Virus record (IMG/VR): IMGVR_UViG_2609460236_000001
Coordinates: 1-64,000 of that record
Direction: 5' to 3' (one strand)
Origin: a virus
Taxonomy: Duplodnaviria > Caudoviricetes
DNA length: 64,000 nucleotides
Positions 1-64,000 of this stretch are shown here, one piece after another (position 1 is the stretch's first letter; every line of letters starts with the position of its first letter). The position numbers and the translations under genes are program-made. The notes beneath the pieces are model-generated. The model searched no databases. It worked only from the letters and a program-made list of their open reading frames with translations, and was not told the DNA's origin.

Positions 1-1329
1 ATGCTGGCCGCGGCCGCGCTTGCGGGCCTGACGCTCGCGGCCCGCGCCGCGCCGGCCGACACGGTGCTGCTTCCCGGCGCGCCGCCGTCGCGCGTCGTCG
101 CCACGATCGGTAGCGGCACGCCGCAGGTCACGGGCAAGATCGATGCGGCGACCGCGCGCTTCGCGCCCGATCCGACGCTCGTCGCGCTCGGCCGGCGGAT
201 CTTCTTCGACCAGCGATTGTCCGAGCCGCGCGGCATGTCGTGCGCGGGCTGCCACGACCCGGGCCGCGCATTCGCGCCGACGCTGTCGGCCGCGTCGCTC
301 GCGGGCCCCGGCGTACCGGAAGGCAGCCGGCACGGACGCTTCAGCCGGCGCAACGCGCCGTCGCTGCGCTATGTCCGCTACGTGCCGCGCCGCCACTTCT
401 ACCAGGACGACGATGCGCCCGCGCCGTCGCCGTTCGGCGGGCTGTTCAGCGACGGCCGCGCGGATACGCTCGCCGAACAGATCCGCGGGCCGCTGTTCGA
501 TCCTGACGAGATGAACAACCGGTCGCCGGCCGCGCTGCTGCGCAAGATCGACGCAACCGAACTCGCGCCCGATCTCGCCGCGCGCTTCGGCGCGCCGGTG
601 CGGCGCGATCCCGAGCAACTGGTGCGGGCGCTCGGTCTGGCCGTCGAGGCCTACCTGCAGAGCGACGAGATGGCGCCGTTCACGTCGCGCTTCGACGCGT
701 TCCTGCGCACCCGCACGCCGCTCGCACCGGCCGAGATGCGCGGCCTTGAGCTGTTCCGGAATCCCGACAAGGGCAACTGCATGAGCTGCCACACGCTGTC
801 GGAAACGTCGAGCCGCCCGGAACGCTCGCTCTTCACCGATTTCGGCTACGACGCGATCGCCGTGCCGCGCAACCGCGCGCTGCCGGCGAACCGCGATCCG
901 CGCCATTTCGACAACGGGCTGTGCGACACCGCGCGGCGCCTGCGCTGGCCCGACCCGACGCAATGGTGCGGCTACCTGCGCACGCCGGGGCTGCGCAACG
1001 TCGCGCTCAAGCAGACGTTCATGCACAACGGCGTGTTCACGACGCTGCGCGACGCGGTCGCGTTCTACAACACGCGCTCGACCGATCCCGGTTTCTGGTA
1101 TCACGGGGCCAGTACGTTCGACGACGTGCCCGCCGCCTATCGCGGCAACATCAACGTCAACTCGACGCCGATGAACCGCCGGCCCGGCACGCCGCCCGCG
1201 CTGACCGACGCGGAAATCGACGACATCGTCGCCTTCCTGGGCACGCTGACCGACGCGCGTCCCGCGGGGGCTGCCGCGCCGCCCGCCCCCGCCGCCCGGA
1301 TCGCACGAACCGCCGCGCCGGCGCGCTGA
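1..1329 (+). CDS. Di-heme cytochrome c peroxidase / MauG family protein (host; may start before the window)
   Basis: Two CxxCH motifs (CAGCH, CMSCH), LGRRIFFD, RNAPSL, LRTPGLRNV and FMHNG motifs; signal-peptide-like N-terminus; very high GC. Confidence 0.9.
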   Translation: MLAAAALAGLTLAARAAPADTVLLPGAPPSRVVATIGSGTPQVTGKIDAATARFAPDPTLVALGRRIFFDQRLSEPRGMSCAGCHDPGRAFAPTLSAASLAGPGVPEGSRHGRFSRRNAPSLRYVRYVPRRHFYQDDDAPAPSPFGGLFSDGRADTLAEQIRGPLFDPDEMNNRSPAALLRKIDATELAPDLAARFGAPVRRDPEQLVRALGLAVEAYLQSDEMAPFTSRFDAFLRTRTPLAPAEMRGLELFRNPDKGNCMSCHTLSETSSRPERSLFTDFGYDAIAVPRNRALPANRDPRHFDNGLCDTARRLRWPDPTQWCGYLRTPGLRNVALKQTFMHNGVFTTLRDAVAFYNTRSTDPGFWYHGASTFDDVPAAYRGNINVNSTPMNRRPGTPPALTDAEIDDIVAFLGTLTDARPAGAAAPPAPAARIARTAAPAR

Positions 1330-1381
1330 CCCTGGCCGAACGGCCAGCCGGATGCGCGCCTGCTTGCGGCTGTCGCGAACA

Positions 1382-1415
1382 CTGGTTATATTTACAGTAC
1401 TGTATTTATGAACAG
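1382..1415. promoter_or_regulatory. Two tandem LexA (SOS) boxes
   Basis: CTGGTTATATTTACAG (1382-1397) and CTGTATTTATGAACAG (1400-1415) both fit CTG-N10-CAG; followed by GAGG and ATG at 1427. Confidence 0.85.
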
Positions 1416-1426
1416 TGAGGTGCGCG

Positions 1427-1516
1427 ATGGAACATCTGGTCCGGTCTTTCCAACCCTGTTTCACGACGTCACGCTACGTAACCAAGATTGAAGGATTATC
1501 CTTTAATCTTCAATAA
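1427..1516 (+). pseudogene. 5' stub (MEHLVR...) of a LexA-controlled host gene, probably interrupted by the prophage
   Basis: SOS boxes, RBS and ATG, but the frame runs into AT-rich att-like DNA after about 6 codons and stops at 1514-1516. Confidence 0.55.
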
Positions 1517-1602
1517 CTTACATTTTTTAGACGTATCGTGACGTAACGTAGCATCCGCAGGCCAGTTGGTAGCTAGGATGGTAGCTAGAGCGATGGAACA
1601 TC
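1445..1602. other. attL-like region: inverted repeats, IHF-like site, arm-type direct repeats
   Basis: Imperfect IR 1466-1479/1531-1544; inner IR AAGATTGAAGGA/TCCTTTAATCTT; TTCAATAACTTA close to the IHF consensus; TGGTAGCTAG twice (1567-1576, 1579-1588) upstream of int. Confidence 0.6.
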
Positions 1603-1640
1603 AAATATACTCGGGCCTCCACCACCACAAGAAAACCAAA

Positions 1641-2912
1641 ATGCCGCGCATCCACCACGCGCTTGACGACGTCCAAATCCGACACTGGGTCTCCAAGGGG
1701 GAGCCAGTTGCTAAGGCCGACGGCGATGGCCTGACCTTCACCCTATCCGCCTCGGGAACTGCTGCTTGGGTCCTCCGCTACAGTCGCGGTAAGCGCCGCC
1801 GAGAACTGACGATCGGTAACTATCCCGACATGTCTCTTGCAGCCGCCAGAAAGGCCGCTCGTTCATTCCGCGTGGAAATCGACAAGGGTGAGGACCCTGC
1901 TGCCGACAAAAAGACTGAGAAAGCCCGTACGGCAGTTGCTCTGACCGTGAGACAGCTTTGCGACGACTACACGGAAAAGGCAATGGTCAGTCTCGCCAAG
2001 GGGTCGGCCTACAACCGAAACTGGGATATCGAGAAGATGGTGAAGCCGAACCTCGGGTCACTCGAAGCTCGAAAGGTCACAGCGGCCGACATCATCTATA
2101 TGCTCGAAAACAGCAAAAAATCGTGGATCGTCTGCAATCGAGTGCTGACGACCGTTACGGTGTTGTTCGACCATGCCATTGGCAAGCGCGCGGTCGAGAC
2201 CAATCCGACTTCGGGTATCAAGTTGCGCGCATTGCTTGGCGAGCCTCCCCCTGTTCGTAAGCGCCTGATGCTTGCCAAAGACGAACTCCAAGTTCTGCTA
2301 CCCGGCATCGACGAGAAGATCGGTCGCGACAACGGACTCATGTTCCGCATCCTGTTGTCCACGTGCGTCCGCACCAGCGAGTTGGTCAAAGCCAAGAAGG
2401 AGCACTTCGACCTCAAGCGTGGCACGTGGTGGATTCCGCCTCAAAACCTCAAGGCTGGGGTTGGCTCGCTCGTACCTCTCGCACCTATTGTTATGGGGTG
2501 GATCGAAGACTTGATCGCGCTCTCGGGAGACTCGGAATGGCTCTTGCCCGCGCGATGTGGCAAGCGACGCAAGTTGGGCGACACTCATATCGGCAAGACG
2601 ACGCTTTGGGCCGCGATTACGCGAGCATTCGAAAGCAGCAAGCTTGAGATGCGACGTTTCACGCCGCACGACACGCGCAGCACGGCCAAAGGTCACATGC
2701 GAAACATGGGGGTCTCGCGCGAAATCAGTGAGATCGCACTGAACCACAAGGTAAAGGGTGTCGAGGGGATTTACGACGTGCGGGAGGAGATCCCGGAGAG
2801 ACGAGCGGCAATGGCGCTGTGGGCAGCTTTCGTGAGTAACTGCTGTGATGGGACGGAGCCACAAGGCGGGAATGAATCGAATGTCATCCCGCTAAGAAGG
2901 AGGGTTGCCTGA
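1641..2912 (+). CDS. int: Tyrosine integrase with N-terminal arm-binding domain (P4-like)
   Basis: DGDGL...W...Y...IGNYPDMSLAAAR arm domain; catalytic R (CVRTSE), HDTR, ALNH, GIYD. Confidence 0.93.
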   Translation: MPRIHHALDDVQIRHWVSKGEPVAKADGDGLTFTLSASGTAAWVLRYSRGKRRRELTIGNYPDMSLAAARKAARSFRVEIDKGEDPAADKKTEKARTAVALTVRQLCDDYTEKAMVSLAKGSAYNRNWDIEKMVKPNLGSLEARKVTAADIIYMLENSKKSWIVCNRVLTTVTVLFDHAIGKRAVETNPTSGIKLRALLGEPPPVRKRLMLAKDELQVLLPGIDEKIGRDNGLMFRILLSTCVRTSELVKAKKEHFDLKRGTWWIPPQNLKAGVGSLVPLAPIVMGWIEDLIALSGDSEWLLPARCGKRRKLGDTHIGKTTLWAAITRAFESSKLEMRRFTPHDTRSTAKGHMRNMGVSREISEIALNHKVKGVEGIYDVREEIPERRAAMALWAAFVSNCCDGTEPQGGNESNVIPLRRRVA

Positions 2913-3073
2913 CCTCGCTCGTCCGTTATAAGGGTAAGATGTCGTGGCACGCTGAATTGCAAGACGTTTACCTATTGTGTGCAACCTTGGTTGACGGCAG
3001 CCGTAGTGAGCGTCCATGTTTCCGTCGTCGAGATAACAATCGCCCCTCATTGCATACATATTGAGACAATACA

Positions 3074-4069
3074 ATGAAGTTACTGATTGAAACCCAGCAA
3101 AATCCAGTAGGAAGTGAAGTTCTTGCGAGGATAGCCATCGTCCGCCCGATCCTCATGGCCTTGCTAACTGGTATCAAGCAAGAGGTTTTGAACGAACTCG
3201 GCGGCATGGAAAACATGAAACTCTTCATGCTCCCCCGAGCATATAGAGATGGTTACGGCGACGTAGGATTTTGTTTTGAATGGGCAATTCATGATGCAAT
3301 ACGGCGAAAGGACCCCATGGTAATGGAGCGCCTAGCCGATGCATCAAAACTCTGCAAATTACCCGGCAATTCCTTTCAGTCAATTTTGTTTGGGGTTGAA
3401 AAGTCTGGCAAAACACGCATCATCGACACAGCCAATCAACTACTCACAGATGACTCTAGAATATTGACCGGCGCGCAAGCCCAACCGCCAAAACTCAAGT
3501 CGTACATGAATATGCTTGCGGCGGCGTTCCATCGCCCAGAAACAAGAGCCGCACTACCCTCGTCAATCAACGGTCTTTGGAAGGCTGACTTGTTCTTCGG
3601 GTCTACCGACAAAGATCGCTGGCTCGGAACTACTTTAAAGATAAACGCCAAGCACTTGGAAGGCGCGAGGGGTCTTCGTGTCGGCATTGTACCTGCAACG
3701 CAAGGTGCTCCCGACAAGATATACAAAGACGACACGAAGAACCTGATTGTGTGCCCAATACCATATGACGGCTCTTTCATGGAGCTATTTTACACTGGCT
3801 GGAGAATTGTTCAGCAGTTTATAACTGCCGACGCGAAAGTCCCTCCTCCTGTCGCCCTTCCAGCACCAGCTGATCGCCAGGTGGCGAAAGAGTTAGAAAT
3901 GCGGAGAGAATTCCCGATCGTGGATGTAATTCAAGCGCTCGAAGCACAATCACAAACGGATCTATTAAAGGCAACAGAGAAGAGCGTTGACGTCACTACG
4001 GAGCGTGAAGGCAATCAAATTCTCAACGATTTAGTAATCTCGCCCGTTGCATCCTACAAGCCTACATAA
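3074..4069 (+). CDS. Hypothetical cargo protein, possible PD-(D/E)xK restriction-endonuclease-like fold
   Basis: 331-aa ORF with lower GC; GxxFE...KADLF...TTLK resembles a nuclease motif; own terminator. Confidence 0.5.
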   Translation: MKLLIETQQNPVGSEVLARIAIVRPILMALLTGIKQEVLNELGGMENMKLFMLPRAYRDGYGDVGFCFEWAIHDAIRRKDPMVMERLADASKLCKLPGNSFQSILFGVEKSGKTRIIDTANQLLTDDSRILTGAQAQPPKLKSYMNMLAAAFHRPETRAALPSSINGLWKADLFFGSTDKDRWLGTTLKINAKHLEGARGLRVGIVPATQGAPDKIYKDDTKNLIVCPIPYDGSFMELFYTGWRIVQQFITADAKVPPPVALPAPADRQVAKELEMRREFPIVDVIQALEAQSQTDLLKATEKSVDVTTEREGNQILNDLVISPVASYKPT

Positions 4070-4077
4070 TACCCCCT

Positions 4078-4107
4078 CCAGCCTGCGCTAAAATTAGCGC
4101 AGGCTGG
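4078..4107. terminator. Hairpin / probable terminator between convergent genes
   Basis: CCAGCCTGCGCTAA-AA-TTAGCGCAGGCTGG perfect 14-bp stem. Confidence 0.7.
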
Positions 4108-4366
4108 TTAATCCAGGCATTATCTAGCATCATGACGACATAGGGAATTTGATATTTCTCGGATTCTCAATCTAGCTCGAATCCCTTGCCAGACATAAAC
4201 GCGTCATAGCTTTTTATCGCCTCGTCGTCAGGTGGATTGACCGTGAAATCGAAATTTCGAATGCGATCGGCAATGTCCCGTCGGCTACGGGAAAGATAGG
4301 ACACGGCGTCTAGATGAGACGCGAAGGGATAGGCATTTGCAGCTTCGGACGCACGAACGTGCGCGA

Positions 4367-4576
4367 ATGTCCGTGCCGGAAAGGTATTCGCGGCCATCGA
4401 AGGATCAACCTCTACCCGAGTTCGTCTCGCCAGACATAACACTATTGAGGGAATGGTGGGGCAAACCGGAGCGAGTGAGCGACGCTGATGTGAGGAGGAT
4501 GGTGCTTGAAGTGATTGCGCTGCGGAGGCTCCTCAACGCGAGCATCAAGGTTGCCTCCGAATCGAGTACGAACTAG
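4367..4576 (+). CDS. Small hypothetical phage protein
   Basis: ATG at 4367; helical LREWW...DVRRMVLEVIALRRLL; convergent with the leftward operon. Confidence 0.5.
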   Translation: MSVPERYSRPSKDQPLPEFVSPDITLLREWWGKPERVSDADVRRMVLEVIALRRLLNASIKVASESSTN

Positions 4577-4587
4577 CCGTGTGTAGT

Positions 4588-4794
4588 TCACCCGAGCACG
4601 CGACGCTCCAGTTGCTTGTCGCGCTTCGGCAGCGCGGCCCACGCGAGGTAATACTGGCCAACTTCGCCATGCCACACACCCGTGATAGCAATGCCGCCGA
4701 TCGTCAGCAGCAGGCACTTCTTGCCACCGTGTTCGGGCTTGGCGTAGACCCACTCGGAGACCGGGGCGCTGACGTAGTCTTTATTGAGCGTCAT
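4588..4794 (-). CDS. Hypothetical phage protein
   Basis: 68 aa, start abuts the upstream stop. Confidence 0.65.
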   Translation of the reverse strand: MTLNKDYVSAPVSEWVYAKPEHGGKKCLLLTIGGIAITGVWHGEVGQYYLAWAALPKRDKQLERRVLG

Positions 4795-5060
4795 CAGGGC
4801 GTCTCCGCGGTGGCCGATTTGCCGCGCTCCTCAGCGCGCATTTCCTGCCAGCGGGTCAAGGTGTCGATCGACTCCTGGATGTCGCAGCCGACGTCCTTGT
4901 GGCCGCGCCCACCGGCGACCAGTAGTTTTTTGACTGCATGTTGCAGGCAAGGATCGGTCACATTGAACAGTTCGAGAACGCGATAGACGTCGACACTCTC
5001 GTACGGGCAAGGCTTGTGGTAGTGCGAATGAATACGTGGCGCTGCTTCGATCTCGTTCAT
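4794..5060 (-). CDS. DUF3310-like protein (T7 gp1.7 nucleotide-kinase-related)
   Basis: HSHY...HAVKKLL.AGGRGHKD...DI pattern; next to thyX. Confidence 0.55.
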   Translation of the reverse strand: MNEIEAAPRIHSHYHKPCPYESVDVYRVLELFNVTDPCLQHAVKKLLVAGGRGHKDVGCDIQESIDTLTRWQEMRAEERGKSATAETP

Positions 5061-5971
5061 GCTTCACCGCCCCGCTCCGTCGCGAGCTTGCGATGCAGTC
5101 GGACCTCGTCGTTGGTCCACTGACGGCGCAGGACGGACGGAAATTCACCGTCCGTCGCGCGGGCCTTCTCGACGTCCTGGCGGTGCTGAAGCCAGCCGTC
5201 GAAGTTACCGCCCTTCTGCGTCGACGAGAAAGCCGGCGTCGCTTGGTGCTCGGTCGGAGATGCGTGGATCGGGCGTGAGCCGACCAGCTTCGCGTAGCGC
5301 TCGAACTCCTTCGCGTGGCTCGCGTCACCGTCGAACGGGTCGTAGGAGATCCGCGCGCAGCGCGCGACGGAAAGCTTGATCTGCTCTTCAATCGGCAGTG
5401 CCTCGCGCTCGGACTGGAGGACGTACGGCAAGTGCCACTCGGCGATGCGCAACCGGCGCGGCACGCTGACCTCGATCGCGGTCATGATCTCGATGGCCAG
5501 GATCTGCATTGTCGGGTCAGCGTCCGGATGGCAGCGCAGCTCGTCGAAGTTGCCCCAGTCGGTCGAGGAAATCAACACGCTGATGTACTGGTACGGCTCG
5601 GTAACGCGATTGGCGATTTGCTTGTGCGCTCCGAGCTTCATGAGTACCCAGCTATGCAGCGCGGCGAAGCGCGCAGCGCTGCGCCACATGGCCTTCGCGG
5701 CCCACAGACGCCAACCTTGAAGCTCCACTCCTGCCTGCATACCCGGCTGGTTGGTGCCCCACTCCGCGGGGCACGCCGGCCGCGACCAGACTTGGCGCAA
5801 CATGCGACGGATAGGGATAGCGCGGGAGCTGCCCGCGTTGCGGGAGAACTTGCGGTGCGTCATCAGCTCGCTATGGATGATGCGCGGATACCGCACTTCA
5901 ACGGTCGTGAGGCGCACGCCGTTCGAGGCGATCGAGTCTTCGATCACCTTGGCCAGAATGATAGGTTTCAT
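5057..5971 (-). CDS. thyX: Flavin-dependent thymidylate synthase
   Basis: ELMTHRKFSRNAGSSR signature, HKQIANR, LRCHPDA, HASPTEH. Confidence 0.88.
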   Translation of the reverse strand: MKPIILAKVIEDSIASNGVRLTTVEVRYPRIIHSELMTHRKFSRNAGSSRAIPIRRMLRQVWSRPACPAEWGTNQPGMQAGVELQGWRLWAAKAMWRSAARFAALHSWVLMKLGAHKQIANRVTEPYQYISVLISSTDWGNFDELRCHPDADPTMQILAIEIMTAIEVSVPRRLRIAEWHLPYVLQSEREALPIEEQIKLSVARCARISYDPFDGDASHAKEFERYAKLVGSRPIHASPTEHQATPAFSSTQKGGNFDGWLQHRQDVEKARATDGEFPSVLRRQWTNDEVRLHRKLATERGGEA

Positions 5972-6018
5972 CTTGTCTTCAGGGCCGGTGGTGGTCGGCC
6001 CTTCCTACGTGTGGTGGT

Positions 6019-6597
6019 TTACGAGTTGCGAGCGTCCAGACCGCCCTTGTCCGCGCGCGCTTCAGCGGCGGCATTCGTGTATGCGTTCGGGAAGCGCTGC
6101 TTCAGCTTCGCGATGTTCGCGGACATGACTTCTTCGAGAGGCATATCGAGCGCATCGCAAGCATGGGCCACGCCGCTGAGGATGTTCACGAGGCTGCGCA
6201 TCGCACCCGTGCGGGCGCGCGCGTCTTGATGCAGCGGCACGTCGTACGTGAAGAAACCGATCTCGACCGAGATGCGATTCGCCACGATCTGGAGCTGTTC
6301 CGCGAGCGGTAGCGCGCTGAGGTCGAAGTCGAAGAGATGCTGGTATTCGGGGATCTCGAAGTCGAGGGCGTCGGCGCCGATGGCCACGTACCAGAGGATG
6401 TCACCCAGCTCTTCGAAGATGTGTTCGCGCATCTCCTGCGTGAGCGGCTTCTGGTACGCCCAAAGGCGTTTGACTTCGGTGGTGAACTCGCCATGTTCAG
6501 TCGTAAGACCAAGCGATGCGTGTTGCAGGCGCAGCAGAGAAGTTGCCAGGGGTTTCTCGGTGCGAAGGGCCAGAGGTTTGTATTGTTCGAAGTTCAT
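6019..6597 (-). CDS. MazG-like NTP pyrophosphohydrolase
   Basis: GLTTEHGE...EELGDILWY and C-terminal NIAKL..RFP. Confidence 0.85.
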   Translation of the reverse strand: MNFEQYKPLALRTEKPLATSLLRLQHASLGLTTEHGEFTTEVKRLWAYQKPLTQEMREHIFEELGDILWYVAIGADALDFEIPEYQHLFDFDLSALPLAEQLQIVANRISVEIGFFTYDVPLHQDARARTGAMRSLVNILSGVAHACDALDMPLEEVMSANIAKLKQRFPNAYTNAAAEARADKGGLDARNS

Positions 6598-6598
6598 T

Positions 6599-6946
6599 TT
6601 AGTAAGTCTCGGGTGGTGCGGTAAACCAGAGTCGGCGCGGAACAGGACGTTCGACAGGCATCGCGTATTGGATGATCATGTCGCCATCTCGAACCTGAAC
6701 CATCGTGATCAGCCCTTTGTCGTGCTTCTCACGTGCGCTTGCCAGAATCCGTTCAAACCTTTCATTCCAGCGGCGTTCCGCAGGGTACTTGCGCGCAATG
6801 ATGAAGGCGTAATTTCCAGGGTTTCCCCAGCCGAAGAGTTCCATTTTGTTCATCTCTTCGACGACACGTTCCAGGGTGGTGTCAAGGAACGTGGCAATAA
6901 GCTGGGGGGTGAAGTTTTGATCAAGTAGCGTTTTGATGGACTCCAT
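6599..6946 (-). CDS. Hypothetical protein
   Basis: 115 aa, GAGG RBS, packed in operon. Confidence 0.7.
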   Translation of the reverse strand: MESIKTLLDQNFTPQLIATFLDTTLERVVEEMNKMELFGWGNPGNYAFIIARKYPAERRWNERFERILASAREKHDKGLITMVQVRDGDMIIQYAMPVERPVPRRLWFTAPPETY

Positions 6947-6953
6947 TAATTCC

Positions 6954-8966
6954 TCATGCGGCCTCTTTCAAAGGGAGAGTGAAGATGTGGTCTGCAATCG
7001 GGCGTTTGTGTGTGACGATGATCACCTGCTTGATGGTCTCCTTCAGACGTTGCAGACACTCGGCGGTGTACTGAGCACGTTGGGCATCCATCGACTCGTC
7101 GAACTCGTCGGCCATGAAGACGGAGAACACACCATTGGTCAGCACCTGACCGAGACCAATCCGGAGTGCGAGATTCGCGACAGCCTTTCCGGAACCGGAC
7201 AGCGTTTGCACTGCTTGGCCGTCGACCGTGATGTTGAAGTCTTCATCCACCACGATCGAAGTACGTGCGCCACCGGTCATCTGGTTGAGCAGTACAGACG
7301 CTACCTTGTTGAGCGACGGCACGAGATGCGACTTGATCACGAGCTTCGCTTCCGCTACCGCCGCCTTCGCCGCGGCCTTGTCATCGGCCGCTGCATTCAA
7401 CGCATCGAGCTTCGCCTTGTCGACGCTGTACGTGGCCAGCTGCGCCTCGTACGTGCCCACGGCATGCTCATAGGCGCGCGCAGCGACCAGTTGCTCGTCC
7501 AGCTTGCCCAGCTCGGCCTCGACGCCGGCCAGCTCCGCGACGCGCGCCTCGCGCTCGGCCAGCTTCGCGAAAAACTCGTTGTAGCTGAGCACCTGCGCAT
7601 GGTGCGCGACGAGCTGACCTTCGTACGCCTGACGCTCCTTCAAGTCACCACTGCGATCGGGTGTGTTGTCAATCGCGTTCTGAAGGGTCAAGACCGCTTC
7701 GGAAGTCTCGGCGACCTCCTGTTCGGCCTTGACAATCTTCGCTGATTGGGCGTCCATCGCAGCCTGCGTTTCCTGCTTCGTGCGCTCGATGCGCTCGCGC
7801 AACTCGACGATCTCCTGGGCGAGCGCGGCGCGGCGCTCGGTGTTGCCGTGCAGCGCGCGCTGTGCGTTCAGTTCGACGCGCGTCATCGACGGCGCGGCAG
7901 TATCGACCACCGCCGCGTACGGCTCCAGCGCGGCTGACGCGATCGGCCAGTGGTGGTCGCAGCTCGGGCAGATGTGCTCGCCCTGCCCCAGCAGCTTCTG
8001 CTTCTGCACCCACATGTCGTGATCGATGTGCTGCTGCTCCAGCGCTTCGATCTGGTCGATCGTCAGCACCGGCTCTGCCAGGCCGGCGATCTGCTTCTCG
8101 ATGCGGCCGATGTCGGCCTCCAGACGGGCCACGGTGCCGTCCGTGATCACTGCCTGGAGTCCGTCGCTCAGACGCTTCAGGGTAGCCCGCTGATCAGCCG
8201 CTGCGCTCTCCAGCGTGCCCTTCGCCGCAACCAGCTCGTTACGGGCCGCAATCAGGCTCTGTAGCGTCTCGACGGTCTCGCCGATGGCGCAGGTGGGGGC
8301 GACCGGCTCGGACGGCTTGTGGGCCACCATACCGCGCAGCTGGTTCAGCTCGTTGACCAGGGTCGCGACGTTGTCGCGCTTCTGGCCGAGCGTCGTGCTC
8401 GACTCGAAGTCGACCGGCTGCTCGGGCTTGACCGGCTCGCGCAGCACCGCGGCGATGCCGTCAGCCTGATTGCGGAATGCGAGAGCTTGCTTGCCGAGAT
8501 CGGTCACGATGTCGTCGAGCACGTTCAGGCCGATCGTCTGGTCGACGATCTTGCGGCGCTCGGTCGGCTTCGCGTCCGACAGCTTCTCGATCTGGCCTTG
8601 CAGCACGGCGTTCGCCATCGTGAACACGTCGTAGTCGTAGCCGAACAGCTCGCGGATCTTCGCGTTGACCGGCTTCGTGCCCGTGGCGACGTCTTCACCG
8701 GCGCGGGTCAGCTTCGCGTTCTTCGTCGTTCGGACGATGCGATAGGTCTGGTCGCGCACGACGAATTCGAGCGTCACTTCGAGCTTCTTGTAATCGTCGG
8801 CCGCACCGCGCAGCGCGACGCTGCCCCACAGCGCGAACAGGATCATCTCCAGCGTGACGCTCTTGCCAGACTCGTTCGGCCCCGTGATCGCGGTCTGGCC
8901 GACCGGGAAGACGAAGGTCGAGTTCGGGTGACGGTAGCCGTTCTTGATATTCAGGTTCAGCAGCAT
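6954..8966 (-). CDS. SbcC/Rad50/gp46-like SMC ATPase (recombination nuclease subunit)
   Basis: Walker A GPNESGKS, coiled coil, CPSC zinc hook, LSGSG signature, FMADE Walker B, H-loop VTH. Confidence 0.92.
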   Translation of the reverse strand: MLLNLNIKNGYRHPNSTFVFPVGQTAITGPNESGKSVTLEMILFALWGSVALRGAADDYKKLEVTLEFVVRDQTYRIVRTTKNAKLTRAGEDVATGTKPVNAKIRELFGYDYDVFTMANAVLQGQIEKLSDAKPTERRKIVDQTIGLNVLDDIVTDLGKQALAFRNQADGIAAVLREPVKPEQPVDFESSTTLGQKRDNVATLVNELNQLRGMVAHKPSEPVAPTCAIGETVETLQSLIAARNELVAAKGTLESAAADQRATLKRLSDGLQAVITDGTVARLEADIGRIEKQIAGLAEPVLTIDQIEALEQQHIDHDMWVQKQKLLGQGEHICPSCDHHWPIASAALEPYAAVVDTAAPSMTRVELNAQRALHGNTERRAALAQEIVELRERIERTKQETQAAMDAQSAKIVKAEQEVAETSEAVLTLQNAIDNTPDRSGDLKERQAYEGQLVAHHAQVLSYNEFFAKLAEREARVAELAGVEAELGKLDEQLVAARAYEHAVGTYEAQLATYSVDKAKLDALNAAADDKAAAKAAVAEAKLVIKSHLVPSLNKVASVLLNQMTGGARTSIVVDEDFNITVDGQAVQTLSGSGKAVANLALRIGLGQVLTNGVFSVFMADEFDESMDAQRAQYTAECLQRLKETIKQVIIVTHKRPIADHIFTLPLKEAA

Positions 8967-8976
8967 GATGGTGTCC

Positions 8977-9981
8977 TCAAGCAGCGTTACGGCGTTCTTG
9001 GTACATGGTGAGCACTTCGTTCGAACTCGCGGCGGTGACGTTGTGCTTCGTCAGACAGCGCGACAGGATGTCGAGCATGTCGAACGACTCGGTCTGCATG
9101 GTGATGTCGACGTACTCTTCGCCGTTGTCGGCGATCGGCTTCGTCGTCAGCGCCCATGCGTCGACCGGGAAATCGATCTGCTCACCTGGCTTGAGCAGCA
9201 CTCGCACAGCCACATCGTGGAACTGGGCCGGCGTGGTAGCGACGACTGCGCGCAGCTCATCGAGCGTGAGCGTGACGTAGCGACCGTCTTCGTCGTTCTC
9301 GCCGTGGGCGTACGGTTGCATCGAGCCGGGGAAGACGACGCGCACGCCGTTGAGCACTTCGTCGTACGGCCGGTGGTCGTGGCCGCTAACGACCAGCTTC
9401 GTGAGCGGGCGCAGTTCGAATAGCGGGACCGCGTTGTGCGGGTTGTCCTCGAACGTGACGCGGTCCCAGTGTCCGACGACCATATCGAACTCCTTATAGC
9501 CGTCGTCGACCAGCTTGCGCGCCATGTCCTTCGAGTTGATGAACGGGTGCCAGGGCACGACGCCGAGACGGAAAATGCCGTGTTCGACGACCTGGACGTC
9601 GTCCTTCGCGATGACAATGTTCTCGATGCCGTCGAGCAGCTGGTACAGCAGGTCGAACGAGCTGCGCTTGTCGGCGTCACGCGAAGCATCATGGTTGCCA
9701 CGCGTGAGGATGAACCACGTGTTGGGGCGAGCGCGCGCTGCTTCGCGGTACGACGACGCGACGGCCAGGACGATCTCGGGAGGAACAACGAACGTGTCGA
9801 AGATGTCGCCGAGGCAGATGTTCACGTCGACGTCCGCGAACAACGACTCGACGAATTCGTGCATCTGCGTTCGCTCGCGCTCGCCGCGACGATCAAGAGG
9901 GACACCGGTCAGGAAAGCACGACCGAGATGGGGGTCGCCAAGAAAGCCGACCCGGAGGCCGGCGATAGTTTCGATTTTCAT
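8977..9981 (-). CDS. SbcD/Mre11/gp47-like metallophosphoesterase
   Basis: GDPHLG, GDIFD, GNHD, GH, SGHDH motifs; adjacent to the SMC ATPase. Confidence 0.92.
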   Translation of the reverse strand: MKIETIAGLRVGFLGDPHLGRAFLTGVPLDRRGERERTQMHEFVESLFADVDVNICLGDIFDTFVVPPEIVLAVASSYREAARARPNTWFILTRGNHDASRDADKRSSFDLLYQLLDGIENIVIAKDDVQVVEHGIFRLGVVPWHPFINSKDMARKLVDDGYKEFDMVVGHWDRVTFEDNPHNAVPLFELRPLTKLVVSGHDHRPYDEVLNGVRVVFPGSMQPYAHGENDEDGRYVTLTLDELRAVVATTPAQFHDVAVRVLLKPGEQIDFPVDAWALTTKPIADNGEEYVDITMQTESFDMLDILSRCLTKHNVTAASSNEVLTMYQERRNAA

Positions 9982-10049
9982 GATTCACAACCTAGTGAAG
10001 TGGTGGTGCAGCACGCCGTAGCGCGCTGCTCTCTCGGTTGCGCTACCGC

Positions 10050-10652
10050 TTATGCTTCGACGATGTCGCCAGCTGCTGCGAGGCTGGGGTGCTTCGTGGA
10101 GTGGTCGCGCACTGCGTACAGGACCTTGAGCTGATGGAGCACGTCGAACAACGCGCTGTGAGCATCACCTTCGAACGGGATGTTTCGTTCGAACTCGGGC
10201 GGTTGCTGCGGCCAGTAGCGCCCGCGAATCCACGAGTTCATGTCGTTCGTGTCGCGGTAGTGGAACGGATTGCCAATCTCGAATTCCTTGAAATAACTTT
10301 CGAGGAAGGGATATTCGAAGTGCGACGGCTTCGCCCACAAACGCAGCTTCTCGTTGTACGTGTCGACGTCACGCAGCAGGAAATCGCGGAACGCCTGCAT
10401 CACAACCTCCGGGCGCTCCATCCGCGCGTAGATGCCTTGCAGGATCTCGCGCTTGTCCTTGAGCCACCAGTTGCGGGTCTCTTCGTCGAAGAAGCGACCA
10501 TGCGGAATCATCAGGCAGCGGTTGAACATCTCGGGCATGATCTCGCCCGATGCGAAATCGAAGCGAACCGCCGCGATTTCGATGATTGCCGTGCGCTCAG
10601 GCTGAGTGCCAGTCGTTTCCAGGTCGACCATCACGTCGAGATACTTGGTCAT
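10050..10652 (-). CDS. DEDDh 3'-5' exonuclease
   Basis: VMVDLETTG...HSALFD; start placed after AAGGATCAAAAC. Confidence 0.85.
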   Translation of the reverse strand: MTKYLDVMVDLETTGTQPERTAIIEIAAVRFDFASGEIMPEMFNRCLMIPHGRFFDEETRNWWLKDKREILQGIYARMERPEVVMQAFRDFLLRDVDTYNEKLRLWAKPSHFEYPFLESYFKEFEIGNPFHYRDTNDMNSWIRGRYWPQQPPEFERNIPFEGDAHSALFDVLHQLKVLYAVRDHSTKHPSLAAAGDIVEA

Positions 10653-10665
10653 GTTTTGATCCTTG

Positions 10666-11073
10666 TTAGATGAGGTAGCCATCGATCTCGTGCCAGCGGA
10701 TCGATTTGGCTGTATGGGTGATGAATACAACTGCCGGGACGACGTACCAGCGTTTCGTCGTCTCGCGGCGAATGTAGAAGCGGTAATGTCCGCCAGCTGC
10801 GGTGACCATTCGGGCTGCTGCCCACTGGCTCTTCTTGATCATGCTGAAGGGAAACGAGGGCTCGCTTTGAGTGCTCTTGACCTCAGCGTAGAACGTGGTC
10901 CCTTCAAGAGTGATGATGTAGTCAGACGGTTGCGCATCTTTGAACGATGCGGCCCGCCCTGTCGAACCGCGAACGTAGGCGGTGTCGGTCAAGCGCTGCA
11001 CATGCGCGCGCTTGCCGAAGGGCGCGAAGAACGACTCGAACTCGCTCTCCGCGTCTTTCCATACAATGCTCAT
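10666..11073 (-). CDS. Holliday-junction resolvase-like PD-(D/E)xK nuclease
   Basis: PSDY...YAEVKST...Q motif; in the recombination block. Confidence 0.78.
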   Translation of the reverse strand: MSIVWKDAESEFESFFAPFGKRAHVQRLTDTAYVRGSTGRAASFKDAQPSDYIITLEGTTFYAEVKSTQSEPSFPFSMIKKSQWAAARMVTAAGGHYRFYIRRETTKRWYVVPAVVFITHTAKSIRWHEIDGYLI

Positions 11074-11150
11074 TTTTCTTTTACTGATGTGGTGGTGGTG
11101 TGCTAAGCATTATATGGAGATAACCACCGAAGAAGTTCGGCGACTATATG

Positions 11151-12440
11151 CTAGTTACCGTCCGGAAACCGCAGAAATACCGGGTTACGCAACGCGTTCT
11201 TCTTCGTTACTTCCATGTACTCGACTTCAGCCATCCGGCCCACAACCATCTCCGGATGTTTGAAGAAGAGATCACGCTGATCGTCCGAGAACCCACCGCC
11301 GCAATCGGTCTTGATCTCGGTGCCATCCTCGATCGTTCCTTCGAGATGGAAACCCCCGAGGCGACCCTCGTTCCTCCCCTTCTTCTTTCCCTCATAGACG
11401 CCGACGATTCGCAGCGTGGCCGTATGCAGCGGCTTCGCCTTTAGCCAGGACGTCGAACGGTCCCACTCGTACAGCCCACCCGGTTGTTTGATGATCAAGC
11501 CCTCGTAACCGAGTCCGAGTGCCAGGTCGAACATGGCGTTGACCTCGGCTCGATCTTTGACCATCTCCTTGTATGAAGGGAGGATCTTGTTGAGGGAGAG
11601 GTCGATCATCGCCTCGTCGATCATCACGCTACGAAGTTCCTGGCTCCGTGAGCATTGACGTTTCACCCACTCCGACATAGGCAACCAGTCATAGGCGTAG
11701 TAGCGCAGCTTCGAGCGGTCAGCACCCTCCTTCTTGCAGTTCATCGTGGCCGTCCATGAAGGATGCTTTTTCGTCGGGTCGACCACGTGGACCATTGCCT
11801 CGCCGTCGAGCACCATTGCCTCGTCGCCGCAAAGGCGCTGGCGAATCAACTGCATCTCGTCGTCGAACAGGCCCTCGATCCACGGTTGCCGCAGACCTTC
11901 GCGCGAGTAATGCTCGCACGACTGGCCGGGGATAACGAACACCGTATCGCGCTGGCCATCCATCTTGAACTCGGCCTGCGCAGGGTACGTGATGTCGGTG
12001 ACGCCAGGTTCCCACTTCTCAGCCAGCATCACATCGAAGATCGGGATCAGGTCCGGGAAGACCTTGTTGATCTCGGTAACGCCGATCCCAATGCGCAGCT
12101 CTTTGCGCAGCACGCAGGCCAGGTTCTCCGCAGTCTCGACGGTATACTGGCCTAGCACCTCCTTGATGCGGCCAGCAGCAGCCTTGCCGGTTGCTTCGCG
12201 GCCCGCCAGATCTTGTAGCAGTAGCGTGAAAAGCTGTCCGCCGTCGTGGTCAGCTGCAGAGTTAGTGTGGGGCATGTCGAAATTCTTCACGCCGTACGTG
12301 ACGAATGGCGACAGCGCGGCAACCAGCATCTTCTTTGCGAACTCGTCGTCATGTGCGCCGAGCTTCGTCAGGGCTTCCGTCTTCTCGATGCGAGATGAGG
12401 TCCCACGGCACTCGGCCATGAGGCGGTTAAAGCGGTACAT
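11151..12440 (-). CDS. ATP-dependent DNA ligase
   Basis: KMDG motif I, LDGE, EGLIIK, WLKAK, OB-fold GGGFSD...LRNPVF; likely start MYRFN at 12440. Confidence 0.93.
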   Translation of the reverse strand: MYRFNRLMAECRGTSSRIEKTEALTKLGAHDDEFAKKMLVAALSPFVTYGVKNFDMPHTNSAADHDGGQLFTLLLQDLAGREATGKAAAGRIKEVLGQYTVETAENLACVLRKELRIGIGVTEINKVFPDLIPIFDVMLAEKWEPGVTDITYPAQAEFKMDGQRDTVFVIPGQSCEHYSREGLRQPWIEGLFDDEMQLIRQRLCGDEAMVLDGEAMVHVVDPTKKHPSWTATMNCKKEGADRSKLRYYAYDWLPMSEWVKRQCSRSQELRSVMIDEAMIDLSLNKILPSYKEMVKDRAEVNAMFDLALGLGYEGLIIKQPGGLYEWDRSTSWLKAKPLHTATLRIVGVYEGKKKGRNEGRLGGFHLEGTIEDGTEIKTDCGGGFSDDQRDLFFKHPEMVVGRMAEVEYMEVTKKNALRNPVFLRFPDGN

Positions 12441-12601
12441 GATTGGTCCTTCGTGGTGGTGGTGTTCTTCAGGGTTGCCAGTTCGTGGTCTTTTTCTTGG
12501 ATCAGCTGCAAGAGGTCCAGCACGACCCGCGGAATACACATCTTCCGCAGGTCGTTGCGCTGCTCACGCGTCAGATCATGGAGCGTGAGCTTCGTCTTCA
12601 T
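12368..12601 (-). CDS. Hypothetical protein
   Basis: 77 aa, ATGA coupling with the upstream ORF; overlaps the ligase start. Confidence 0.5.
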   Translation of the reverse strand: MKTKLTLHDLTREQRNDLRKMCIPRVVLDLLQLIQEKDHELATLKNTTTTKDQSCTALTASWPSAVGPHLASRRRKP

Positions 12602-12816
12602 GTCGCCAGATCCCTCTCAACGGCAGCGGTTGCTTCGGTGACGATCTCGGCGACTTTCTCCTTGTCACCGTTGATGGTCATAACGCGGACGATCTCACGC
12701 AGGCCCCATTCCAGCGCCTCGGTGCCAGGACGGTCCTGCGAGCCGGCGCGCGACTCGTAGCCGCTCATGGTTTCGAACGCGACAGTCGCGGTCGACTTAA
12801 TCACTTTGTTGCTCAT
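12598..12816 (-). CDS. Hypothetical protein
   Basis: ATGA overlap with the polymerase stop. Confidence 0.6.
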   Translation of the reverse strand: MSNKVIKSTATVAFETMSGYESRAGSQDRPGTEALEWGLREIVRVMTINGDKEKVAEIVTEATAAVERDLAT

Positions 12817-15497
12817 GCTGCACACTCCAGTGCTTCGTTAGCTGACACGGGCATGCCGTCGAGGATGTAGTTGAGGATGGCCAGACGCTCTTCACGCGTG
12901 GCTCGCTGTTCCCAGCGGTCTTCGCCGACACACGGCAGGCCGTTCTGCATCTCCATGAGTTCGATCTGGCCGTCCGGGGCCTTCTTGAGATCCCACGGCT
13001 GCATCGTGCGGCCGATCGCGAGCGACGAGTCGAGCTTCAGGTTCTTGATCAGGCCGGCGTCTTCGATCATCACTTCGTACAGCGTTTCGCAGAAGTCGAG
13101 CACCTGCGAGCGCGGGACGGAGTAGATCAATTCATCGTGGACCAGCAGGTAGAAGCGGGCGCGGTATCCCATCTCCTTGATCTTGGCCTTCATGCGCTTC
13201 ATCGCACGCTTCGCGAGCGCCGCGCACAAGCCCTGAACCTTCGCGTTAACTGCCTGGTTGCCGGCGCGTCGGTTGATCTTCTTGATCACCAGCTCGCCGA
13301 ACGCCGCGATGGCCGGGTCGCCGAAAGACGCGAACTTCTGCCTCGTGACGTTCACCCACTCGTACGTCGACTCATAGCGATCGCGCCGATGGTGGTCGGG
13401 CAGTTGCACGTAGCCGTTGTCACGGGCTTCCTGGATCGTGTCGACACGCCACTGCTCCGCGTCCGGGAACGTGCCCCGGTAGCGATCGACCATCTCCCAC
13501 ATGAAGTCGCTCGACCAGCCAAGCTTCTCGCCCACGGTGCCCAGTGCGCCCGAGTACCAGTAGTTGAAGTTCGCCACCTTGCCGACGTCGCGACGCAGCA
13601 TCTTCCGATCCGGGTGGACGGCGTACTCTTCGTCGGTTAGGTTCATCAGACCGGTCACGGCCTTCTTGTGCAGATCCGCGTGAGGTCGCTGGCCGTAGGC
13701 CTCGCGGAAGCCTGAGTCGTTCGAGTAATCGCCCACGATCACCAGCTCGACGGCGGACCAGTCGGCCGACACCAGCACGTGCTCCTCGCCTTCGGCGTCG
13801 TCGTCGTCGGCTTCGAAGAAGCCACGCACGTACACCGACTCGCCGTACTTGCTGAGCTGCTGCCCGTTCGGGTCCTGGCACGAACTGCGGCGCGTCGCGA
13901 GCAGCGAGCGCAGCTGCGGGTACACACGGCCCGTGTCAGGGTCTACGAGGCGTAGGTAAGGCGTCAGGTAGAGCTTCATCCGCTGCGAGATCGAGGCCAG
14001 CTCGTCGTAGCACTGGAAGATCATCATGCCGGCTTCGAAGTGGTCGATCTGCATACGCTTGCTCAGGGTCACGCCCAGCTTCAGCGCCGGCGCCACTTCG
14101 CCGTTATCGTCGATCTCCAGACCGGCGTCGCGGTGACGTTTGATCCAGCGGCGCATCAGCTCTTCGCGGCAGTCGCCGTCGCTTTGCGTCTTGCCGTTGG
14201 ACTGCATGTAAGAGCCGCGCATCAGGTCGTAGATGATCGTCCGCATCGGCATGTAGTGGACGAGGTTGACGCCCGTCGATTCGCGAACCTTGCGCTCCAG
14301 CGCCCACGCGTTCGAAACCGGCCCGCGTGTCTGCATACACTGAATGAAGTCGTCGTCGCTGTCCGGCGAGTTCGCCCACTTCTCGATCTGAGCGCGATAT
14401 GTCTGCCATTTCGCGTACCACTTGTCGTACTTCAGCAGCTTGTCGTGCGGCTCGTCCGGGAACGGCAGCATCGCACGCACCGCAACCTTCATCTTGCGCA
14501 GGCACGCGGCCTCGTTGGCACGCTCTTCGTCCCGCCGACGCAGCACAGCCGGCCCGTTCAGCTTGATGCCGTGGCCCCACGTCTCGGCCGCGATGCGAAC
14601 GAACGGCATCTCCTGTTCCATGAACATGCTGAAGACCGCTGGGTTGGTTTCCATCATGTGCTGAAGCACACGGTGGAACAGCTGCACACACCAGTAGGCA
14701 TCGTCCACGCCGTACTCGTAGACTTCCTCGCCGGTCAACATGCCCATGTGAACTTCTTCGCCCAGCGTCTCTTCGAACGTCGCCATCGCGTACCCGAACC
14801 AGCTCTTCACGGCACGCTTCAGATCGTAGCCAATCCGCATCGAGTCGACGTAACCATTCCAGCTATGCGCGGCCTTCGACTCCTTCCCGATGACCTTCTG
14901 CAACAGTTCTTCTTGCTCGGAGTTCAGATCTTGACCCGGTTGGTAGCCGGAAAACACACGAGCAACCACGGGCAGGATCTTCTCGATGCCGCCGAGACCA
15001 GGCTCCATGAACTTGTCGCGGAAGTACGTGTCGGGCGAATACGCCGAAACGCAAAGCTGCAACGAGCAGATGACGCGATCTTCCGGAATGTCGAAGCCGA
15101 GCGACTTCATCATCATGACCCACTCAAACTGAGCGTTGTGGATGATGAAGAAAGAGTCCGGTTGGCGTGCGTCGAGAATCTGGCGCGCGACCTCCCAGGG
15201 CACACGGTTCTCGGCGTCGGCGTGCGCGAGGTTGACGTAGTAGCCGAGATGGTTACCATCCGGGTAGACCGAAAAGCCACACACGGTCGTGCGGTTCGTG
15301 TCGAAGATGAGCTTCTTGTTCGTCCCCCTTCCCTCGTCGTCGACCTTCATGATCTCGGCGAGGCCTGCATGCCTGCGCGAGTCCTCGGTCTCGATGTCGA
15401 AACCGATAAATCCGGCCGACGCTACTTCCGCGATGATCTGCGGAAAGAGAGCGTCGATGTTGCGCGCATCGACAAGGACTTTGCGATCCTTGTCCAT
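12813..15497 (-). CDS. polA: Family A DNA polymerase with 3'-5' exonuclease domain
   Basis: FDIET, HNAQFE, YGVDDA exonuclease motifs; motif A DWSAVE, motif B RDVGKVANFNYWY, motif C VHDE. Confidence 0.93.
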   Translation of the reverse strand: MDKDRKVLVDARNIDALFPQIIAEVASAGFIGFDIETEDSRRHAGLAEIMKVDDEGRGTNKKLIFDTNRTTVCGFSVYPDGNHLGYYVNLAHADAENRVPWEVARQILDARQPDSFFIIHNAQFEWVMMMKSLGFDIPEDRVICSLQLCVSAYSPDTYFRDKFMEPGLGGIEKILPVVARVFSGYQPGQDLNSEQEELLQKVIGKESKAAHSWNGYVDSMRIGYDLKRAVKSWFGYAMATFEETLGEEVHMGMLTGEEVYEYGVDDAYWCVQLFHRVLQHMMETNPAVFSMFMEQEMPFVRIAAETWGHGIKLNGPAVLRRRDEERANEAACLRKMKVAVRAMLPFPDEPHDKLLKYDKWYAKWQTYRAQIEKWANSPDSDDDFIQCMQTRGPVSNAWALERKVRESTGVNLVHYMPMRTIIYDLMRGSYMQSNGKTQSDGDCREELMRRWIKRHRDAGLEIDDNGEVAPALKLGVTLSKRMQIDHFEAGMMIFQCYDELASISQRMKLYLTPYLRLVDPDTGRVYPQLRSLLATRRSSCQDPNGQQLSKYGESVYVRGFFEADDDDAEGEEHVLVSADWSAVELVIVGDYSNDSGFREAYGQRPHADLHKKAVTGLMNLTDEEYAVHPDRKMLRRDVGKVANFNYWYSGALGTVGEKLGWSSDFMWEMVDRYRGTFPDAEQWRVDTIQEARDNGYVQLPDHHRRDRYESTYEWVNVTRQKFASFGDPAIAAFGELVIKKINRRAGNQAVNAKVQGLCAALAKRAMKRMKAKIKEMGYRARFYLLVHDELIYSVPRSQVLDFCETLYEVMIEDAGLIKNLKLDSSLAIGRTMQPWDLKKAPDGQIELMEMQNGLPCVGEDRWEQRATREERLAILNYILDGMPVSANEALECAA

Positions 15498-15500
15498 CGC

Positions 15501-15689
15501 TTACCCCGCCACTTTGTCGGCGGCTTCAGCGCCGACCAGCGCAAGCGCCATCATCGCGTGAGTCGGTTCCGCATCGAGCATCGCCCGGAACTGGGCAGCG
15601 ATACCGTCGATCTTCGTGCGATCGTCTTCGGGGAGCTTCGAAATTTCGTCCTGAATGACGAGCAGCTGAATACGTTCAGCAGAGGCCAT
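15501..15689 (-). CDS. Small hypothetical protein
   Basis: 62 aa, AAGGATCAAAAC-ATG start. Confidence 0.7.
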   Translation of the reverse strand: MASAERIQLLVIQDEISKLPEDDRTKIDGIAAQFRAMLDAEPTHAMMALALVGAEAADKVAG

Positions 15690-15711
15690 GTTTTGATCCT
15701 TGTGGTGGTGG

Positions 15712-16488
15712 TCACATCATGAAATCTGAAAGGATGTGGTTGATCGCTTTGTCGTCGTGCTGGCCGACAACCAGATGCTTTGCGATCAGGTCCGGGTCAA
15801 CTTCGTAGAAGCCCGTGATCTCCCACATGCCTTTCAGTGCTGCTTCGTTTTCCTTCACCCACGCCAGCGGCTTCTTGCCGAGGTTGAAGGAGCCGGCTTC
15901 ACTATCCCAGCAGGGCACGTAGCCCTCGGTGAAGAACTGCATCCAGCGTTCGCGGTCGCAGTGCTCCCACGCCACGTCGCCGAAACCGGGGATGCCGGTG
16001 ATCTTGTCGGACTTGTCACCGACGAGCGTCTTGTACAGGCGCACTTCGGTGAAGTCGGTGTTGTCGTACTCGACCTTGTCGCGCCCTTCGAGCTTCGTGT
16101 GCTTGCCGTCGCACAGCGCGAGGTAGTCGCCGTCAGTCGAGTGGATGGTGATCGAGTCGGTCTGGTCCTTGTAGAGACGATGTAGTGTGGCGATAACGTC
16201 GTCTGCTTCCCATGCGGGGATCTCAAGCGACATGCAGCGCGTGAAGCGCAGCACCTGCTTGAACAGGTCCATCGTCTTGTAGAACTCGTCTACGGCGCTT
16301 TGCCGGCCAACCTTGTATCCGGGGTAGAGCGCGCGGCGTCGGTCCTTCGCGCCGTGTCCATCCCAAATCCAAATGATGGTGTCGAACATCGGCAGCATCT
16401 TCATGTCGACCAGCACGTTGCGAATCGACCCGCTGGTTTCAAAGATGGTGCGGAAACGGTTGTTTCCGTCGATGAAATGCAAACCCAT
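15712..16488 (-). CDS. 5'-3' exonuclease / flap endonuclease (T5 D15, PolI N-terminal-like)
   Basis: IDGNN, WDG, RR..YP.YK..R, EADD, STDGD, GDKSDKITGIPGFG. Confidence 0.92.
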   Translation of the reverse strand: MGLHFIDGNNRFRTIFETSGSIRNVLVDMKMLPMFDTIIWIWDGHGAKDRRRALYPGYKVGRQSAVDEFYKTMDLFKQVLRFTRCMSLEIPAWEADDVIATLHRLYKDQTDSITIHSTDGDYLALCDGKHTKLEGRDKVEYDNTDFTEVRLYKTLVGDKSDKITGIPGFGDVAWEHCDRERWMQFFTEGYVPCWDSEAGSFNLGKKPLAWVKENEAALKGMWEITGFYEVDPDLIAKHLVVGQHDDKAINHILSDFMM

Positions 16489-16507
16489 GATGACCTCGCA
16501 GGACATG

Positions 16508-16540
16508 AAAAAAGCCGCGAGCTTTTGACTCGCGGCTTTC
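16508..16540 (-). terminator. Rho-independent terminator after the putative SSB
   Basis: AAAGCCGCGAG stem plus U-run on the minus strand. Confidence 0.75.
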
Positions 16541-16555
16541 CGTACAGCTTGTGGC

Positions 16556-17269
16556 TTACGCCGGCTCGGCTTCCGCTTCGATGCCCTGGTATTCCCAGGT
16601 CATGATGCCCCACGCGTTGTTGTTCTTGTTGGTCATCCGGAGGAAGCCAACCTTCACGTCCACGCGCTGGCCACCAGCGTTCGCTTCCATGACCTTCTGG
16701 TAGAAGTCCTGCCACGCGCGCCAGTTGGTCGTCGACGTCGCGTAGCCGACGCGCTGACCAGCCTTGGCCAGAACTTCACCGTCTGCGGAGACGATGTCGG
16801 ACGTCAGGATCATCGGCACGTCGGCGCTGCGGTATGCACGGGCCTTCGCGTCCAGAGCGATGGCCTTGGCCTGTGCTTCGGACCAGGGGATGCCCTTGTC
16901 GCTCGTGACGCCGTCGTACGTCGACCAGTATTGCGCCGGGTTGCCGGCCTTGATCGACATCTTGACCATGAAGCCAGTGCCTTCCGTCATATCGATAACC
17001 GCCTCGAACGACTGCACGAGCTTTGCGCTTGCGCCGACCTGGAGACCGAATTCCTTCGGCTTGATCCAGAGGTCGACCGCCATGCCCGCCGACATCAGTT
17101 GCTCCATCGAGAGCTTCTGGCCGGGAACTGCGACAGCACCGCCGGCCGTACCGACTGCGGCGACCGCCGTGCCGGTCGTCGGCGCTGCTGCTGCACCTGC
17201 TGCTGCATTCGCGATGGCGCCTGCCGCTGCATCCTTCGCGCGCTGCATTGCTGCTTGGATCGGGTCCAT
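16556..17269 (-). CDS. Putative single-stranded DNA-binding protein
   Basis: Between helicase and exonuclease, strongly biased codons, beta-rich core, acidic C-terminal tail; function inferred from context. Confidence 0.55.
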   Translation of the reverse strand: MDPIQAAMQRAKDAAAGAIANAAAGAAAAPTTGTAVAAVGTAGGAVAVPGQKLSMEQLMSAGMAVDLWIKPKEFGLQVGASAKLVQSFEAVIDMTEGTGFMVKMSIKAGNPAQYWSTYDGVTSDKGIPWSEAQAKAIALDAKARAYRSADVPMILTSDIVSADGEVLAKAGQRVGYATSTTNWRAWQDFYQKVMEANAGGQRVDVKVGFLRMTNKNNNAWGIMTWEYQGIEAEAEPA

Positions 17270-17418
17270 AAAATTCCTTCAAATGTTAGCTGTTTATGCG
17301 TCTGTTTCTGCTTCTGCTTCTGCTCTCTCGCCGTGGTGGTGGACACGTCGAGGAATAAGATCGTACCTTCGTGATACTAACTACACAATGCTGCTCTATA
17401 CGATAGATCGCGCCCTCC

Positions 17419-18864
17419 TTACGCGAATTCGGCCATCGAGATCTTCTGATCAGTAGCCTCGGTTGAATCGAACATTTCCTCTTCCTTCTGCCGGCGCTGT
17501 TCCGACAACCTGAAGACTTCCTTCGTCGGGTCGACGAGGTTTGCATCACGCGACTTGTTCTCGATGATCTGCATGATCCGCTGGTCGATGGAGTCGCGAT
17601 ACTCCAGCACGTAGATCCGCAGCGGTCTCGCGCGCTTGCCACGGATGCCCCGGCGATACGCCTGCACGAATGAGTCGTCCATGTAGTTCAGTGAAGTGAA
17701 GACCATCGTTTCAAGGTGGTGCCAGTTGAAGCCGACACCGGCCGTATCCGGCGATGCAACCACGCAGTCGAGATCACCGCGGCGAAACGCCTCGTCGATG
17801 CGTGCCCGCTGCGTCGATGACACGTGGCCGTTGATCAACGCAGTGCGCAGGCCCATCGACTTCGCAATGGCGACGATGCGCTCTTGCTCGGGCACGAGCG
17901 CGGCGAACACCGCGATCGGTTCCCCGGACACAACCGCGTCCGCAAAGTGGATCTTCAAGCGCTCGTCCTTGCCGGTCGTCTCACCCTTGGCCAGCCCGAA
18001 GGTCTCGGGGTGCGCCATGATCTGCCGGCAACGCATCGCATTGACGGCGGGCGACTGGCCTTCAAGGAACTCGTCTTCCAGCTCAACGAGCGCCATTTCC
18101 TCCATCTCCTCGTACGCCTTGCGCTGCTTCGGCGACATGTCGCACAGCTCGGTGACGATGACCTTCGCTTCGGGGCCGTGAACCTCTTCGAAGGTGTGGC
18201 GCACGGCCACGTGCTGAAGGATCTGGCCAAGTCTCTGATGGTTGTGCCATCCGATCGTCGTGCCATACTCGTCCTGAAGTCGGTGTTGGGCCAGGAATGC
18301 ACCGTACGTGCCGTAGAAGCGCGGCTCGATCACCTGTAGCGCGGGGTACGCACTCGCGAGCGTGCCCTTGATGATCGTGCCCGTCATGGCCATGAAGCGC
18401 TCGATGCTCCGCATCGCGATGTACATGTTTTGCGTCCGTCCCGAGTCGTGGCCCGAGTAGCCAAGGTGCCACTCGTCGAAGATCGCGGCGTTCAACTGGG
18501 GGTGCCATTGCTTCATCCGTTGCCAGTCGTCGGAGAAGCGCTGGAACCCCATGATGAATACTTTCGCATCTTCGTTGCGCATCTGACGCTCGCGCCGTTT
18601 CGCCTCACCGTCGATGATCTGGATCTCACGAGGATGAAAGTTCGTGAATTCAAGCAGCTCGTCCTTGTTCTTCCGCAGTAGCGACATCGGCATGACGAAG
18701 TACGACTTGAATCCCAGCTCGTCCCACAGGTACTGCGTGTACATGCAGGCCGAGCCAGTCTTCTGCGTCGCCGGGTCCGACAGGTTCATACAGCGAGGCG
18801 TCATGATGTAGAAAGCGAGATCCGCGATCTGGTGCTCGCGCGGCACTTTCTTCTCGATCGTCAT
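17419..18864 (-). CDS. SNF2-like superfamily 2 helicase
   Basis: PREHQ, degenerate Walker A DPATQKT, DEWH, MTGT, AGVGFN, QAYRRGIRG. Confidence 0.88.
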   Translation of the reverse strand: MTIEKKVPREHQIADLAFYIMTPRCMNLSDPATQKTGSACMYTQYLWDELGFKSYFVMPMSLLRKNKDELLEFTNFHPREIQIIDGEAKRRERQMRNEDAKVFIMGFQRFSDDWQRMKQWHPQLNAAIFDEWHLGYSGHDSGRTQNMYIAMRSIERFMAMTGTIIKGTLASAYPALQVIEPRFYGTYGAFLAQHRLQDEYGTTIGWHNHQRLGQILQHVAVRHTFEEVHGPEAKVIVTELCDMSPKQRKAYEEMEEMALVELEDEFLEGQSPAVNAMRCRQIMAHPETFGLAKGETTGKDERLKIHFADAVVSGEPIAVFAALVPEQERIVAIAKSMGLRTALINGHVSSTQRARIDEAFRRGDLDCVVASPDTAGVGFNWHHLETMVFTSLNYMDDSFVQAYRRGIRGKRARPLRIYVLEYRDSIDQRIMQIIENKSRDANLVDPTKEVFRLSEQRRQKEEEMFDSTEATDQKISMAEFA

Positions 18865-19148
18865 TTGTTCCTGCTCCTATCTCGAAAGTCCCAACGTTGC
18901 CATTCGTTATCCGGCAGCTCACTCTTGACCTGTCTGCCTGCCCACTTTGCGAACGTCTCACGTGTCACGACCGGATAACGTCGTCCGATTCCCACGGCGG
19001 GACCGTCATAGGTGATCGCACCGAGAAAGTTGATGTGGATGATCACCCGGTCGTTCACAAACCCGTTGGCGTTTGAAGGACGCTTTGCGCGCCACACCTG
19101 CCCAACGTGGAATGTCTTGCTTTCTTCCAGTGTTGTCCTATCGTTCAT
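18861..19148 (-). CDS. Hypothetical protein
   Basis: 95 aa, coupled to the helicase start. Confidence 0.65.
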   Translation of the reverse strand: MNDRTTLEESKTFHVGQVWRAKRPSNANGFVNDRVIIHINFLGAITYDGPAVGIGRRYPVVTRETFAKWAGRQVKSELPDNEWQRWDFRDRSRNK

Positions 19149-19179
19149 TTCGATTCTTCGCTCCGATTAGGAGGTCGTC

Positions 19180-19347
19180 ATGAATTGGCTCTGCATCAAG
19201 TGCCACCTTGAATTCCCGTTCGATGCCGAAAAAGTCGGAATCGACTCGTTCGGCATCTACGTGTTCTGCCCACACTGCGGCCGGCGCAACAAGCTCATCA
19301 ACATCGGGAAGCGCGGCCATATCGTTCTTCAGCAGACGGGCACGTAA
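19180..19347 (+). CDS. 55-aa zinc-ribbon protein (below the ORF-track cutoff), antisense to the operon
   Basis: AGGAGG at 19169-19174, ATG 19180; MNWLCIKCH...VFCPHCGRRNKL has two CxxC; fills the gap between two minus-strand genes. Confidence 0.8.
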   Translation: MNWLCIKCHLEFPFDAEKVGIDSFGIYVFCPHCGRRNKLINIGKRGHIVLQQTGT

Positions 19348-19351
19348 CGGA

Positions 19352-19708
19352 TCAGGTCAGCAACCCCGACACGTTCGTGAAGTAGCTGTGCATCTGACGC
19401 AGAAGACGCAACTGCTCGCTCGTCAACACGCGCTTGGATAGTTCGTGGCCAAGGTGATAAACGGCCTTGATCATGTACTCCCGCGGATATGACGGGCCGA
19501 AGCTGTAGAGACGAACGTTGTGCCCAACCCGGTAATACGACGGCACCGTGTTGTTCCAGATCATCTTCAGCGTGTTGAACACGTGACGGGTCTCCATCTT
19601 TGCCGGATCGTGCCTATCGCCGTGCCGGTCGCGCCAGCGGAACGTGACGTCGATATGCGTCCGGCGCTCGATATGCGTGCGGAGTTCGACTGCGGTGCTC
19701 ATGCTCAC
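19352..19708 (-). CDS. Hypothetical protein
   Basis: 118 aa, GGAGG RBS. Confidence 0.7.
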   Translation of the reverse strand: MSMSTAVELRTHIERRTHIDVTFRWRDRHGDRHDPAKMETRHVFNTLKMIWNNTVPSYYRVGHNVRLYSFGPSYPREYMIKAVYHLGHELSKRVLTSEQLRLLRQMHSYFTNVSGLLT

Positions 19709-20427
19709 CTCCCTCGGGCGGTGGGTAGATCGGAAAGCATGTCCTCGCGACGCGCATAGCGCCGCAATACAGCCACGCCAAGGCTTTCGAGGGGAAGAGA
19801 CACAATCAGCCCCTCCTCGCCGGCCAGCAGGCCCGTCTTGAGCCGCTGGGCCGGCTTGCGCGCGACGACGTCATACGTGCCGGTGATAATCACGCGACGC
19901 GGCATGTACACCGACTGATCGATGATCGCGTCGACGACCCTCTGGTACTTCGGGTTGGCCTGCGTCAACACCAGCGGCTGGACGTTGGTTCGCTCCAGCT
20001 CTGCACTGATATCGGTCGGCGAGAAGTGCCAAATCGGCCGCACAATCGGCTGGATGGGGCTACTCATGCGCGAGAGCGTGAGCAGCGTGAGCGTCATCTC
20101 GTCGTTCGTGTCCTCCATCACGAACACCCCAGCCTCACCATCCCCCTTCGGGATTGGCAGCATGACTCTGACCAGCGGGTCCCGAGCCAGAGCCTGGAAT
20201 TGCTTCCAGTGTGTCGGGTCCGGGACCGCCGCGCTCACTGGGAAAAGGTGGTTGCATGCAAGCCTGCGCGCCGGCACCACCGCATACGGGGATGGTGCCT
20301 TGAGCGACAGGAAGTTCGATGCGTTGCGACCTTGATGCAAGTACGCAACGCCTTCAGCGTTCCAGTGGATTCCGTACGTCCGTACTTCGATCTTGTGGTC
20401 TGCTTCCTCGTTGTATAGGTCCTTCAT
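19705..20427 (-). CDS. Hypothetical protein
   Basis: 240 aa, 4-nt overlaps on both sides. Confidence 0.7.
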   Translation of the reverse strand: MKDLYNEEADHKIEVRTYGIHWNAEGVAYLHQGRNASNFLSLKAPSPYAVVPARRLACNHLFPVSAAVPDPTHWKQFQALARDPLVRVMLPIPKGDGEAGVFVMEDTNDEMTLTLLTLSRMSSPIQPIVRPIWHFSPTDISAELERTNVQPLVLTQANPKYQRVVDAIIDQSVYMPRRVIITGTYDVVARKPAQRLKTGLLAGEEGLIVSLPLESLGVAVLRRYARREDMLSDLPTARGR

Positions 20428-20828
20428 AGCCGTATCAATTCGCCGACGTGCTTCTTCGTGTACCCCGAAAGGTCCATGAGATCCGTGAGCGTCACTTCGT
20501 AACGTCCAGTCTCGACGGCCGCGACCTTATGAACGGTCCAACCGAGCCGTTCGGAAGCTTCCTTTCGGGTGTGTTTGAGTTCGATCGCTCTGCTGAACGC
20601 AAGCGTTTCGCCAAGCCGCTCATGAGTGCGGCCAAGCGTACGCCTCACAGGTTGTCCCTGTTGTTCAGCGTTCTCTACCTTCTTCCGCTGAGACGCCTTG
20701 ACCCCCTTGGCTGCGATGATCGCCCTGATCGACGGAATCGACAGAGCGAAATCACGAGCGAGAGCCGAGGCTGACTTGCCGTCGACGTAGAGATCCGCGA
20801 TCTGTTGATCGCGTTCCTCCTTCGTCAT
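20424..20828 (-). CDS. Transcription regulator with two HTH domains (C-terminal XRE/Cro-like)
   Basis: ERDQQIADLY..GKS..ALARDF.LS HTH; TRKEASERLGW...VAAVETGR XRE motif. Confidence 0.75.
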   Translation of the reverse strand: MTKEERDQQIADLYVDGKSASALARDFALSIPSIRAIIAAKGVKASQRKKVENAEQQGQPVRRTLGRTHERLGETLAFSRAIELKHTRKEASERLGWTVHKVAAVETGRYEVTLTDLMDLSGYTKKHVGELIRL

Positions 20829-20836
20829 CGCAAGGC

Positions 20837-21064
20837 TCAGACTTTCATGTAGGGGAAACGAGTCGGGTGCTTCTTGATGAGGCTGCTGAAGGCCGCGCCA
20901 AACGATTCGGCCACGACCAGTTGGTCGACGACCTCCTTCGGCACGTTGCTGTACTGGTACTCGTCGCCGTTCTTGACGAAGACGATGTTGAGCCGCTGAT
21001 CTTGTTCGTTATATGCGAATGCGGAGATCTGCGACGAAGTCACAGACATGTAGCCAGATTTCAT
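20837..21064 (-). CDS. KTSC domain protein
   Basis: VTSSQI..FAY...L.I.F..G..YQYSNVP......L..AES.G..F...IK pattern. Confidence 0.88.
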   Translation of the reverse strand: MKSGYMSVTSSQISAFAYNEQDQRLNIVFVKNGDEYQYSNVPKEVVDQLVVAESFGAAFSSLIKKHPTRFPYMKV

Positions 21065-21178
21065 GTTTCGATCTCTTATAGATTGAAGGTTGCTGTTCAG
21101 GTGGTGGTGACACCCGTTGCTACGGTGAGCCTTTACGGAAAGCGTGGTGGTGGGGCGCTTACCGTGAGGCTTTACTGC

Positions 21179-21439
21179 TTAACCTGCATACAACACGATC
21201 TCTTCCGGCACTTCGATCGCAACAGGCGGTTGTCCGATGCCAAAAACCGTCAGCTTGATCGTTGCACCGTTACGCAGCTTCTCGATGTCCTCCTGGCTCG
21301 GTTGCCAGTACGACATCCAGACGTTCTGCTCGTTGTCGCGCACGACGGGTAGAGACTTGCACTTACCATCGCGGTCGTCATTCCAGCCGACCGGCCGGCC
21401 GAGGTCGTGGGTCGTGCGCGCGGTCTTGACGGGAGTCAT
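21179..21439 (-). CDS. Hypothetical phage protein
   Basis: P.GW....G.C..LPV...S.WQPS.ED...L..G...QPPV pattern. Confidence 0.7.
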   Translation of the reverse strand: MTPVKTARTTHDLGRPVGWNDDRDGKCKSLPVVRDNEQNVWMSYWQPSQEDIEKLRNGATIKLTVFGIGQPPVAIEVPEEIVLYAG

Positions 21440-21648
21440 CACGTCGCTGCCCTCCACCCGTCATGCCAGAACATCCAGTAGCGGTGAACTTCCGAGTTGG
21501 TGTACCCGTCGTCCTTCGGGTCACGTTCCAGCGACAGGCCTTCGAGCCATTCGTGCTGCTCGAATTCCCGGCGCATCCGGTCATTCTCCGCGGCTTCGTG
21601 TGCAGCGGCGACGATCGCAAGGTTGCGAGCCAGTGGTGATTGACTCAT
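21439..21648 (-). CDS. Hypothetical protein
   Basis: 69 aa, coupled. Confidence 0.6.
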   Translation of the reverse strand: MSQSPLARNLAIVAAAHEAAENDRMRREFEQHEWLEGLSLERDPKDDGYTNSEVHRYWMFWHDGWRAAT

Positions 21649-21911
21649 GCCTTCACCTTCGTGCGTCGGAGTTCATCGCGCAGGCGCTTCAGGCGCGCGA
21701 TCTGCTTCTTGGCCAGTTGGCCAGAGTTGATCGTGTTCGCGACGGCCGAGTACCACGTATCACGTGAAATCGGGGACTCGGTGCCTTGGTCGTCGGCGAC
21801 CTTCACGTTTGAGAACTTGCGGAGTGCTTCGCCGGTCTTGACCAGTGCGTCGACAGCTTTGGGTACATCGGCCAGGGGGTGAGGTCTCGCCTCTGTGGTG
21901 GTGATATTCAT
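21645..21911 (-). CDS. Hypothetical protein
   Basis: Likely start MNITTTE at 21911, coupled on both sides. Confidence 0.6.
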   Translation of the reverse strand: MNITTTEARPHPLADVPKAVDALVKTGEALRKFSNVKVADDQGTESPISRDTWYSAVANTINSGQLAKKQIARLKRLRDELRRTKVKA

Positions 21912-22207
21912 TCTGATTCCGTACGGAAGATTCCAACTACAGCGGGCGACTCCACCGATTGCCCAAACCAGTATCCGGGATCGAGACGTGCGTTGACAAG
22001 GGCTTTTACCTCCTCCCACATCTGCAATCCCTCGTTCTGCCAAAACGGGTGATCCTGCATGCGTATCGCCTGCTTCAGCCCGTGTGGCAGGTACTTCTCC
22101 TTCAGGTCGACAAAGGCGTTGATATCGACCTTCAGGAGCACAACAAGCGCGATGTCAACGACATCACGGGTCTTGCCGCTCTCGGCTCGATATGCAATGA
22201 CTTCCAT
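21908..22207 (-). CDS. Hypothetical protein
   Basis: 99 aa, in operon. Confidence 0.6.
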   Translation of the reverse strand: MEVIAYRAESGKTRDVVDIALVVLLKVDINAFVDLKEKYLPHGLKQAIRMQDHPFWQNEGLQMWEEVKALVNARLDPGYWFGQSVESPAVVGIFRTESE

Positions 22208-22423
22208 CTATCGCATCTCGATCTTCGCGCCGTCCGGTATGTAGCCCACCGGCAGCACAAAGAAGCCCTTGATGACGCGAAGCTTTTCCAGCGTCTTCAT
22301 GGTCCGAACCCACGCGTCTAGCACACACTCGTGGGTGAAATACTTCGGCTCCATGTGGTTATCCAGGTGGTGGACCTGTATCACCTGCGGCGGATTCAAC
22401 AAGGTGCCCTTTTCCGATGTCAC
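22208..22423 (-). CDS. Hypothetical protein
   Basis: AAGGAGG RBS before GTG. Confidence 0.6.
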   Translation of the reverse strand: MTSEKGTLLNPPQVIQVHHLDNHMEPKYFTHECVLDAWVRTMKTLEKLRVIKGFFVLPVGYIPDGAKIEMR

Positions 22424-23303
22424 GTAGTACCTCCTTTATCAGCTCGGGTTGAAAATCGATCATGTATGGATGATTCATCACGTCCGCAAGGGTCCGCGGT
22501 TGGGTCACTTCCAACAGAGTTTCCATCAGTGCTTCACACGCATCTCGAAGGTTCTCCTCGCCATATTGCGCGCCCCCTTCAGCTTCAGCGTCGCCGGCAG
22601 TGGGAGGTGGCACGCTGTCATGGATATGCCAGTGCGCTGGATTACAGCACAAGGTGTTTCTACACTCATTCGTGAGTATGTACCGGTCAGACTTGTGCAA
22701 GTCCGGTGTCGCCCACTCAAAGACGATCTTGTGTACCGCCTTGCGCTTCCCTCCCCCTACCCTTACCTGACCATATGGTGAATCTACAGTTAGTTGGTAG
22801 AAGGGAACCCACTCAGCCGTCCGCACCTTCTTCTGACGCGCACCGAGGTGTGTCTTTGGTCCCTTCCACGGCCAACACTGGTCAGGTTGGCCGAAGTTCT
22901 CTATACGCTCCTTCAGATCCTCAACCAAGGCCCCAAGATCGTGGCGCTCCTGGCCGACGAGTTGCCAGTGAGTATCGTTGCAACATAGCGTGTTACCACA
23001 CCTATTGACAAGTCGATACTGTGGCTTGCCAAGCAATTCTGGGTTGGCCAGTTCGAACGTGATCTTATGGACTGTCTTCCGTCGCCCACCTCCCACCTTC
23101 ACCAATCCATACGACGACACTACGGTAGATTGGTAAATGGGAACCCCTTCGGATTTCCGTATCTTCGTTACCTTTTTTCCAGCATTTGTCTTGGCCCCCC
23201 TCCACGGCCAGCACACATCAGACCGACCGAAGTTCTCGATACGGCCCTTGATGCGCCCAATCAGATCCTCAAGTTGCGCTTTACGATCAACAATCTCACT
23301 CAT
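22359..23303 (-). CDS. Protein with two tandem HNH / His-Cys-box-like domains
   Basis: CWPWxG...YG.V.VGGG...VHKI.FE...NxCxNTLCCNxxHW occurs twice. Confidence 0.75.
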   Translation of the reverse strand: MSEIVDRKAQLEDLIGRIKGRIENFGRSDVCWPWRGAKTNAGKKVTKIRKSEGVPIYQSTVVSSYGLVKVGGGRRKTVHKITFELANPELLGKPQYRLVNRCGNTLCCNDTHWQLVGQERHDLGALVEDLKERIENFGQPDQCWPWKGPKTHLGARQKKVRTAEWVPFYQLTVDSPYGQVRVGGGKRKAVHKIVFEWATPDLHKSDRYILTNECRNTLCCNPAHWHIHDSVPPPTAGDAEAEGGAQYGEENLRDACEALMETLLEVTQPRTLADVMNHPYMIDFQPELIKEVLRDIGKGHLVESAAGDTGPPPG

Positions 23304-24198
23304 AGTCGGGGCAACCGTCAGCGATGTATGTCGACGCCTTGCCGATCATCAGCTTCGCGTCGCTGATGATCTGCTTGTTCACGCTCCACGCACCCTGATC
23401 GATAACAGCGTCGATATGCGACGACACGAGCTGGTCAAGATACTGCGGCGGCAAAGCGTCAAGCTCCCAACTGGATTCACCGTACTGGTCAAGATACGAC
23501 TTGAACCGAGCATCCGTGGACTTCGCCGGATTCTCTGGCGGGTTCAGCTCCTCAACTTGAGCCATATTGAGCGCGATGCGCTTCAGCTCGAACGAGTGCC
23601 CTCCGAACATCCGGAGCCGTTCAAGCAGATCGCGCGTCATATCGATCCCGCTCGGGTCGTGATCGCCAAGATGCAGAATGAGGCCGCGTTGGCCTTCACG
23701 CATGCTGGGAATAATGTCGCTCAGCGCGAACTCGCGCAACACCGTCGACGACGGATAGCCACGCGCGGCGAGCAGCGGGGTATCGTAACGATGGCACACT
23801 CGTTCGAGCACCCCTACGAGCGCTTCCTTCTCGACGATGACGAATACACGACGTGATTGACCGATCCAGAGATCCTGATGGTACTGATCCGCACAGGCGT
23901 CGATGATTGATGTCGGCGACGTCCAACGCGAGCGGCGAATGAACGCACGCGTTCGATCCTCCAGCATGTCCCAGTCGATCAGGCCCGCAAGCTTTCCGTC
24001 GTTGATAATCGACGCAGCGCGCTTGTATTCCTGCAAATTGTTGGGAATGATGTCGCGCGCGACGAGCTGGTAATACAGCTGCCGCGTGGTCAAGACATAC
24101 CCTTGGCGCTGATACTCGCCAACGATATCGTTGATAATTCCGATCAGTTCGAGGGTGGAAGGCTTGAACCGCTTCCCCTCATATTTTTGAGTGGCCAT
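23296..24198 (-). CDS. TopoVI-A/Spo11-like winged-helix plus TOPRIM protein
   Basis: TTRQLYYQLV, VIVEKEAL, GDHDPSG (DxD), WELDAL. Confidence 0.75.
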   Translation of the reverse strand: MATQKYEGKRFKPSTLELIGIINDIVGEYQRQGYVLTTRQLYYQLVARDIIPNNLQEYKRAASIINDGKLAGLIDWDMLEDRTRAFIRRSRWTSPTSIIDACADQYHQDLWIGQSRRVFVIVEKEALVGVLERVCHRYDTPLLAARGYPSSTVLREFALSDIIPSMREGQRGLILHLGDHDPSGIDMTRDLLERLRMFGGHSFELKRIALNMAQVEELNPPENPAKSTDARFKSYLDQYGESSWELDALPPQYLDQLVSSHIDAVIDQGAWSVNKQIISDAKLMIGKASTYIADGCPDYE

Positions 24199-24222
24199 GT
24201 TTTCTCTCGAAAATGTCGAAAT

Positions 24223-24251
24223 AAAAGCCGCATGGCTAAACCATGCGGCTT
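24223..24251 (-). terminator. Rho-independent terminator
   Basis: AAGCCGCATGG stem plus U-run on the minus strand. Confidence 0.7.
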
Positions 24252-24280
24252 CAGATCGATGAACTACTACGCTTCGTCGA

Positions 24281-24694
24281 TTACTGCGTCTTCAGCAGCG
24301 TCGGTTGGAGCTTGTAGTGCTTCGAGAGGTACGTCAGGATCGCATCGCCATGCTCCGCCAGGTTGGCCAGCAGTTGCTCTTCGGTCGCTGCGACCGGCAG
24401 AGCGTAACCTTCGGTGATCACGTTGCCGTCCGCGCCCTTCACCGGCTCGATGTGAACCGGTTTCACGCCGTGCAGCATGAAGTCAACGATCTTCTTCAGC
24501 GACGTGGTGCGTTCGGCGACGAACGCTTCACGAGCCTTCTGCTGCTCCTGGAAGCGGGTTTCGTCCGCGGCCGACCAGTTCGATGCAGCCTTCGGAGCGC
24601 CGCGCAGCGCGCGCGGGGACTTGCCGTCATTGCCGCCTTTATTCTTCTTCGGAGCAGCGGAGTTCTTGGTCGTGGTGGTGGGTTCCATCTTCAA
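24281..24694 (-). CDS. Hypothetical protein with basic N-terminus
   Basis: 137 aa, AAGGA RBS, biased codons, followed by a terminator. Confidence 0.7.
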   Translation of the reverse strand: MKMEPTTTTKNSAAPKKNKGGNDGKSPRALRGAPKAASNWSAADETRFQEQQKAREAFVAERTTSLKKIVDFMLHGVKPVHIEPVKGADGNVITEGYALPVAATEEQLLANLAEHGDAILTYLSKHYKLQPTLLKTQ

Positions 24695-24749
24695 TTCCTT
24701 CAGGGTATGTTTTGGTTGAGAGAGGTGATCAGCCTGCCAGGTCGGCCAA

Positions 24750-25130
24750 TCAGGTACGGCCTCTCATCGACACGGGTAGCAATCCCGCGGCGATGAGATG
24801 GTTCAGGACAACGGCCGGCGTAGAAACCGGGAACGTCCTGACACATTCGCTGAGACCCAGTGCGATGGCATCGATGGCCTTTTTACGCACAGTCGCAGCT
24901 TCAGCCTCGCTGTGTCGCGGGAGGTAAGGCACGAGCGCGCGGCAAATCTGCTCTGCCCGCTCGATCAGGCCGTCCGTGATGTCGGTCTCGCTGATGTCGC
25001 GATAAGCAAACGTGCTCACGACGGCTTCGACAGACGCCCGCTGATGGGCCTCTACTTCTTCCTTGCGCGATGCCAGTTCGCGCAGCAGACGCTCGTCGTC
25101 GTCCGTCCAGGTTGTGGTGGTGGTGGTCAT
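24750..25130 (-). CDS. Hypothetical protein
   Basis: 126 aa, begins MTTTTTT. Confidence 0.65.
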   Translation of the reverse strand: MTTTTTTWTDDDERLLRELASRKEEVEAHQRASVEAVVSTFAYRDISETDITDGLIERAEQICRALVPYLPRHSEAEAATVRKKAIDAIALGLSECVRTFPVSTPAVVLNHLIAAGLLPVSMRGRT

Positions 25131-25188
25131 GTCTCAATCCGCGACACAACGACAAGGGCCAGCTTATCGGTGCATCGGTATTCGTTTT

Positions 25189-25422
25189 TTACAGGTGACG
25201 GTTGTCCGAGATCTCGTTGTTGAAAGCGCGGCCCCGCGCGGTGTTGCCCCGCAATGCAAAGGCATCCTTCTCATTCTCGAACTTCTTGCCGATGTACTGC
25301 CGCAGCTCAACGGCATCCCAGTCGGTTGGCATGTGATCGATGCGCTTCATCACGTCATCCTGCACATTCTTGATCAGGTCTTTCACGAACTTTCGTTTCT
25401 GTGCTGCCGTCTGCAATGCCAT
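25189..25422 (-). CDS. Hypothetical protein
   Basis: Likely start MALQT; MPTDWDAVELR. Confidence 0.55.
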   Translation of the reverse strand: MALQTAAQKRKFVKDLIKNVQDDVMKRIDHMPTDWDAVELRQYIGKKFENEKDAFALRGNTARGRAFNNEISDNRHL

Positions 25423-25584
25423 CTTTCTATCACCTTGGGATCGCTGGATCATACATTAGATGATCATTATATTGTTGAAATATTAACCGTGCAGTTTGCT
25501 CTAACCGTTGATCCCGGCATTGCCTACCGCGTCGGTTGATGGAGATGCCATTCTATTGAAGAAACGCTCCTCCTTCCATCTTGA

Positions 25585-26295
25585 CTATACGATAGTCGGG
25601 ACATCCCGTTCGGCCCAATGCCGACGTTCAAGCTCCTCCATTTTATTGGCATCTTGTGCAGCTTTCACCTGAAAAATCAGGCTCTTTGCTCATTCGAACG
25701 CGACTGCTACGTGGTATTCCTTGTGCGACTCGACGCCACCGACGCTGTCGCTGAAGTGCTCGCCTTCAACAAGCTCTCCATCATCGTTTGAACGAAGTAT
25801 CGTCACCTTGACCCACATGTATTCCCATTGTTCATTACACCATTGTCGTAGGAATTCGAAATCACGGCGAACGGCTTCTGCGCGAATTTTGCAACCCGTT
25901 AAACGTTTGCTGGGGTCTATTCCAGGCGTTTCCACTGTTTCCAACGCAAGGCGAGGTACGCGCAATCCATTGGCGATCTGATATTCGGCGCGCTTTACGC
26001 GTCGCACGATCTTTTTGGATAGCCGCTTGATCAATTCCGCCTGATCTTCCTCGCTCAAACCCCATCCGTCATTCTTGGCGATCTGGTTTGACGCCGCGAT
26101 GTCGTAATAGCGTCGCGAGGCTCGATCCGACACCAGCACAACTTCGCCGGGTCGCTTGTTCCTACGCGTCCAGTCTGACGCGACGCCGTGGCCATCATGG
26201 TTGGCCCACAGCTCGCTGATGTCGTCGTCTCGTTCGAAATGAGCCCTGAAACTGTATCCTTCAAGCTCGAATGTATTCCCGTTGTACTGGTGCAT
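25585..26295 (-). pseudogene. Paralog of 33357-34118 with an in-frame TGA at 25690-25692
   Basis: Similarity to the paralog continues in frame past the stop (HWAERDVPT vs YWAQRDTVT) to TAG at 25585-25587. Confidence 0.7.
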
Positions 26296-26302
26296 GGTGT
26301 GC

Positions 26303-26617
26303 CTATTTTGTGATCCCTGCTGCCGCTAACGCCTTCGGCCACCAGCGGTGTGCCCGGTCGTTGGCAGGGTGCAAGGAGATGTTGCGGAAGGAGCCGTCAC
26401 GATGATCGCGTTCCCCATGAGAAGTGATCCAGCGGGGGTTCGACGACGGGTAGTCACTCGGTTCAGCACCGGCGTATTCGAATCTGAGCAGGTGAACCAG
26501 CTCCTTGAACGTGTATGAAACGTCTTGCCAATCGAAGCCCGTCTCGTCGGCATTACCCTGTTCAGCACTCTCGTCCGTGATGACCTCATAGGTCTGGTGG
26601 AATTTCATTGGCGTCAT
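26303..26617 (-). CDS. Hypothetical phage protein
   Basis: TYEVITDESAEQG..DETGF; AAGGA RBS. Confidence 0.7.
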   Translation of the reverse strand: MTPMKFHQTYEVITDESAEQGNADETGFDWQDVSYTFKELVHLLRFEYAGAEPSDYPSSNPRWITSHGERDHRDGSFRNISLHPANDRAHRWWPKALAAAGITK

Positions 26618-26778
26618 ACGATGATCCTTGCCATTGAGCGGACGTCTGCATCCGACATGTCATGAAACTGCTGCGTGACGAGGGAACGAAACGATTCCTC
26701 GAAACCCACCTTGCGTGCTTGCTCAACAGTCGCCGCTACGAGGTACGTCCGCAAAACTTGCGTATCAGACATGAACAT
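26614..26778 (-). CDS. 54-aa hypothetical protein (below the ORF-track cutoff)
   Basis: AAGGA RBS, MFMSDTQV...RIIV, stop overlaps the next ATG. Confidence 0.55.
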   Translation of the reverse strand: MFMSDTQVLRTYLVAATVEQARKVGFEESFRSLVTQQFHDMSDADVRSMARIIV

Positions 26779-26810
26779 GTGCAGATCCTTTTGTGCTGAA
26801 TTGAGAAAAT

Positions 26811-26837
26811 AAAAAAGCCCACCGATCGGTGGGCTTT
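26811..26837 (-). terminator. Rho-independent terminator after the lipoprotein gene
   Basis: AAAGCCCACCG stem plus U-run. Confidence 0.75.
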
Positions 26838-26864
26838 GAACATGGCTTCGCGACTAGACGTCGT

Positions 26865-27278
26865 TCATTCAAGGGCAGGCTGCAACAACACCGTGCTCGC
26901 TGAGTCGAGACGGTATGTTCTGTATCGACTTGGAACGTTGATCAGGATGGACTGTGGCTCAATACTGGTCCACACGCCATTACGTGCCGAAAGCATGTGC
27001 TCGCCAGCGGGAAGGTATAGGTTGACGCGCTCATCGGTCGCCATTGATGCGATTTTCACACCATCAGCCAACAACTCATAGCGCGCACCGCCACCCGCGA
27101 TAAACGAGCCACCAGTGCGTATAACTGTGATCTTCTGCGCACCTTCCACCGGTTGCGCATACTTCGTCGAATAGATCCTGTCCGCAGGAACGTCCTTTGC
27201 CTGCTCAAATGGAAGAGTTCTTGACGCACACGCCGTCAAACACCCCGTAAGAGCAATGCAGAGAATCACCTTGTTCAC
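26865..27278 (-). CDS. Lipoprotein (moron-like)
   Basis: Signal peptide with lipobox LTAC; lower GC; own terminator. Confidence 0.75.
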   Translation of the reverse strand: MNKVILCIALTGCLTACASRTLPFEQAKDVPADRIYSTKYAQPVEGAQKITVIRTGGSFIAGGGARYELLADGVKIASMATDERVNLYLPAGEHMLSARNGVWTSIEPQSILINVPSRYRTYRLDSASTVLLQPALE

Positions 27279-27322
27279 TTCCGCCCCCTCTGTATATAAA
27301 AGGACTAGAAGTATGCCCTACC

Positions 27323-28081
27323 TCAGTCGAGAAGGTCTTGCACTATCTCTTGGATGACACCATCCATGTAGATGGCCTGCCCGGTCGTGCAGCGGCCCCA
27401 CACGATGAGACCGCAAATGTCGCGATTTATCATCTCACCCCGCTCTTCGAGCTTTCCGGCGAGCCAGCCCGAGACGATCCAATGCTCGTAGGCTTCGCAG
27501 GTATCCGGGTCGATATTGTTCGTTTCGCACGCTGCACGCCATGCTTCTTGTTCGTCGTTGTACCAGTCGTCGGCGTAGTGCTTGTTGAGGTACGCGGTCA
27601 ACACTGCGTGTTCAGTTTCCGCTTCGAAGAACATTCCATCGGTATCGCCGCTGTCTTCACGCGCCTTCGCGCTTGCGATGATTTCGCTGATCTTTGCCTG
27701 ATCGGGCGCATCCAGTTCATTGATCTCGTCCACTGACTCTTCCGGGATGACATAGAACTTCCCAGCGTGTTCGAAGTATTCGAGGTTGTCGAGAGTGAGA
27801 TTCCCTTTTACGTCGTCTTCCGGCTGAAGCGCGACGTACTCACGACATTCGTTCTCGAACAAGACGTAGTCTTCGTGTTCTGCTGCGGACTTATGGTCGT
27901 CTTGAACGCAGATCCCGAACAGCTCATCCTGGTCGACACTTACCTCACGCAGCACGTGCGGATTGGCACTAGCGACCAGCTTGCTGAGGTCGCTGATCAA
28001 CATGCTGACACACGCATGCACTTCTTCTCGGACGAGCTGACGCGCGCGCTCGTCGAGCGCGGACTTATCAATATTGGTCAT
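27323..28081 (-). CDS. Acidic hypothetical phage protein
   Basis: 252 aa, D/E-rich core; C-terminal EHWIVS.WLA.KL...WGRCTTGQAI. Confidence 0.75.
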   Translation of the reverse strand: MTNIDKSALDERARQLVREEVHACVSMLISDLSKLVASANPHVLREVSVDQDELFGICVQDDHKSAAEHEDYVLFENECREYVALQPEDDVKGNLTLDNLEYFEHAGKFYVIPEESVDEINELDAPDQAKISEIIASAKAREDSGDTDGMFFEAETEHAVLTAYLNKHYADDWYNDEQEAWRAACETNNIDPDTCEAYEHWIVSGWLAGKLEERGEMINRDICGLIVWGRCTTGQAIYMDGVIQEIVQDLLD

Positions 28082-28159
28082 CGTTGTTGTGGTGGTGGTT
28101 TGTTAGCAGATTCGGTGAACGAGGCGCGTGGCCAGACGCGCCTCGTTCAACTTGAACTT

Positions 28160-28390
28160 TCAGATTGCAGCTGCCATCGAGGCTTGAGCTTCGCGCTGGT
28201 ATTGGCGCTCGTCATCAGAGACGTGCGCAGCCAAGCGGGCTTCGCGTGCCTCAAGCTTCGCGACTTCGGCCTGGAAATGTTCGAGTGCGCCACGCGCTTC
28301 GAGCAGCGCGAGGCGTGTCATGCGAAGTTGGTTCTTCGCTTCCTTAGCGGGCGACTTGCCGGTGAACATCGTGATGATTGCACTCAACAT
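28160..28390 (-). CDS. Small coiled-coil protein
   Basis: GAGG RBS, heptad-rich. Confidence 0.65.
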   Translation of the reverse strand: MLSAIITMFTGKSPAKEAKNQLRMTRLALLEARGALEHFQAEVAKLEAREARLAAHVSDDERQYQREAQASMAAAI

Positions 28391-28412
28391 GGTGATTACC
28401 TCGGTGTGGTGG

Positions 28413-28685
28413 TTATGCTTTCCGCTCGATACAGAGGAGGTAGCGAATCTCCCCGACGCGCGTCGCCATAACTGCGGTGAAAAGATTTGTACTAAATTTC
28501 GAGTCGCGCATTTCTGCCGGCCTACGGCTGGCGGGGGTATTGATGGTCCGCATCAACTGCGGATAGCCTTCAACAGTCGTTTCTATGTAGTGGCGTTCGC
28601 CTACTTCCATCATGGATAGCATTTCGTTCCATGATCCGGCTCTTACCCCGTAGGACTTTCGGGGGCTAACGTCCATCTTTCTCAT
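28413..28685 (-). CDS. Hypothetical protein
   Basis: 90 aa in operon. Confidence 0.65.
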   Translation of the reverse strand: MRKMDVSPRKSYGVRAGSWNEMLSMMEVGERHYIETTVEGYPQLMRTINTPASRRPAEMRDSKFSTNLFTAVMATRVGEIRYLLCIERKA

Positions 28686-28688
28686 CTT

Positions 28689-29363
28689 CTACCCTTGGTG
28701 TATCAACCCGTCGTCGCCGATGTACAGCTCTCGGTTCCCGGCCTGACGTGCGGCGTCGGACAGCTGGTCGCGCAAATCGCGCGGAAGCTGGCTGCGATCC
28801 CAATAGCCGGCACCGTGGCCAGCGCGGGTGAGCCAAAAATCGTGTCCGGCCTGGACCGCTCCATAGCCGGTGCAATCAATTGCACGGCGCAACTGCGGCT
28901 CGGCGAAGTCGCAGAAGTCCTTGCAATCCTCGCGGAACTTCGTTTTCGTCTCGTAGTGCAGCTCGTAACCGTCTTCGAGATGCACCGCTTCCTCCTCCCC
29001 ATCGTCGTTTTTGATTGTGTCGATGCTCGACCACAACGCGGCCTCTTCGTAGCCCGTCAAGAACTCCTCAAACCAGCGTTCACGTGGCGTGTCCATGATT
29101 TCCGCGTTCGGATACAGTTCACGAACATCTTCCAGTACATCCCAGCGGTCTTTGCCGCGCAGGAAGAACTCCACGTCCCCCTCGGGCTCGATAGCCCGCC
29201 ACAGCGGCTCTCCCGCGCCCCAGTACGCCCCACCTTCGTCGTAGTCGCCATCGACGAATGGGCAGTGATGGACGATCAGCTTGATGTGGGCATCGTAGTC
29301 GCCGTGGGTGTCGCGGCGACCCTTCGGTGCGCCGCGGCTGCTGCTCACGTCGCTCAATTTCAT
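28689..29363 (-). CDS. Two-domain hypothetical phage protein
   Basis: GDYDEGGAYWG motif N-terminally, QAGHDFWLTRAGHGAGYWDR C-terminally. Confidence 0.75.
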   Translation of the reverse strand: MKLSDVSSSRGAPKGRRDTHGDYDAHIKLIVHHCPFVDGDYDEGGAYWGAGEPLWRAIEPEGDVEFFLRGKDRWDVLEDVRELYPNAEIMDTPRERWFEEFLTGYEEAALWSSIDTIKNDDGEEEAVHLEDGYELHYETKTKFREDCKDFCDFAEPQLRRAIDCTGYGAVQAGHDFWLTRAGHGAGYWDRSQLPRDLRDQLSDAARQAGNRELYIGDDGLIHQG

Positions 29364-29845
29364 TGTTGGTCCGCAACCAGTTCATCGGGCACGTCCACCT
29401 CAGCGCCGAGCTTCGAGGCGACGAAGCAGCGCATCGCGGCGATGAGCGGCGTCCCACCGATGAAGCGCTGCCGGCGCTTGTGGACCGCCCACGACTCCAC
29501 GCCGTAGCGTTCGCCGCCGCGCGCCGTCATCTCTTCCCAACGGGCGGTTGTGTCGTTGCCGAGATCCGCACTCGTCATCGCGTACCAGTTACCGGTCTTC
29601 GTGTGCTTGCGGGTCGCGATGCCTTCGCGCTCGACGATCTCGAATCCCTGGTCTCGGTCGGTTGACGGCGTGTAGCCTCGGCCGATCTTGGTCATGAGGC
29701 CTTTCGGCGTCTTGTCCCATATCCAGTAGCCAGCTTCCGACCCGCTCTTGAACCCCATCGGGTCGTGGACAATCGGCTTGCCCTCGACTTTGGCAACTGC
29801 CCAGTCGAGCGTCGCGCCGAGCAGTTCGTGTGTCTTGATCTTCAT
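29360..29845 (-). CDS. NinX / DUF2591-like protein
   Basis: K..EL.G..LDWAVAK.EG...Y.PST...G.TPLIAAMRC.VASKLG. Confidence 0.8.
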   Translation of the reverse strand: MKIKTHELLGATLDWAVAKVEGKPIVHDPMGFKSGSEAGYWIWDKTPKGLMTKIGRGYTPSTDRDQGFEIVEREGIATRKHTKTGNWYAMTSADLGNDTTARWEEMTARGGERYGVESWAVHKRRQRFIGGTPLIAAMRCFVASKLGAEVDVPDELVADQQ

Positions 29846-29848
29846 GGG

Positions 29849-30247
29849 TTATGCCCCCGTGCCGCTCAAGACGGCCTCTGCTTGTTCGATGGCGGCGGAA
29901 ATTCGACTGCAGCGGCAGTCGCAGGCCTTGTTGAACTCCGACTCAGCTGCGCACATAGAATGGTGCGTGATGTGTTGCCGCGCTTCCTTCAACGAGTCGA
30001 GCAGCTTTTCACTCGCCTGTTCAAGCTGCCAGATGCGGTAGCGCAGTTGCTCCTTGTCGGCTTCTTCACGCGTCAGCGTGTGCAGCAGCAGCTCGGCCTC
30101 TTCCTTTTTCAGTAGCTCGTCGCTGTAGCGGCCACCACCCTTTGCACGGGAGATGATGTAACGCGGCGGTTCGCCGACACATTGCAGGGTTTCGATCGTG
30201 AACGGATGTGTTGTGAAGTAACGGACGGGTTCTTTCATGATCACCAC
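29849..30247 (-). CDS. Hypothetical protein
   Basis: About 130 aa in operon. Confidence 0.6.
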   Translation of the reverse strand: MVIMKEPVRYFTTHPFTIETLQCVGEPPRYIISRAKGGGRYSDELLKKEEAELLLHTLTREEADKEQLRYRIWQLEQASEKLLDSLKEARQHITHHSMCAAESEFNKACDCRCSRISAAIEQAEAVLSGTGA

Positions 30248-30906
30248 CGTTGAATGTCAGCGCTGCCCAAACCGAGCAGGTTGCACTTTTCGCGGATGAA
30301 CGTGAGGACCTCGTTCAGGGTCTTCATTGCCGGCAGGGCCTCGCGGCAGAAGTCGGAGCCGTCATCGGACTTGAAGACGATCTGCCACTTCACACCAACG
30401 TAATGGAAGGTGTTCTCGGCGAGCGCGCGGTTGTAGCTGTGTGTGACCTTGATCGGCCGCGGCGCGCGCGGCTCGGGGCGCTTAGCGGAATCGATCAGCT
30501 CGGCAATCTTGCGATTCGCGAACTCGTCGACATCACTGAGGTAATTCTGCTGCTCGTCCTCGCTGCGCGATTCCCAGTCGGCATCGAACTCGTCGGCCCA
30601 GGTCTTCACGAGGTCGCTCAATCCACGCGAGCCGTCATGGTGGTCCAGGATGTCGCCGGTCAGCTGGTCCGAGAACGTATTCCAGCGGTTGCCCAGGGTG
30701 AACGAGAGGTCGAAGATGATCTCCTGCTTGCGCAACAGTTCCGGGTGTTCATTGACGGCCTGCTTGATGTACGCGGCGTGCTCTTTCATCTGCGGCGTAC
30801 GGTCGAACTCGCAGATCACCTGCTCGCCGACCTCCTTGAGCAGCAGGCCCGTGCCATCGTGGTCGGACTCGGACAGGATGAGCGGGGTCTTGAAGGGGCT
30901 GCTCAT
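30241..30906 (-). CDS. Hypothetical protein
   Basis: 221 aa, ATGA coupling. Confidence 0.7.
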   Translation of the reverse strand: MSSPFKTPLILSESDHDGTGLLLKEVGEQVICEFDRTPQMKEHAAYIKQAVNEHPELLRKQEIIFDLSFTLGNRWNTFSDQLTGDILDHHDGSRGLSDLVKTWADEFDADWESRSEDEQQNYLSDVDEFANRKIAELIDSAKRPEPRAPRPIKVTHSYNRALAENTFHYVGVKWQIVFKSDDGSDFCREALPAMKTLNEVLTFIREKCNLLGLGSADIQRW

Positions 30907-31367
30907 TGCAACGCTTCCTTGCCGAGCGCCAGCACGGCCTGAGCGTTCGCGATCATCTGCGGATTCGCGATCGAGTCGTCATGCCAGTCGTCGATCGAAA
31001 GCATGCCGTCGAGTGCGTCGACCAGTTGCTTGGTGAGAGCGAGATTGTCTGCCGGCGCGATTCCCCCGAACTGGTTCAGGTTGAACCATTCGACACGGCC
31101 CGCCTGGGTGACGATGGCCATCAGGCCTTCTTTGGTGACGAGCTTTCCAGCCTCAACCGCACCGCGGTCTGCGAGCTGAGCCATCTTCTTGCCCAGGATC
31201 GATTCGCGTTCCTTCCTGAAGTGGTCGTTCATCTGGTCGACTTTCTTCGCGAGATCGAACAGTTCCGCTTCAGCGTGCTTCTTGCCTTCTTCGGTGCCAT
31301 CGCGCAACGAAGCGACGAGCACGCCCATGACGCCCGACCAAGTCGGGGTCAATACGATAGTTTTCAT
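30903..31367 (-). CDS. Hypothetical protein
   Basis: Likely start MKTIVLTPTW at 31367. Confidence 0.7.
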   Translation of the reverse strand: MKTIVLTPTWSGVMGVLVASLRDGTEEGKKHAEAELFDLAKKVDQMNDHFRKERESILGKKMAQLADRGAVEAGKLVTKEGLMAIVTQAGRVEWFNLNQFGGIAPADNLALTKQLVDALDGMLSIDDWHDDSIANPQMIANAQAVLALGKEALQ

Positions 31368-31392
31368 GGTGTGTGGTGGTGATGGGGGGTAT

Positions 31393-31424
31393 AAAAAAGA
31401 GCGCACTGGCCAGAGCGCACTCTT
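31393..31424 (-). terminator. Probable terminator
   Basis: Stem with G-U pairs plus U-run on the minus strand. Confidence 0.55.
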
Positions 31425-31443
31425 CCTTAATCAACCGGCTGAA

Positions 31444-31806
31444 TCAGTGCAGGAACGCCCTCGAAGCGATCTGCGCAGCGGTCGCGAGAATCGTCAAGGT
31501 CACGAGCCACGTGACCATCGAGGTTTTCGCTTTCTCGATTTCGACACGGAACTCTCCACGCGCCTCCGAGAGGCCGAGCTTCATGTCTGCGCGGACGTTG
31601 TCGATCTCACGACGCAGATCGGTACGCGTCGCGTCGACCTTCTGCTCAACCGCCGTCTGCATGTTGAGTAGGTCTTGCTTTGTCGCCAAGGTCTGGTCGA
31701 TCGCATCAGCCAGCGCCTCGGCTTGCATCACCGCAGTCTCGCGCGGGACCCCACCTTGTTCGAGGCGCTTGACGTAAGCCAAGGTGTCGAAAGCGACAGA
31801 CATCAT
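31444..31806 (-). CDS. DUF1640 / CCDC90-like coiled-coil membrane-anchored protein
   Basis: FDTL.YVKRL...G.P...A...LATKQDL, coiled coil, C-terminal TM helix; AGGAG RBS. Confidence 0.82.
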   Translation of the reverse strand: MMSVAFDTLAYVKRLEQGGVPRETAVMQAEALADAIDQTLATKQDLLNMQTAVEQKVDATRTDLRREIDNVRADMKLGLSEARGEFRVEIEKAKTSMVTWLVTLTILATAAQIASRAFLH

Positions 31807-31840
31807 GATTTCTCCTTGTACTTTGTAAGGTGATTCTACG

Positions 31841-32056
31841 CTATGCGGAAGCGGTTTCGGGAGCGCAGCGGCCCCAGTTGCTGACTACTTTGTGGCTGGT
31901 CGCCGTCGTGCGCTCGACGTAGCCATACCCGCCCTCGTTGGCGAGCTGCTTGGCATGGGTCTCAGCGTTCCTCTGCGACCGGAATTCCCGGACGCGGTAC
32001 TTGCCGGCCGTGGTCGTGAAGCGGGTGCGGTAGATCGGTTTGCTCATATCTTTCAC
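31841..32056 (-). CDS. Hypothetical protein
   Basis: About 70 aa, coupled. Confidence 0.55.
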   Translation of the reverse strand: MKDMSKPIYRTRFTTTAGKYRVREFRSQRNAETHAKQLANEGGYGYVERTTATSHKVVSNWGRCAPETASA

Positions 32057-32259
32057 GATGTGAAATTCGGATCATGCAGGGTGCGCCACGCGGCATCCCG
32101 AGCCTTTCGGCCCGACATCCCCTGCCTCTTGAACTGTTCGGTCAGCTGCCGGCGCGCACGCCGGTCGGCCATGTCCGGGTTCGCGTACAGGTCCAGCTCC
32201 AGTTCAGCGATACGCGCTTCCAGGCGCTGGATGTACTCCAGCAGTTGCTCGGGGTTCAT
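32053..32259 (-). CDS. Hypothetical protein
   Basis: 68 aa, GAGG RBS. Confidence 0.65.
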   Translation of the reverse strand: MNPEQLLEYIQRLEARIAELELDLYANPDMADRRARRQLTEQFKRQGMSGRKARDAAWRTLHDPNFTS

Positions 32260-32585
32260 CCGTGCGCCTCTTCCAACTGGTTGGCCAGTTCAGTAGCCCC
32301 TTTGAGGACTTCTTCCAGGCACACGTGGTGATCGGAGATCACGTCCCACCCGTCATTTCCGTAGACCAGGTGAACCGACCCGACGTGCGTACCGTCTTTC
32401 CAGAGGCGCAGATACTCTTCTTCACATGCGAACAGCGCGGCGAGGATCTTGTCCTTGTCGGTGCTCTTCGAAATCGCAGTGCCTTCTCCGTCGAATACAC
32501 TCAGCTTGAACCCCGCGGCCAAGGCGTCGACGACGATCTTTTCGACGATCTGCTTCTCGATCGCGATTCGTTGTTGTACGTTCAT
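32256..32585 (-). CDS. Hypothetical phage protein
   Basis: LVYGNDGWDVISD motif; AAGGATCAACAC-ATG. Confidence 0.75.
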   Translation of the reverse strand: MNVQQRIAIEKQIVEKIVVDALAAGFKLSVFDGEGTAISKSTDKDKILAALFACEEEYLRLWKDGTHVGSVHLVYGNDGWDVISDHHVCLEEVLKGATELANQLEEAHG

Positions 32586-32600
32586 GTGTTGATCCTTGGT

Positions 32601-32891
32601 TCAACTTGCACTTGCACTTGCGACGTGCAGCCGCCGGTTATCGAAGGCAAAGTTCTCGGCTTCGTCCAGCCCTGCGTTGAAGGGGCCGATCACGTCATAG
32701 ACCAGCACTGATTTCGCACCGTTCGCAAACAGCTGCAACGCCTTCGTATCGCGACTGGTTTCCTGGTAGTGCGTGTCGATCGACCACTCGTCCTTCTCGT
32801 TGATCCACTCGACCGCATAGAAGGTTCGCGTCTCATCACTTGTGAAGTCGAGCGAGGGAAGGCGCTGGATTTTGGGGTTGTTCAGGCTCAT
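32601..32891 (-). CDS. Hypothetical protein (MSLNNP start)
   Basis: 96 aa; stop lies inside a palindromic site. Confidence 0.65.
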   Translation of the reverse strand: MSLNNPKIQRLPSLDFTSDETRTFYAVEWINEKDEWSIDTHYQETSRDTKALQLFANGAKSVLVYDVIGPFNAGLDEAENFAFDNRRLHVASASAS

Positions 32892-33169
32892 TCAACGCTC
32901 CCGAATTGACGCTCGATGGCGTGAATCTCCATCGGGTTGTGCTCACGCAGGTACGCCAGTGCCTTCTTGTGATACTCGCTACCTACTCGCGCCTGATCGA
33001 CCACGAACTTCCATGCGACATAATCGTTGAGGAACACGTCGTCATCGTCACAGCACTGGAGCTGATACCGGCCGCATTCAGAACCATCGCAGGTGAAGAT
33101 CGACCAGCCCTCTCCGACCGCCTGCTCATTGTCGAACTCGCGCGGGGTGTTGGGGTTGTTCAGGCTCAT
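32888..33169 (-). CDS. Hypothetical protein (MSLNNP start)
   Basis: 93 aa; EGWSIF...LQ..D....F..D..AW. Confidence 0.7.
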   Translation of the reverse strand: MSLNNPNTPREFDNEQAVGEGWSIFTCDGSECGRYQLQCCDDDDVFLNDYVAWKFVVDQARVGSEYHKKALAYLREHNPMEIHAIERQFGSVE

Positions 33170-33345
33170 TGCGGTGCATCTCCCTCATGAGCGGTAGCGG
33201 GGCCACTGCTCTCGTAGTCGAAAGCTTCGGAACCCTGCTGTTCGAATACGTCCAGTGCGGCCTTCTTCGCTTCTTCCACGTTGGACGCTTCGAAGTCGCA
33301 CGTGTAGTACGTCGGCCGCGCGACAGTGATGGTGAATCTAGTCAT
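33166..33345 (-). CDS. 59-aa hypothetical protein (below the ORF-track cutoff)
   Basis: GAGGTG RBS; MTRFTITV...FEASNVEEAKKAA; stop overlaps the next start. Confidence 0.65.
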   Translation of the reverse strand: MTRFTITVARPTYYTCDFEASNVEEAKKAALDVFEQQGSEAFDYESSGPATAHEGDAPQ

Positions 33346-33356
33346 ATTTTTTCACC

Positions 33357-34118
33357 TCACATAACCTGGAGACGGACAACACCTGTAACGGTGTCACGTT
33401 GCGCCCAGTACAGGGCTTCAGCCGCTTCTCGTGCGTCGGCCTGACGCTCGTCGGCGAGTTCGGCTAGGAACTCGCCGATATGTTCGTGCGCGACTTCCTT
33501 GATGTAGTCGTAGGCATTGCTCTCGATACCCCATAGATCCTTCGACACCAAATAGTCGAGTTCCACATCGGTGTCGGGGTCGTGGTCCGCCTTGCCGAGA
33601 TACATGACGCACACGCCGACGTAGTTCCACTGGTCGTTGCACCAGCCACGCAGGAACTCGTAGTCGCGGCGTACCGCCTCGGCACGAATCTCGCCTCGCG
33701 TAAGTGGCTTTTTCGGATCTCGCCCGGGGAGCGCCACTGTTTCAACTTGATCCGCACTGTACTTGTAGATGTGCGAGACAAACCCGCGTTGCACGATGGT
33801 TGGCTTTTCGCCCTTCCGAATCCTGCGCACGGTTCGGGGTCGAGCCAAGTGCTCGATCAGCTCAGCCTTCGCCTTGTCGCTCAAGCCCCACCCGTCTCGC
33901 TTCGCGATCTTGTTGGCTTCCTGGACGTCGTAGAAGCGCTTGCTACCACTATCGGTGTTCAAGATACGTTCACCGGGGCGCTTGTCACGTCGCGTCCATT
34001 CGGAAACCGGCCCATGTCCGTCAAAGTTTTTCCACGGCTCGCCGTTGTCGCAGTCGTCTCGCAGAAATACCTTGAAGACGTAGCCTTCCTTCTCGATCAC
34101 TTCGCCGTCGTAGATCAT
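33357..34118 (-). CDS. Hypothetical phage protein (intact paralog of 25585-26295)
   Basis: PW...DGHGPVSEW..RDKRPGE...RFYD...LRGWCNDQW.YVGV. Confidence 0.8.
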   Translation of the reverse strand: MIYDGEVIEKEGYVFKVFLRDDCDNGEPWKNFDGHGPVSEWTRRDKRPGERILNTDSGSKRFYDVQEANKIAKRDGWGLSDKAKAELIEHLARPRTVRRIRKGEKPTIVQRGFVSHIYKYSADQVETVALPGRDPKKPLTRGEIRAEAVRRDYEFLRGWCNDQWNYVGVCVMYLGKADHDPDTDVELDYLVSKDLWGIESNAYDYIKEVAHEHIGEFLAELADERQADAREAAEALYWAQRDTVTGVVRLQVM

Positions 34119-34393
34119 TCGTGACCTCCGTACGCCGATTCGATCGGCTTCCCTGAGTGGACACAGACCATGTTCGTGTCTTCCCAGTTGATGTCCATTG
34201 CGATCACCTTCCAGCCGCCGTGCTTGTCATTGGCGATGATCGCGTCGCGGACAAGACCTGCGTTCTCCTGCGCAGCTTTGAATGAAAGCGCCTCGCAGTC
34301 CGATGTGATGAAGTAGCACGGATAGCCGCCCGGCCAGGCGTAGGGACCGTGGGCCATTGCCTTGTTGAAGTCGAAGACGTGGCGGATATTCAT
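34115..34393 (-). CDS. Hypothetical phage protein
   Basis: YAWPGGYP motif...INWED...IESAYG. Confidence 0.75.
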   Translation of the reverse strand: MNIRHVFDFNKAMAHGPYAWPGGYPCYFITSDCEALSFKAAQENAGLVRDAIIANDKHGGWKVIAMDINWEDTNMVCVHSGKPIESAYGGHE

Positions 34394-34620
34394 GACTGGA
34401 ACGTCCCTTCAACGTACTGACCGCGTAGAAATTCGACGATTGTTGAATCCTTGGCATGTCGGGCTTCTCCTACGGAGTAGTCAATCAGGAGCGAGTTGTC
34501 GCTGCTGCCGCTACCACACGGATGTGTGATGGGTCGCAGAAGCTCGTTGACTGCGTCATAGGTATCTTGGTCAGTGCGCGCATCAACGAGAAGTGTGACT
34601 GTGACGATCTTCACGTGCAT
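34390..34620 (-). CDS. Hypothetical protein
   Basis: 76 aa, GAGGAG RBS. Confidence 0.6.
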   Translation of the reverse strand: MHVKIVTVTLLVDARTDQDTYDAVNELLRPITHPCGSGSSDNSLLIDYSVGEARHAKDSTIVEFLRGQYVEGTFQS

Positions 34621-34624
34621 CTCC

Positions 34625-34933
34625 TCAGAAGATGTATTCTTCGTTGTGATACACCGTCAGCGCCACCGGGGTGTCGGCTGTCGTATAGGCGTTGTAGGTG
34701 ATGCCCGTAACCTTCGCACCGGTCTCTTTCTCGAATCGGGAGATATCCCGCTTGATATGCTCGCTCAGCTTAAATTGGAGCACATCCCGAGCGAGTTTCA
34801 CCTCTCGCTTTGTGTACGGCGCAGGAGGTTCAACTTGAACCGTTGCGTCCGTGGTGAGTTTTTCGACAGCAGCCGCAGCCAATGCGTTTGCGTGGTCTTC
34901 ATTCGTGTTCGTGGCCAGTTCTTGGGTGCTCAT
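34625..34933 (-). CDS. Hypothetical protein
   Basis: Start MSTQELA after GGATCAAAAC. Confidence 0.65.
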   Translation of the reverse strand: MSTQELATNTNEDHANALAAAAVEKLTTDATVQVEPPAPYTKREVKLARDVLQFKLSEHIKRDISRFEKETGAKVTGITYNAYTTADTPVALTVYHNEEYIF

Positions 34934-34959
34934 GTTTTGATCCGTGGTGGTGAATCGTT

Positions 34960-35178
34960 TTAGATTTGCTTCAGTACCGTAGCGCTGCTGTTGTCCGGGT
35001 CTGCACGACACAATCGCAAATACGCCGCCCCCATCTCGCGCGCTTTCTTGGAGGTCGGGAAACGTGCCGCCTCAGCGAAGTTGTATGTACCGCCGTAACC
35101 TCGGGGGTCATCGCCTTGACCGCATAAAAATCCGCCGTTTGACTTGTTGTGGTAAAACACGACGAACCCCTTGGTCAT
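34960..35178 (-). CDS. Hypothetical protein
   Basis: 72 aa, coupled. Confidence 0.6.
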   Translation of the reverse strand: MTKGFVVFYHNKSNGGFLCGQGDDPRGYGGTYNFAEAARFPTSKKAREMGAAYLRLCRADPDNSSATVLKQI

Positions 35179-35819
35179 GCTGGCACTCCCTCGCGCTCCT
35201 CACGCACCCTGTCGTAGCTCGGGTCGCTGTACTTCGCGAAGAGATGCGGGAACGCTTCCTCGATTCGTCGACAGTTCGACATGTCAGCGTTGATCCATGC
35301 GTGGGCGATCTTTCGGGCGAACTCGCCCGCAAAGTCCCGCATGTTGAATGCCATCCGTTGCCGATCCGCGTATGGTCGCGATGAGATCGGATGCGGACGC
35401 TGCTTCAGGCACATGCGACCATGCTGTGCGTACATGGCTGCGAGACGCTGTTCGTGGGTCTCCTGCATACCTGCGAAATGCTCGAGCATCGCCGTCAGGT
35501 GGAGAATCACGTCACGTTCGTTGAGGGATTCGGCTCGATCGGTTACGGTCCGCTGGTCCTCCAGCTCGTAATACCAGGCCTTGCGCAGACGCGGGCCGTC
35601 CTCGTGGTTCTTGATGACCATGCCGCACTGCTTGGCCATGTTGTCGATGAGCACGTCGAGCGGCAGGTTCACGTCGCGTTGTTCATCGTTCAGTTGCTCG
35701 AACACGCTTGCAGTAAGCACGATCTGCAATGCACGTTCGACGTAGGGTGCGCGCTGGCCAGCATCGCTCATCATCTCTTCGAAACTTTCAAACGGGCCGT
35801 AGGTGGTGGTGTTGCCCAT
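35175..35819 (-). CDS. Hypothetical protein
   Basis: Start MGNTTT; C-terminal M....G.FA..IA.AW..AD..N..RI..AFP.LF.KY. Confidence 0.7.
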   Translation of the reverse strand: MGNTTTYGPFESFEEMMSDAGQRAPYVERALQIVLTASVFEQLNDEQRDVNLPLDVLIDNMAKQCGMVIKNHEDGPRLRKAWYYELEDQRTVTDRAESLNERDVILHLTAMLEHFAGMQETHEQRLAAMYAQHGRMCLKQRPHPISSRPYADRQRMAFNMRDFAGEFARKIAHAWINADMSNCRRIEEAFPHLFAKYSDPSYDRVREEREGVPA

Positions 35820-35836
35820 GATGTTTGATCCTTGGT

Positions 35837-36115
35837 TCAAGTTGAACCAATCAGAGCGTCAAACTCTTCTTGGTCAAGGTGGTAGTTGCGTTGCGATTGC
35901 GCGTCCCCTGTTACGAGGCGTGCCGCGTCCTCCCATGTTTCAGCAGTGTTTCGCTTACAACCATAGACAAAGTAGTCCCAATGCCCGTCTTCACGCGGCA
36001 CGATGAAGACCGGAAGGCCCTTCACCAGCGCGCAATCAACGATCGGCTTGCCCGTGATGCTCGGGCATTGACCTTTTCGCCATTCAACGGGATTGGGCCG
36101 ACGCGAGAACCACAT
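35837..36115 (-). CDS. Hypothetical protein
   Basis: AGGAGG RBS; ends IGST* inside a palindrome. Confidence 0.65.
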   Translation of the reverse strand: MWFSRRPNPVEWRKGQCPSITGKPIVDCALVKGLPVFIVPREDGHWDYFVYGCKRNTAETWEDAARLVTGDAQSQRNYHLDQEEFDALIGST

Positions 36116-36136
36116 GACCCCTCCTAGAAAATCCGA

Positions 36137-36427
36137 TCAGTTATAGACCGGCTCCAGCGGCAGATGCGTTGCCGCGCTGCTGAACTCCTGCAGAACGTCG
36201 CGGATGACTCGCGCGTTGCGTCGATTGAGAAGCAGCGTCGCGCACATGCGATCGAACGTTACCTGCTCGATCTTGCTCGTGATCGCGCCATGCTCTTCTT
36301 GATAGAACTTGAGCAGGCGTTGCCTGAGTTTTGCCGGTACGGTGGTTGAGCATTCGTGTTCGGCACACTCACGCTGCGTGGCAAACTCCCTGCCGTCCGA
36401 ACTGGTGTACTTGCGGATCTCGCGCAT
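36137..36427 (-). CDS. Hypothetical protein (Y..DG..F...HE motif)
   Basis: Likely start MREIRK at 36427. Confidence 0.6.
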   Translation of the reverse strand: MREIRKYTSSDGREFATQRECAEHECSTTVPAKLRQRLLKFYQEEHGAITSKIEQVTFDRMCATLLLNRRNARVIRDVLQEFSSAATHLPLEPVYN

Positions 36428-36431
36428 CGCA

Positions 36432-36746
36432 CTACCCCTGGCAAGGTTGCGACTGGGAATGCTGGGTGGCCTGCTGTACGAACTCCAACCCGTCGAGTTC
36501 GGCCCTGCCACTCTTGATCTGATCAAGGATCGTCTCGACGTGCCGGAGGTTGTTAATGACCCCGTCGACGATCTTCATAAGCGGCTCGTCCTGCAACGCA
36601 ACGCCGCACGACGCCTTCGCATACTCGTCGTTGATGATCTGCGCCAGGTTGTCGGGCAATACCACGGTCACTTCGTGGCGCAGTGCCTCGACGTAGTTGG
36701 TGAACTGCCGGCCATCGGCCGTCACATATGTCTCGATAGTCTTCAT
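36432..36746 (-). CDS. Hypothetical protein (Y..DG..F...HE motif)
   Basis: 104 aa; N-terminus similar to the downstream gene. Confidence 0.65.
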   Translation of the reverse strand: MKTIETYVTADGRQFTNYVEALRHEVTVVLPDNLAQIINDEYAKASCGVALQDEPLMKIVDGVINNLRHVETILDQIKSGRAELDGLEFVQQATQHSQSQPCQG

Positions 36747-36942
36747 GGTGGTGGGTTCTCTTCAGGGAATGCAGGCCGATCTATGTCAGCTCGCGAACAC
36801 GGTCAAGATCGGTCGAATATCCTGCTCGCTGTCTTCACGCGACTTGAACAGTTCGTCGATTGCGTCAAACAGCTGGGGGGCTTCGGAATAGATAGCGTTC
36901 ATGGTCTTCGTCGTTTCTTCTTGTTGGTTCTCAGGCGATGGT

Positions 36943-37350
36943 TCAAGTTGAACCTATCGGGTATGGGTCGACTTCCTGAAACAGCGCGTGGTGAAACACA
37001 TCGTGCAGGTAGGCCTTGATGCTGTTCCGGTTACGGCCAGTGATCCGGATAACAGCCCCCGTGTCGAGCGATGGCGTGACGATCACGTGGTGTTCCGACC
37101 ATCCGTCGTACATCCCGTGTCGGTTCATGTGGTGAAAATCAGCTTGAAATACCAGCTTGTTGCTCTTGCATTCGTCTTCGAGCAGTTGCGTGCCCGAGTC
37201 AAGGCCCGAGCCTGAAGGAAGCATGTCGAGCAGCTTTCCGAGACGTACTTTGTGGGTTGGAAGGACAGGGCTGCGCGCGGACTTGCAGCGCTCGATAGTC
37301 GCGAGCGTGGACGCAATCGCGGCATAAAGCGGCGTGGTGGTGGTGATCAT
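36943..37350 (-). CDS. Hypothetical phage protein
   Basis: LPSGSGLDSG...FHHMN..GMYDGW.EH.V.VTPSL; ends IGST* inside a palindrome. Confidence 0.75.
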   Translation of the reverse strand: MITTTTPLYAAIASTLATIERCKSARSPVLPTHKVRLGKLLDMLPSGSGLDSGTQLLEDECKSNKLVFQADFHHMNRHGMYDGWSEHHVIVTPSLDTGAVIRITGRNRNSIKAYLHDVFHHALFQEVDPYPIGST

Positions 37351-37474
37351 GATTCCTATCGGAATGGTTTTGTCAGAGGCTCTATATGCCGCTGGCGTTG
37401 TTTTTGGCTAGGTGGGTATACGGGAGATCCCGCAAGGCCCGCCCGGACCTGGGAAAACGGTCTGGCCCGCAGAT

Positions 37475-37846
37475 TCAGCCGAAGAAGTTCGTCCACACCC
37501 CGATCACGGCCAGTATCATGGTCGCGAGGACGCACAGTCTGCCGATGATGCGATCGGCGGAATCGGCGGTAGCCAGCTCGCGAGCGGTGAGTTCCACCCG
37601 TACGTTCCAGCCGCGGATGTTTCGAGTCGTCGAGACCGTGGTCGTCCGCACATAGGCTCGGGCATCGTGAATGGAGCGCGGGGCACGAGCTGGAGCGAGG
37701 GCGACGAGCGCGCGGCCGGCTACTGGAGCACGAGCTGGAGCTAGAGCACGAGCTGGAGCGGTAGCGAGCAGCGCGTTGCTATGCGCGGTCTCGATTACTT
37801 GCTGCGAGGGGGACAAGCATATCCGGTTTACAGGTGTAATTTTCAT
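37475..37846 (-). CDS. Hypothetical membrane-anchored protein with APARA repeats
   Basis: C-terminal hydrophobic helix; GCACGAGCTGGAGC three times. Confidence 0.45.
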   Translation of the reverse strand: MKITPVNRICLSPSQQVIETAHSNALLATAPARALAPARAPVAGRALVALAPARAPRSIHDARAYVRTTTVSTTRNIRGWNVRVELTARELATADSADRIIGRLCVLATMILAVIGVWTNFFG

Positions 37847-37953
37847 TGTCGTTAGTATTTATCGTATAAATGCGACAGAAATCCAGCGGCGGACGCGTGG
37901 GGACGATTTACTGACATGGGTGCGGATTCAATTCGTTCTTTATATAAAGCTAG

Positions 37954-38307
37954 AACTATCAGATAGATGCGATTTCGCAATGAAGTCGAATTCCAGTCGT
38001 CTCCAAGACATGAGCTTGTTCTCTTCCCTCTTCTTCTTTGGAACGGGAAGGGAAAGAGAAAAAGAAGAGAAATTAGATAGCTAAGTCTTTGATTACAGAC
38101 GACAAACCAATGAAACTATCAGATAGTTGACGCTGCGCTCTGCAACCCTCCTGGCCATTGACCGGAGCTGGAGCCGTAGGGGGCCTGGCAGCGGACTAGG
38201 GACAAGGAAAATTATGTTGCATAAAAACAACACAGTTTCAGGTGCCGGGTTACGCTCCGCACATTCGCTACCGCTCCCGCAAAATCTCCCAGTCCAACTA
38301 TCAGATA
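37954..38307. repeat. Three AACTATCAGATA(GTT) palindromic repeats in an AT-rich non-coding region
   Basis: Copies at 37954-37966, 38114-38128, 38296-38307. Confidence 0.8.
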
Positions 38308-38459
38308 TATGTGCGCGTTTCGCGTGACGCGGAATACCGTGCGATTAACCATTTCGGTTCAAGTTGAACGTTTGCACTCGCTTAATTTCCCACTTATCGA
38401 GTGCTCCCCATGCCAATAGCGACACAATCGCCAATCCCGCTACCACTCCCGCGACCATG

Positions 38460-38840
38460 TCAGCGCCCTCCGCGTAGCGCGCGCAACGTTGCTCCGTCGC
38501 GGACGGTCGCACCCCACGCCTCGACCAGCCGGCCGAGATCGCATCGGACCTCCTGAACCTGCACTTCACGCCTGTATCGCGCCTCTGCGGCCCGCTGCCG
38601 CTTCCGCGTCATGGGTCGCGCTACCACTTCTGCCGCAGGAGCGGTAGCGGCTTCACGGGCGAACTCGGGCCACTCCTCTTCCGGGAGGTTGGCGCGGATC
38701 ATCGCAATGCACGCCAGCCGCTCTGCGCGCTCGCCGTGCTGCTGATCGAACCAGAACGCGCGCTGATACTGGCGCTGCGCGTCAAGGCCGCTGGAAATCG
38801 CTTTCGAATAGTTGCTGATCGTCGGATCAAGGTAGCGCAT
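38460..38840 (-). CDS. Hypothetical protein
   Basis: 126 aa, GGAG RBS, palindromic site just upstream. Confidence 0.6.
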   Translation of the reverse strand: MRYLDPTISNYSKAISSGLDAQRQYQRAFWFDQQHGERAERLACIAMIRANLPEEEWPEFAREAATAPAAEVVARPMTRKRQRAAEARYRREVQVQEVRCDLGRLVEAWGATVRDGATLRALRGGR

Positions 38841-39000
38841 TGGAATTCTCCGGATGGTTCAACTTGCACTTTTCATCCAGTTTCTGGATCAAGCCGCCTA
38901 CTGGGCGCTACTACGCCTGCCGTAGAGGCATGACCGGATTCGTGGATGTGGAGCTGCCCCAGCGACGGGCGCATGAGCGGTAGCGCCGGCCCCTATAGGG

Positions 39001-39043
39001 AGAAGAAAAAGGAACGACTCACGCCACCACGCGCGAGTCGTTC
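39001..39043 (-). terminator. Rho-independent terminator with a GUGGUG loop
   Basis: GAACGACTCGCGC-GTGGTG-GCGTGAGTCGTTC then CTTTTTCTTCT on the minus strand. Confidence 0.75.
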
Positions 39044-39078
39044 AAACCCGCCCAGTCTGGCAACTAGGCGGGATTGAC

Positions 39079-39837
39079 TTATGCCGCTACCGTCTCGGTG
39101 TCAGCGACTGCGATATCCAAGGCTGCTGCTGCCTGAACGTCAGCGAGGATCGTTTGCGCAAAGAACTGCCGATCCGCATCGGACATGCCAGCCATAACCG
39201 CACGCACGGATTCGGCGAAACGTGCCGCGTTTTCGCGTGACACGTCCGCAACGCTGCGGTTATCGGCTTCTTTCACCTCTGCGGCCGTCGCTTGTGCAGG
39301 CTGTGCATCGCTCGCGGGCGCTTCAGTCGTGCCGCTCGTCACTTCAGACGGAGTTTTTGCGGTTGCGCCTTTCGGTTCGCGATTACCCGCCGCTTTCGCG
39401 AAACCAAACGCGGCAAACAACGCGTCTTGCGACGTGCAACCCATGCCGAGCAGCCAAGCGCGCACGATACCGGCCGCATCTTCATCTTTCTCAGCATTCG
39501 CAATTTCAGTCACAGGCGCACCCTTATCAGCCGCTTGTTTCGCAATGCCAACCGACTTTTCAGCGTAGCGCTTCGCGGTCGGAAACGCGGCACGCGTTGC
39601 GCTTACGCGATCGGCCGCGCCCATCTCCACCCACTTTTTACCGGCGCGTTGCTCGGCGATTTGCTCGCTCAAAACGTCAATCAAGCGGGCCGCATAGCCG
39701 CGCGCCCCGTGATTGTCGTCCCGAAGGCAGAGCGCGACGATTGCCGAGTAAGCGCGCGTGATTGCGCTGCGCTCCGTGCCGATGATTTCTTTAGCGGCAT
39801 AGGTTGCCGCGCCCGTTGCGATTTGAAAGTCAGCCAT
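39079..39837 (-). CDS. Ala-rich hypothetical protein, first gene of the leftward accessory block
   Basis: 252 aa, AGGGG RBS, two palindromic sites upstream. Confidence 0.75.
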   Translation of the reverse strand: MADFQIATGAATYAAKEIIGTERSAITRAYSAIVALCLRDDNHGARGYAARLIDVLSEQIAEQRAGKKWVEMGAADRVSATRAAFPTAKRYAEKSVGIAKQAADKGAPVTEIANAEKDEDAAGIVRAWLLGMGCTSQDALFAAFGFAKAAGNREPKGATAKTPSEVTSGTTEAPASDAQPAQATAAEVKEADNRSVADVSRENAARFAESVRAVMAGMSDADRQFFAQTILADVQAAAALDIAVADTETVAA

Positions 39838-40306
39838 GTTAGTACCCCTAAACGTAGGTTGCGAATGGCGCGGGATTGCGCCGTTTGCTTTGGTTCAACT
39901 TGCACCTTTCATCTACTGCGCTGCGAAAGGTTCAACGTTGCACCTTTGGGAGTGCCCCGTGCGCAAGGCGCACGAAGCCCCGCCGCAGCGCGTAGGGCTT
40001 GTGTACCTTGGCGCTGCGTCACTGCATCTACCACGGTTATAAGGATACCAAGGTTTTATTGAAGGGTGTTGCGCTGCAGTTTCGACTATGGTAGGGGCAT
40101 TGATTTTCAGTTTTTCGATTTTAGAACCATAGTATGCTTTATACTTAACACGCTACCGCCCCTGCCCGAACTGCCGGAAAGCGCCACTGCGATCGAAACA
40201 TTCGGTAACAACATTTCGGGGCCAGAAGTTGACGGCACAGGCCAGTTGGACTCCGAATGGTCCAAGGCCCTGCTCGCGGATCAGGGCACGAACACATGAC
40301 GACGGG

Positions 40307-40882
40307 ATGACGATGGAGAAAGAGAAACTAAAGCGCCAGGACTTTACGGTTGAAATGGCCCGCGAGCACTTTGGTTACGACCCAGTAGCAGGTCGCGCTA
40401 TTCGTCTGACTAATAGCGCCAGGGGACCGCGCTCGGCTGGAAAAGTAGCAAGTTGCCCACACAAACCGTCAGGCTTCAGACAGATTGTTTTCAAAACCAT
40501 TTCGATATATGAACACCACATGGTGTGGGCACTTGTCTATGGGTATTGGCCCACCGGCTCGATTCGCCATCGCGACGATGACAAACAAAACAACCGGATC
40601 GAGAACCTGTTTGACCCCTCTCAAGTTGTAACCGTAAGTAACTTTGCAGATACGAAAGACGCTTTCCCTGGGGTCATCGTCACTAACTCCGGAAACTACA
40701 GGGCGACCATTTATCGAGATAAGGCAATCCATCTCGGCACGTTCTCAAGCCCTGAAGAAGCGCACGAGATGTACCTTGCAGCTAAAGTCGTTCTTCATAG
40801 TCCGCTTAACAGAGGAGTAAGTACCGATGAACTGTTAAAACCTCTTTTGATAAGCCGAAAGGGACTTGCCAAGGTAGGTTGA
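40307..40882 (+). CDS. HNH endonuclease with AP2 DNA-binding domain
   Basis: EHHMVW.L.YG.WP...IRH.D.DKQNNRIENL; GV...YRATI...HLGTF.SPEEA...Y..AK; lower GC. Confidence 0.85.
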   Translation: MTMEKEKLKRQDFTVEMAREHFGYDPVAGRAIRLTNSARGPRSAGKVASCPHKPSGFRQIVFKTISIYEHHMVWALVYGYWPTGSIRHRDDDKQNNRIENLFDPSQVVTVSNFADTKDAFPGVIVTNSGNYRATIYRDKAIHLGTFSSPEEAHEMYLAAKVVLHSPLNRGVSTDELLKPLLISRKGLAKVG

Positions 40883-41027
40883 GACAGGTAAAGTTAACAG
40901 AGTGCTTGATGATCTGTGGTGGTGAGTCAAGCATGACGAGTTGAGAGACTTGTCTCAGACAGTTGAGGTGGCCAGCCTCTCTGTCAGCCCTCTTCAGGGG
41001 CATGTTTTGATCAATGTTAGCTGTTAG

Positions 41028-41066
41028 ATCGCCCCGAGGATTAGCTACCCTCGGGGCGATTTTTTT
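41028..41066 (+). terminator. Terminator hairpin between the convergent HNH and primase genes
   Basis: ATCGCCCCGAGG / CCTCGGGGCGAT plus T7. Confidence 0.8.
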
Positions 41067-41114
41067 CGTGCTCGCGTTTCTAATAGTTCTCTTCGCGGTT
41101 GTACATGCTCAACA

Positions 41115-43634
41115 TCAGGCGGCGATGGGCTTCGCGCCAGAATGGGCCGTCGATGAACTCTGCTGACCCGGCGCCCCCACAAGTGTGAGGTTTTCGTAGA
41201 GTACGTCCTGTCCCCCCAGGTCCGTGGGCGTGATCGAAAGCTTGAATCCGAACTCGGTAGCTAATTCCCGCATCTTGGCCCTGAACTGCGTCGATCCAAC
41301 AGGCTTGGCAGACCCCGGCCCGACGCAGAAGGACCAATATGTCTGATAAAGCCTCGTTTCCTGCACTGATGTGTGGGCTGAACTCTTCGACCCAGCGGAT
41401 TCCTGCTGCTGGAGAGCGTTGATCCGCACCTTCCCGCTCTCCGTGAGAAAAAAACGTACTGAGTTGTTAAGGTTCGCTACTTCACGAATGACCTGATTGT
41501 GTGAGTCAGGCAGGGTGAACTCGTTGTGCTCCTTCAACCGCCCCATCGACTGCACCGCCCACGCGACGATCGCTTCACGCTCCTCGACCACAATCACATC
41601 CCCGAGATCCAGGCGACGCTCAGAAGCCTTCACGGGCCGGTTGAACTGAAGCACGAGCCAGCGACGGTTAAAGCCCTCCGACGTGTCCTCTGTACGCGGA
41701 TAGTGGTTAGACGCGAACCAGTGGGTACAGATAGGCCGAAATCGGAAGATCTGCCCTCCCTTTAGCTGCCCAGACATCTCCGCGCCGTCGATAATGTCCT
41801 TGAAGCGCTGGCCATCGACCAGCTTCTTCTCGCTCAGTTCGCCCGCGACATTGATAATCTTCTCGAACATCTGTGTCGGTAGGAACTTGTCCGACCATTC
41901 GTTCGGCGGCACCGCAGCACGTGCGTTATCGGGAACAAGCGACTGCGCGATCTTCAGTAACTGGCTCTTGCCGGACTTCGGCGCACCTTGAAGCAGCACG
42001 GCGCGCTGGAAACGCGGGCCGAGACCGAACAACGTAACGGCCAGCGCCTCTTGAATGGCGTCAAGCTTCTGCTGGTAGTCCTCGTCCTCGCCCCAGCTCT
42101 TCTTCAGAAACTCGAAGAACATTGGGCAGTTGCCCGAGATCTCGGGCAGGTAACGAAACGGCAACGTGTAAATCATGCCGTAGCCGGGGTCGTGATTCAG
42201 CAGCTTCAGGTCTTCCGTGAGGAAACCGTTCGCGAAGTTCACGCCACGCACGTCGAGCGTACGGATACCCTGCGGCAAGATGGTCTTCATCAGGTTGTGA
42301 ATGCCGCGGATGTCGTTGAACTTCTTGCATGCGGTCAGATGGCCATAATCGGCCGAGATCTTTGACAGCACGTAGTTGTCGTCGAGCTTTTCCCAGTGCG
42401 AACCGGCCCACTTCCAGAGGAAGCCGTTGTGCGCCCGCACGGGGAACATCTGTTCGAGGTCCTTGATGACTGCGCGTGCCACTTCCGACTGGTCTTGACC
42501 CTTGATCTCACCCATGCGCAGCTCTTTGATGCGCGCCTTGAGCGAGGAAAGCTTCAGACCCATGCCTCCTGACGTCGAAATGAAGTCGAGGATGCGGTCC
42601 TCTTCGAGCTTATTGAGGCTCGACGTCGTGGCCACCTTGTGCAACGCCTTGTCGATCGACTGGCTGCGCTGCGGCGAATCCTTCGGAAAACGCTCGAATT
42701 CGTCCAGGAGGAACTGCTTGAGGTCGTCGAAACCCCACTCTTCCTGCTCCTTCGTGAATTCGAGGCTGTACGCCTGCTTCTCTTCATCGGTTAGACCATC
42801 GTCCCAGCCGCTTGGAAGCACCTTCTGCTTGTCGTAGACATCACGGTGCAGGAACTTGATCATGTTCTTGACGTGCTTGTCGACGTCGATCGGATCTCCG
42901 GCAACGTTCTCAACGAAATCGGCCGCATACGCCTGAAGCATGCCGATGGCTTCCTTCAACGAGCGGTCGCCACGCATAACTGCATACGCGAAGAGGCCTG
43001 CGCGCTCTGTCAGCGACGTGTCGCGTGAGCCGGCCGACGCAAAGTCGACCACGCGCGTCCATCCTGAGTGTGACAACTCGACGCCGGCTTCCTGCAACGC
43101 AGCGCGCAACATCGACTCGATCTGCTGGTCGAGCGCAGGCAGCATATGGACGACCTCGACCAGTTCGCAGTTCGCCTCGTACGGGCGCTTCGTATCCGGA
43201 TGGATCGACGGAGGCAGCACGGACTGCGTGCGAGCCGACAGCATTTCGCAAATCGTCTCACCCGACGTGTTCTTGATACGGAACGTCTTCAGGCCTGTGT
43301 ACTTGAACGCGAGCATCATCCCCTTCTTGCCGATACGGCACCACGGCGATGTCGGCAGAAGGCTCTGGATGATCGACGTCAACCGCTGGTCGACCGTGTC
43401 GATGTCCATCATGACGATGCCAGACTGTGGGCCGAGCACGATACCGATGTTCGATGTCGGGCACTGCTCGATCCACGCCTGCTGTTGCTCAGGCTCCACT
43501 GGATGATCGAAGTAACGCGACCAGTCGTTTGGGATCGGCTTCTTCTCTTCGGGGTAAAGAGGGATGACGGGCAGGCCCTTCGCGTAGTACCTCGGTGCGG
43601 TCTGCGCGAAGATCGGTTGTCGTTCAGTTCTCAT
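41115..43634 (-). CDS. Bifunctional primase-polymerase fused to a D5/P4-like SF3 helicase
   Basis: VIPL.P..K.P, NIGIVLG, MDID, VLPPSIHP prim-pol motifs; NFANG, GAPKSGKS, FASNHYP, GFNRRW. Confidence 0.9.
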   Translation of the reverse strand: MRTERQPIFAQTAPRYYAKGLPVIPLYPEEKKPIPNDWSRYFDHPVEPEQQQAWIEQCPTSNIGIVLGPQSGIVMMDIDTVDQRLTSIIQSLLPTSPWCRIGKKGMMLAFKYTGLKTFRIKNTSGETICEMLSARTQSVLPPSIHPDTKRPYEANCELVEVVHMLPALDQQIESMLRAALQEAGVELSHSGWTRVVDFASAGSRDTSLTERAGLFAYAVMRGDRSLKEAIGMLQAYAADFVENVAGDPIDVDKHVKNMIKFLHRDVYDKQKVLPSGWDDGLTDEEKQAYSLEFTKEQEEWGFDDLKQFLLDEFERFPKDSPQRSQSIDKALHKVATTSSLNKLEEDRILDFISTSGGMGLKLSSLKARIKELRMGEIKGQDQSEVARAVIKDLEQMFPVRAHNGFLWKWAGSHWEKLDDNYVLSKISADYGHLTACKKFNDIRGIHNLMKTILPQGIRTLDVRGVNFANGFLTEDLKLLNHDPGYGMIYTLPFRYLPEISGNCPMFFEFLKKSWGEDEDYQQKLDAIQEALAVTLFGLGPRFQRAVLLQGAPKSGKSQLLKIAQSLVPDNARAAVPPNEWSDKFLPTQMFEKIINVAGELSEKKLVDGQRFKDIIDGAEMSGQLKGGQIFRFRPICTHWFASNHYPRTEDTSEGFNRRWLVLQFNRPVKASERRLDLGDVIVVEEREAIVAWAVQSMGRLKEHNEFTLPDSHNQVIREVANLNNSVRFFLTESGKVRINALQQQESAGSKSSAHTSVQETRLYQTYWSFCVGPGSAKPVGSTQFRAKMRELATEFGFKLSITPTDLGGQDVLYENLTLVGAPGQQSSSTAHSGAKPIAA

Positions 43635-44175
43635 TCGAAGACTCTTGTGTGGTGGTGGACGCAGCGTCATCGTCGGAGCGACGAGTGGTGACTACGCTGC
43701 GCAGGCGTTCCATGACCTCGGTGCGCTGATCCGGCGACATGCACTCTTCCATGATGCTCAGGACGGTGTCTTGGAAGTCGCGGATCTGCTTGATCCCCAA
43801 CGCGCGCTCACGAGCTGTCACCAGACGTTCGAGGAGGCTGGTCGCCGTGCGGAAGTACGCCATGCGCTCCGTCTGATCGGATTGAGGGATGGTCTTGCCG
43901 TAGTTCTTCAGGTCGGTGAAGACTCGATACAGGTCGATGTCGAGACTCGAATCGATCTGGTCCTCGGTGATCTCGAAATCCGCTATGTCGACCTTCTTTT
44001 GTTCAGGTTGAACCTGACGATGAATCAGGTTCGAGATCACTTTCTTGAAATCGACACCGTAGGGGCATGCTTCATCGGCGAGGTAGGCCGCGTTCTCCGT
44101 GGCCAAGGTAAGGATCATCTTGATCGACCACTCGACATGATCAGTAATGACCGGATAATGAAAGTCGTTGCTCAT
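43624..44175 (-). CDS. Helical hypothetical protein (possible terminase small subunit by position only)
   Basis: 183 aa, divergent from terL. Confidence 0.6.
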   Translation of the reverse strand: MSNDFHYPVITDHVEWSIKMILTLATENAAYLADEACPYGVDFKKVISNLIHRQVQPEQKKVDIADFEITEDQIDSSLDIDLYRVFTDLKNYGKTIPQSDQTERMAYFRTATSLLERLVTARERALGIKQIRDFQDTVLSIMEECMSPDQRTEVMERLRSVVTTRRSDDDAASTTTQESSNEN

Positions 44176-44380
44176 AGGGTTCTCGCTGAAGAGGAGTGCA
44201 AGGATACCGGCCTGCCTCTCCGCGAAGAATGGAAATCACGACGTCTATCTGCTAAATGCTCGCCTCTATCATCTGATACCCGCTCAAGGGACAACAACAG
44301 CTCAATTCATCAGATTTTCTTTGTGCTCCGATGACTGGCCGCGTAAGAATAACGCCTGCTTAGATGGCCGAATCATCTCC

Positions 44381-46165
44381 ATGCCAAACCAGTATCTCCA
44401 ACAGCTCTACGAACGCGCAGCGAACCGCTGGTCGAAAGACCGCGCGTCGATGACGTATGGCGACTGGATCTGCGAGAACACCACGCACAACGACAGAGCC
44501 TTCTCGTTCAAGCGTTACCCCTTCCAGAAGCAGATCGCGGACGACATGCACGACAACCTCGACTGCATCAAGCCGTCGCAGGTTGGTCTGACCGAAGTGC
44601 AGATCCGCAAGGTGCTCGCGTTCATAGCTCGCAACCGTGGCGTAAACGTCATCTACACGCTGCCCGACGAGACTATGATGGAGCGTATCTCGGTCGGCCG
44701 CGTTCGACCGCTCGTCGACGAGGAACACGCATTCAACCTTGAATCCCTCGGTGGCAAGAAGCCGACGCGCACTAAAGAAATCATTCAGGTCGGCAAGAGC
44801 TTCCTCTACCTCACCGCTGCCGGCGAAGGGGCCGCGACATCCATCTCCGCAGACATGGTCGTGAACGACGAAGTGGACTTGACCGACCAGTCGATGCTTG
44901 CCCTCTTCAACTCGCGACTTCAAGGCTCGGACTGGAAACTGAACCACCGATTTTCGACGCCGACCTTCCAGGACTACGGCATCGACCAGACATTCAAGGT
45001 CAGCGACCAGCACGAGTACATGCTCAAGTGTGCTTGCTGCAACCACTGGCAGGTGCCCGACTTCGAGCGCCCGTTCGTCCGAATCCCTGGCCTTCCTGAC
45101 AGTCTCGACTTCGAGGAAATCGACGAAGCGATGATCGACGCCGGCGCGATCGACCTCGACGCCGCCTCGATCCACTGCGAGCACTGCGGTGCGCCCCTGA
45201 ACCTTGGTAACCATGAGCGCCGTGCATGGGTGCCAAAGTACCCGCAACGCAAGCATGCGCGCGGCTACCGCGTGCGCGCCTTCTCTACCGAGCGCCTACC
45301 GCCCAAGTACATCCTGCGGCAGCTCTTCATCTACAAGCGCAAGGACTTCATCCGAGGCTGGTACAACACCGTGCTTGGGCGCTCCCACACCGGGGGCGAC
45401 CAACGCCTGAACGACGCGGATATCAACGCAGCCTTCACCGAGTTCCAGCTGGTCCGTCCGTCGAGCAACACGATGCCGGCGTGGCTCGGCATCGACATCG
45501 GCCAGACCTGCCACATCGTCGTCGGCGAGGGCTACGACGTGTCGTCGATCCACGTGGTCGAGTTCCTGACCGTGCCAGTCGGCCGCTTGCTGGAGGAGAT
45601 CGCACGCATCCTGACCGCGTATCGCCTCGTTGCCGGTGGCTGTGACCGTCACCCGTACACACCGACCGCCGAGGCGGTGCGTGACGTGTCACATCGCCGC
45701 GTCCTGCCGAACGAGTACCGTGGCTCCAAGGAAATCAATCTCGTCAAGGACCCTGCCGGCGAGATCACGCACATGCAGTCCAACCGGACGCTGCTCCTCG
45801 ACGAAGTGGCCCGAGCCATCCGGCTGCGCAAGATCAAGTTCTCCGGTTACGGGACGCACCGCTCGGCGATCGTTGAGCACCTGAAAGACATGGTTCGCAA
45901 TGAAGAACCAGAGAAAGAAGCGGAATGGAAGAAACTGAACGGCAACGATCACTTCTTCCATGCGTTGGGTTTCATGTTGTCTGCCGTGAAGCTGCACACC
46001 ACCAACGCATCCGCCCTTTTCAACACGGAAACGCGCAGCGTCATCCAGATCGTCGGCGCGACCGTGGGCATGAACGAGACCAGTCAACTCATGCTGGCCA
46101 ATACCAAACACACCACTGGCAACTTGATCTATGGCAACGACCACCACCCCCAACTCTTCTTCTAA
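44381..46165 (+). CDS. terL: Terminase large subunit (lambda GpA-like)
   Basis: KPSQVGLTE, VVNDEVD, STPT, CxxC/CxxC, GIDIG and NDHFFHA nuclease motifs. Confidence 0.88.
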   Translation: MPNQYLQQLYERAANRWSKDRASMTYGDWICENTTHNDRAFSFKRYPFQKQIADDMHDNLDCIKPSQVGLTEVQIRKVLAFIARNRGVNVIYTLPDETMMERISVGRVRPLVDEEHAFNLESLGGKKPTRTKEIIQVGKSFLYLTAAGEGAATSISADMVVNDEVDLTDQSMLALFNSRLQGSDWKLNHRFSTPTFQDYGIDQTFKVSDQHEYMLKCACCNHWQVPDFERPFVRIPGLPDSLDFEEIDEAMIDAGAIDLDAASIHCEHCGAPLNLGNHERRAWVPKYPQRKHARGYRVRAFSTERLPPKYILRQLFIYKRKDFIRGWYNTVLGRSHTGGDQRLNDADINAAFTEFQLVRPSSNTMPAWLGIDIGQTCHIVVGEGYDVSSIHVVEFLTVPVGRLLEEIARILTAYRLVAGGCDRHPYTPTAEAVRDVSHRRVLPNEYRGSKEINLVKDPAGEITHMQSNRTLLLDEVARAIRLRKIKFSGYGTHRSAIVEHLKDMVRNEEPEKEAEWKKLNGNDHFFHALGFMLSAVKLHTTNASALFNTETRSVIQIVGATVGMNETSQLMLANTKHTTGNLIYGNDHHPQLFF

Positions 46166-47714
46166 GGGAATCGGCGGGGCGCTCGGCGCGGCGCTCTCCA
46201 TTATCCTGCCGCGTCGCTCTGCGAAGGGCGGCATGTCGATGCCTGGCACTTATAACCCGAGCGCGCCGACTCAGCTGCTCACGATGCCGACGTATCGTGA
46301 GCACTTGACCGACATCTTTAGCTCGCGCACAGCGAACGATTCGCGCACGCTGATCAAGACCCTGCTCGTCCAGGACCCGGACGTGTCGGCTGCAGCCAAC
46401 GCCTATCTGACCGTGGCCAATACCGACCTGATGGCAGTCGTCTACGACGTGAACGGGATGATCGACCGCGACGGCCAGAAGATCCTCAACGCAGTGATGC
46501 AGGGCTACGAGGTCCGAAACGACTACTCCAAGGGCTTTGACTTCAGGCCGTCGTTCAAGGAACTGGCCGAGAACTTCCGGTACATGATCCTCGCGGGCGG
46601 ATCGTTGCCGTGCGAAATGGTGCTTGACAAGACCTTCGTGCCGACCGAATTTCGCATGCTCGATCCCAAGACCCTCTGGTGGATCGAACCTCAACCGGGT
46701 GTCTTCACGCCTGAGCAACGCACGTCGGCGGGTGACACCATCGACCTGACCATTCCGACGTTCTTCTGTAAGTTCTTCCGGCGTGACCCGACGACGATCT
46801 ACACCTACTCGCCGTTTGTTTCCGCGATCAACACGATCGCCGGCCGGCAGCAGGTGATCAACGACCTGTACCGGATCATGCAGTTGACCGGATACCCGCG
46901 TCTCGAAGTGAAGGTGCTGGAAGACGTCATCACGCGCAATGCGCCTCTCGACACGAAAGCCAACCCCGTCAAGTTGCAGCAATACGTCGCAAGTGTGCTA
47001 AACGGGATCAGTGGCCAGATCGCGAACATCAGACCGGATCAGGCGTTCATCCATACGGACTCGTCAGAGGTAAAGATGATCAACGACAAGGCGCCGGGGA
47101 TGGGTATCGACATCTCGTCGATCATAGAGACGCTGAACGCACAGAATCAAGCCGGCCTGCGCACGATGGGGACTATTCTCGGTCGAGGCAACGCTGGCGT
47201 GAACACAGCCTCGGTCGAAGCGCGTCTCTTCAGCATGACGGCCGAAGAGATCAACCAGCCGATCGCTGACCTGTTCTCGGACATGTTGACGCTTGCGATC
47301 CGCCTGCAAGGATCGCAGTCCCGCGTAGTGTGCAAGTTCCGCCCTGCCGAGATGCGCCCGCTTACCGAACTGGAACCACAGCTCACGATGCGTGCGTCGC
47401 GCCTGAAGGCCGACCTGTCGCTGGGCATCATCGACGATGACGAGTACCACCTTGAGATGTACGGACGCATTCGACCCGACTCAGCCCCAATCCTCAGTGG
47501 TACGAACTTCATGCCTGGAACGAACGCCCAGGCCATGACCGCTCAAGACAGTCTTGACCAGCCGAACGCTGGTGGTTCTGGAGGAGCGTCTGGAAAGACG
47601 AACGGCCCGCACGGCCCTGACGTCAGCAAGGTCAGCCCCAACTCCGACCCGCTCGGCCGGTCGCTTTCTTCAAAAGGCTCAAAGTCTGCCGCGAGTAACG
47701 CGGTGAAGCCCTAA
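46131..47714 (+). CDS. Portal protein
   Basis: 527 aa directly after terL; size and position. Confidence 0.75.
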   Translation: MATTTTPNSSSKGIGGALGAALSIILPRRSAKGGMSMPGTYNPSAPTQLLTMPTYREHLTDIFSSRTANDSRTLIKTLLVQDPDVSAAANAYLTVANTDLMAVVYDVNGMIDRDGQKILNAVMQGYEVRNDYSKGFDFRPSFKELAENFRYMILAGGSLPCEMVLDKTFVPTEFRMLDPKTLWWIEPQPGVFTPEQRTSAGDTIDLTIPTFFCKFFRRDPTTIYTYSPFVSAINTIAGRQQVINDLYRIMQLTGYPRLEVKVLEDVITRNAPLDTKANPVKLQQYVASVLNGISGQIANIRPDQAFIHTDSSEVKMINDKAPGMGIDISSIIETLNAQNQAGLRTMGTILGRGNAGVNTASVEARLFSMTAEEINQPIADLFSDMLTLAIRLQGSQSRVVCKFRPAEMRPLTELEPQLTMRASRLKADLSLGIIDDDEYHLEMYGRIRPDSAPILSGTNFMPGTNAQAMTAQDSLDQPNAGGSGGASGKTNGPHGPDVSKVSPNSDPLGRSLSSKGSKSAASNAVKP

Positions 47715-47721
47715 AAACTCT

Positions 47722-47750
47722 TTGACTCTCATTTAGCTGGTCGAAATAAT
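47722..47750 (+). promoter_or_regulatory. Sigma70-like promoter for head genes
   Basis: TTGACT-17-AATAAT. Confidence 0.55.
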
Positions 47751-47793
47751 ACGGGCTACATTCACCGGGCAGCATTAAAAGCACCAAACTGGC

Positions 47794-48921
47794 ATGGCTA
47801 AGAGCGTTCCGATCACACAAAGAATTCAGAATCTGATCACCCGCAATAGCGGGGGTGATCAGGTCGACTTCAGCGCGATCGTCGTGTTCGAGGCCTCGGT
47901 CACTAACACGCGCCCGTTGACGAAGCCCGGTTCGATTTTCGACAAAGGCCAGATCCAGGTCGACACGCTCAACCAGATGGCCAGCTACCTCAACAGTGGC
48001 GGCTTCGTCCCCCTTCAGACCCTTCACCCGAACGGAGACGAACTCCCCCTCGGTCGTTTTTTCTACGGTGAAGTCCTCCCGTCGACGCTCGGTGACGGAT
48101 CGAGCGAACTGGTCTGTCTTTTCTACTTGCCGAAAGACGACTCGAATGTCCCTAAGCTCGAAAACGGAATTATCGACGAAGTCAGCGTCGGTTTTGTCGG
48201 TCAACAACTGCTCTGTTCGAAATGCAGCTGGGACTGGCGCGGTCCGGAAGCCAGCTTCTCAAACTTCTACGACCGCGTGTGCGGGAATGATCACGTGCTC
48301 GGCGAAGACGGCGCGTATCTGAAGATCAACGGGCTGGATCGCTGGACTGAAACATCGCTCGTGTCGAAAGGCGCGGCGAACAACGCGAAGATCTTGGGCC
48401 GCACGAAGCAGCGGCTCGGCCAAGAGCAGTACGACCGCTTGGCAGCTTCGGGCGTCGCACCCGAGCATTTGATGCTGATTGCCACCACCACCACATCCCC
48501 TCGGAGTCCGAAGACGATGGATAAGGAACTGATCGAAGAACTGGCCAACCTGAAGGCTGGCCAAAAGATCCACGAACACACGATTTCGCTGAAAGACGCA
48601 GAAATCACGGCGCTCAAGACGACCAACGAGGCGTTGAGCACCGAGAACAAGACGCTGAAGGAAGGCACCGAGCTGAAGGCTGCGCAAACCTCGCTGGCCG
48701 AGTCGCAAGCGAAGGTGACGGAGCTGGAAGCTTCGGCAAAGACTGCTGAAACCGAGGTCGCCGATCTGAAGGCGAAGCTCGCGACCGCAGAAGCGCAGGT
48801 TGAAGTCCTGAAGGCGGGCGCTGGCAACGGCGGCCGCTCACAAGGTTCCGACACCGGCACTGGTGCAACGAAGGGGACGACGCTTCACGCGTCGAGCGCG
48901 TTCAAGTCCGCGCCGCGTTAA
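47794..48921 (+). CDS. Prohead protease with C-terminal coiled-coil scaffold
   Basis: LH...LPLGR, EVSVGF, CSKC, ETSLV..GA; heptad-rich C-terminus with possible internal start MDKEL. Confidence 0.75.
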   Translation: MAKSVPITQRIQNLITRNSGGDQVDFSAIVVFEASVTNTRPLTKPGSIFDKGQIQVDTLNQMASYLNSGGFVPLQTLHPNGDELPLGRFFYGEVLPSTLGDGSSELVCLFYLPKDDSNVPKLENGIIDEVSVGFVGQQLLCSKCSWDWRGPEASFSNFYDRVCGNDHVLGEDGAYLKINGLDRWTETSLVSKGAANNAKILGRTKQRLGQEQYDRLAASGVAPEHLMLIATTTTSPRSPKTMDKELIEELANLKAGQKIHEHTISLKDAEITALKTTNEALSTENKTLKEGTELKAAQTSLAESQAKVTELEASAKTAETEVADLKAKLATAEAQVEVLKAGAGNGGRSQGSDTGTGATKGTTLHASSAFKSAPR

Positions 48922-48948
48922 GCGAACCCGCAACACGAGAGGTAATTC

Positions 48949-49371
48949 ATGAGCAACGCTATCGGTAACGGCGTCTCCCTTCGTGGTCTCTACGATGAGG
49001 ATTCGCAGTATCCGTTCAACTTGGCCGCAGGCATCAAGAAAGGCCAGGACGAAGGCAAGGCCGTCTCGATCGACCCGACCGCGCCGAACACGGTGAAGCT
49101 GGCCGGCGACGGCGACCTGCTGGCCGGCCGACTTGAAACGATCGAAAACCGCGTGGCCGAAGGCCTGAACGTGGGCACGGTCTCGCTGGAAGGTGGCCTC
49201 GACTTCTTGGTCAAAGCGGGCTACGCCGCGACGCCGGGTGACCGCCTCGTCGGCGGTGGCGGCGGCACGGTTCGCAAGGCAGACCCTGCGAAGGACGCAT
49301 TCGCTGGCTACTCGCCCTGGTGCGTCGTCGAAGTGCTGGCCAGCGGCAACGTGGTCGCCATCGAGCTGTAA
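48949..49371 (+). CDS. Head decoration / capsid cement protein
   Basis: 140 aa Gly-rich beta protein between protease and capsid; GAGG RBS. Confidence 0.65.
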   Translation: MSNAIGNGVSLRGLYDEDSQYPFNLAAGIKKGQDEGKAVSIDPTAPNTVKLAGDGDLLAGRLETIENRVAEGLNVGTVSLEGGLDFLVKAGYAATPGDRLVGGGGGTVRKADPAKDAFAGYSPWCVVEVLASGNVVAIEL

Positions 49372-49380
49372 AGAACGGCG

Positions 49381-49469
49381 GCAGATGACCTCGCCCACCA
49401 CCGGGGTCATCTGCTGGAAAAGCTGCAAAACCCTCGTCAGTTCCGACCACCACCGGGCTGACGAGGGTT
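49381..49469 (+). promoter_or_regulatory. Tandem hairpins with NCCACCAC loops in the major capsid leader
   Basis: 49381-49414 (loop CCCACCAC) and 49429-49469 (loop ACCACCAC). Confidence 0.8.
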
Positions 49470-49496
49470 CAAAAACAACTGACAACGGATCAAAAC

Positions 49497-50690
49497 ATGG
49501 CAGATCTGATCGACATCGAACGCAAGGCCCCTGCGGAGGTACTTGCGAACCTCAAGCCGAGCGACGCGCTCGACACCCAGCGCTCGGTCGACGCTGGCAA
49601 GCGCCTCGTCCGCCTCTCCGCCGACGCTGGCCTGAACCTGCGTGACTACCTCACGCTCGCGATCGACCCGCGCAAGGCAGAGGACTCCGCACGCTACGAA
49701 GGTCTGAACGGCTACGAAGCCGCCCTCGCCTACCTGAACCTGCCAGTTCGCCAGGATCTGTCGCAAGGCGTCCTGCTGCAAGCCGCTTCGGAAACGTTCC
49801 AGACGTATCCCGGCACCCGCGCGATGTTCCCGGAAGTCATGGACGATATCCTGCGCTGGAAGAACCGCCAGGACCAGATCGAGCAAGTCGCCCCGCTCGT
49901 CGCGCAGTCGCGCACGATCAACGGCACCGAGATGATCTCGACGTTCGTCGAAGACGATTCGAACGAGCGCACGACGCACACGATCCCGGAACTGGGCCGC
50001 ATCCCGGTTCGCACGATCCGCACGTCACAACAGACGGTCGGCATCTTCAAACACGGCTCGGGCTATCGTACCTCGTACGAATTCAACCGCCGTGCATCGC
50101 TCGACATCATGACGCCGTTTGCAGCCCGCGTCGGCCGCGAACTGGAGATCTCGAAGGTGCGTGCCGCGACGGCCATCCTGATCAACGGCGACGGCGTCAA
50201 CGGTGCAGCCAGCGCGGTCAAGGTGTCGGATTTCGGTGGCGACGCCAGCAAGGCGTTCTCGTCGAACTACAAGGCGCTCGCGAAGTGGCTCATGGCCCGC
50301 GCCAAGGCCGGTTACCCGATCGACACGATCATCGGCAACTACGACATGTTCGTGGAACTGCTGTTCATGTTCCAGCCGGTGACGGGCATCTCGGGCGCGC
50401 ACGCGACCGACATCGAAGCGCTGGTCGCACAAGGCACGCCGAAGATCAACACGCAGGTGCCGATCCTCAACCAGTCGGTGAACTTCCACCTGTCGTCGGC
50501 AGTGCCGGAAGGCAAGCTGGTCGGCTTCACGAAGGCTGAAACGCTGGAAGAGCTGATCGAAGCCGGCTCGAACATCTCGGAAAACGAGCGTTCGATCCTC
50601 AACCAGTCGATCACCTACGTTCGTACGGAAAACACCGGCTACAAGCTGGCGTTCCCGGACACGCGCCAAGTCCTCGACGTGACGGCGTAA
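49497..50690 (+). CDS. Major capsid protein
   Basis: 397 aa, strong codon bias, E.GRIP, ILINGDG, followed by a terminator. Confidence 0.85.
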   Translation: MADLIDIERKAPAEVLANLKPSDALDTQRSVDAGKRLVRLSADAGLNLRDYLTLAIDPRKAEDSARYEGLNGYEAALAYLNLPVRQDLSQGVLLQAASETFQTYPGTRAMFPEVMDDILRWKNRQDQIEQVAPLVAQSRTINGTEMISTFVEDDSNERTTHTIPELGRIPVRTIRTSQQTVGIFKHGSGYRTSYEFNRRASLDIMTPFAARVGRELEISKVRAATAILINGDGVNGAASAVKVSDFGGDASKAFSSNYKALAKWLMARAKAGYPIDTIIGNYDMFVELLFMFQPVTGISGAHATDIEALVAQGTPKINTQVPILNQSVNFHLSSAVPEGKLVGFTKAETLEELIEAGSNISENERSILNQSITYVRTENTGYKLAFPDTRQVLDVTA

Positions 50691-50709
50691 GCCTCCGGTT
50701 GAGAGCCTG

Positions 50710-50739
50710 AAAGCCCGCCCCTCTCGGGCGGGCTTTTTT
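50710..50739 (+). terminator. Rho-independent terminator
   Basis: AAAGCCCGCCC / GGGCGGGCTTTTTT. Confidence 0.85.
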
Positions 50740-50757
50740 ATGCCCTTTCATAGATAG

Positions 50758-51093
50758 ATGATGAAGATGAAGAAGATCCTCGCACACACCACTGGCAAGT
50801 TCATGTTGCTCGACGGCATGAGCGGCGACGAACTGGACGCGTTCCGCCCTTCGGTCGTTCGTCAAACCCCGTTCATCAACACTCGTGTCGGTCTGAATCA
50901 GGTTGAGATCGTCGCGGAACTGAAGCCCGAGGCCACCGACGCCGAATACGTCCGCTTCTTGAAGGAAGCGGACGGCGACTTCGACGTCGCCAACGAATCC
51001 TTCCTCGCGGTGTATGGCATCGACGCAGAGCCGACCGAGGCGGGTGAAGACGCCGAAGCCGCACCGGCAACGTCCCGTCGTCGTCGCTCGTAA
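50758..51093 (+). CDS. Hypothetical virion-region protein
   Basis: About 110 aa after the capsid gene. Confidence 0.7.
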   Translation: MMKMKKILAHTTGKFMLLDGMSGDELDAFRPSVVRQTPFINTRVGLNQVEIVAELKPEATDAEYVRFLKEADGDFDVANESFLAVYGIDAEPTEAGEDAEAAPATSRRRRS

Positions 51094-51104
51094 GGAGACG
51101 CGCC

Positions 51105-51833
51105 ATGCAGTGGTTCCAGGCTGGTGAAGACCTCACCTTCGAAGTTGAGCTAATGGCCAGTGGCGTTCAGGCCCAGCCTGACGCCGGCTCCGTGACGTAC
51201 ACCGTGCGTGATCAGAGCGGCGCTGTCCTGGCCGGCCTGGACCACGCTGTGCTCGACGTACCGGGCACGACCGCCCATATCCTGCTACCGGCGAGCGCGA
51301 ACGGTATCGCCGCGGGAAACGACACCGAGACCCGCTTCGTCTCCCTCGCCTTCAAGACCTCGGGACAGAGCCGTCAGCAGCAGGTGGCCTATGGCCTGCA
51401 CCCCTTCATCCCGATGAGCGCCGATGCGGACGCTGTACGCGGTCTGATGGGGGTTTCCGTCGACGAGCTACCCGACGAGGCGATCGAGTTGATCCCGGCG
51501 TATTACTCGCTGCGCGCCGACTATGGTGCTGACTTCACGAACGCCCTGGTCGTCGGCGACAGCCGCACGCGCTCGGCCGCAAACCGCGCCCTCGCCGCGC
51601 GCACTGCGATTGATGCGCTGCCCTCCTTCCAGCTTCGGCTCGTGCAGTCGAAACAGGTTGAGAACTCGAACTTCTCCCGCTGGGACTGGGTCGACCTCGA
51701 CAAGCTGAAGGAAGACCTCACAACTCAACTCGGCGCGAGCCTTGCGCAACTGAGCGACACACTGGCCCGAACCGTCGCCGTGACGCCGACGATCTTCGTG
51801 GTCTCCGCCCCTACTGACCCGGTGACAGGCTAG
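51105..51833 (+). CDS. Putative head-tail adaptor
   Basis: AAGGAG RBS; position; ends PTDPVTG. Confidence 0.6.
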   Translation: MQWFQAGEDLTFEVELMASGVQAQPDAGSVTYTVRDQSGAVLAGLDHAVLDVPGTTAHILLPASANGIAAGNDTETRFVSLAFKTSGQSRQQQVAYGLHPFIPMSADADAVRGLMGVSVDELPDEAIELIPAYYSLRADYGADFTNALVVGDSRTRSAANRALAARTAIDALPSFQLRLVQSKQVENSNFSRWDWVDLDKLKEDLTTQLGASLAQLSDTLARTVAVTPTIFVVSAPTDPVTG

Positions 51834-51835
51834 TC

Positions 51836-52354
51836 ATGACCACTCTACCGCAGCTCACCCGAATCCTCGTGAACGTATCGCGGGGCAACGCCAAGGTGTA
51901 CGGGATCGTCTCTTCACCGTCCGCGAAGTCCTCGTCGGAGCAGTTCACGACGCCGCAGCGCATGCTTCATGTGCGCCGTGGCTCTGTAGCCAACCCAGGC
52001 GACACGGTCAACGACCTCGGCTTCTACTACGTCCTCGGGGATTTCAGCCGAACGGCCAACGATGCGATCTTGCGCATGTTTCATCTCCCGTTCAACGGAG
52101 ATGTCCAACGAATTTCACACCAGACTGACCCCGTTTCCGGCTTCGCGCGCAACGAAACGATATCGACGATCGGAAAGACGTGGTACGACGTTCGCCCCCT
52201 CGGCCAGACCACTGACGTCAGCAACTCCAAGCGTCAGCGCTATCGCATCATCACCGGGTTCCCGTTGCAAGAGGGCGACCTGATCGGGCCGAGCAACTAT
52301 CGCATCTCGAATGTGAAGTTCGAGCTGGGAGTTACCGTCGCCGAGGCGGAGTAA
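51836..52354 (+). CDS. Putative head-closure protein
   Basis: Position; beta-rich. Confidence 0.5.
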   Translation: MTTLPQLTRILVNVSRGNAKVYGIVSSPSAKSSSEQFTTPQRMLHVRRGSVANPGDTVNDLGFYYVLGDFSRTANDAILRMFHLPFNGDVQRISHQTDPVSGFARNETISTIGKTWYDVRPLGQTTDVSNSKRQRYRIITGFPLQEGDLIGPSNYRISNVKFELGVTVAEAE

Positions 52355-53115
52355 TGGCAGACGTCAAGGCTGTTCAAGACAGCGTGATGCAGTTCGTCCA
52401 GAACTTCATCTTCCAAAACGTCACGAACATCCTTGCTGACTACGCCGACAAGGTCTCGCTGAAGATCAAGGACGAGATCACGAAAAAGCTGAACTCGTTC
52501 TTCACCGATCTCGTCGGGACAGGTTCGATCGGCTCGTCCGAGCCACCTATGTGGCTCGATCAAGTCGGGGCACACTGGAACGAGCTGACTTACTTCTATC
52601 TCCATTACGAGAAGAATGATCACGTCAACTATTTCCAGTACAGCGTCCTCCCGCGCCGGGTGAAGAACAGCCCCGAGTCGCGTCGTATGCGCCGCAAGCA
52701 CATCGGTGACGCCAAGCAGATGAAGAACTCCCTGCGTAACGAGCTGATGCGTCTGGGCAACCCATCCCAGTATTTTGGCGAAGTCAAGGTGACGATCGAC
52801 GCGACGCGCATACAGAGTCTCGGCCGCTACCCCGCCGGGACGATGCGCAATGGGGTCAAGGTGGGTGGACGATACTACAGCCGCCCGTCCGACACTGTCC
52901 GCATCGTAGTCGACTGGCTCCCGAGGCTTAACAACATGAACGTGTTGATCGCGAACATGGTCGAGCAGTACCTGCCTGAGACAAACAACCTCGCCGCGAA
53001 GCTGACAAACAACCGGCGAGGCGCATACCGCCCGCTGGTGAGCGCCTACATCCTCTGGTATCAGCAGAACATGATCTTTCCGATCATCAACCGAGCAGTT
53101 GAACCATACCTATGA
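52354..53115 (+). CDS. Putative neck / tail-completion protein
   Basis: Position; coupled. Confidence 0.5.
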   Translation: MADVKAVQDSVMQFVQNFIFQNVTNILADYADKVSLKIKDEITKKLNSFFTDLVGTGSIGSSEPPMWLDQVGAHWNELTYFYLHYEKNDHVNYFQYSVLPRRVKNSPESRRMRRKHIGDAKQMKNSLRNELMRLGNPSQYFGEVKVTIDATRIQSLGRYPAGTMRNGVKVGGRYYSRPSDTVRIVVDWLPRLNNMNVLIANMVEQYLPETNNLAAKLTNNRRGAYRPLVSAYILWYQQNMIFPIINRAVEPYL

Positions 53116-53573
53116 AAAGCGAAAACCTCTATGGCGATCACCTGTCGAGTCTCCTGAGATTCTGCGCAGACCAAGCGACCAACTTTCAGGCCTCGACGGG
53201 CATATCGCTTCAACCCGTCTTCTTCGACTCGTACAACGACTACGACAAGCTACCATCCGGCAACCTGATCGGAGTCGCGCAGTATTCACTCGACTTTGAC
53301 GAACACCTGACGACGGTATCGGCTGTCGTCGGAGTCGCGACCGAGAACGATACGAACGACTTTAATCTCACGCGAGTGATGAGCGCACTGGTTCAGCGGC
53401 TGCTACCGACGAAGTCGATCGACGTGCTCGATGCGTTGAAGGGGGACAAACTGGGGACGATGGTGGTGCAAAACGGCGTTCGTGTCTTGCCCGTAGGTGG
53501 TGGGTTGGGACGATCCATGAAGTGGGTGGCGTTCATGGCATCGTCCACGGTTACTGCGGATCTTTCTTCGTAA
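53112..53573 (+). CDS. Putative tail terminator
   Basis: 153 aa, before the tail tube gene. Confidence 0.5.
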   Translation: MKSENLYGDHLSSLLRFCADQATNFQASTGISLQPVFFDSYNDYDKLPSGNLIGVAQYSLDFDEHLTTVSAVVGVATENDTNDFNLTRVMSALVQRLLPTKSIDVLDALKGDKLGTMVVQNGVRVLPVGGGLGRSMKWVAFMASSTVTADLSS

Positions 53574-53745
53574 TGCTGCTGATGAGCTTCCGATCGGCGC
53601 TCGTAGCATTGTCGATCGCGGTTTCAAGCAGATGGATGATCTCTGCATTCCGCGTTCGACGGTTAACTCTCGCACGCTGCTTGATCTGAACATCGAGCGT
53701 GATGGGGATGCGTACCGTAAAGGCCTCGCGCTCTTCCAACTCCAT
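53551..53745 (-). CDS. Arc-family ribbon-helix-helix DNA-binding protein
   Basis: FTVRIP..L...IK..A..N.RTRNAEII.LLE; GGAGG RBS. Confidence 0.85.
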   Translation of the reverse strand: MELEEREAFTVRIPITLDVQIKQRARVNRRTRNAEIIHLLETAIDNATSADRKLISSITKKDPQ

Positions 53746-53777
53746 TGCGTGGTTCCTCCATATACCAATAAAAACCT

Positions 53778-53806
53778 TTGATTCGCGAAGGTATCACACG
53801 TAGGAT
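53778..53806 (+). promoter_or_regulatory. Sigma70-like promoter for the tail tube gene, divergent from the Arc gene
   Basis: TTGATT-17-TAGGAT. Confidence 0.55.
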
Positions 53807-53840
53807 CGCTCCACCAGAATTTTAAACCGGAGAACTAACG

Positions 53841-54632
53841 ATGGCTGGTGAAGCAAAGTCCGAGAAGTTCATGCTGGGGTCGGCCACCGTGATGATCGGC
53901 CCCCAAACTGACCTGTTCAACCTCAATCCCGACGAGCACTCGATCGGTCTCGTGAAGAACTTCACAATCAGTGGCCAGCCGGCATACACCGAGCTGACGC
54001 AGGGCGTGAAGAACAGCGTTGTGTACTCGGTGATGACCGGCAACCCCGTCACCGCCACGATGGAAGTATTCGAGCACACGTCGAAGAACCTCGCGTACGG
54101 CTTGGGTCTCGACGGTTCGGCGCTGACGCCGTCCACGGTCAAGACCACGCTGAACGCAGACGTGCCTGCGAACGCCGCCGGCGCGGACACGCTGCCGGTC
54201 GCATCAGCCACCGGCTTCGCGGTCGGCGACTGGATTCAAGCGATCGTGCCTGGTTACAGCGACCGTATGCTCGTCGCCAAGGTCAAGACTATCGATTCGA
54301 CGGCGAAAACGCTGCAAGTCGTCAGCTCGCAGAAGTTCGACTACCAGTTGCCGAACGGTACGGTAGTCCAGAAGGTCAACGTGGTGGGTATCGGCTCGAA
54401 GGCTAACCAGCCGTTCCTTGCCGCGAAGGTGGTCGGCAACCTCGCCGACAACACGCCGGTTGCGCTGCTGATTCCCAAGATCCGCATCACGGGTGGCTTC
54501 ACGCTGGCGTTCAAGACCGACGCGTTCGGCAACCTGCCGTACAAGTTCCAGCCGTACGATCTGGTCTCGACGGACCCGTTCTACGACGACTTCCTGCCGT
54601 TCGGGCAAGCGATGCTGGCGTCGGCAAACTAA
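53841..54632 (+). CDS. Major tail (tube) protein
   Basis: 263 aa, strong codon bias, GGAG RBS, followed by a hairpin, chaperones and tape measure. Confidence 0.75.
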   Translation: MAGEAKSEKFMLGSATVMIGPQTDLFNLNPDEHSIGLVKNFTISGQPAYTELTQGVKNSVVYSVMTGNPVTATMEVFEHTSKNLAYGLGLDGSALTPSTVKTTLNADVPANAAGADTLPVASATGFAVGDWIQAIVPGYSDRMLVAKVKTIDSTAKTLQVVSSQKFDYQLPNGTVVQKVNVVGIGSKANQPFLAAKVVGNLADNTPVALLIPKIRITGGFTLAFKTDAFGNLPYKFQPYDLVSTDPFYDDFLPFGQAMLASAN

Positions 54633-54668
54633 GGTTCACGCCGGTACGGAGAAAAACCTTGAAGCACC

Positions 54669-54700
54669 AATCCCCACGACACATAATCGTGGGGATTTTT
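54669..54700 (+). terminator. Terminator overlapping a sigma70-like promoter (TTGAAG-17-CATAAT, 54659-54687)
   Basis: AATCCCCACGA / TCGTGGGGATT plus T-run. Confidence 0.7.
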
Positions 54701-54717
54701 CATTCGGAAACCAAAAC

Positions 54718-55119
54718 ATGTCGACCACCACCACGCGACAAGCCCCGCCCGCAAAACTCGACGTCACTCTGGCCGGCGAGAAGAAGAGCTTGTTCATGTC
54801 TTTTGGCTTGCTCAACGAACTGTGCCGGGGCATTGGCGATGCTCAAGGCGCATTGCAAGTCACGGCAAACTCTCAACTTCGTGATTTCGCCTTGATGGTT
54901 GTGCTTTCCGATCGAGACGAAGAAGGCAACGTCGTCAAGCCGATCAACGTCAATCGAATCGAAATGTCCATCGAAGACGGTGAACGTTTGCTCGACTGGG
55001 TGGCGCAGCACGCAACTGATTTTTTCGTGCGGACGATGGAGAGAATCGTCACGGGACACAAGGACAAGGAAACCCGGTTGAAGGCCCTGAAAGAGTTGGC
55101 CGAAAACCCGGCAAGCTAA
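54718..55119 (+). CDS. Tail assembly chaperone (gpG-like)
   Basis: Between tail tube and tape measure; slippery heptamer near its end. Confidence 0.75.
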   Translation: MSTTTTRQAPPAKLDVTLAGEKKSLFMSFGLLNELCRGIGDAQGALQVTANSQLRDFALMVVLSDRDEEGNVVKPINVNRIEMSIEDGERLLDWVAQHATDFFVRTMERIVTGHKDKETRLKALKELAENPAS

Positions 55120-55430
55120 CCGCATACACGGACTGGTTCCGCGACCTCACTTTCAGCGAGGCAGTGTGCTGGGCATTCGAAACTGTTCCTTCTGCATTGC
55201 CAATTATTTTCTGGAAGTACAGTCGCGAGGACATTAAAATCCGCACACGGTTGAAGCTCGGCGAATGCCAAGCAAACCACGTGCAACAGTTCCAGACGTT
55301 GGCGATCCTTCTCTCCGAAGCCCTCGGCACAGGGACTGCTTCGAGCACGTCCGAATCCTCCCAAGAAAACGTGCCCAAAGACTTCGCGGACGCCCAACGC
55401 CGGTTGGCAGCAGTCTTCGGGAAACGATAA
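55104..55430 (+). CDS. -1 frameshift extension of the chaperone (gpT-like)
   Basis: A-AAC-CCG at 55104-55110; the -1 frame is open to TAA at 55428-55430, abutting the tape measure ATG. Confidence 0.75.
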   Translation, partial: KPGKLTAYTDWFRDLTFSEAVCWAFETVPSALPIIFWKYSREDIKIRTRLKLGECQANHVQQFQTLAILLSEALGTGTASSTSESSQENVPKDFADAQRRLAAVFGKR

Positions 55431-58400
55431 ATGGCGGGCGAGAATCAAGTACAACAGGGGCAACTGGACCTATCCCTTGGTCCGAAGATCTTTCAGGATG
55501 CGCAGTCCCTCTCGACCCTCCTCACTGAGATCTTCAAGCGCCTCAATGACATCAGCGGGATCGCGAAGCAAATCTCGATCCCCGGCGTTTCTTCCACCGA
55601 TCCGAGTCAGTCCAACATCCTGGCTGCGATTGGTGGTCTTCAGCGCGACATGCGAACCATGCTCGCGACCGTACGATCGGGCGGACCGCAGGCGCAGATC
55701 AACCAAGCTCTCGTGCAAGGCACGCGCTCGCAGGCACTTTTCGGCTCGGACAATCGCGCTCAGCTCGAACAGCTGACCGCGCTCAATGCCGCCGCCGAGC
55801 GTCGTGTGCTCCTTGAGCGACAACTTCAAGTCGCCCAGGAAGCGAACCGTGAATACTCGACGTCGCAGATGAGCGCGGCGACGCGGATCTACGAGATCAC
55901 GGCGCGGATCACTGAAGCCCAGCAGCGCTACAAGCAAGCGATCATCGACAGTGACACCGCGACGCAGGCCTCGGCCAAGCGCGACATGCGCGATGGCCAA
56001 CAGCGTCTCGACCAGCTGAAGCAGGAAATCGATCTGCGCGAGCGTGGGGCGCGCGTACGCCTCGGCCGCGCCCTAGACAGCGGCAAGAACGTTGATGTCG
56101 CGCAGGCCCAACTCGCGATAGTGAACGCTGACAAGGCGGATCTCTCGACGTCACTGCGCACCACGGTCGGTGCTCAGCAACGCGCCGAACGCGACGCGGC
56201 GAAAGCCCTGAGCAACGAGCGCAAGCAACTCGAAAAGGACTGGACCGCAGCGCTCACTGAGGAGCGCAGTCGGCAAGCCGCGATCGAGAAGGCATGGAAT
56301 CAAGCCATTGTCGAAGACCGTCAGCGCACGCAACGTGCCGATGCCACATTCGAGCGGCAACTGCGCTCCGCGCAGGTTGAAGACCACAAGCGAGCACGCG
56401 ACGCCGAGGCATCGTTCGACAAGACATGGAATTCAGCTCATCTCGAAAACCTCAAGCGCGACAAGGCCACTGAGCGGAAGTTCCTGGCTGACTGGGATGC
56501 CGCAATCCTTGAGGACCACCGGCGCTCAAAGACAACGCAGAAGAAGCTCGAAGATGACTGGGATAACGCCATTCGAGAGAATCGTCGCCGCCAGCAGCAG
56601 GCAGACGAGGCAGCGGCTCGCGCCGCTGCTCAGTTCGGTCCCGATCGAGCGACGCTTATGCGCCTGCGTGATGCACAAGCCGAGAGCAACCGTCGCAACA
56701 GTCCCGATTTTCAGGATCAACAGGACTCAGCTACGCGTGCTCGTCGCTATCGCCAAACATTTGGCGACGGCGGAGCGTCAATCGCGCTGACGCAGACCGC
56801 CCTCCTCGCCAATTACAGCGTGACCCGTGGGGTGCAGACTGCGTTCACGTCCGCGTTGCAGAACACGATTCAGTACGAAGAAGCACTGGCCCACCTCAAG
56901 ACGATCACGTCCGCGACCGATCTTCAGCTCGCCTCTCTCGCGTCAACTATCGAGACTGTCTCGAATGCGACACGTTACAGCGCGACGGATCTGACCAAGG
57001 CAGCTGCCGCCTTGTCGGAGACGGGTGTGACTACCAACCAGCTCGGTGTAGCACTCCGCGGCGTGGCTGACCTCGCCACCGCCACGGGCGAAGACTTCAA
57101 CAAGACGGTTAACACCGTCACCGGTTCGCTCGGCGCGTTCAAGATGTCCGCGAGTGATACGGTTCAGGTAACGAACATGATCGCCCAGGCGGTCAACTCG
57201 TCGCGCCTGACAATGGACAAATTGAAAACGTCGATCGAAACCGCAGGCGAGACCGCGAGTGAGGCTGGTGTCTCGTTCAAGGAAATGCTGTCAGCGACCG
57301 TGGCCATCACGAATACTGGTACGGCCTCTGGTGCGACGCTCGGCGGTGGACTGCGTCAACTGCTGATCGACCTCGAAAAGCCGAGCCAGAAGTTCAAGGC
57401 AACGCTGGATCAACTGGGTCTCACGCAGCAAGACATCAACGTCAAGTCGCAAGGCCTGTACGGTGCGCTGAAGAACCTGAAGGATGCGGGCTTTACCGCA
57501 GCCGACGCCATGCAGGCGTTCGAGGCGCGCAGTGCGTCGGCGTTCACAGCACTCTCGGGCAACCTAGCCGAGATGAACGACTTTTCGTCCACATTGAATC
57601 ACACGGATGCAGCAGCGCGTGCCAACGCTGAGCAGATGGAAACGCTCGGCGCTCAGTACGATCGCTTCAAGAACCAGACGTCGCTTCTGGTCGGTGACGG
57701 CTTCAAGCCGTTGCTCGACGGACTGAAGAACATCCTGGATATGACGTCAAGCGCCGAAGCCGCGTTGAAGAGCTACGGTGGGGTCACCGAGACGGTCGGC
57801 ACGCTGATCGGCACGGGCGCACTCGCGGTGGGCTTGAAGTATGTCGGCGGGCTGCTCGGCGGCATCGCCGGCATGACATTCGGTGGCTTCGAAGCCGCTG
57901 CTGGTGTCGCTGCAATGGGCGGCCAGATCGGCCTCGTGATCGGCGCCATCGCAGGACTTACGGCCGGCGTCGTCTACCTTGTCAGTAAGCTGAATGACTC
58001 CGGGAAGGCGTTTGAGGAGCAGCGTACAGCTGTCAACGCTGCGAAAGATGCTGTGACATCGTCAAAGCAATCGTACGACAGCATCGGCCGTCAGATCGAC
58101 ACGCTACGCTACAAGATGACGGCGCTCAACGAGCACCCGGAACAGCTCAAGCGTGAAGTCGACGATCTCAGCGTCCAGTTCGAGAAATACGGCGTCACGC
58201 TTGACAAAGACGCCATCGGGAAAACCGAAAACCTGATCATTGCATTGCAGCGCTTGCAAGGCGAGCTTGGCAAGCGATATGAGTTGAATACGTCCGTCCT
58301 CAGCGCGCAGCTTGACGTCATGGTCGAGCGCGCCAAAGAGTCTACCGGGCAAGAGGCCGGCAAGTTCCAGGCAAATGCCTTTTCTGGCCCACGCGACAAG

Positions 58401-61295
58401 ATCGAACAGTCCAGCGGTGTGACCCTGGTGACCTCTGAACCGTACTACGACGCCGCCGGTGTCGGCGTCGCTCAGGGGCAAGTTCGATTCAACGCCGTGC
58501 CTGGTGGGCGTCGATCCGCAGGCTATCTGCCAGTCGACGAGGGCGTGAACAAGGACAACATCCCCGCAATCATCCAGTACCTGAAGGATGCGGGCGCTGA
58601 CGTGTCTGGCAAGGTCCAGGCGGGCTTGGTGGACGCAGCTGGCATCAACGGACAGCCGCATGATCTGGATGCTCAACGGGCCTTCTCGACGGCCGTGAAT
58701 AATGCGATTGCGAAAGCAATTCAGGCGCGCAGTGGGCAAAATGCCTCGGATGCCGAGAAGGCGAATTCGTATGGCGAGGAGCAAGCACTGTCCAACTTGC
58801 TCGCCAATCTCCAGAAGGTCACGAACGGCCTGCAAACGGCACAAGGCTATCAGCATGATCTGGACCGTGCCAACAAGACCCTCGCCAGCCAGCGCTACGC
58901 CGAGACGAACCCGGCCGCGCAGGAGATCGTCAGAGCGGTCTCGGCGGCGGTCACTCGTACAACAGGCGTACTCGGCTCCCCTGAATCGCGCCTTGACTCA
59001 CTCTGGACGGCTCTGAAAACGCAGGAGAGCGGAAATCGGCAGTTCGACAGCAATGGGCGACCAGTCACGTCGAACAAAGGGGCTATCGGTATCGCCCAGG
59101 TGATGCCCGACACAGCCCCCGAAGCTGCACGGCTGGCAGGCCTACCGTGGGACGACAACCGCTACCGAAACGACCCGACGTATAACGAGGCGATCGGCCG
59201 TGCGTACCTCAACGCTCAGTTAAAGAAGTATGGCAACAACTCGACACTCGCGCTCGCGGCCTACAACGGTGGCCCCAGCTACGTCGACAGGCTGCTGGCT
59301 ACTACGAGCGGGGACGGCCGTTCGATGGATTTCCGCAACCCAACCGGCGTCACCGAAACCGAGTTCGTCAACGCGCTCAAGCCCGAGACACGCAACTACG
59401 TGCAGCGCATCGGCAGCGGCGCTGGTGCGTTCGGCCGCTACCAGAATCTCTTGAACAACTCGGGTCTTGCGAGCCAAGGCGCGGCCAACAGCCAGCTCAT
59501 GCGTCAGCTCCAGTCACAGCTAGACGCATCCAGTGACGACATCCAGAAAGCATTTCTGCTCGCGCAGATCGACCAGCTAAAAGTCGCGCAGAACCACATC
59601 CAGCGCGAAATCGAGAATGCGCGTGCCGAGGCCGCCCCTTCCCTGAAAGCGACCAATTCCGCGGCTCAGCGCGCGCTTCAAGCTCAGCTGGCCGAAGTTG
59701 ATACGCAGGCTGGTATCACCCGTGACCCGGAGAAGGCACGGCAGCTCGGCGACGTCGCCGTCGAGTTGATCAAGAATCAGTACAACCGTACGATCGACAC
59801 GCTGAAGAAGACCAGCCCAACCCTTCAGATCGGCGATCACCGTGACTACGCAGATGACGTGAAGCAACAGCTTCAGTCGTTGCAGGACGAGATGGACGCG
59901 AAGGTTCGCTCGCAGATCGACAAGAACACGGAACGCGTGCGCAAGCTCAACGAGCAAATCAAGGCCGCGCAGTTTAAGGAGGACGAAGATCGGGCGCGAA
60001 TGGCGTTCAACGCTTTCATGACCACGCTCAAGGGCGACGAGAAGACACGAACAAGCAATCAGGCAATCGAGCTGAAACGCAACTCGTACCCGGTCGTTGC
60101 CGATCAGGCAGCGTCGACATACATGAGTGATCCACGCTACTCGGCCCAGTTCAGCCAGGTTCAGCGTCAGTCGCTCAGCATCAAGGCAGCGGCCGATCAG
60201 GACGTCGTAGACGCGCGCAATCTCGTCACGTATCAAGCGAACATCACCGAATTGCGCGGCGAAATCGAGCAATTGCGGAAACAAGTCAACGCCCGTACGG
60301 CAATGCTTGGCGAGGAAGGTGATGGCGCTGGTTCTCCCGCGACCGGCCTGTACTCGCAGCTCGCTGCGGCAAAGGCCGACCCCGCGAAACGGGAGGAACA
60401 GGCACGCCTCGAAGCGACGATCGTGCGCCTCACCACGGAACGCACTGCGCAGCAGGGAGAACTCAACGCGCTGCAAGACAAGTCGAACGCACTGGTGGAG
60501 AGTCAGGAACGTCTGCAGGAGAAGCTGGCAGCGAAGACCACCACCGGCTCCTTCTCACTGATGCAGGGCATCAACGAGGCGAACAAAAACTTTCTCGACA
60601 CACACAATGCGACTTCGATGGCAATCGACGGGTATGCCAACATGCTGAACGGGACCGACAACGCGTTGATCCAGTTCTTCGACGACCTGACCACCCACTC
60701 TAAAACCGCTGGTCAGGCCGTCAAGGATTTCGGCGTGTCATTCCTGAAGATGGTCATGCAGATCCTCGAACAACAAGCCGCGCTCATGCTTATCAAGGGC
60801 TTCCTGAGCATGTTCGGGACAGCTGCGTCCGCTTCCGCAGCGCCCACGGCCACAGGTGGCTTTGATATGCCCGCCACCGGCACCGCACTCGCGGTCCAAG
60901 GCGGCTCCGTCAGCAACGGCCTCGTCTCCCGCTCGGCAGGTGTGAAGCGCTTCGTGTCCGGCGGCAGCGTGACGGGCGGGATGCCCGGTCGTGACTCCGT
61001 ACATGCTCTTTTGAAAGAGGGAGAGTATGTGCTAAACGATGGCGCCGTGTCGACGGTCGGCACCGACTTCCTCGACAACCTCAACGCACACAGCAACCGA
61101 GTCGTCTCGAAGAGCACGCCAGCACCGAAGCCCGAACGCGAGAAGCAGCCGCAGCACGTCAATGTATGGGTCGTTGCCCCGGATCAAAAGCCACAGATGG
61201 GTCCGAATGACGTCGTCGCCGCGATTAGCAACGACATCGTCACGGGCGGCTCTACGAAGAAACTGATCAAGCAAGTCGCACTAGGTCAAATGTAA
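55431..61295 (+). CDS. Tape measure protein with internal soluble lytic transglycosylase domain
   Basis: 1954 aa, helical; TP901-type core; QESGN...GAIGIAQVMP...ALAAYNGGP...ETRNYV; C-terminal GG.V.G..GRDSV.A.L..GEYV. Confidence 0.92.
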   Translation: MAGENQVQQGQLDLSLGPKIFQDAQSLSTLLTEIFKRLNDISGIAKQISIPGVSSTDPSQSNILAAIGGLQRDMRTMLATVRSGGPQAQINQALVQGTRSQALFGSDNRAQLEQLTALNAAAERRVLLERQLQVAQEANREYSTSQMSAATRIYEITARITEAQQRYKQAIIDSDTATQASAKRDMRDGQQRLDQLKQEIDLRERGARVRLGRALDSGKNVDVAQAQLAIVNADKADLSTSLRTTVGAQQRAERDAAKALSNERKQLEKDWTAALTEERSRQAAIEKAWNQAIVEDRQRTQRADATFERQLRSAQVEDHKRARDAEASFDKTWNSAHLENLKRDKATERKFLADWDAAILEDHRRSKTTQKKLEDDWDNAIRENRRRQQQADEAAARAAAQFGPDRATLMRLRDAQAESNRRNSPDFQDQQDSATRARRYRQTFGDGGASIALTQTALLANYSVTRGVQTAFTSALQNTIQYEEALAHLKTITSATDLQLASLASTIETVSNATRYSATDLTKAAAALSETGVTTNQLGVALRGVADLATATGEDFNKTVNTVTGSLGAFKMSASDTVQVTNMIAQAVNSSRLTMDKLKTSIETAGETASEAGVSFKEMLSATVAITNTGTASGATLGGGLRQLLIDLEKPSQKFKATLDQLGLTQQDINVKSQGLYGALKNLKDAGFTAADAMQAFEARSASAFTALSGNLAEMNDFSSTLNHTDAAARANAEQMETLGAQYDRFKNQTSLLVGDGFKPLLDGLKNILDMTSSAEAALKSYGGVTETVGTLIGTGALAVGLKYVGGLLGGIAGMTFGGFEAAAGVAAMGGQIGLVIGAIAGLTAGVVYLVSKLNDSGKAFEEQRTAVNAAKDAVTSSKQSYDSIGRQIDTLRYKMTALNEHPEQLKREVDDLSVQFEKYGVTLDKDAIGKTENLIIALQRLQGELGKRYELNTSVLSAQLDVMVERAKESTGQEAGKFQANAFSGPRDKIEQSSGVTLVTSEPYYDAAGVGVAQGQVRFNAVPGGRRSAGYLPVDEGVNKDNIPAIIQYLKDAGADVSGKVQAGLVDAAGINGQPHDLDAQRAFSTAVNNAIAKAIQARSGQNASDAEKANSYGEEQALSNLLANLQKVTNGLQTAQGYQHDLDRANKTLASQRYAETNPAAQEIVRAVSAAVTRTTGVLGSPESRLDSLWTALKTQESGNRQFDSNGRPVTSNKGAIGIAQVMPDTAPEAARLAGLPWDDNRYRNDPTYNEAIGRAYLNAQLKKYGNNSTLALAAYNGGPSYVDRLLATTSGDGRSMDFRNPTGVTETEFVNALKPETRNYVQRIGSGAGAFGRYQNLLNNSGLASQGAANSQLMRQLQSQLDASSDDIQKAFLLAQIDQLKVAQNHIQREIENARAEAAPSLKATNSAAQRALQAQLAEVDTQAGITRDPEKARQLGDVAVELIKNQYNRTIDTLKKTSPTLQIGDHRDYADDVKQQLQSLQDEMDAKVRSQIDKNTERVRKLNEQIKAAQFKEDEDRARMAFNAFMTTLKGDEKTRTSNQAIELKRNSYPVVADQAASTYMSDPRYSAQFSQVQRQSLSIKAAADQDVVDARNLVTYQANITELRGEIEQLRKQVNARTAMLGEEGDGAGSPATGLYSQLAAAKADPAKREEQARLEATIVRLTTERTAQQGELNALQDKSNALVESQERLQEKLAAKTTTGSFSLMQGINEANKNFLDTHNATSMAIDGYANMLNGTDNALIQFFDDLTTHSKTAGQAVKDFGVSFLKMVMQILEQQAALMLIKGFLSMFGTAASASAAPTATGGFDMPATGTALAVQGGSVSNGLVSRSAGVKRFVSGGSVTGGMPGRDSVHALLKEGEYVLNDGAVSTVGTDFLDNLNAHSNRVVSKSTPAPKPEREKQPQHVNVWVVAPDQKPQMGPNDVVAAISNDIVTGGSTKKLIKQVALGQM

Positions 61296-61688
61296 ATGGC
61301 AACGTCACTCACTTTCGACTTTCCGAATCATCTGGTCGAGGAGAAGTACCCCGAGTCTGGAACACGCATCCAGCTCGGGAACTCCTATGTCTTCGCTACG
61401 CCGCCGACCGCTCCGGAACAACGTACTTTCATTCTCTCATTCGAGACGATGTGGCGCGGGCTTAATGCGGACGGCACAGTGGACATCGCAACAAATCCGC
61501 TCAACAACATGGGGCTACTGAAAGACTTCTACGAAACGTACAGACTCTATAAGACATTCCAGTATAAGCACCCGTGGCTGGGGGCCATGAACGTCCGCTT
61601 CAACAAGCCTCTCGAAATGCCGAAGGGTAAGAAGGGAGCCGACGGATGGTCTGAGTCCTTCAGCGTCGAGTTCGTGGAGATGCCGTGA
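61296..61688 (+). CDS. Distal tail protein (lambda gpM-like)
   Basis: Follows tape measure; IQLGNSY...FY.......F...HP...F.E.P. Confidence 0.7.
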   Translation: MATSLTFDFPNHLVEEKYPESGTRIQLGNSYVFATPPTAPEQRTFILSFETMWRGLNADGTVDIATNPLNNMGLLKDFYETYRLYKTFQYKHPWLGAMNVRFNKPLEMPKGKKGADGWSESFSVEFVEMP

Positions 61689-62179
61689 GATCCGATCTTC
61701 CCGACACCCACGTTTCCCAGTCCTTCGAGCTGTCGGCCGATGGACTGGTCGACCTGTTCAAGTTGGAACTCAATAGCATCTCAGGTGGCACGGTTCTTTG
61801 CATGACGGCTAAAAATCAAGTCGTTTGGCAAGGCATGGTATTCGAGTCCATTCCCATCACCCTCGCCGGCGAAGGCGTTCGCACGGATGGCCAATGGAAT
61901 CGACCGAAGCTGACGGTTGCCAACCCTGACGGCATCTTCTCGGCATTCATTGCACAGGGCAAGACCGACAGCGCAACGGTCACTCGCTACCGCTGCCATC
62001 TTGAGGATGTGAAAAACAATGTTGGCCGCTATCAAATCAACATCTGGCGCATATCGAAGACTCTAAGCATGAGCAATTCGATGGCGACATTCGAACTGCG
62101 TACCCCGCTCGACGGACAGATGTTCTATCTGCCGGCACGTGCCTTCTACCCACCGGAGTTCCCGCATGTCTCTCTATGA
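61685..62179 (+). CDS. Minor tail protein (lambda gpL-like, short)
   Basis: VDLF.L...VWQG..F...P....G......RPKLTVAN...FEL..PLD....LP.R. Confidence 0.8.
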   Translation: MRSDLPDTHVSQSFELSADGLVDLFKLELNSISGGTVLCMTAKNQVVWQGMVFESIPITLAGEGVRTDGQWNRPKLTVANPDGIFSAFIAQGKTDSATVTRYRCHLEDVKNNVGRYQINIWRISKTLSMSNSMATFELRTPLDGQMFYLPARAFYPPEFPHVSL

Positions 62180-62708
62180 AAAATACATCGAAGGGTTCGA
62201 GGGAATCCCTTATATCGAAGGCCGCGATGATTGCTATGGCCTCGTGCGCAGATGGCTGGACAAGACCTACGGAATGAAGCTGACGAACTACGCTCGTCCG
62301 TGTGCCTGGGAGAACGACGGTTTCAATCTACTTGGTGACTACTTCAACCGCGAGGGGTTTGTACTCGTCAATACGCCATTGAATCGCTTGCAGATCGGCG
62401 ACCTATTGATGATGCACGTCGCCAGCAGGACGGGCATCTCGAACCACATCGGCGTCTACGTCGGCAACCAGTACGTATTGCATCATCTGTATGGCCAGGC
62501 GTCGAAAGCCGACCCACTGAACGACCGATGGAAGAACCGCATCCTTGATGTCATCCGGCATCCGGACATCGCGGAGAAGAATCACGAGCAAACGGAGTCT
62601 GTCGACTTCATGACCCTGCTGCCACCCCACTTGAGAGAGAAGTATGAACGACGACTTGTTGAAACTCTGGACTCCCCTGACCGAACGGTGCGGCTTCCTC
62701 CTAAATGA
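62166..62708 (+). CDS. NlpC/P60 tail-tip peptidase (gpK C-terminal half)
   Basis: PY..GRDDCYGLVR, GDLLM, NHIGVYVG, LHH. Confidence 0.88.
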   Translation: MSLYEKYIEGFEGIPYIEGRDDCYGLVRRWLDKTYGMKLTNYARPCAWENDGFNLLGDYFNREGFVLVNTPLNRLQIGDLLMMHVASRTGISNHIGVYVGNQYVLHHLYGQASKADPLNDRWKNRILDVIRHPDIAEKNHEQTESVDFMTLLPPHLREKYERRLVETLDSPDRTVRLPPK

Positions 62709-63012
62709 CGGGTCGATTGTCGAGTGCCAAAACGTCCACGAGCAGCCTGAAATAGGCTTTGAAATTACCCCCGCGTCTATCCGACAATATGAGGATCAGA
62801 TTGCTGCCACATGGCACACGCATCCGCACACGGGGCCTAACCTATCTGCTCAGGACTACCGTGCATTTCAGGCGTGGCCGCGGTGGTTCCACTACATCAT
62901 TGGCGAGCACGATGTCTGGTGCTACTACGTCAGAAACAACGCGGTGATTTTGCTCGATGAAGATGATCTATCTGCATGGCTCCCTGAAGGAACTGCACCC
63001 GGAGCCGATTAA
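62644..63012 (+). CDS. JAB/MPN-domain tail assembly protein (gpK N-terminal half)
   Basis: ERCGF...N...WHTHP....LS.QD (JAMM motif). Confidence 0.85.
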   Translation: MNDDLLKLWTPLTERCGFLLNDGSIVECQNVHEQPEIGFEITPASIRQYEDQIAATWHTHPHTGPNLSAQDYRAFQAWPRWFHYIIGEHDVWCYYVRNNAVILLDEDDLSAWLPEGTAPGAD

Positions 63013-63586
63013 CGTCCATTCCACCACGGCTGCTGAAGCGCTGACGGTGCTGAAGCAGTTCCCTGGATTTGACGCTGAGAACCCCGTCGATGTGCGCGTC
63101 GACGGCTTCGATTGCCGCGACGCGCTGTTCGTGCAGACCGACAAGACCGAGTTGCATGTCTACCCCGCCCTGCGTGGTGCGGGTGGAAACGGCGGCTTCC
63201 TACAGATCCTGATCGGGGCCGTAATGGTCGTGGTCGGTACGGTCCTATGGTGGAACGGCCCGATAGGGGGCACGATGGCCCAGGTGGGCATCGGCATGAT
63301 GATGGGAGGCGCGATGATGATGCTCGGCGGGGTCATTTCAATGCTTGCCCCACAACCTAAGCTGGGAACGGGTTCAGCGACGAACTCTAGCTTGATAATC
63401 CCTGCCAGCCAGAACACCGTGAAAATCGGCACTCGACTACCGCTCCTGTTCGGCCGAGTGAAGCATTTCGGGCACTACCTGTCGTTCAACGTCGATGCAA
63501 AGCGGTACGATGATTCCAACATGGTCCTCGGTGGCTACTGCAACCAGAACGGGGACGGTCAAGCACTCCACTGCGTACTCGCATAA
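62957..63586 (+). CDS. Tail assembly protein (lambda gpI-like)
   Basis: L.GSL...T.AEAL, P...GAG, Gly-rich hydrophobic segment, NT...G..LPLLFG. Confidence 0.82.
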   Translation: MKMIYLHGSLKELHPEPINVHSTTAAEALTVLKQFPGFDAENPVDVRVDGFDCRDALFVQTDKTELHVYPALRGAGGNGGFLQILIGAVMVVVGTVLWWNGPIGGTMAQVGIGMMMGGAMMMLGGVISMLAPQPKLGTGSATNSSLIIPASQNTVKIGTRLPLLFGRVKHFGHYLSFNVDAKRYDDSNMVLGGYCNQNGDGQALHCVLA

Positions 63587-63595
63587 CAAAAATAC

Positions 63596-64000
63596 ATGAT
63601 GATTGTCGAAGAAGAATGCCCCCTCCAGAGCATCCGCGGTGCGAGCGGCGGTGGCTCCAGCTCGCCCACGCGAACGGACGACAACCTGTTTTCGAGAGAC
63701 GTCGTCGAGATCGTCCTTGGTCTTTCTCAAGGCCCGATTCGAGGACTGGTCGACGGCATGAAGTCCTTCTCTGTCGGCGGGACGCCGCTCATGTCGCAGG
63801 ACGGATCGCTGAACTTCAGTTCGTTCAACCTCGGCGTCAAGCTCGGCACCACGCATGACTCCGCAGTCAACTACGTCCTGGGCGGCGAAAGCTCGAACAC
63901 CCAGGTCGGCACGCGTCTATTTCAAGGGACGTGGGTCAACCGCCAGACTGACCAAGCGCTGAAGGGAGTGATCGACCAACTGCAAGTACGGATGCAGTTC
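63596..64000 (+). CDS. Central tail fiber / host-specificity protein (gpJ-like), 5' part
   Basis: IRGASGGG...DNLFS......GLSQGPIRGL...V.GTPL; open to the window end. Confidence 0.8.
   Translation, partial: MMIVEEECPLQSIRGASGGGSSSPTRTDDNLFSRDVVEIVLGLSQGPIRGLVDGMKSFSVGGTPLMSQDGSLNFSSFNLGVKLGTTHDSAVNYVLGGESSNTQVGTRLFQGTWVNRQTDQALKGVIDQLQVRMQF

What the first reader, a model, noticed from the sequence alone, without database searches (positions are those of the whole stretch)
5981..54740. Phage-wide family of leader hairpins with an NCCACCAC loop: candidate post-transcriptional regulon
Seen, read on the coding strand: thyX AGGGCCG-ACCACCAC-CGGCCCT (5981-6002); 62-aa gene before polA TGTG-ACCACCAC-CACA (15701-15716); SSB CTCGaCGTG-TCCACCAC-CACGgCGAG (17327-17352); KTSC leader twice (21098-21116, 21128-21171); GATTC-ACCACCAC-GGATC (34939-34956); capsid leader twice (49381-49414, 49429-49469); chaperone start TGTCG-ACCACCACCACG-CGACA (54719-54740); weaker at the primase start (43648-43663). 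Stem sequences are unrelated, while the loop is mostly 8 nt and usually closed by G-C. Orientation flips with transcription direction. Established: constant-loop hairpins mark RNA-binding-protein sites (CsrA GGA loops, lambda boxB, MS2 operator). Inference: a phage or host factor reads these loops to set translation, processing or antitermination of replication and virion genes. I do not recognise this motif from a described system.
Basis: partly seen in the sequence, partly recalled or inferred. Interest (0 to 1): 0.9.

Follow-up and report, generated by a model that had tools for sequence, protein, structure and literature searches.

The report
Phage start-codon word CCACCAC
An 81-kb Burkholderia prophage writes the short word CCACCAC on the messenger strand next to about one start codon in five, sometimes in the loop of a small hairpin, which looks like a private and so far undescribed translation-start signal whose reader is unknown.

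Summary
The motif is real. CCACCAC occurs 53 times in the window against 6.8 expected. It is the commonest 7-mer on the sense strand of the prophage, 52 sense against 5 antisense. It is the most start-associated word: 21 of 36 merged sites lie -40..+15 of motif-blind starts, where 8.5% of positions do.

9 of 36 sites sit in an MFE hairpin loop. Where a hairpin exists, the loop is exactly N+CCACCAC and is closed G-C. At the capsid leader the stems covary among relatives.

The common denominator is a single-stranded exact word beside the start codon. It lies 0-25 nt before ATG or as Thr codons just after it, mainly at genes with weak Shine-Dalgarno sites.

The word is conserved at orthologous genes in IMG/VR relatives. 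It is absent from the related phage JWF, from host genes and from three other Burkholderia phages. It recurs in the unrelated Rhizobium phage 16-3.

No reader was found. This scan found the same word earlier on other DNA. My full-text searches found no paper describing it.

The parts
1619..1628 (+). CCACCACCAC 15 nt before the ATG (1644) of the tyrosine integrase, with no SD between. A second copy lies at 1652-1658, 8 nt after the ATG.
5981..6002 (-). Hairpin AGGGCCG[ACCACCAC]CGGCCCT, 9 nt before the ATG (5971) of the thymidylate synthase-family gene. A bare copy lies at 6011-6017.
   Evidence: (7-bp stem, matched by 3 of 200 shuffles). The orthologue in L049 keeps it.
10000..10006 (-). Bare word directly 3' of a 9-bp hairpin, 19 nt before ATG 9981 (Metallophos, SbcD-like).
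11089..11098 (-). Bare run 15 nt before ATG 11073 (RecU-like); no SD.
12453..12462 (-). Bare run abutting the SD GAAGGA, before ATG 12440 (ATP-dependent DNA ligase).
15702..15711 (-). Bare run abutting AAGGATCAAAACATG (62-aa gene, ATG 15689). The claimed 4-bp stem is not in the MFE.
17327..17352 (-). Hairpin CTCGaCGTG[TCCACCAC]CACGgCGAG, about 60 nt before ATG 17269 (237-aa gene, unnamed). The stem differs in L048 and L049.
21098..21171 (-). Two copies in the leader of the KTSC gene (ATG 21064). 21144-21153 lies in an 11-nt loop of a long stem. 21101-21107 is partly paired.
21895..21901 (-). Word as Thr-Thr codons 7 nt after ATG 21911 (M N I T T T). The start overlaps the upstream stop (ATGA).
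22367..22373 (-). Word 12 nt before ATG 22354, inside the end of the upstream gene.
24672..24681 (-). Run just after ATG 24688 (M E P T T T T).
25114..25126 (-). Run directly after ATG 25130 (M T T T T T).
28089..28098 (-). Run 7 nt before ATG 28081; no SD.
28406..28412 (-). Word directly after the upstream stop, 15 nt before ATG 28390.
31373..31379 (-). Word 5 nt before ATG 31367, in the SD position; no SD.
34944..34950 (-). Word abutting GGATCAAAACATG (ATG 34933).
35803..35809 (-). Word 7 nt after ATG 35819 (M G N T T T).
36748..36754 (-). Word 1 nt before ATG 36746, in the SD position.
37334..37343 (-). Run 4 nt after ATG 37350 (M I T T T). Orthologues in L043 and L044 carry it 9-10 nt before the start instead.
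40880..40960 (-). Covarying 6-7 bp stem with an invariant 17-nt loop CUCACCACCACAGAUCA, in the 1.2-kb non-coding gap 3' of the primase gene. Role unknown.
43649..43658 (-). Run 14 nt before the primase ATG 43634, inside the end of the upstream gene. Kept in all relatives read.
46141..46147 (+). Word 7 nt after the portal ATG 46131 (M A T T T T).
48482..48494 (+). Run inside gene 47794-48921, 22 nt before the in-frame ATG 48517, with GGAG between. Candidate nested start (inference).
49382..49413 (+). Capsid-leader hairpin 1, loop CCCACCAC, 15-bp stem.
   Evidence: (matched by 0 of 200 shuffles)
49434..49465 (+). Capsid-leader hairpin 2, loop ACCACCAC, about 16-bp stem with a bulge, 31 nt before the capsid ATG 49497.
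   Evidence: (z -6.5)
54725..54734 (+). Run 4 nt after ATG 54718 of the tape-measure chaperone (M S T T T T). In L008 and L010 it lies before the ATG.

Best explanation
CCACCAC (core CACCAC, often ACCACCAC or longer (ACC)n) is an RNA-level start-associated signal of this JWF-related Burkholderia prophage and its close relatives.

It must be on the mRNA strand. It must be single-stranded, either bare or held open in an 8-nt hairpin loop closed by G-C. It must lie within about 25 nt of the start codon, usually directly 5' of the Shine-Dalgarno site, in place of it, or as Thr codons just after ATG.

Shown: exact-word specificity, strand polarity, start association, single-strand display, stem covariation, conservation with positional turnover at orthologous genes, and absence from host genes.

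Inferred: it acts in cis on translation initiation, most likely positively, by recruiting or holding the 30S subunit at genes with weak or missing SD.
For: Start association:
- 53 sites against 6.8 expected.
- 52 sense against 5 antisense; it is the commonest sense 7-mer.
- 21 of 36 merged sites lie -40..+15 of motif-blind starts, where 8.5% of positions do, binomial p 5e-14.
- 29 of 36 lie within -110..+15, two of them by hand-corrected starts.
- ACCACCAC is the most start-associated 8-mer, 27 of 42 near starts, ahead of every SD word.

Specificity:
- The exact word is near a start in 32 of 52 cases. The 21 one-mismatch variants together give 23 of 126. A/C-only variants are not enriched, for example CAACAAC at 3 of 19.

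Single-strand display:
- Unpaired probability is 0.83 in native sequence against 0.67 with shuffled flanks, n=29, Wilcoxon p 1e-4.

Hairpins:
- The loop register is exact.
- On 19 capsid-leader hairpins from 11 loci plus the window, the covariation score is 0.487 against 0.237 in shuffles (reached by 0 of 500). There are 44 cells changed on both sides against 19. Slid controls score at most 0.24.

SD link:
- Median anti-SD duplex energy is -3.25 kcal/mol for 12 genes with the word upstream and -3.7 for 7 genes with it downstream, against -5.6 for 81 other genes (one-sided MWU p 0.02).
- Several sites lie 0-8 nt from the ATG, where an SD would be.

Orthologues:
- Against relative R10: 9 both, 2 window only, 3 relative only, 26 neither (Fisher p 4e-5).
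- Against R47446: 9, 4, 2 and 27.
- The site moves from after to before the ATG at two genes.

Controls:
- JWF shows only SD words, and 0 of 12 orthologues carry the motif.
- In host genes, 14.7% of CACCAC words are followed by a start. That equals the reverse-complement background.

Independent lineage:
- In Rhizobium phage 16-3, CACCAC is followed by GGAG-N4-10-RTG in 21 of 68 cases, against 0 of 36-68 for four control words.
Against: There are no expression, ribosome or binding data, and no RNA run was listed.

The direction of the effect rests only on the modest SD difference (p 0.02, with crude start calls) and on which genes carry the word.

No complement of the word exists in 16S rRNA of a same-genus genome. 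There is one GUGGUGG near the 5' end of 23S.

No clade-specific protein with a recognisable RNA-binding domain was found.

Three unrelated Burkholderia phages do not use the word systematically. This argues against a general host enhancer. Use of the same word by 16-3, which shares no detectable protein with this prophage, argues against a lineage-private reader.

Seven of 36 sense sites are not near a start.

R10 and R47446 are related to each other, so they are not independent.
Confidence: 0.6

Rival explanations
1. Translational operator regulon. A phage-encoded RNA-binding protein binds the word at the initiation regions of about 25 genes and represses or times their translation, as T4 RegA or a coat-protein operator does. 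The hairpin loops would be the high-affinity sites.
For: - The exact word is required.
- The 8-nt loop is constant under covarying stems.
- Some leaders carry double sites: capsid, KTSC and thymidylate synthase.
- The system is present in one subclade and absent from JWF and from three other Burkholderia phages.
- Clade-specific basic proteins of unknown fold exist: p116 at 19352-19702, p68, and p126 with its Arg-rich stretch.
Against: - No candidate has an RNA-binding domain or a fold match.
- Targets span integrase, early, replication and virion genes, which is odd for a temporal repressor.
- The word sits where the SD is weak or missing.
- Phage 16-3 uses the same word yet shares no detectable protein.
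Confidence: 0.2
2. RNA processing or stability signal. An endoribonuclease cuts at or beside the word, or the hairpins act as 5' or 3' stabilisers. Mature gene-sized mRNAs would then begin just before the ribosome site, as with RNase III sites in T7 or RegB in T4.
For: - Sites lie between the upstream stop and the next SD.
- Long stems without a U-tract precede the highly expressed capsid gene.
- Several bare words follow a hairpin directly, for example at 10006.
Against: - Sites placed after the ATG would remove the start codon if cut.
- A cut site does not explain the link with weak SD.
- No data on RNA ends exist; no RNA run was listed.
Confidence: 0.12
3. DNA-level signal. It could be a strand-skewed octamer of the Chi or KOPS type that flips at the replication or transcription divergence point. 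It could also be stoperator-like repressor sites oriented with transcription.
For: - Strand polarity is strict and switches at about 44.2 kb.
- The element is a prophage that must be silenced.
- The complement GTGGTGG resembles the E. coli Chi core (recalled, not tested).
Against: - Sites are not spread along the arms but cluster at start codons (p 5e-14).
- Stems covary, which needs single-stranded nucleic acid.
- The word is not enriched in the host chromosome.
- The position moves across the ATG while staying beside it.
- Seven to eight bases is short for a DNA operator.
Confidence: 0.05
4. By-product of composition. Runs of the preferred Thr codon ACC at N-termini, and G/U-free spacers that merely keep the ribosome site unstructured, with no specific reader.
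For: - Downstream copies are read as Thr-Thr-Thr.
- The word cannot pair with itself and is mostly unpaired.
- A/C-rich tracts are known to help initiation in E. coli (recalled: CA-repeat work of Martin-Farmer and Janssen 1999, not read here).
Against: - Other A/C-only 7-mers and one-mismatch variants are not enriched.
- Upstream copies are in no fixed frame.
- The loop register is exact.
- JWF has the same composition and gene set but lacks the word.
- The word is conserved at orthologous genes whose flanks have diverged.
Confidence: 0.03

Closest known systems
[quoted passage not shown] 2011, PMC3203893, passages read; still untested in 2025 according to PMC12699233, passages read)
   Same: A short asymmetric word in one orientation, repeated 11-19 times per genome. 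It sits next to start codons of genes from unrelated families, is conserved across subclusters and is absent from the host genome.
   Different: SAS is 13 bp, contains the SD core AGGAG, sits 3-7 bp before the start and is confined to the non-structural half. Here the word is 7-8 nt and free of G and U. It is separate from the SD or replaces it, may lie after the ATG, and occurs in both arms and at the integrase. ESAS arms are conserved in sequence and their changes do not support RNA pairing. Here the stems covary and the loop is constant.
Phage translational operators (T4 RegA sites; T4 gp43 operator with an 8-nt loop; MS2 and PP7 coat-protein hairpins). Recalled, not read here.
   Same: Sequence-specific RNA sites at or overlapping initiation regions. 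RegA acts on many mRNAs. Constant loops sit on hairpins.
   Different: Those are repressor sites with known readers. Here no reader is known, the sign of the effect is unknown, most sites are unstructured, and there are about 30 sites per genome.
Lambda-type nut boxB hairpins read by the arginine-rich motif of N. Recalled.
   Same: A small hairpin whose loop sequence, not its stem, is recognised.
   Different: Nut sites number one or two per genome, lie downstream of early promoters and act on RNA polymerase. Here the sites mark individual start codons, including ones inside coding sequence.
Hfq/Crc 'CA motifs' (AANAANAA) at ribosome sites of catabolite-repressed mRNAs in Pseudomonas. Recalled.
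   Same: A short purine/C triplet-repeat word near the start codon of a regulon, read in single-stranded form.
   Different: That is a host regulon with a known reader, and it is A-rich. The host here shows no start association of the word.
CACCAC box 5' of GAGGAGAC in Rhizobium phage 16-3
   Same: The same six-letter core directly 5' of the SD of many genes, sometimes in or after a hairpin.
   Different: An unrelated temperate phage of an alphaproteobacterium. The SD there is strong, and copies after the ATG were not examined. No shared protein was found by tblastn.

Membership tests
SAS/ESAS (Cluster K mycobacteriophages) | 13-bp consensus GGGATAGGAGCCC containing the SD core | tested here: not met
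   The word is CCACCAC with no G. Consensus taken from PMC3203893.
SAS/ESAS (Cluster K mycobacteriophages) | One orientation relative to transcription; next to start codons; not used by the host | tested here: met
   52 against 5; 21 of 36 near starts; host at background.
SAS/ESAS (Cluster K mycobacteriophages) | Fixed place 3-7 bp before the start; confined to non-structural genes | tested here: not met
   Distances run from 0 to about 25 nt before the ATG and 1-8 nt after it. Portal, capsid and chaperone genes carry it.
SAS/ESAS (Cluster K mycobacteriophages) | ESAS: 17-bp inverted repeats conserved in sequence, whose changes do not support RNA pairing | tested here: not met
   Stems are unrelated in sequence and covary.
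Lambda-type nut (boxA/boxB with N) | One or two hairpin sites downstream of early promoters; an N-like protein with an arginine-rich motif | tested here: not met
   36 sense sites at gene starts. p126 has an Arg-rich stretch, but its N-terminus is shared with JWF, which lacks the motif. boxA was not searched.
Chi / skewed architecture octamers | Strand-skewed word spread along each replichore and over-represented in the host chromosome | tested here: not met
   The skew is present, but sites cluster at starts. Host density is 0.13 per kb, and host clusters are ordinary intragenic sites.
Cluster A stoperators | 13-14 bp double-stranded repressor sites oriented with transcription | tested here: inconclusive
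   Orientation fits. The 7-8 nt length, the stem covariation and the sites after the ATG speak against it.
Shine-Dalgarno-like rRNA-pairing enhancers | Complementarity to an accessible stretch of 16S rRNA | tested here: not met
   There is no GUGGUG in 16S of the same-genus genome G040. The 3' end is the ordinary GAUCACCUCCUUU. One GUGGUGG lies at 23S position 21. G000 itself has no assembled 16S.
Any Rfam family | Match at the gathering score | tested here: not met
   0 matches in the window. The only hit in the capsid leader at E<=1 is a chance miRNA model.

The most novel reading that the evidence does not exclude
CACCAC/(ACC)n is a second ribosome-recruitment word that works beside or instead of the Shine-Dalgarno sequence. 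It would be read by a conserved part of the proteobacterial initiation machinery, and used wholesale by several unrelated phage lineages (JWF-like Burkholderia prophages, Rhizobium phage 16-3) but not by their hosts. That would give the phage mRNAs a private channel to the ribosome.
Probability: 0.25. Interest if true: 0.9.

Novelty: new variant of a known kind. Interest (0 to 1): 0.7.

Why it matters
If the word recruits ribosomes, it is a sequence-specific initiation signal in bacteria that is independent of the SD. That would explain how phage genes without a visible ribosome site are translated. It would improve start-codon and nested-gene calling in phage genomes, for example the candidate internal start at 48517. 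It would also offer a compact, orthogonal expression part.

If instead it is an operator, it defines one of the largest phage translational regulons known, with a reader still to be found.

Either way it gives the long-unexplained start-associated sequences of phages a second example that can be tested. This one has RNA covariation, which the mycobacteriophage case lacks.

Tried and rejected
**rRNA or abundant-RNA partner.**
- 16S of the same-genus genome G040 has no GUGGUG.
- 23S has one GUGGUGG at position 21.
- RNase P RNA, 6S RNA and the tmRNA region of G000 lack even GGUGG.
- SRP RNA has one UGGUGG.
- 9 of 76 tRNAs hold a 6-mer, where I judged it to lie in stems.

**Phage antisense or small RNA.** The only non-coding anti-motif lies in the terminator-like hairpin loop at 39024. 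It is not conserved: L044 has 0 antisense sites, and L042 and L043 have one each at other places.

**Reader by gene content.** Ten proteins present in relatives but not found in JWF by tblastn gave 0 Pfam families and no informative PHROG.
- p116 occurs only in Burkholderia prophages and metagenomes.
- Its model (pLDDT 83.5) has no PDB match at E<=0.001.
- The ESM Atlas gave only unnamed viral clusters scoring below 0.9.

**Host-wide use.** None was found. Other motif-rich patches of the genome are ordinary intragenic sites.

**Relatives in cellular genomes.**
- 0 of 295 scored genomes of the host family hold the capsid gene. Five genomes were not scored.
- The genome-contig scan found none.

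**RNA-seq.** No RNA holder was listed.

**Rfam.** Nothing was found.

**Literature.** The full-text searches 'CCACCAC'+'phage' (33 papers, 15 listed; the listed titles and abstracts do not concern a phage start signal; texts not read), 'CACCAC'+'Shine-Dalgarno'+'phage' (1 paper, on RfaH ops) and 'Achromobacter phage JWF' (6 papers) found no description of the word. Only listings were seen for these. Supplements are closed and may hold motif tables that I could not see.

**Nested protease/scaffold reading of 47794-48921.** There is no Pfam hit and only a PHROG of unknown function. The nested start therefore stays an inference.
Full report
**Context.** The window is G000:C1:181566-245565 of an 8.6-Mb, 67% G+C genome.
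- A stretch of about 81 kb with 59% G+C runs from just before the window to about 17 kb beyond it.
- It is a prophage related to Achromobacter phage JWF, with 70% nucleotide identity over the terminase-to-capsid genes.
- A tyrosine integrase lies at 1644-2912.
- Genes run on the minus strand from about 4.1 to 44.2 kb and on the plus strand from 44.2 kb on, as in JWF.
- Homologues of one prophage protein are named by their sources as Burkholderia ubonensis and B. lata, so the host is a Burkholderia.

- CCACCAC occurs 53 times in the window against 6.8 expected, with a maximum of 18 in 100 shuffles.
- Density is 0.83 per kb against 0.13 per kb genome-wide.
- On the sense strand of the whole prophage it is the commonest 7-mer, 52 copies against 5 on the antisense strand.

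**What the sites share.** I called starts without looking at the motif, taking the first ATG of each chosen ORF.
- 21 of 36 merged sense sites lie between -40 and +15 of a start, where 8.5% of positions do (binomial p 5e-14).
- With a window of -110..+15 and two hand-corrected starts, the count is 29 of 36.
- ACCACCAC is the most start-associated 8-mer in the prophage, 27 of 42 near starts with p 3e-19. It is far ahead of the SD-derived words.
- The same analysis on JWF returns only SD words, so the method does not invent such motifs.
- 19 of 100 genes of at least 50 codons carry the word within -40..+22.

The word lies in one of three places:
- directly 5' of the SD, as in ACCACCAC-(0-1 nt)-AAGGA;
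- in the SD position itself, 0-8 nt from the ATG, with no SD;
- just after the ATG, read as Thr-Thr-Thr.

**Specificity.**
- The exact word is near a start in 32 of 52 occurrences.
- The 21 single-substitution variants together give 23 of 126.
- The only mild enrichment is for changes of the first C, so the core is CACCAC.
- Other A/C-only 7-mers are not enriched.
- Flanking positions carry little information apart from A at -1 in 60% of sites.

**Hairpins.**
- Only 9 of 36 sites sit in a hairpin loop in the minimum-free-energy fold of a roughly 65-nt context.
- The strong cases are the two capsid-leader hairpins, the thymidylate synthase leader, one KTSC-leader site and the 17342 site.
- Where a hairpin exists, its geometry is precise. 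A loop of exactly N+CCACCAC with a stem of at least 4 bp occurs at 44 of 258 sites in the prophage plus 15 relative loci, some of which overlap. Random 8-nt loops give 2.1%. For stems of at least 6 bp the figures are 19 sites against 0.33%.
- After removing duplicates there are 29 distinct hairpins.
- Whether in a loop or bare, the word is more unpaired than its composition predicts: 0.83 against 0.67 with shuffled flanks (n=29, p 1e-4).

**Relatives.**
- No relative was found in 295 scored genomes of the host family or in the genome collection.
- IMG/VR holds a graded series. Contigs with 79-99% capsid identity have 0.5-0.8 sites per kb. JWF-like contigs (74%) and more distant ones do not.
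- In these relatives the strand bias is 19:1, 14:0, 13:0, 10:1 and 12:1.
- The capsid leader keeps one or two hairpins whose stems are unrelated in sequence, while the loop stays NCCACCAC.
- On 19 such hairpins, 77% of cells pair against 61% in shuffles (reached by 0 of 500). There are 44 cells changed on both sides against 19. The covariation score is 0.487 against 0.237, and slid registers score at most 0.24. These rows were chosen by position, not by pairing, but they are related sequences.
- One relative (L009) has no hairpin there, and one (L026) has a bare copy in place of the second hairpin.

**Orthologous genes.** Motif status at orthologous genes is conserved, and positions shift.
- Against relative R10: 9 both, 2 window only, 3 relative only, 26 neither (p 4e-5).
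- Against R47446: 9, 4, 2 and 27.
- Against JWF: 0 of 12.
- At gene 37350 the site is after the ATG here and before it in both relatives.
- At the chaperone gene it is after the ATG here, and both before and after it in L010.

This combination fits a nucleic-acid signal tied to the start codon. It does not fit a protein motif or a DNA site.

**Link with the SD.** The median predicted anti-SD duplex is -3.25 kcal/mol for 12 genes with the word upstream and -3.7 for 7 genes with it downstream, against -5.6 for 81 other genes (one-sided p 0.02). The effect is modest and the start calls are crude.

**Who reads it?**
- The host does not use the word at its own genes.
- Three unrelated Burkholderia phages (BcepNazgul, Bcep22, BcepMu) show background values, with a few isolated cases. 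One of these precedes the annotated nested scaffold start of BcepMu.
- This, together with its absence from JWF, points to a lineage-specific reader.
Rhizobium phage 16-3 shares no detectable protein with this prophage, yet it places CACCAC directly 5' of its GAGGAGAC ribosome site. In 21 of 68 occurrences the word is followed by GGAG-N4-10-RTG, against 0 of 36-68 for four control words. By the ORF-based test, 24 of 68 are followed by a start, against a background of about 14%.
- No complementary RNA was found in rRNA, RNase P, 6S, SRP, tmRNA or tRNA loops.
- No clade-specific protein has an RNA-binding signature or a known fold.

**Rivals.**
- A Chi-like or stoperator-like DNA signal is contradicted by the clustering at starts, the stem covariation and the lack of host enrichment.
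- A pure composition effect is contradicted by the exact-word requirement and by JWF.
- A processing site and a repressor operator remain possible. The sites after the ATG and the weak-SD link make a positive role in initiation the best single guess.

**Comparison with what is known.**
- The nearest described thing is the start-associated sequence of Cluster K mycobacteriophages. Passages of PMC3203893 were read, and its function was still called unverified in 2025 (PMC12699233, passages read).
- The logic is the same. The word, its relation to the SD, its placement, its genome distribution and the nature of the associated inverted repeats all differ, so this is not a member of that family.
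- There is no Rfam family, and my three full-text searches found no paper describing the word.
- This scan has met the same word before on other DNA: notes e1-5845253, e1-6120158, e1-5845568, e1-5845554, e1-5902146 and e1-6205541. The present window is thus another member of a recurring signal that my searches did not find described.

Noticed in passing
window, at >=7 gene starts (e.g. 15689, 34933, 49497, 10652, 35819, 32585): A recurrent initiation cassette, AAGGATCAAAACATG, combines a weak SD with a fixed A/C-rich spacer. It is often directly preceded by the CCACCAC word.
   Followed up: partly
window ~35830-35860, ~32590-32620, ~38850-38870 (minus strand); L043 and L044 ~18200-19200: GTTCAACTTGAAC-type palindromes lie just 5' of the SD of early genes. 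Relatives carry GTGCAG-N2-4-CTGCAC plus a T-run instead. These palindromes are lineage-specific, unlike the clade-wide CCACCAC, and may be operators or weak terminators. Other first-reader notes (e1-6256510, e1-6230806) flag them.
   Followed up: no
window 39006-39045: The hairpin loop reads CCACCAC on the plus strand, which is GUGGUGG on the sense (minus) strand. A T-run follows on the minus strand. It is probably the terminator of gene 39079-39837. The anti-motif loop is not conserved in relatives.
   Followed up: partly
window 40880-40960 (minus strand): A covarying 6-7 bp stem carries an invariant 17-nt loop, CUCACCACCACAGAUCA. A GCTGGCCAC box lies about 45 nt upstream. The element sits in a 1.2-kb non-coding gap 3' of the primase gene. 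The exact 17-mer occurs in only 9 IMG/VR contigs, eight of them contigs of this clade already fetched and one short contig not examined further.
   Followed up: partly
window 48482-48519: A motif run and GGAG precede the in-frame ATG 48517 inside gene 47794-48921, which lies between the portal and decoration genes. This is a candidate nested (scaffold-like) start. BcepMu's annotated nested gp33 start is likewise preceded by CCACCACCAC and GGAG (L067 ~19481-19512).
   Followed up: partly
window 38460-38840 (minus strand): A 126-aa basic protein has an arginine-rich stretch (TRKRQRAAEARYRRE). Its N-terminus is homologous to JWF gp001/gp070, which lie in the terminal repeat. The function is unknown.
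   Followed up: partly
window 19352-19702 (minus strand): A 116-aa basic four-helix protein is conserved at about 70% identity in the motif clade. It was found only in Burkholderia prophages and metagenomes, and its fold matches nothing in the PDB.
   Followed up: yes
window 1-2912: This JWF-like phage is integrated and carries a tyrosine integrase, whereas the JWF record annotates no integrase. Relatives of JWF can therefore be temperate.
   Followed up: partly
The 'thyX' gene matches a PHROG labelled thymidylate synthase but no Pfam model at E<=0.001.
   Followed up: yes
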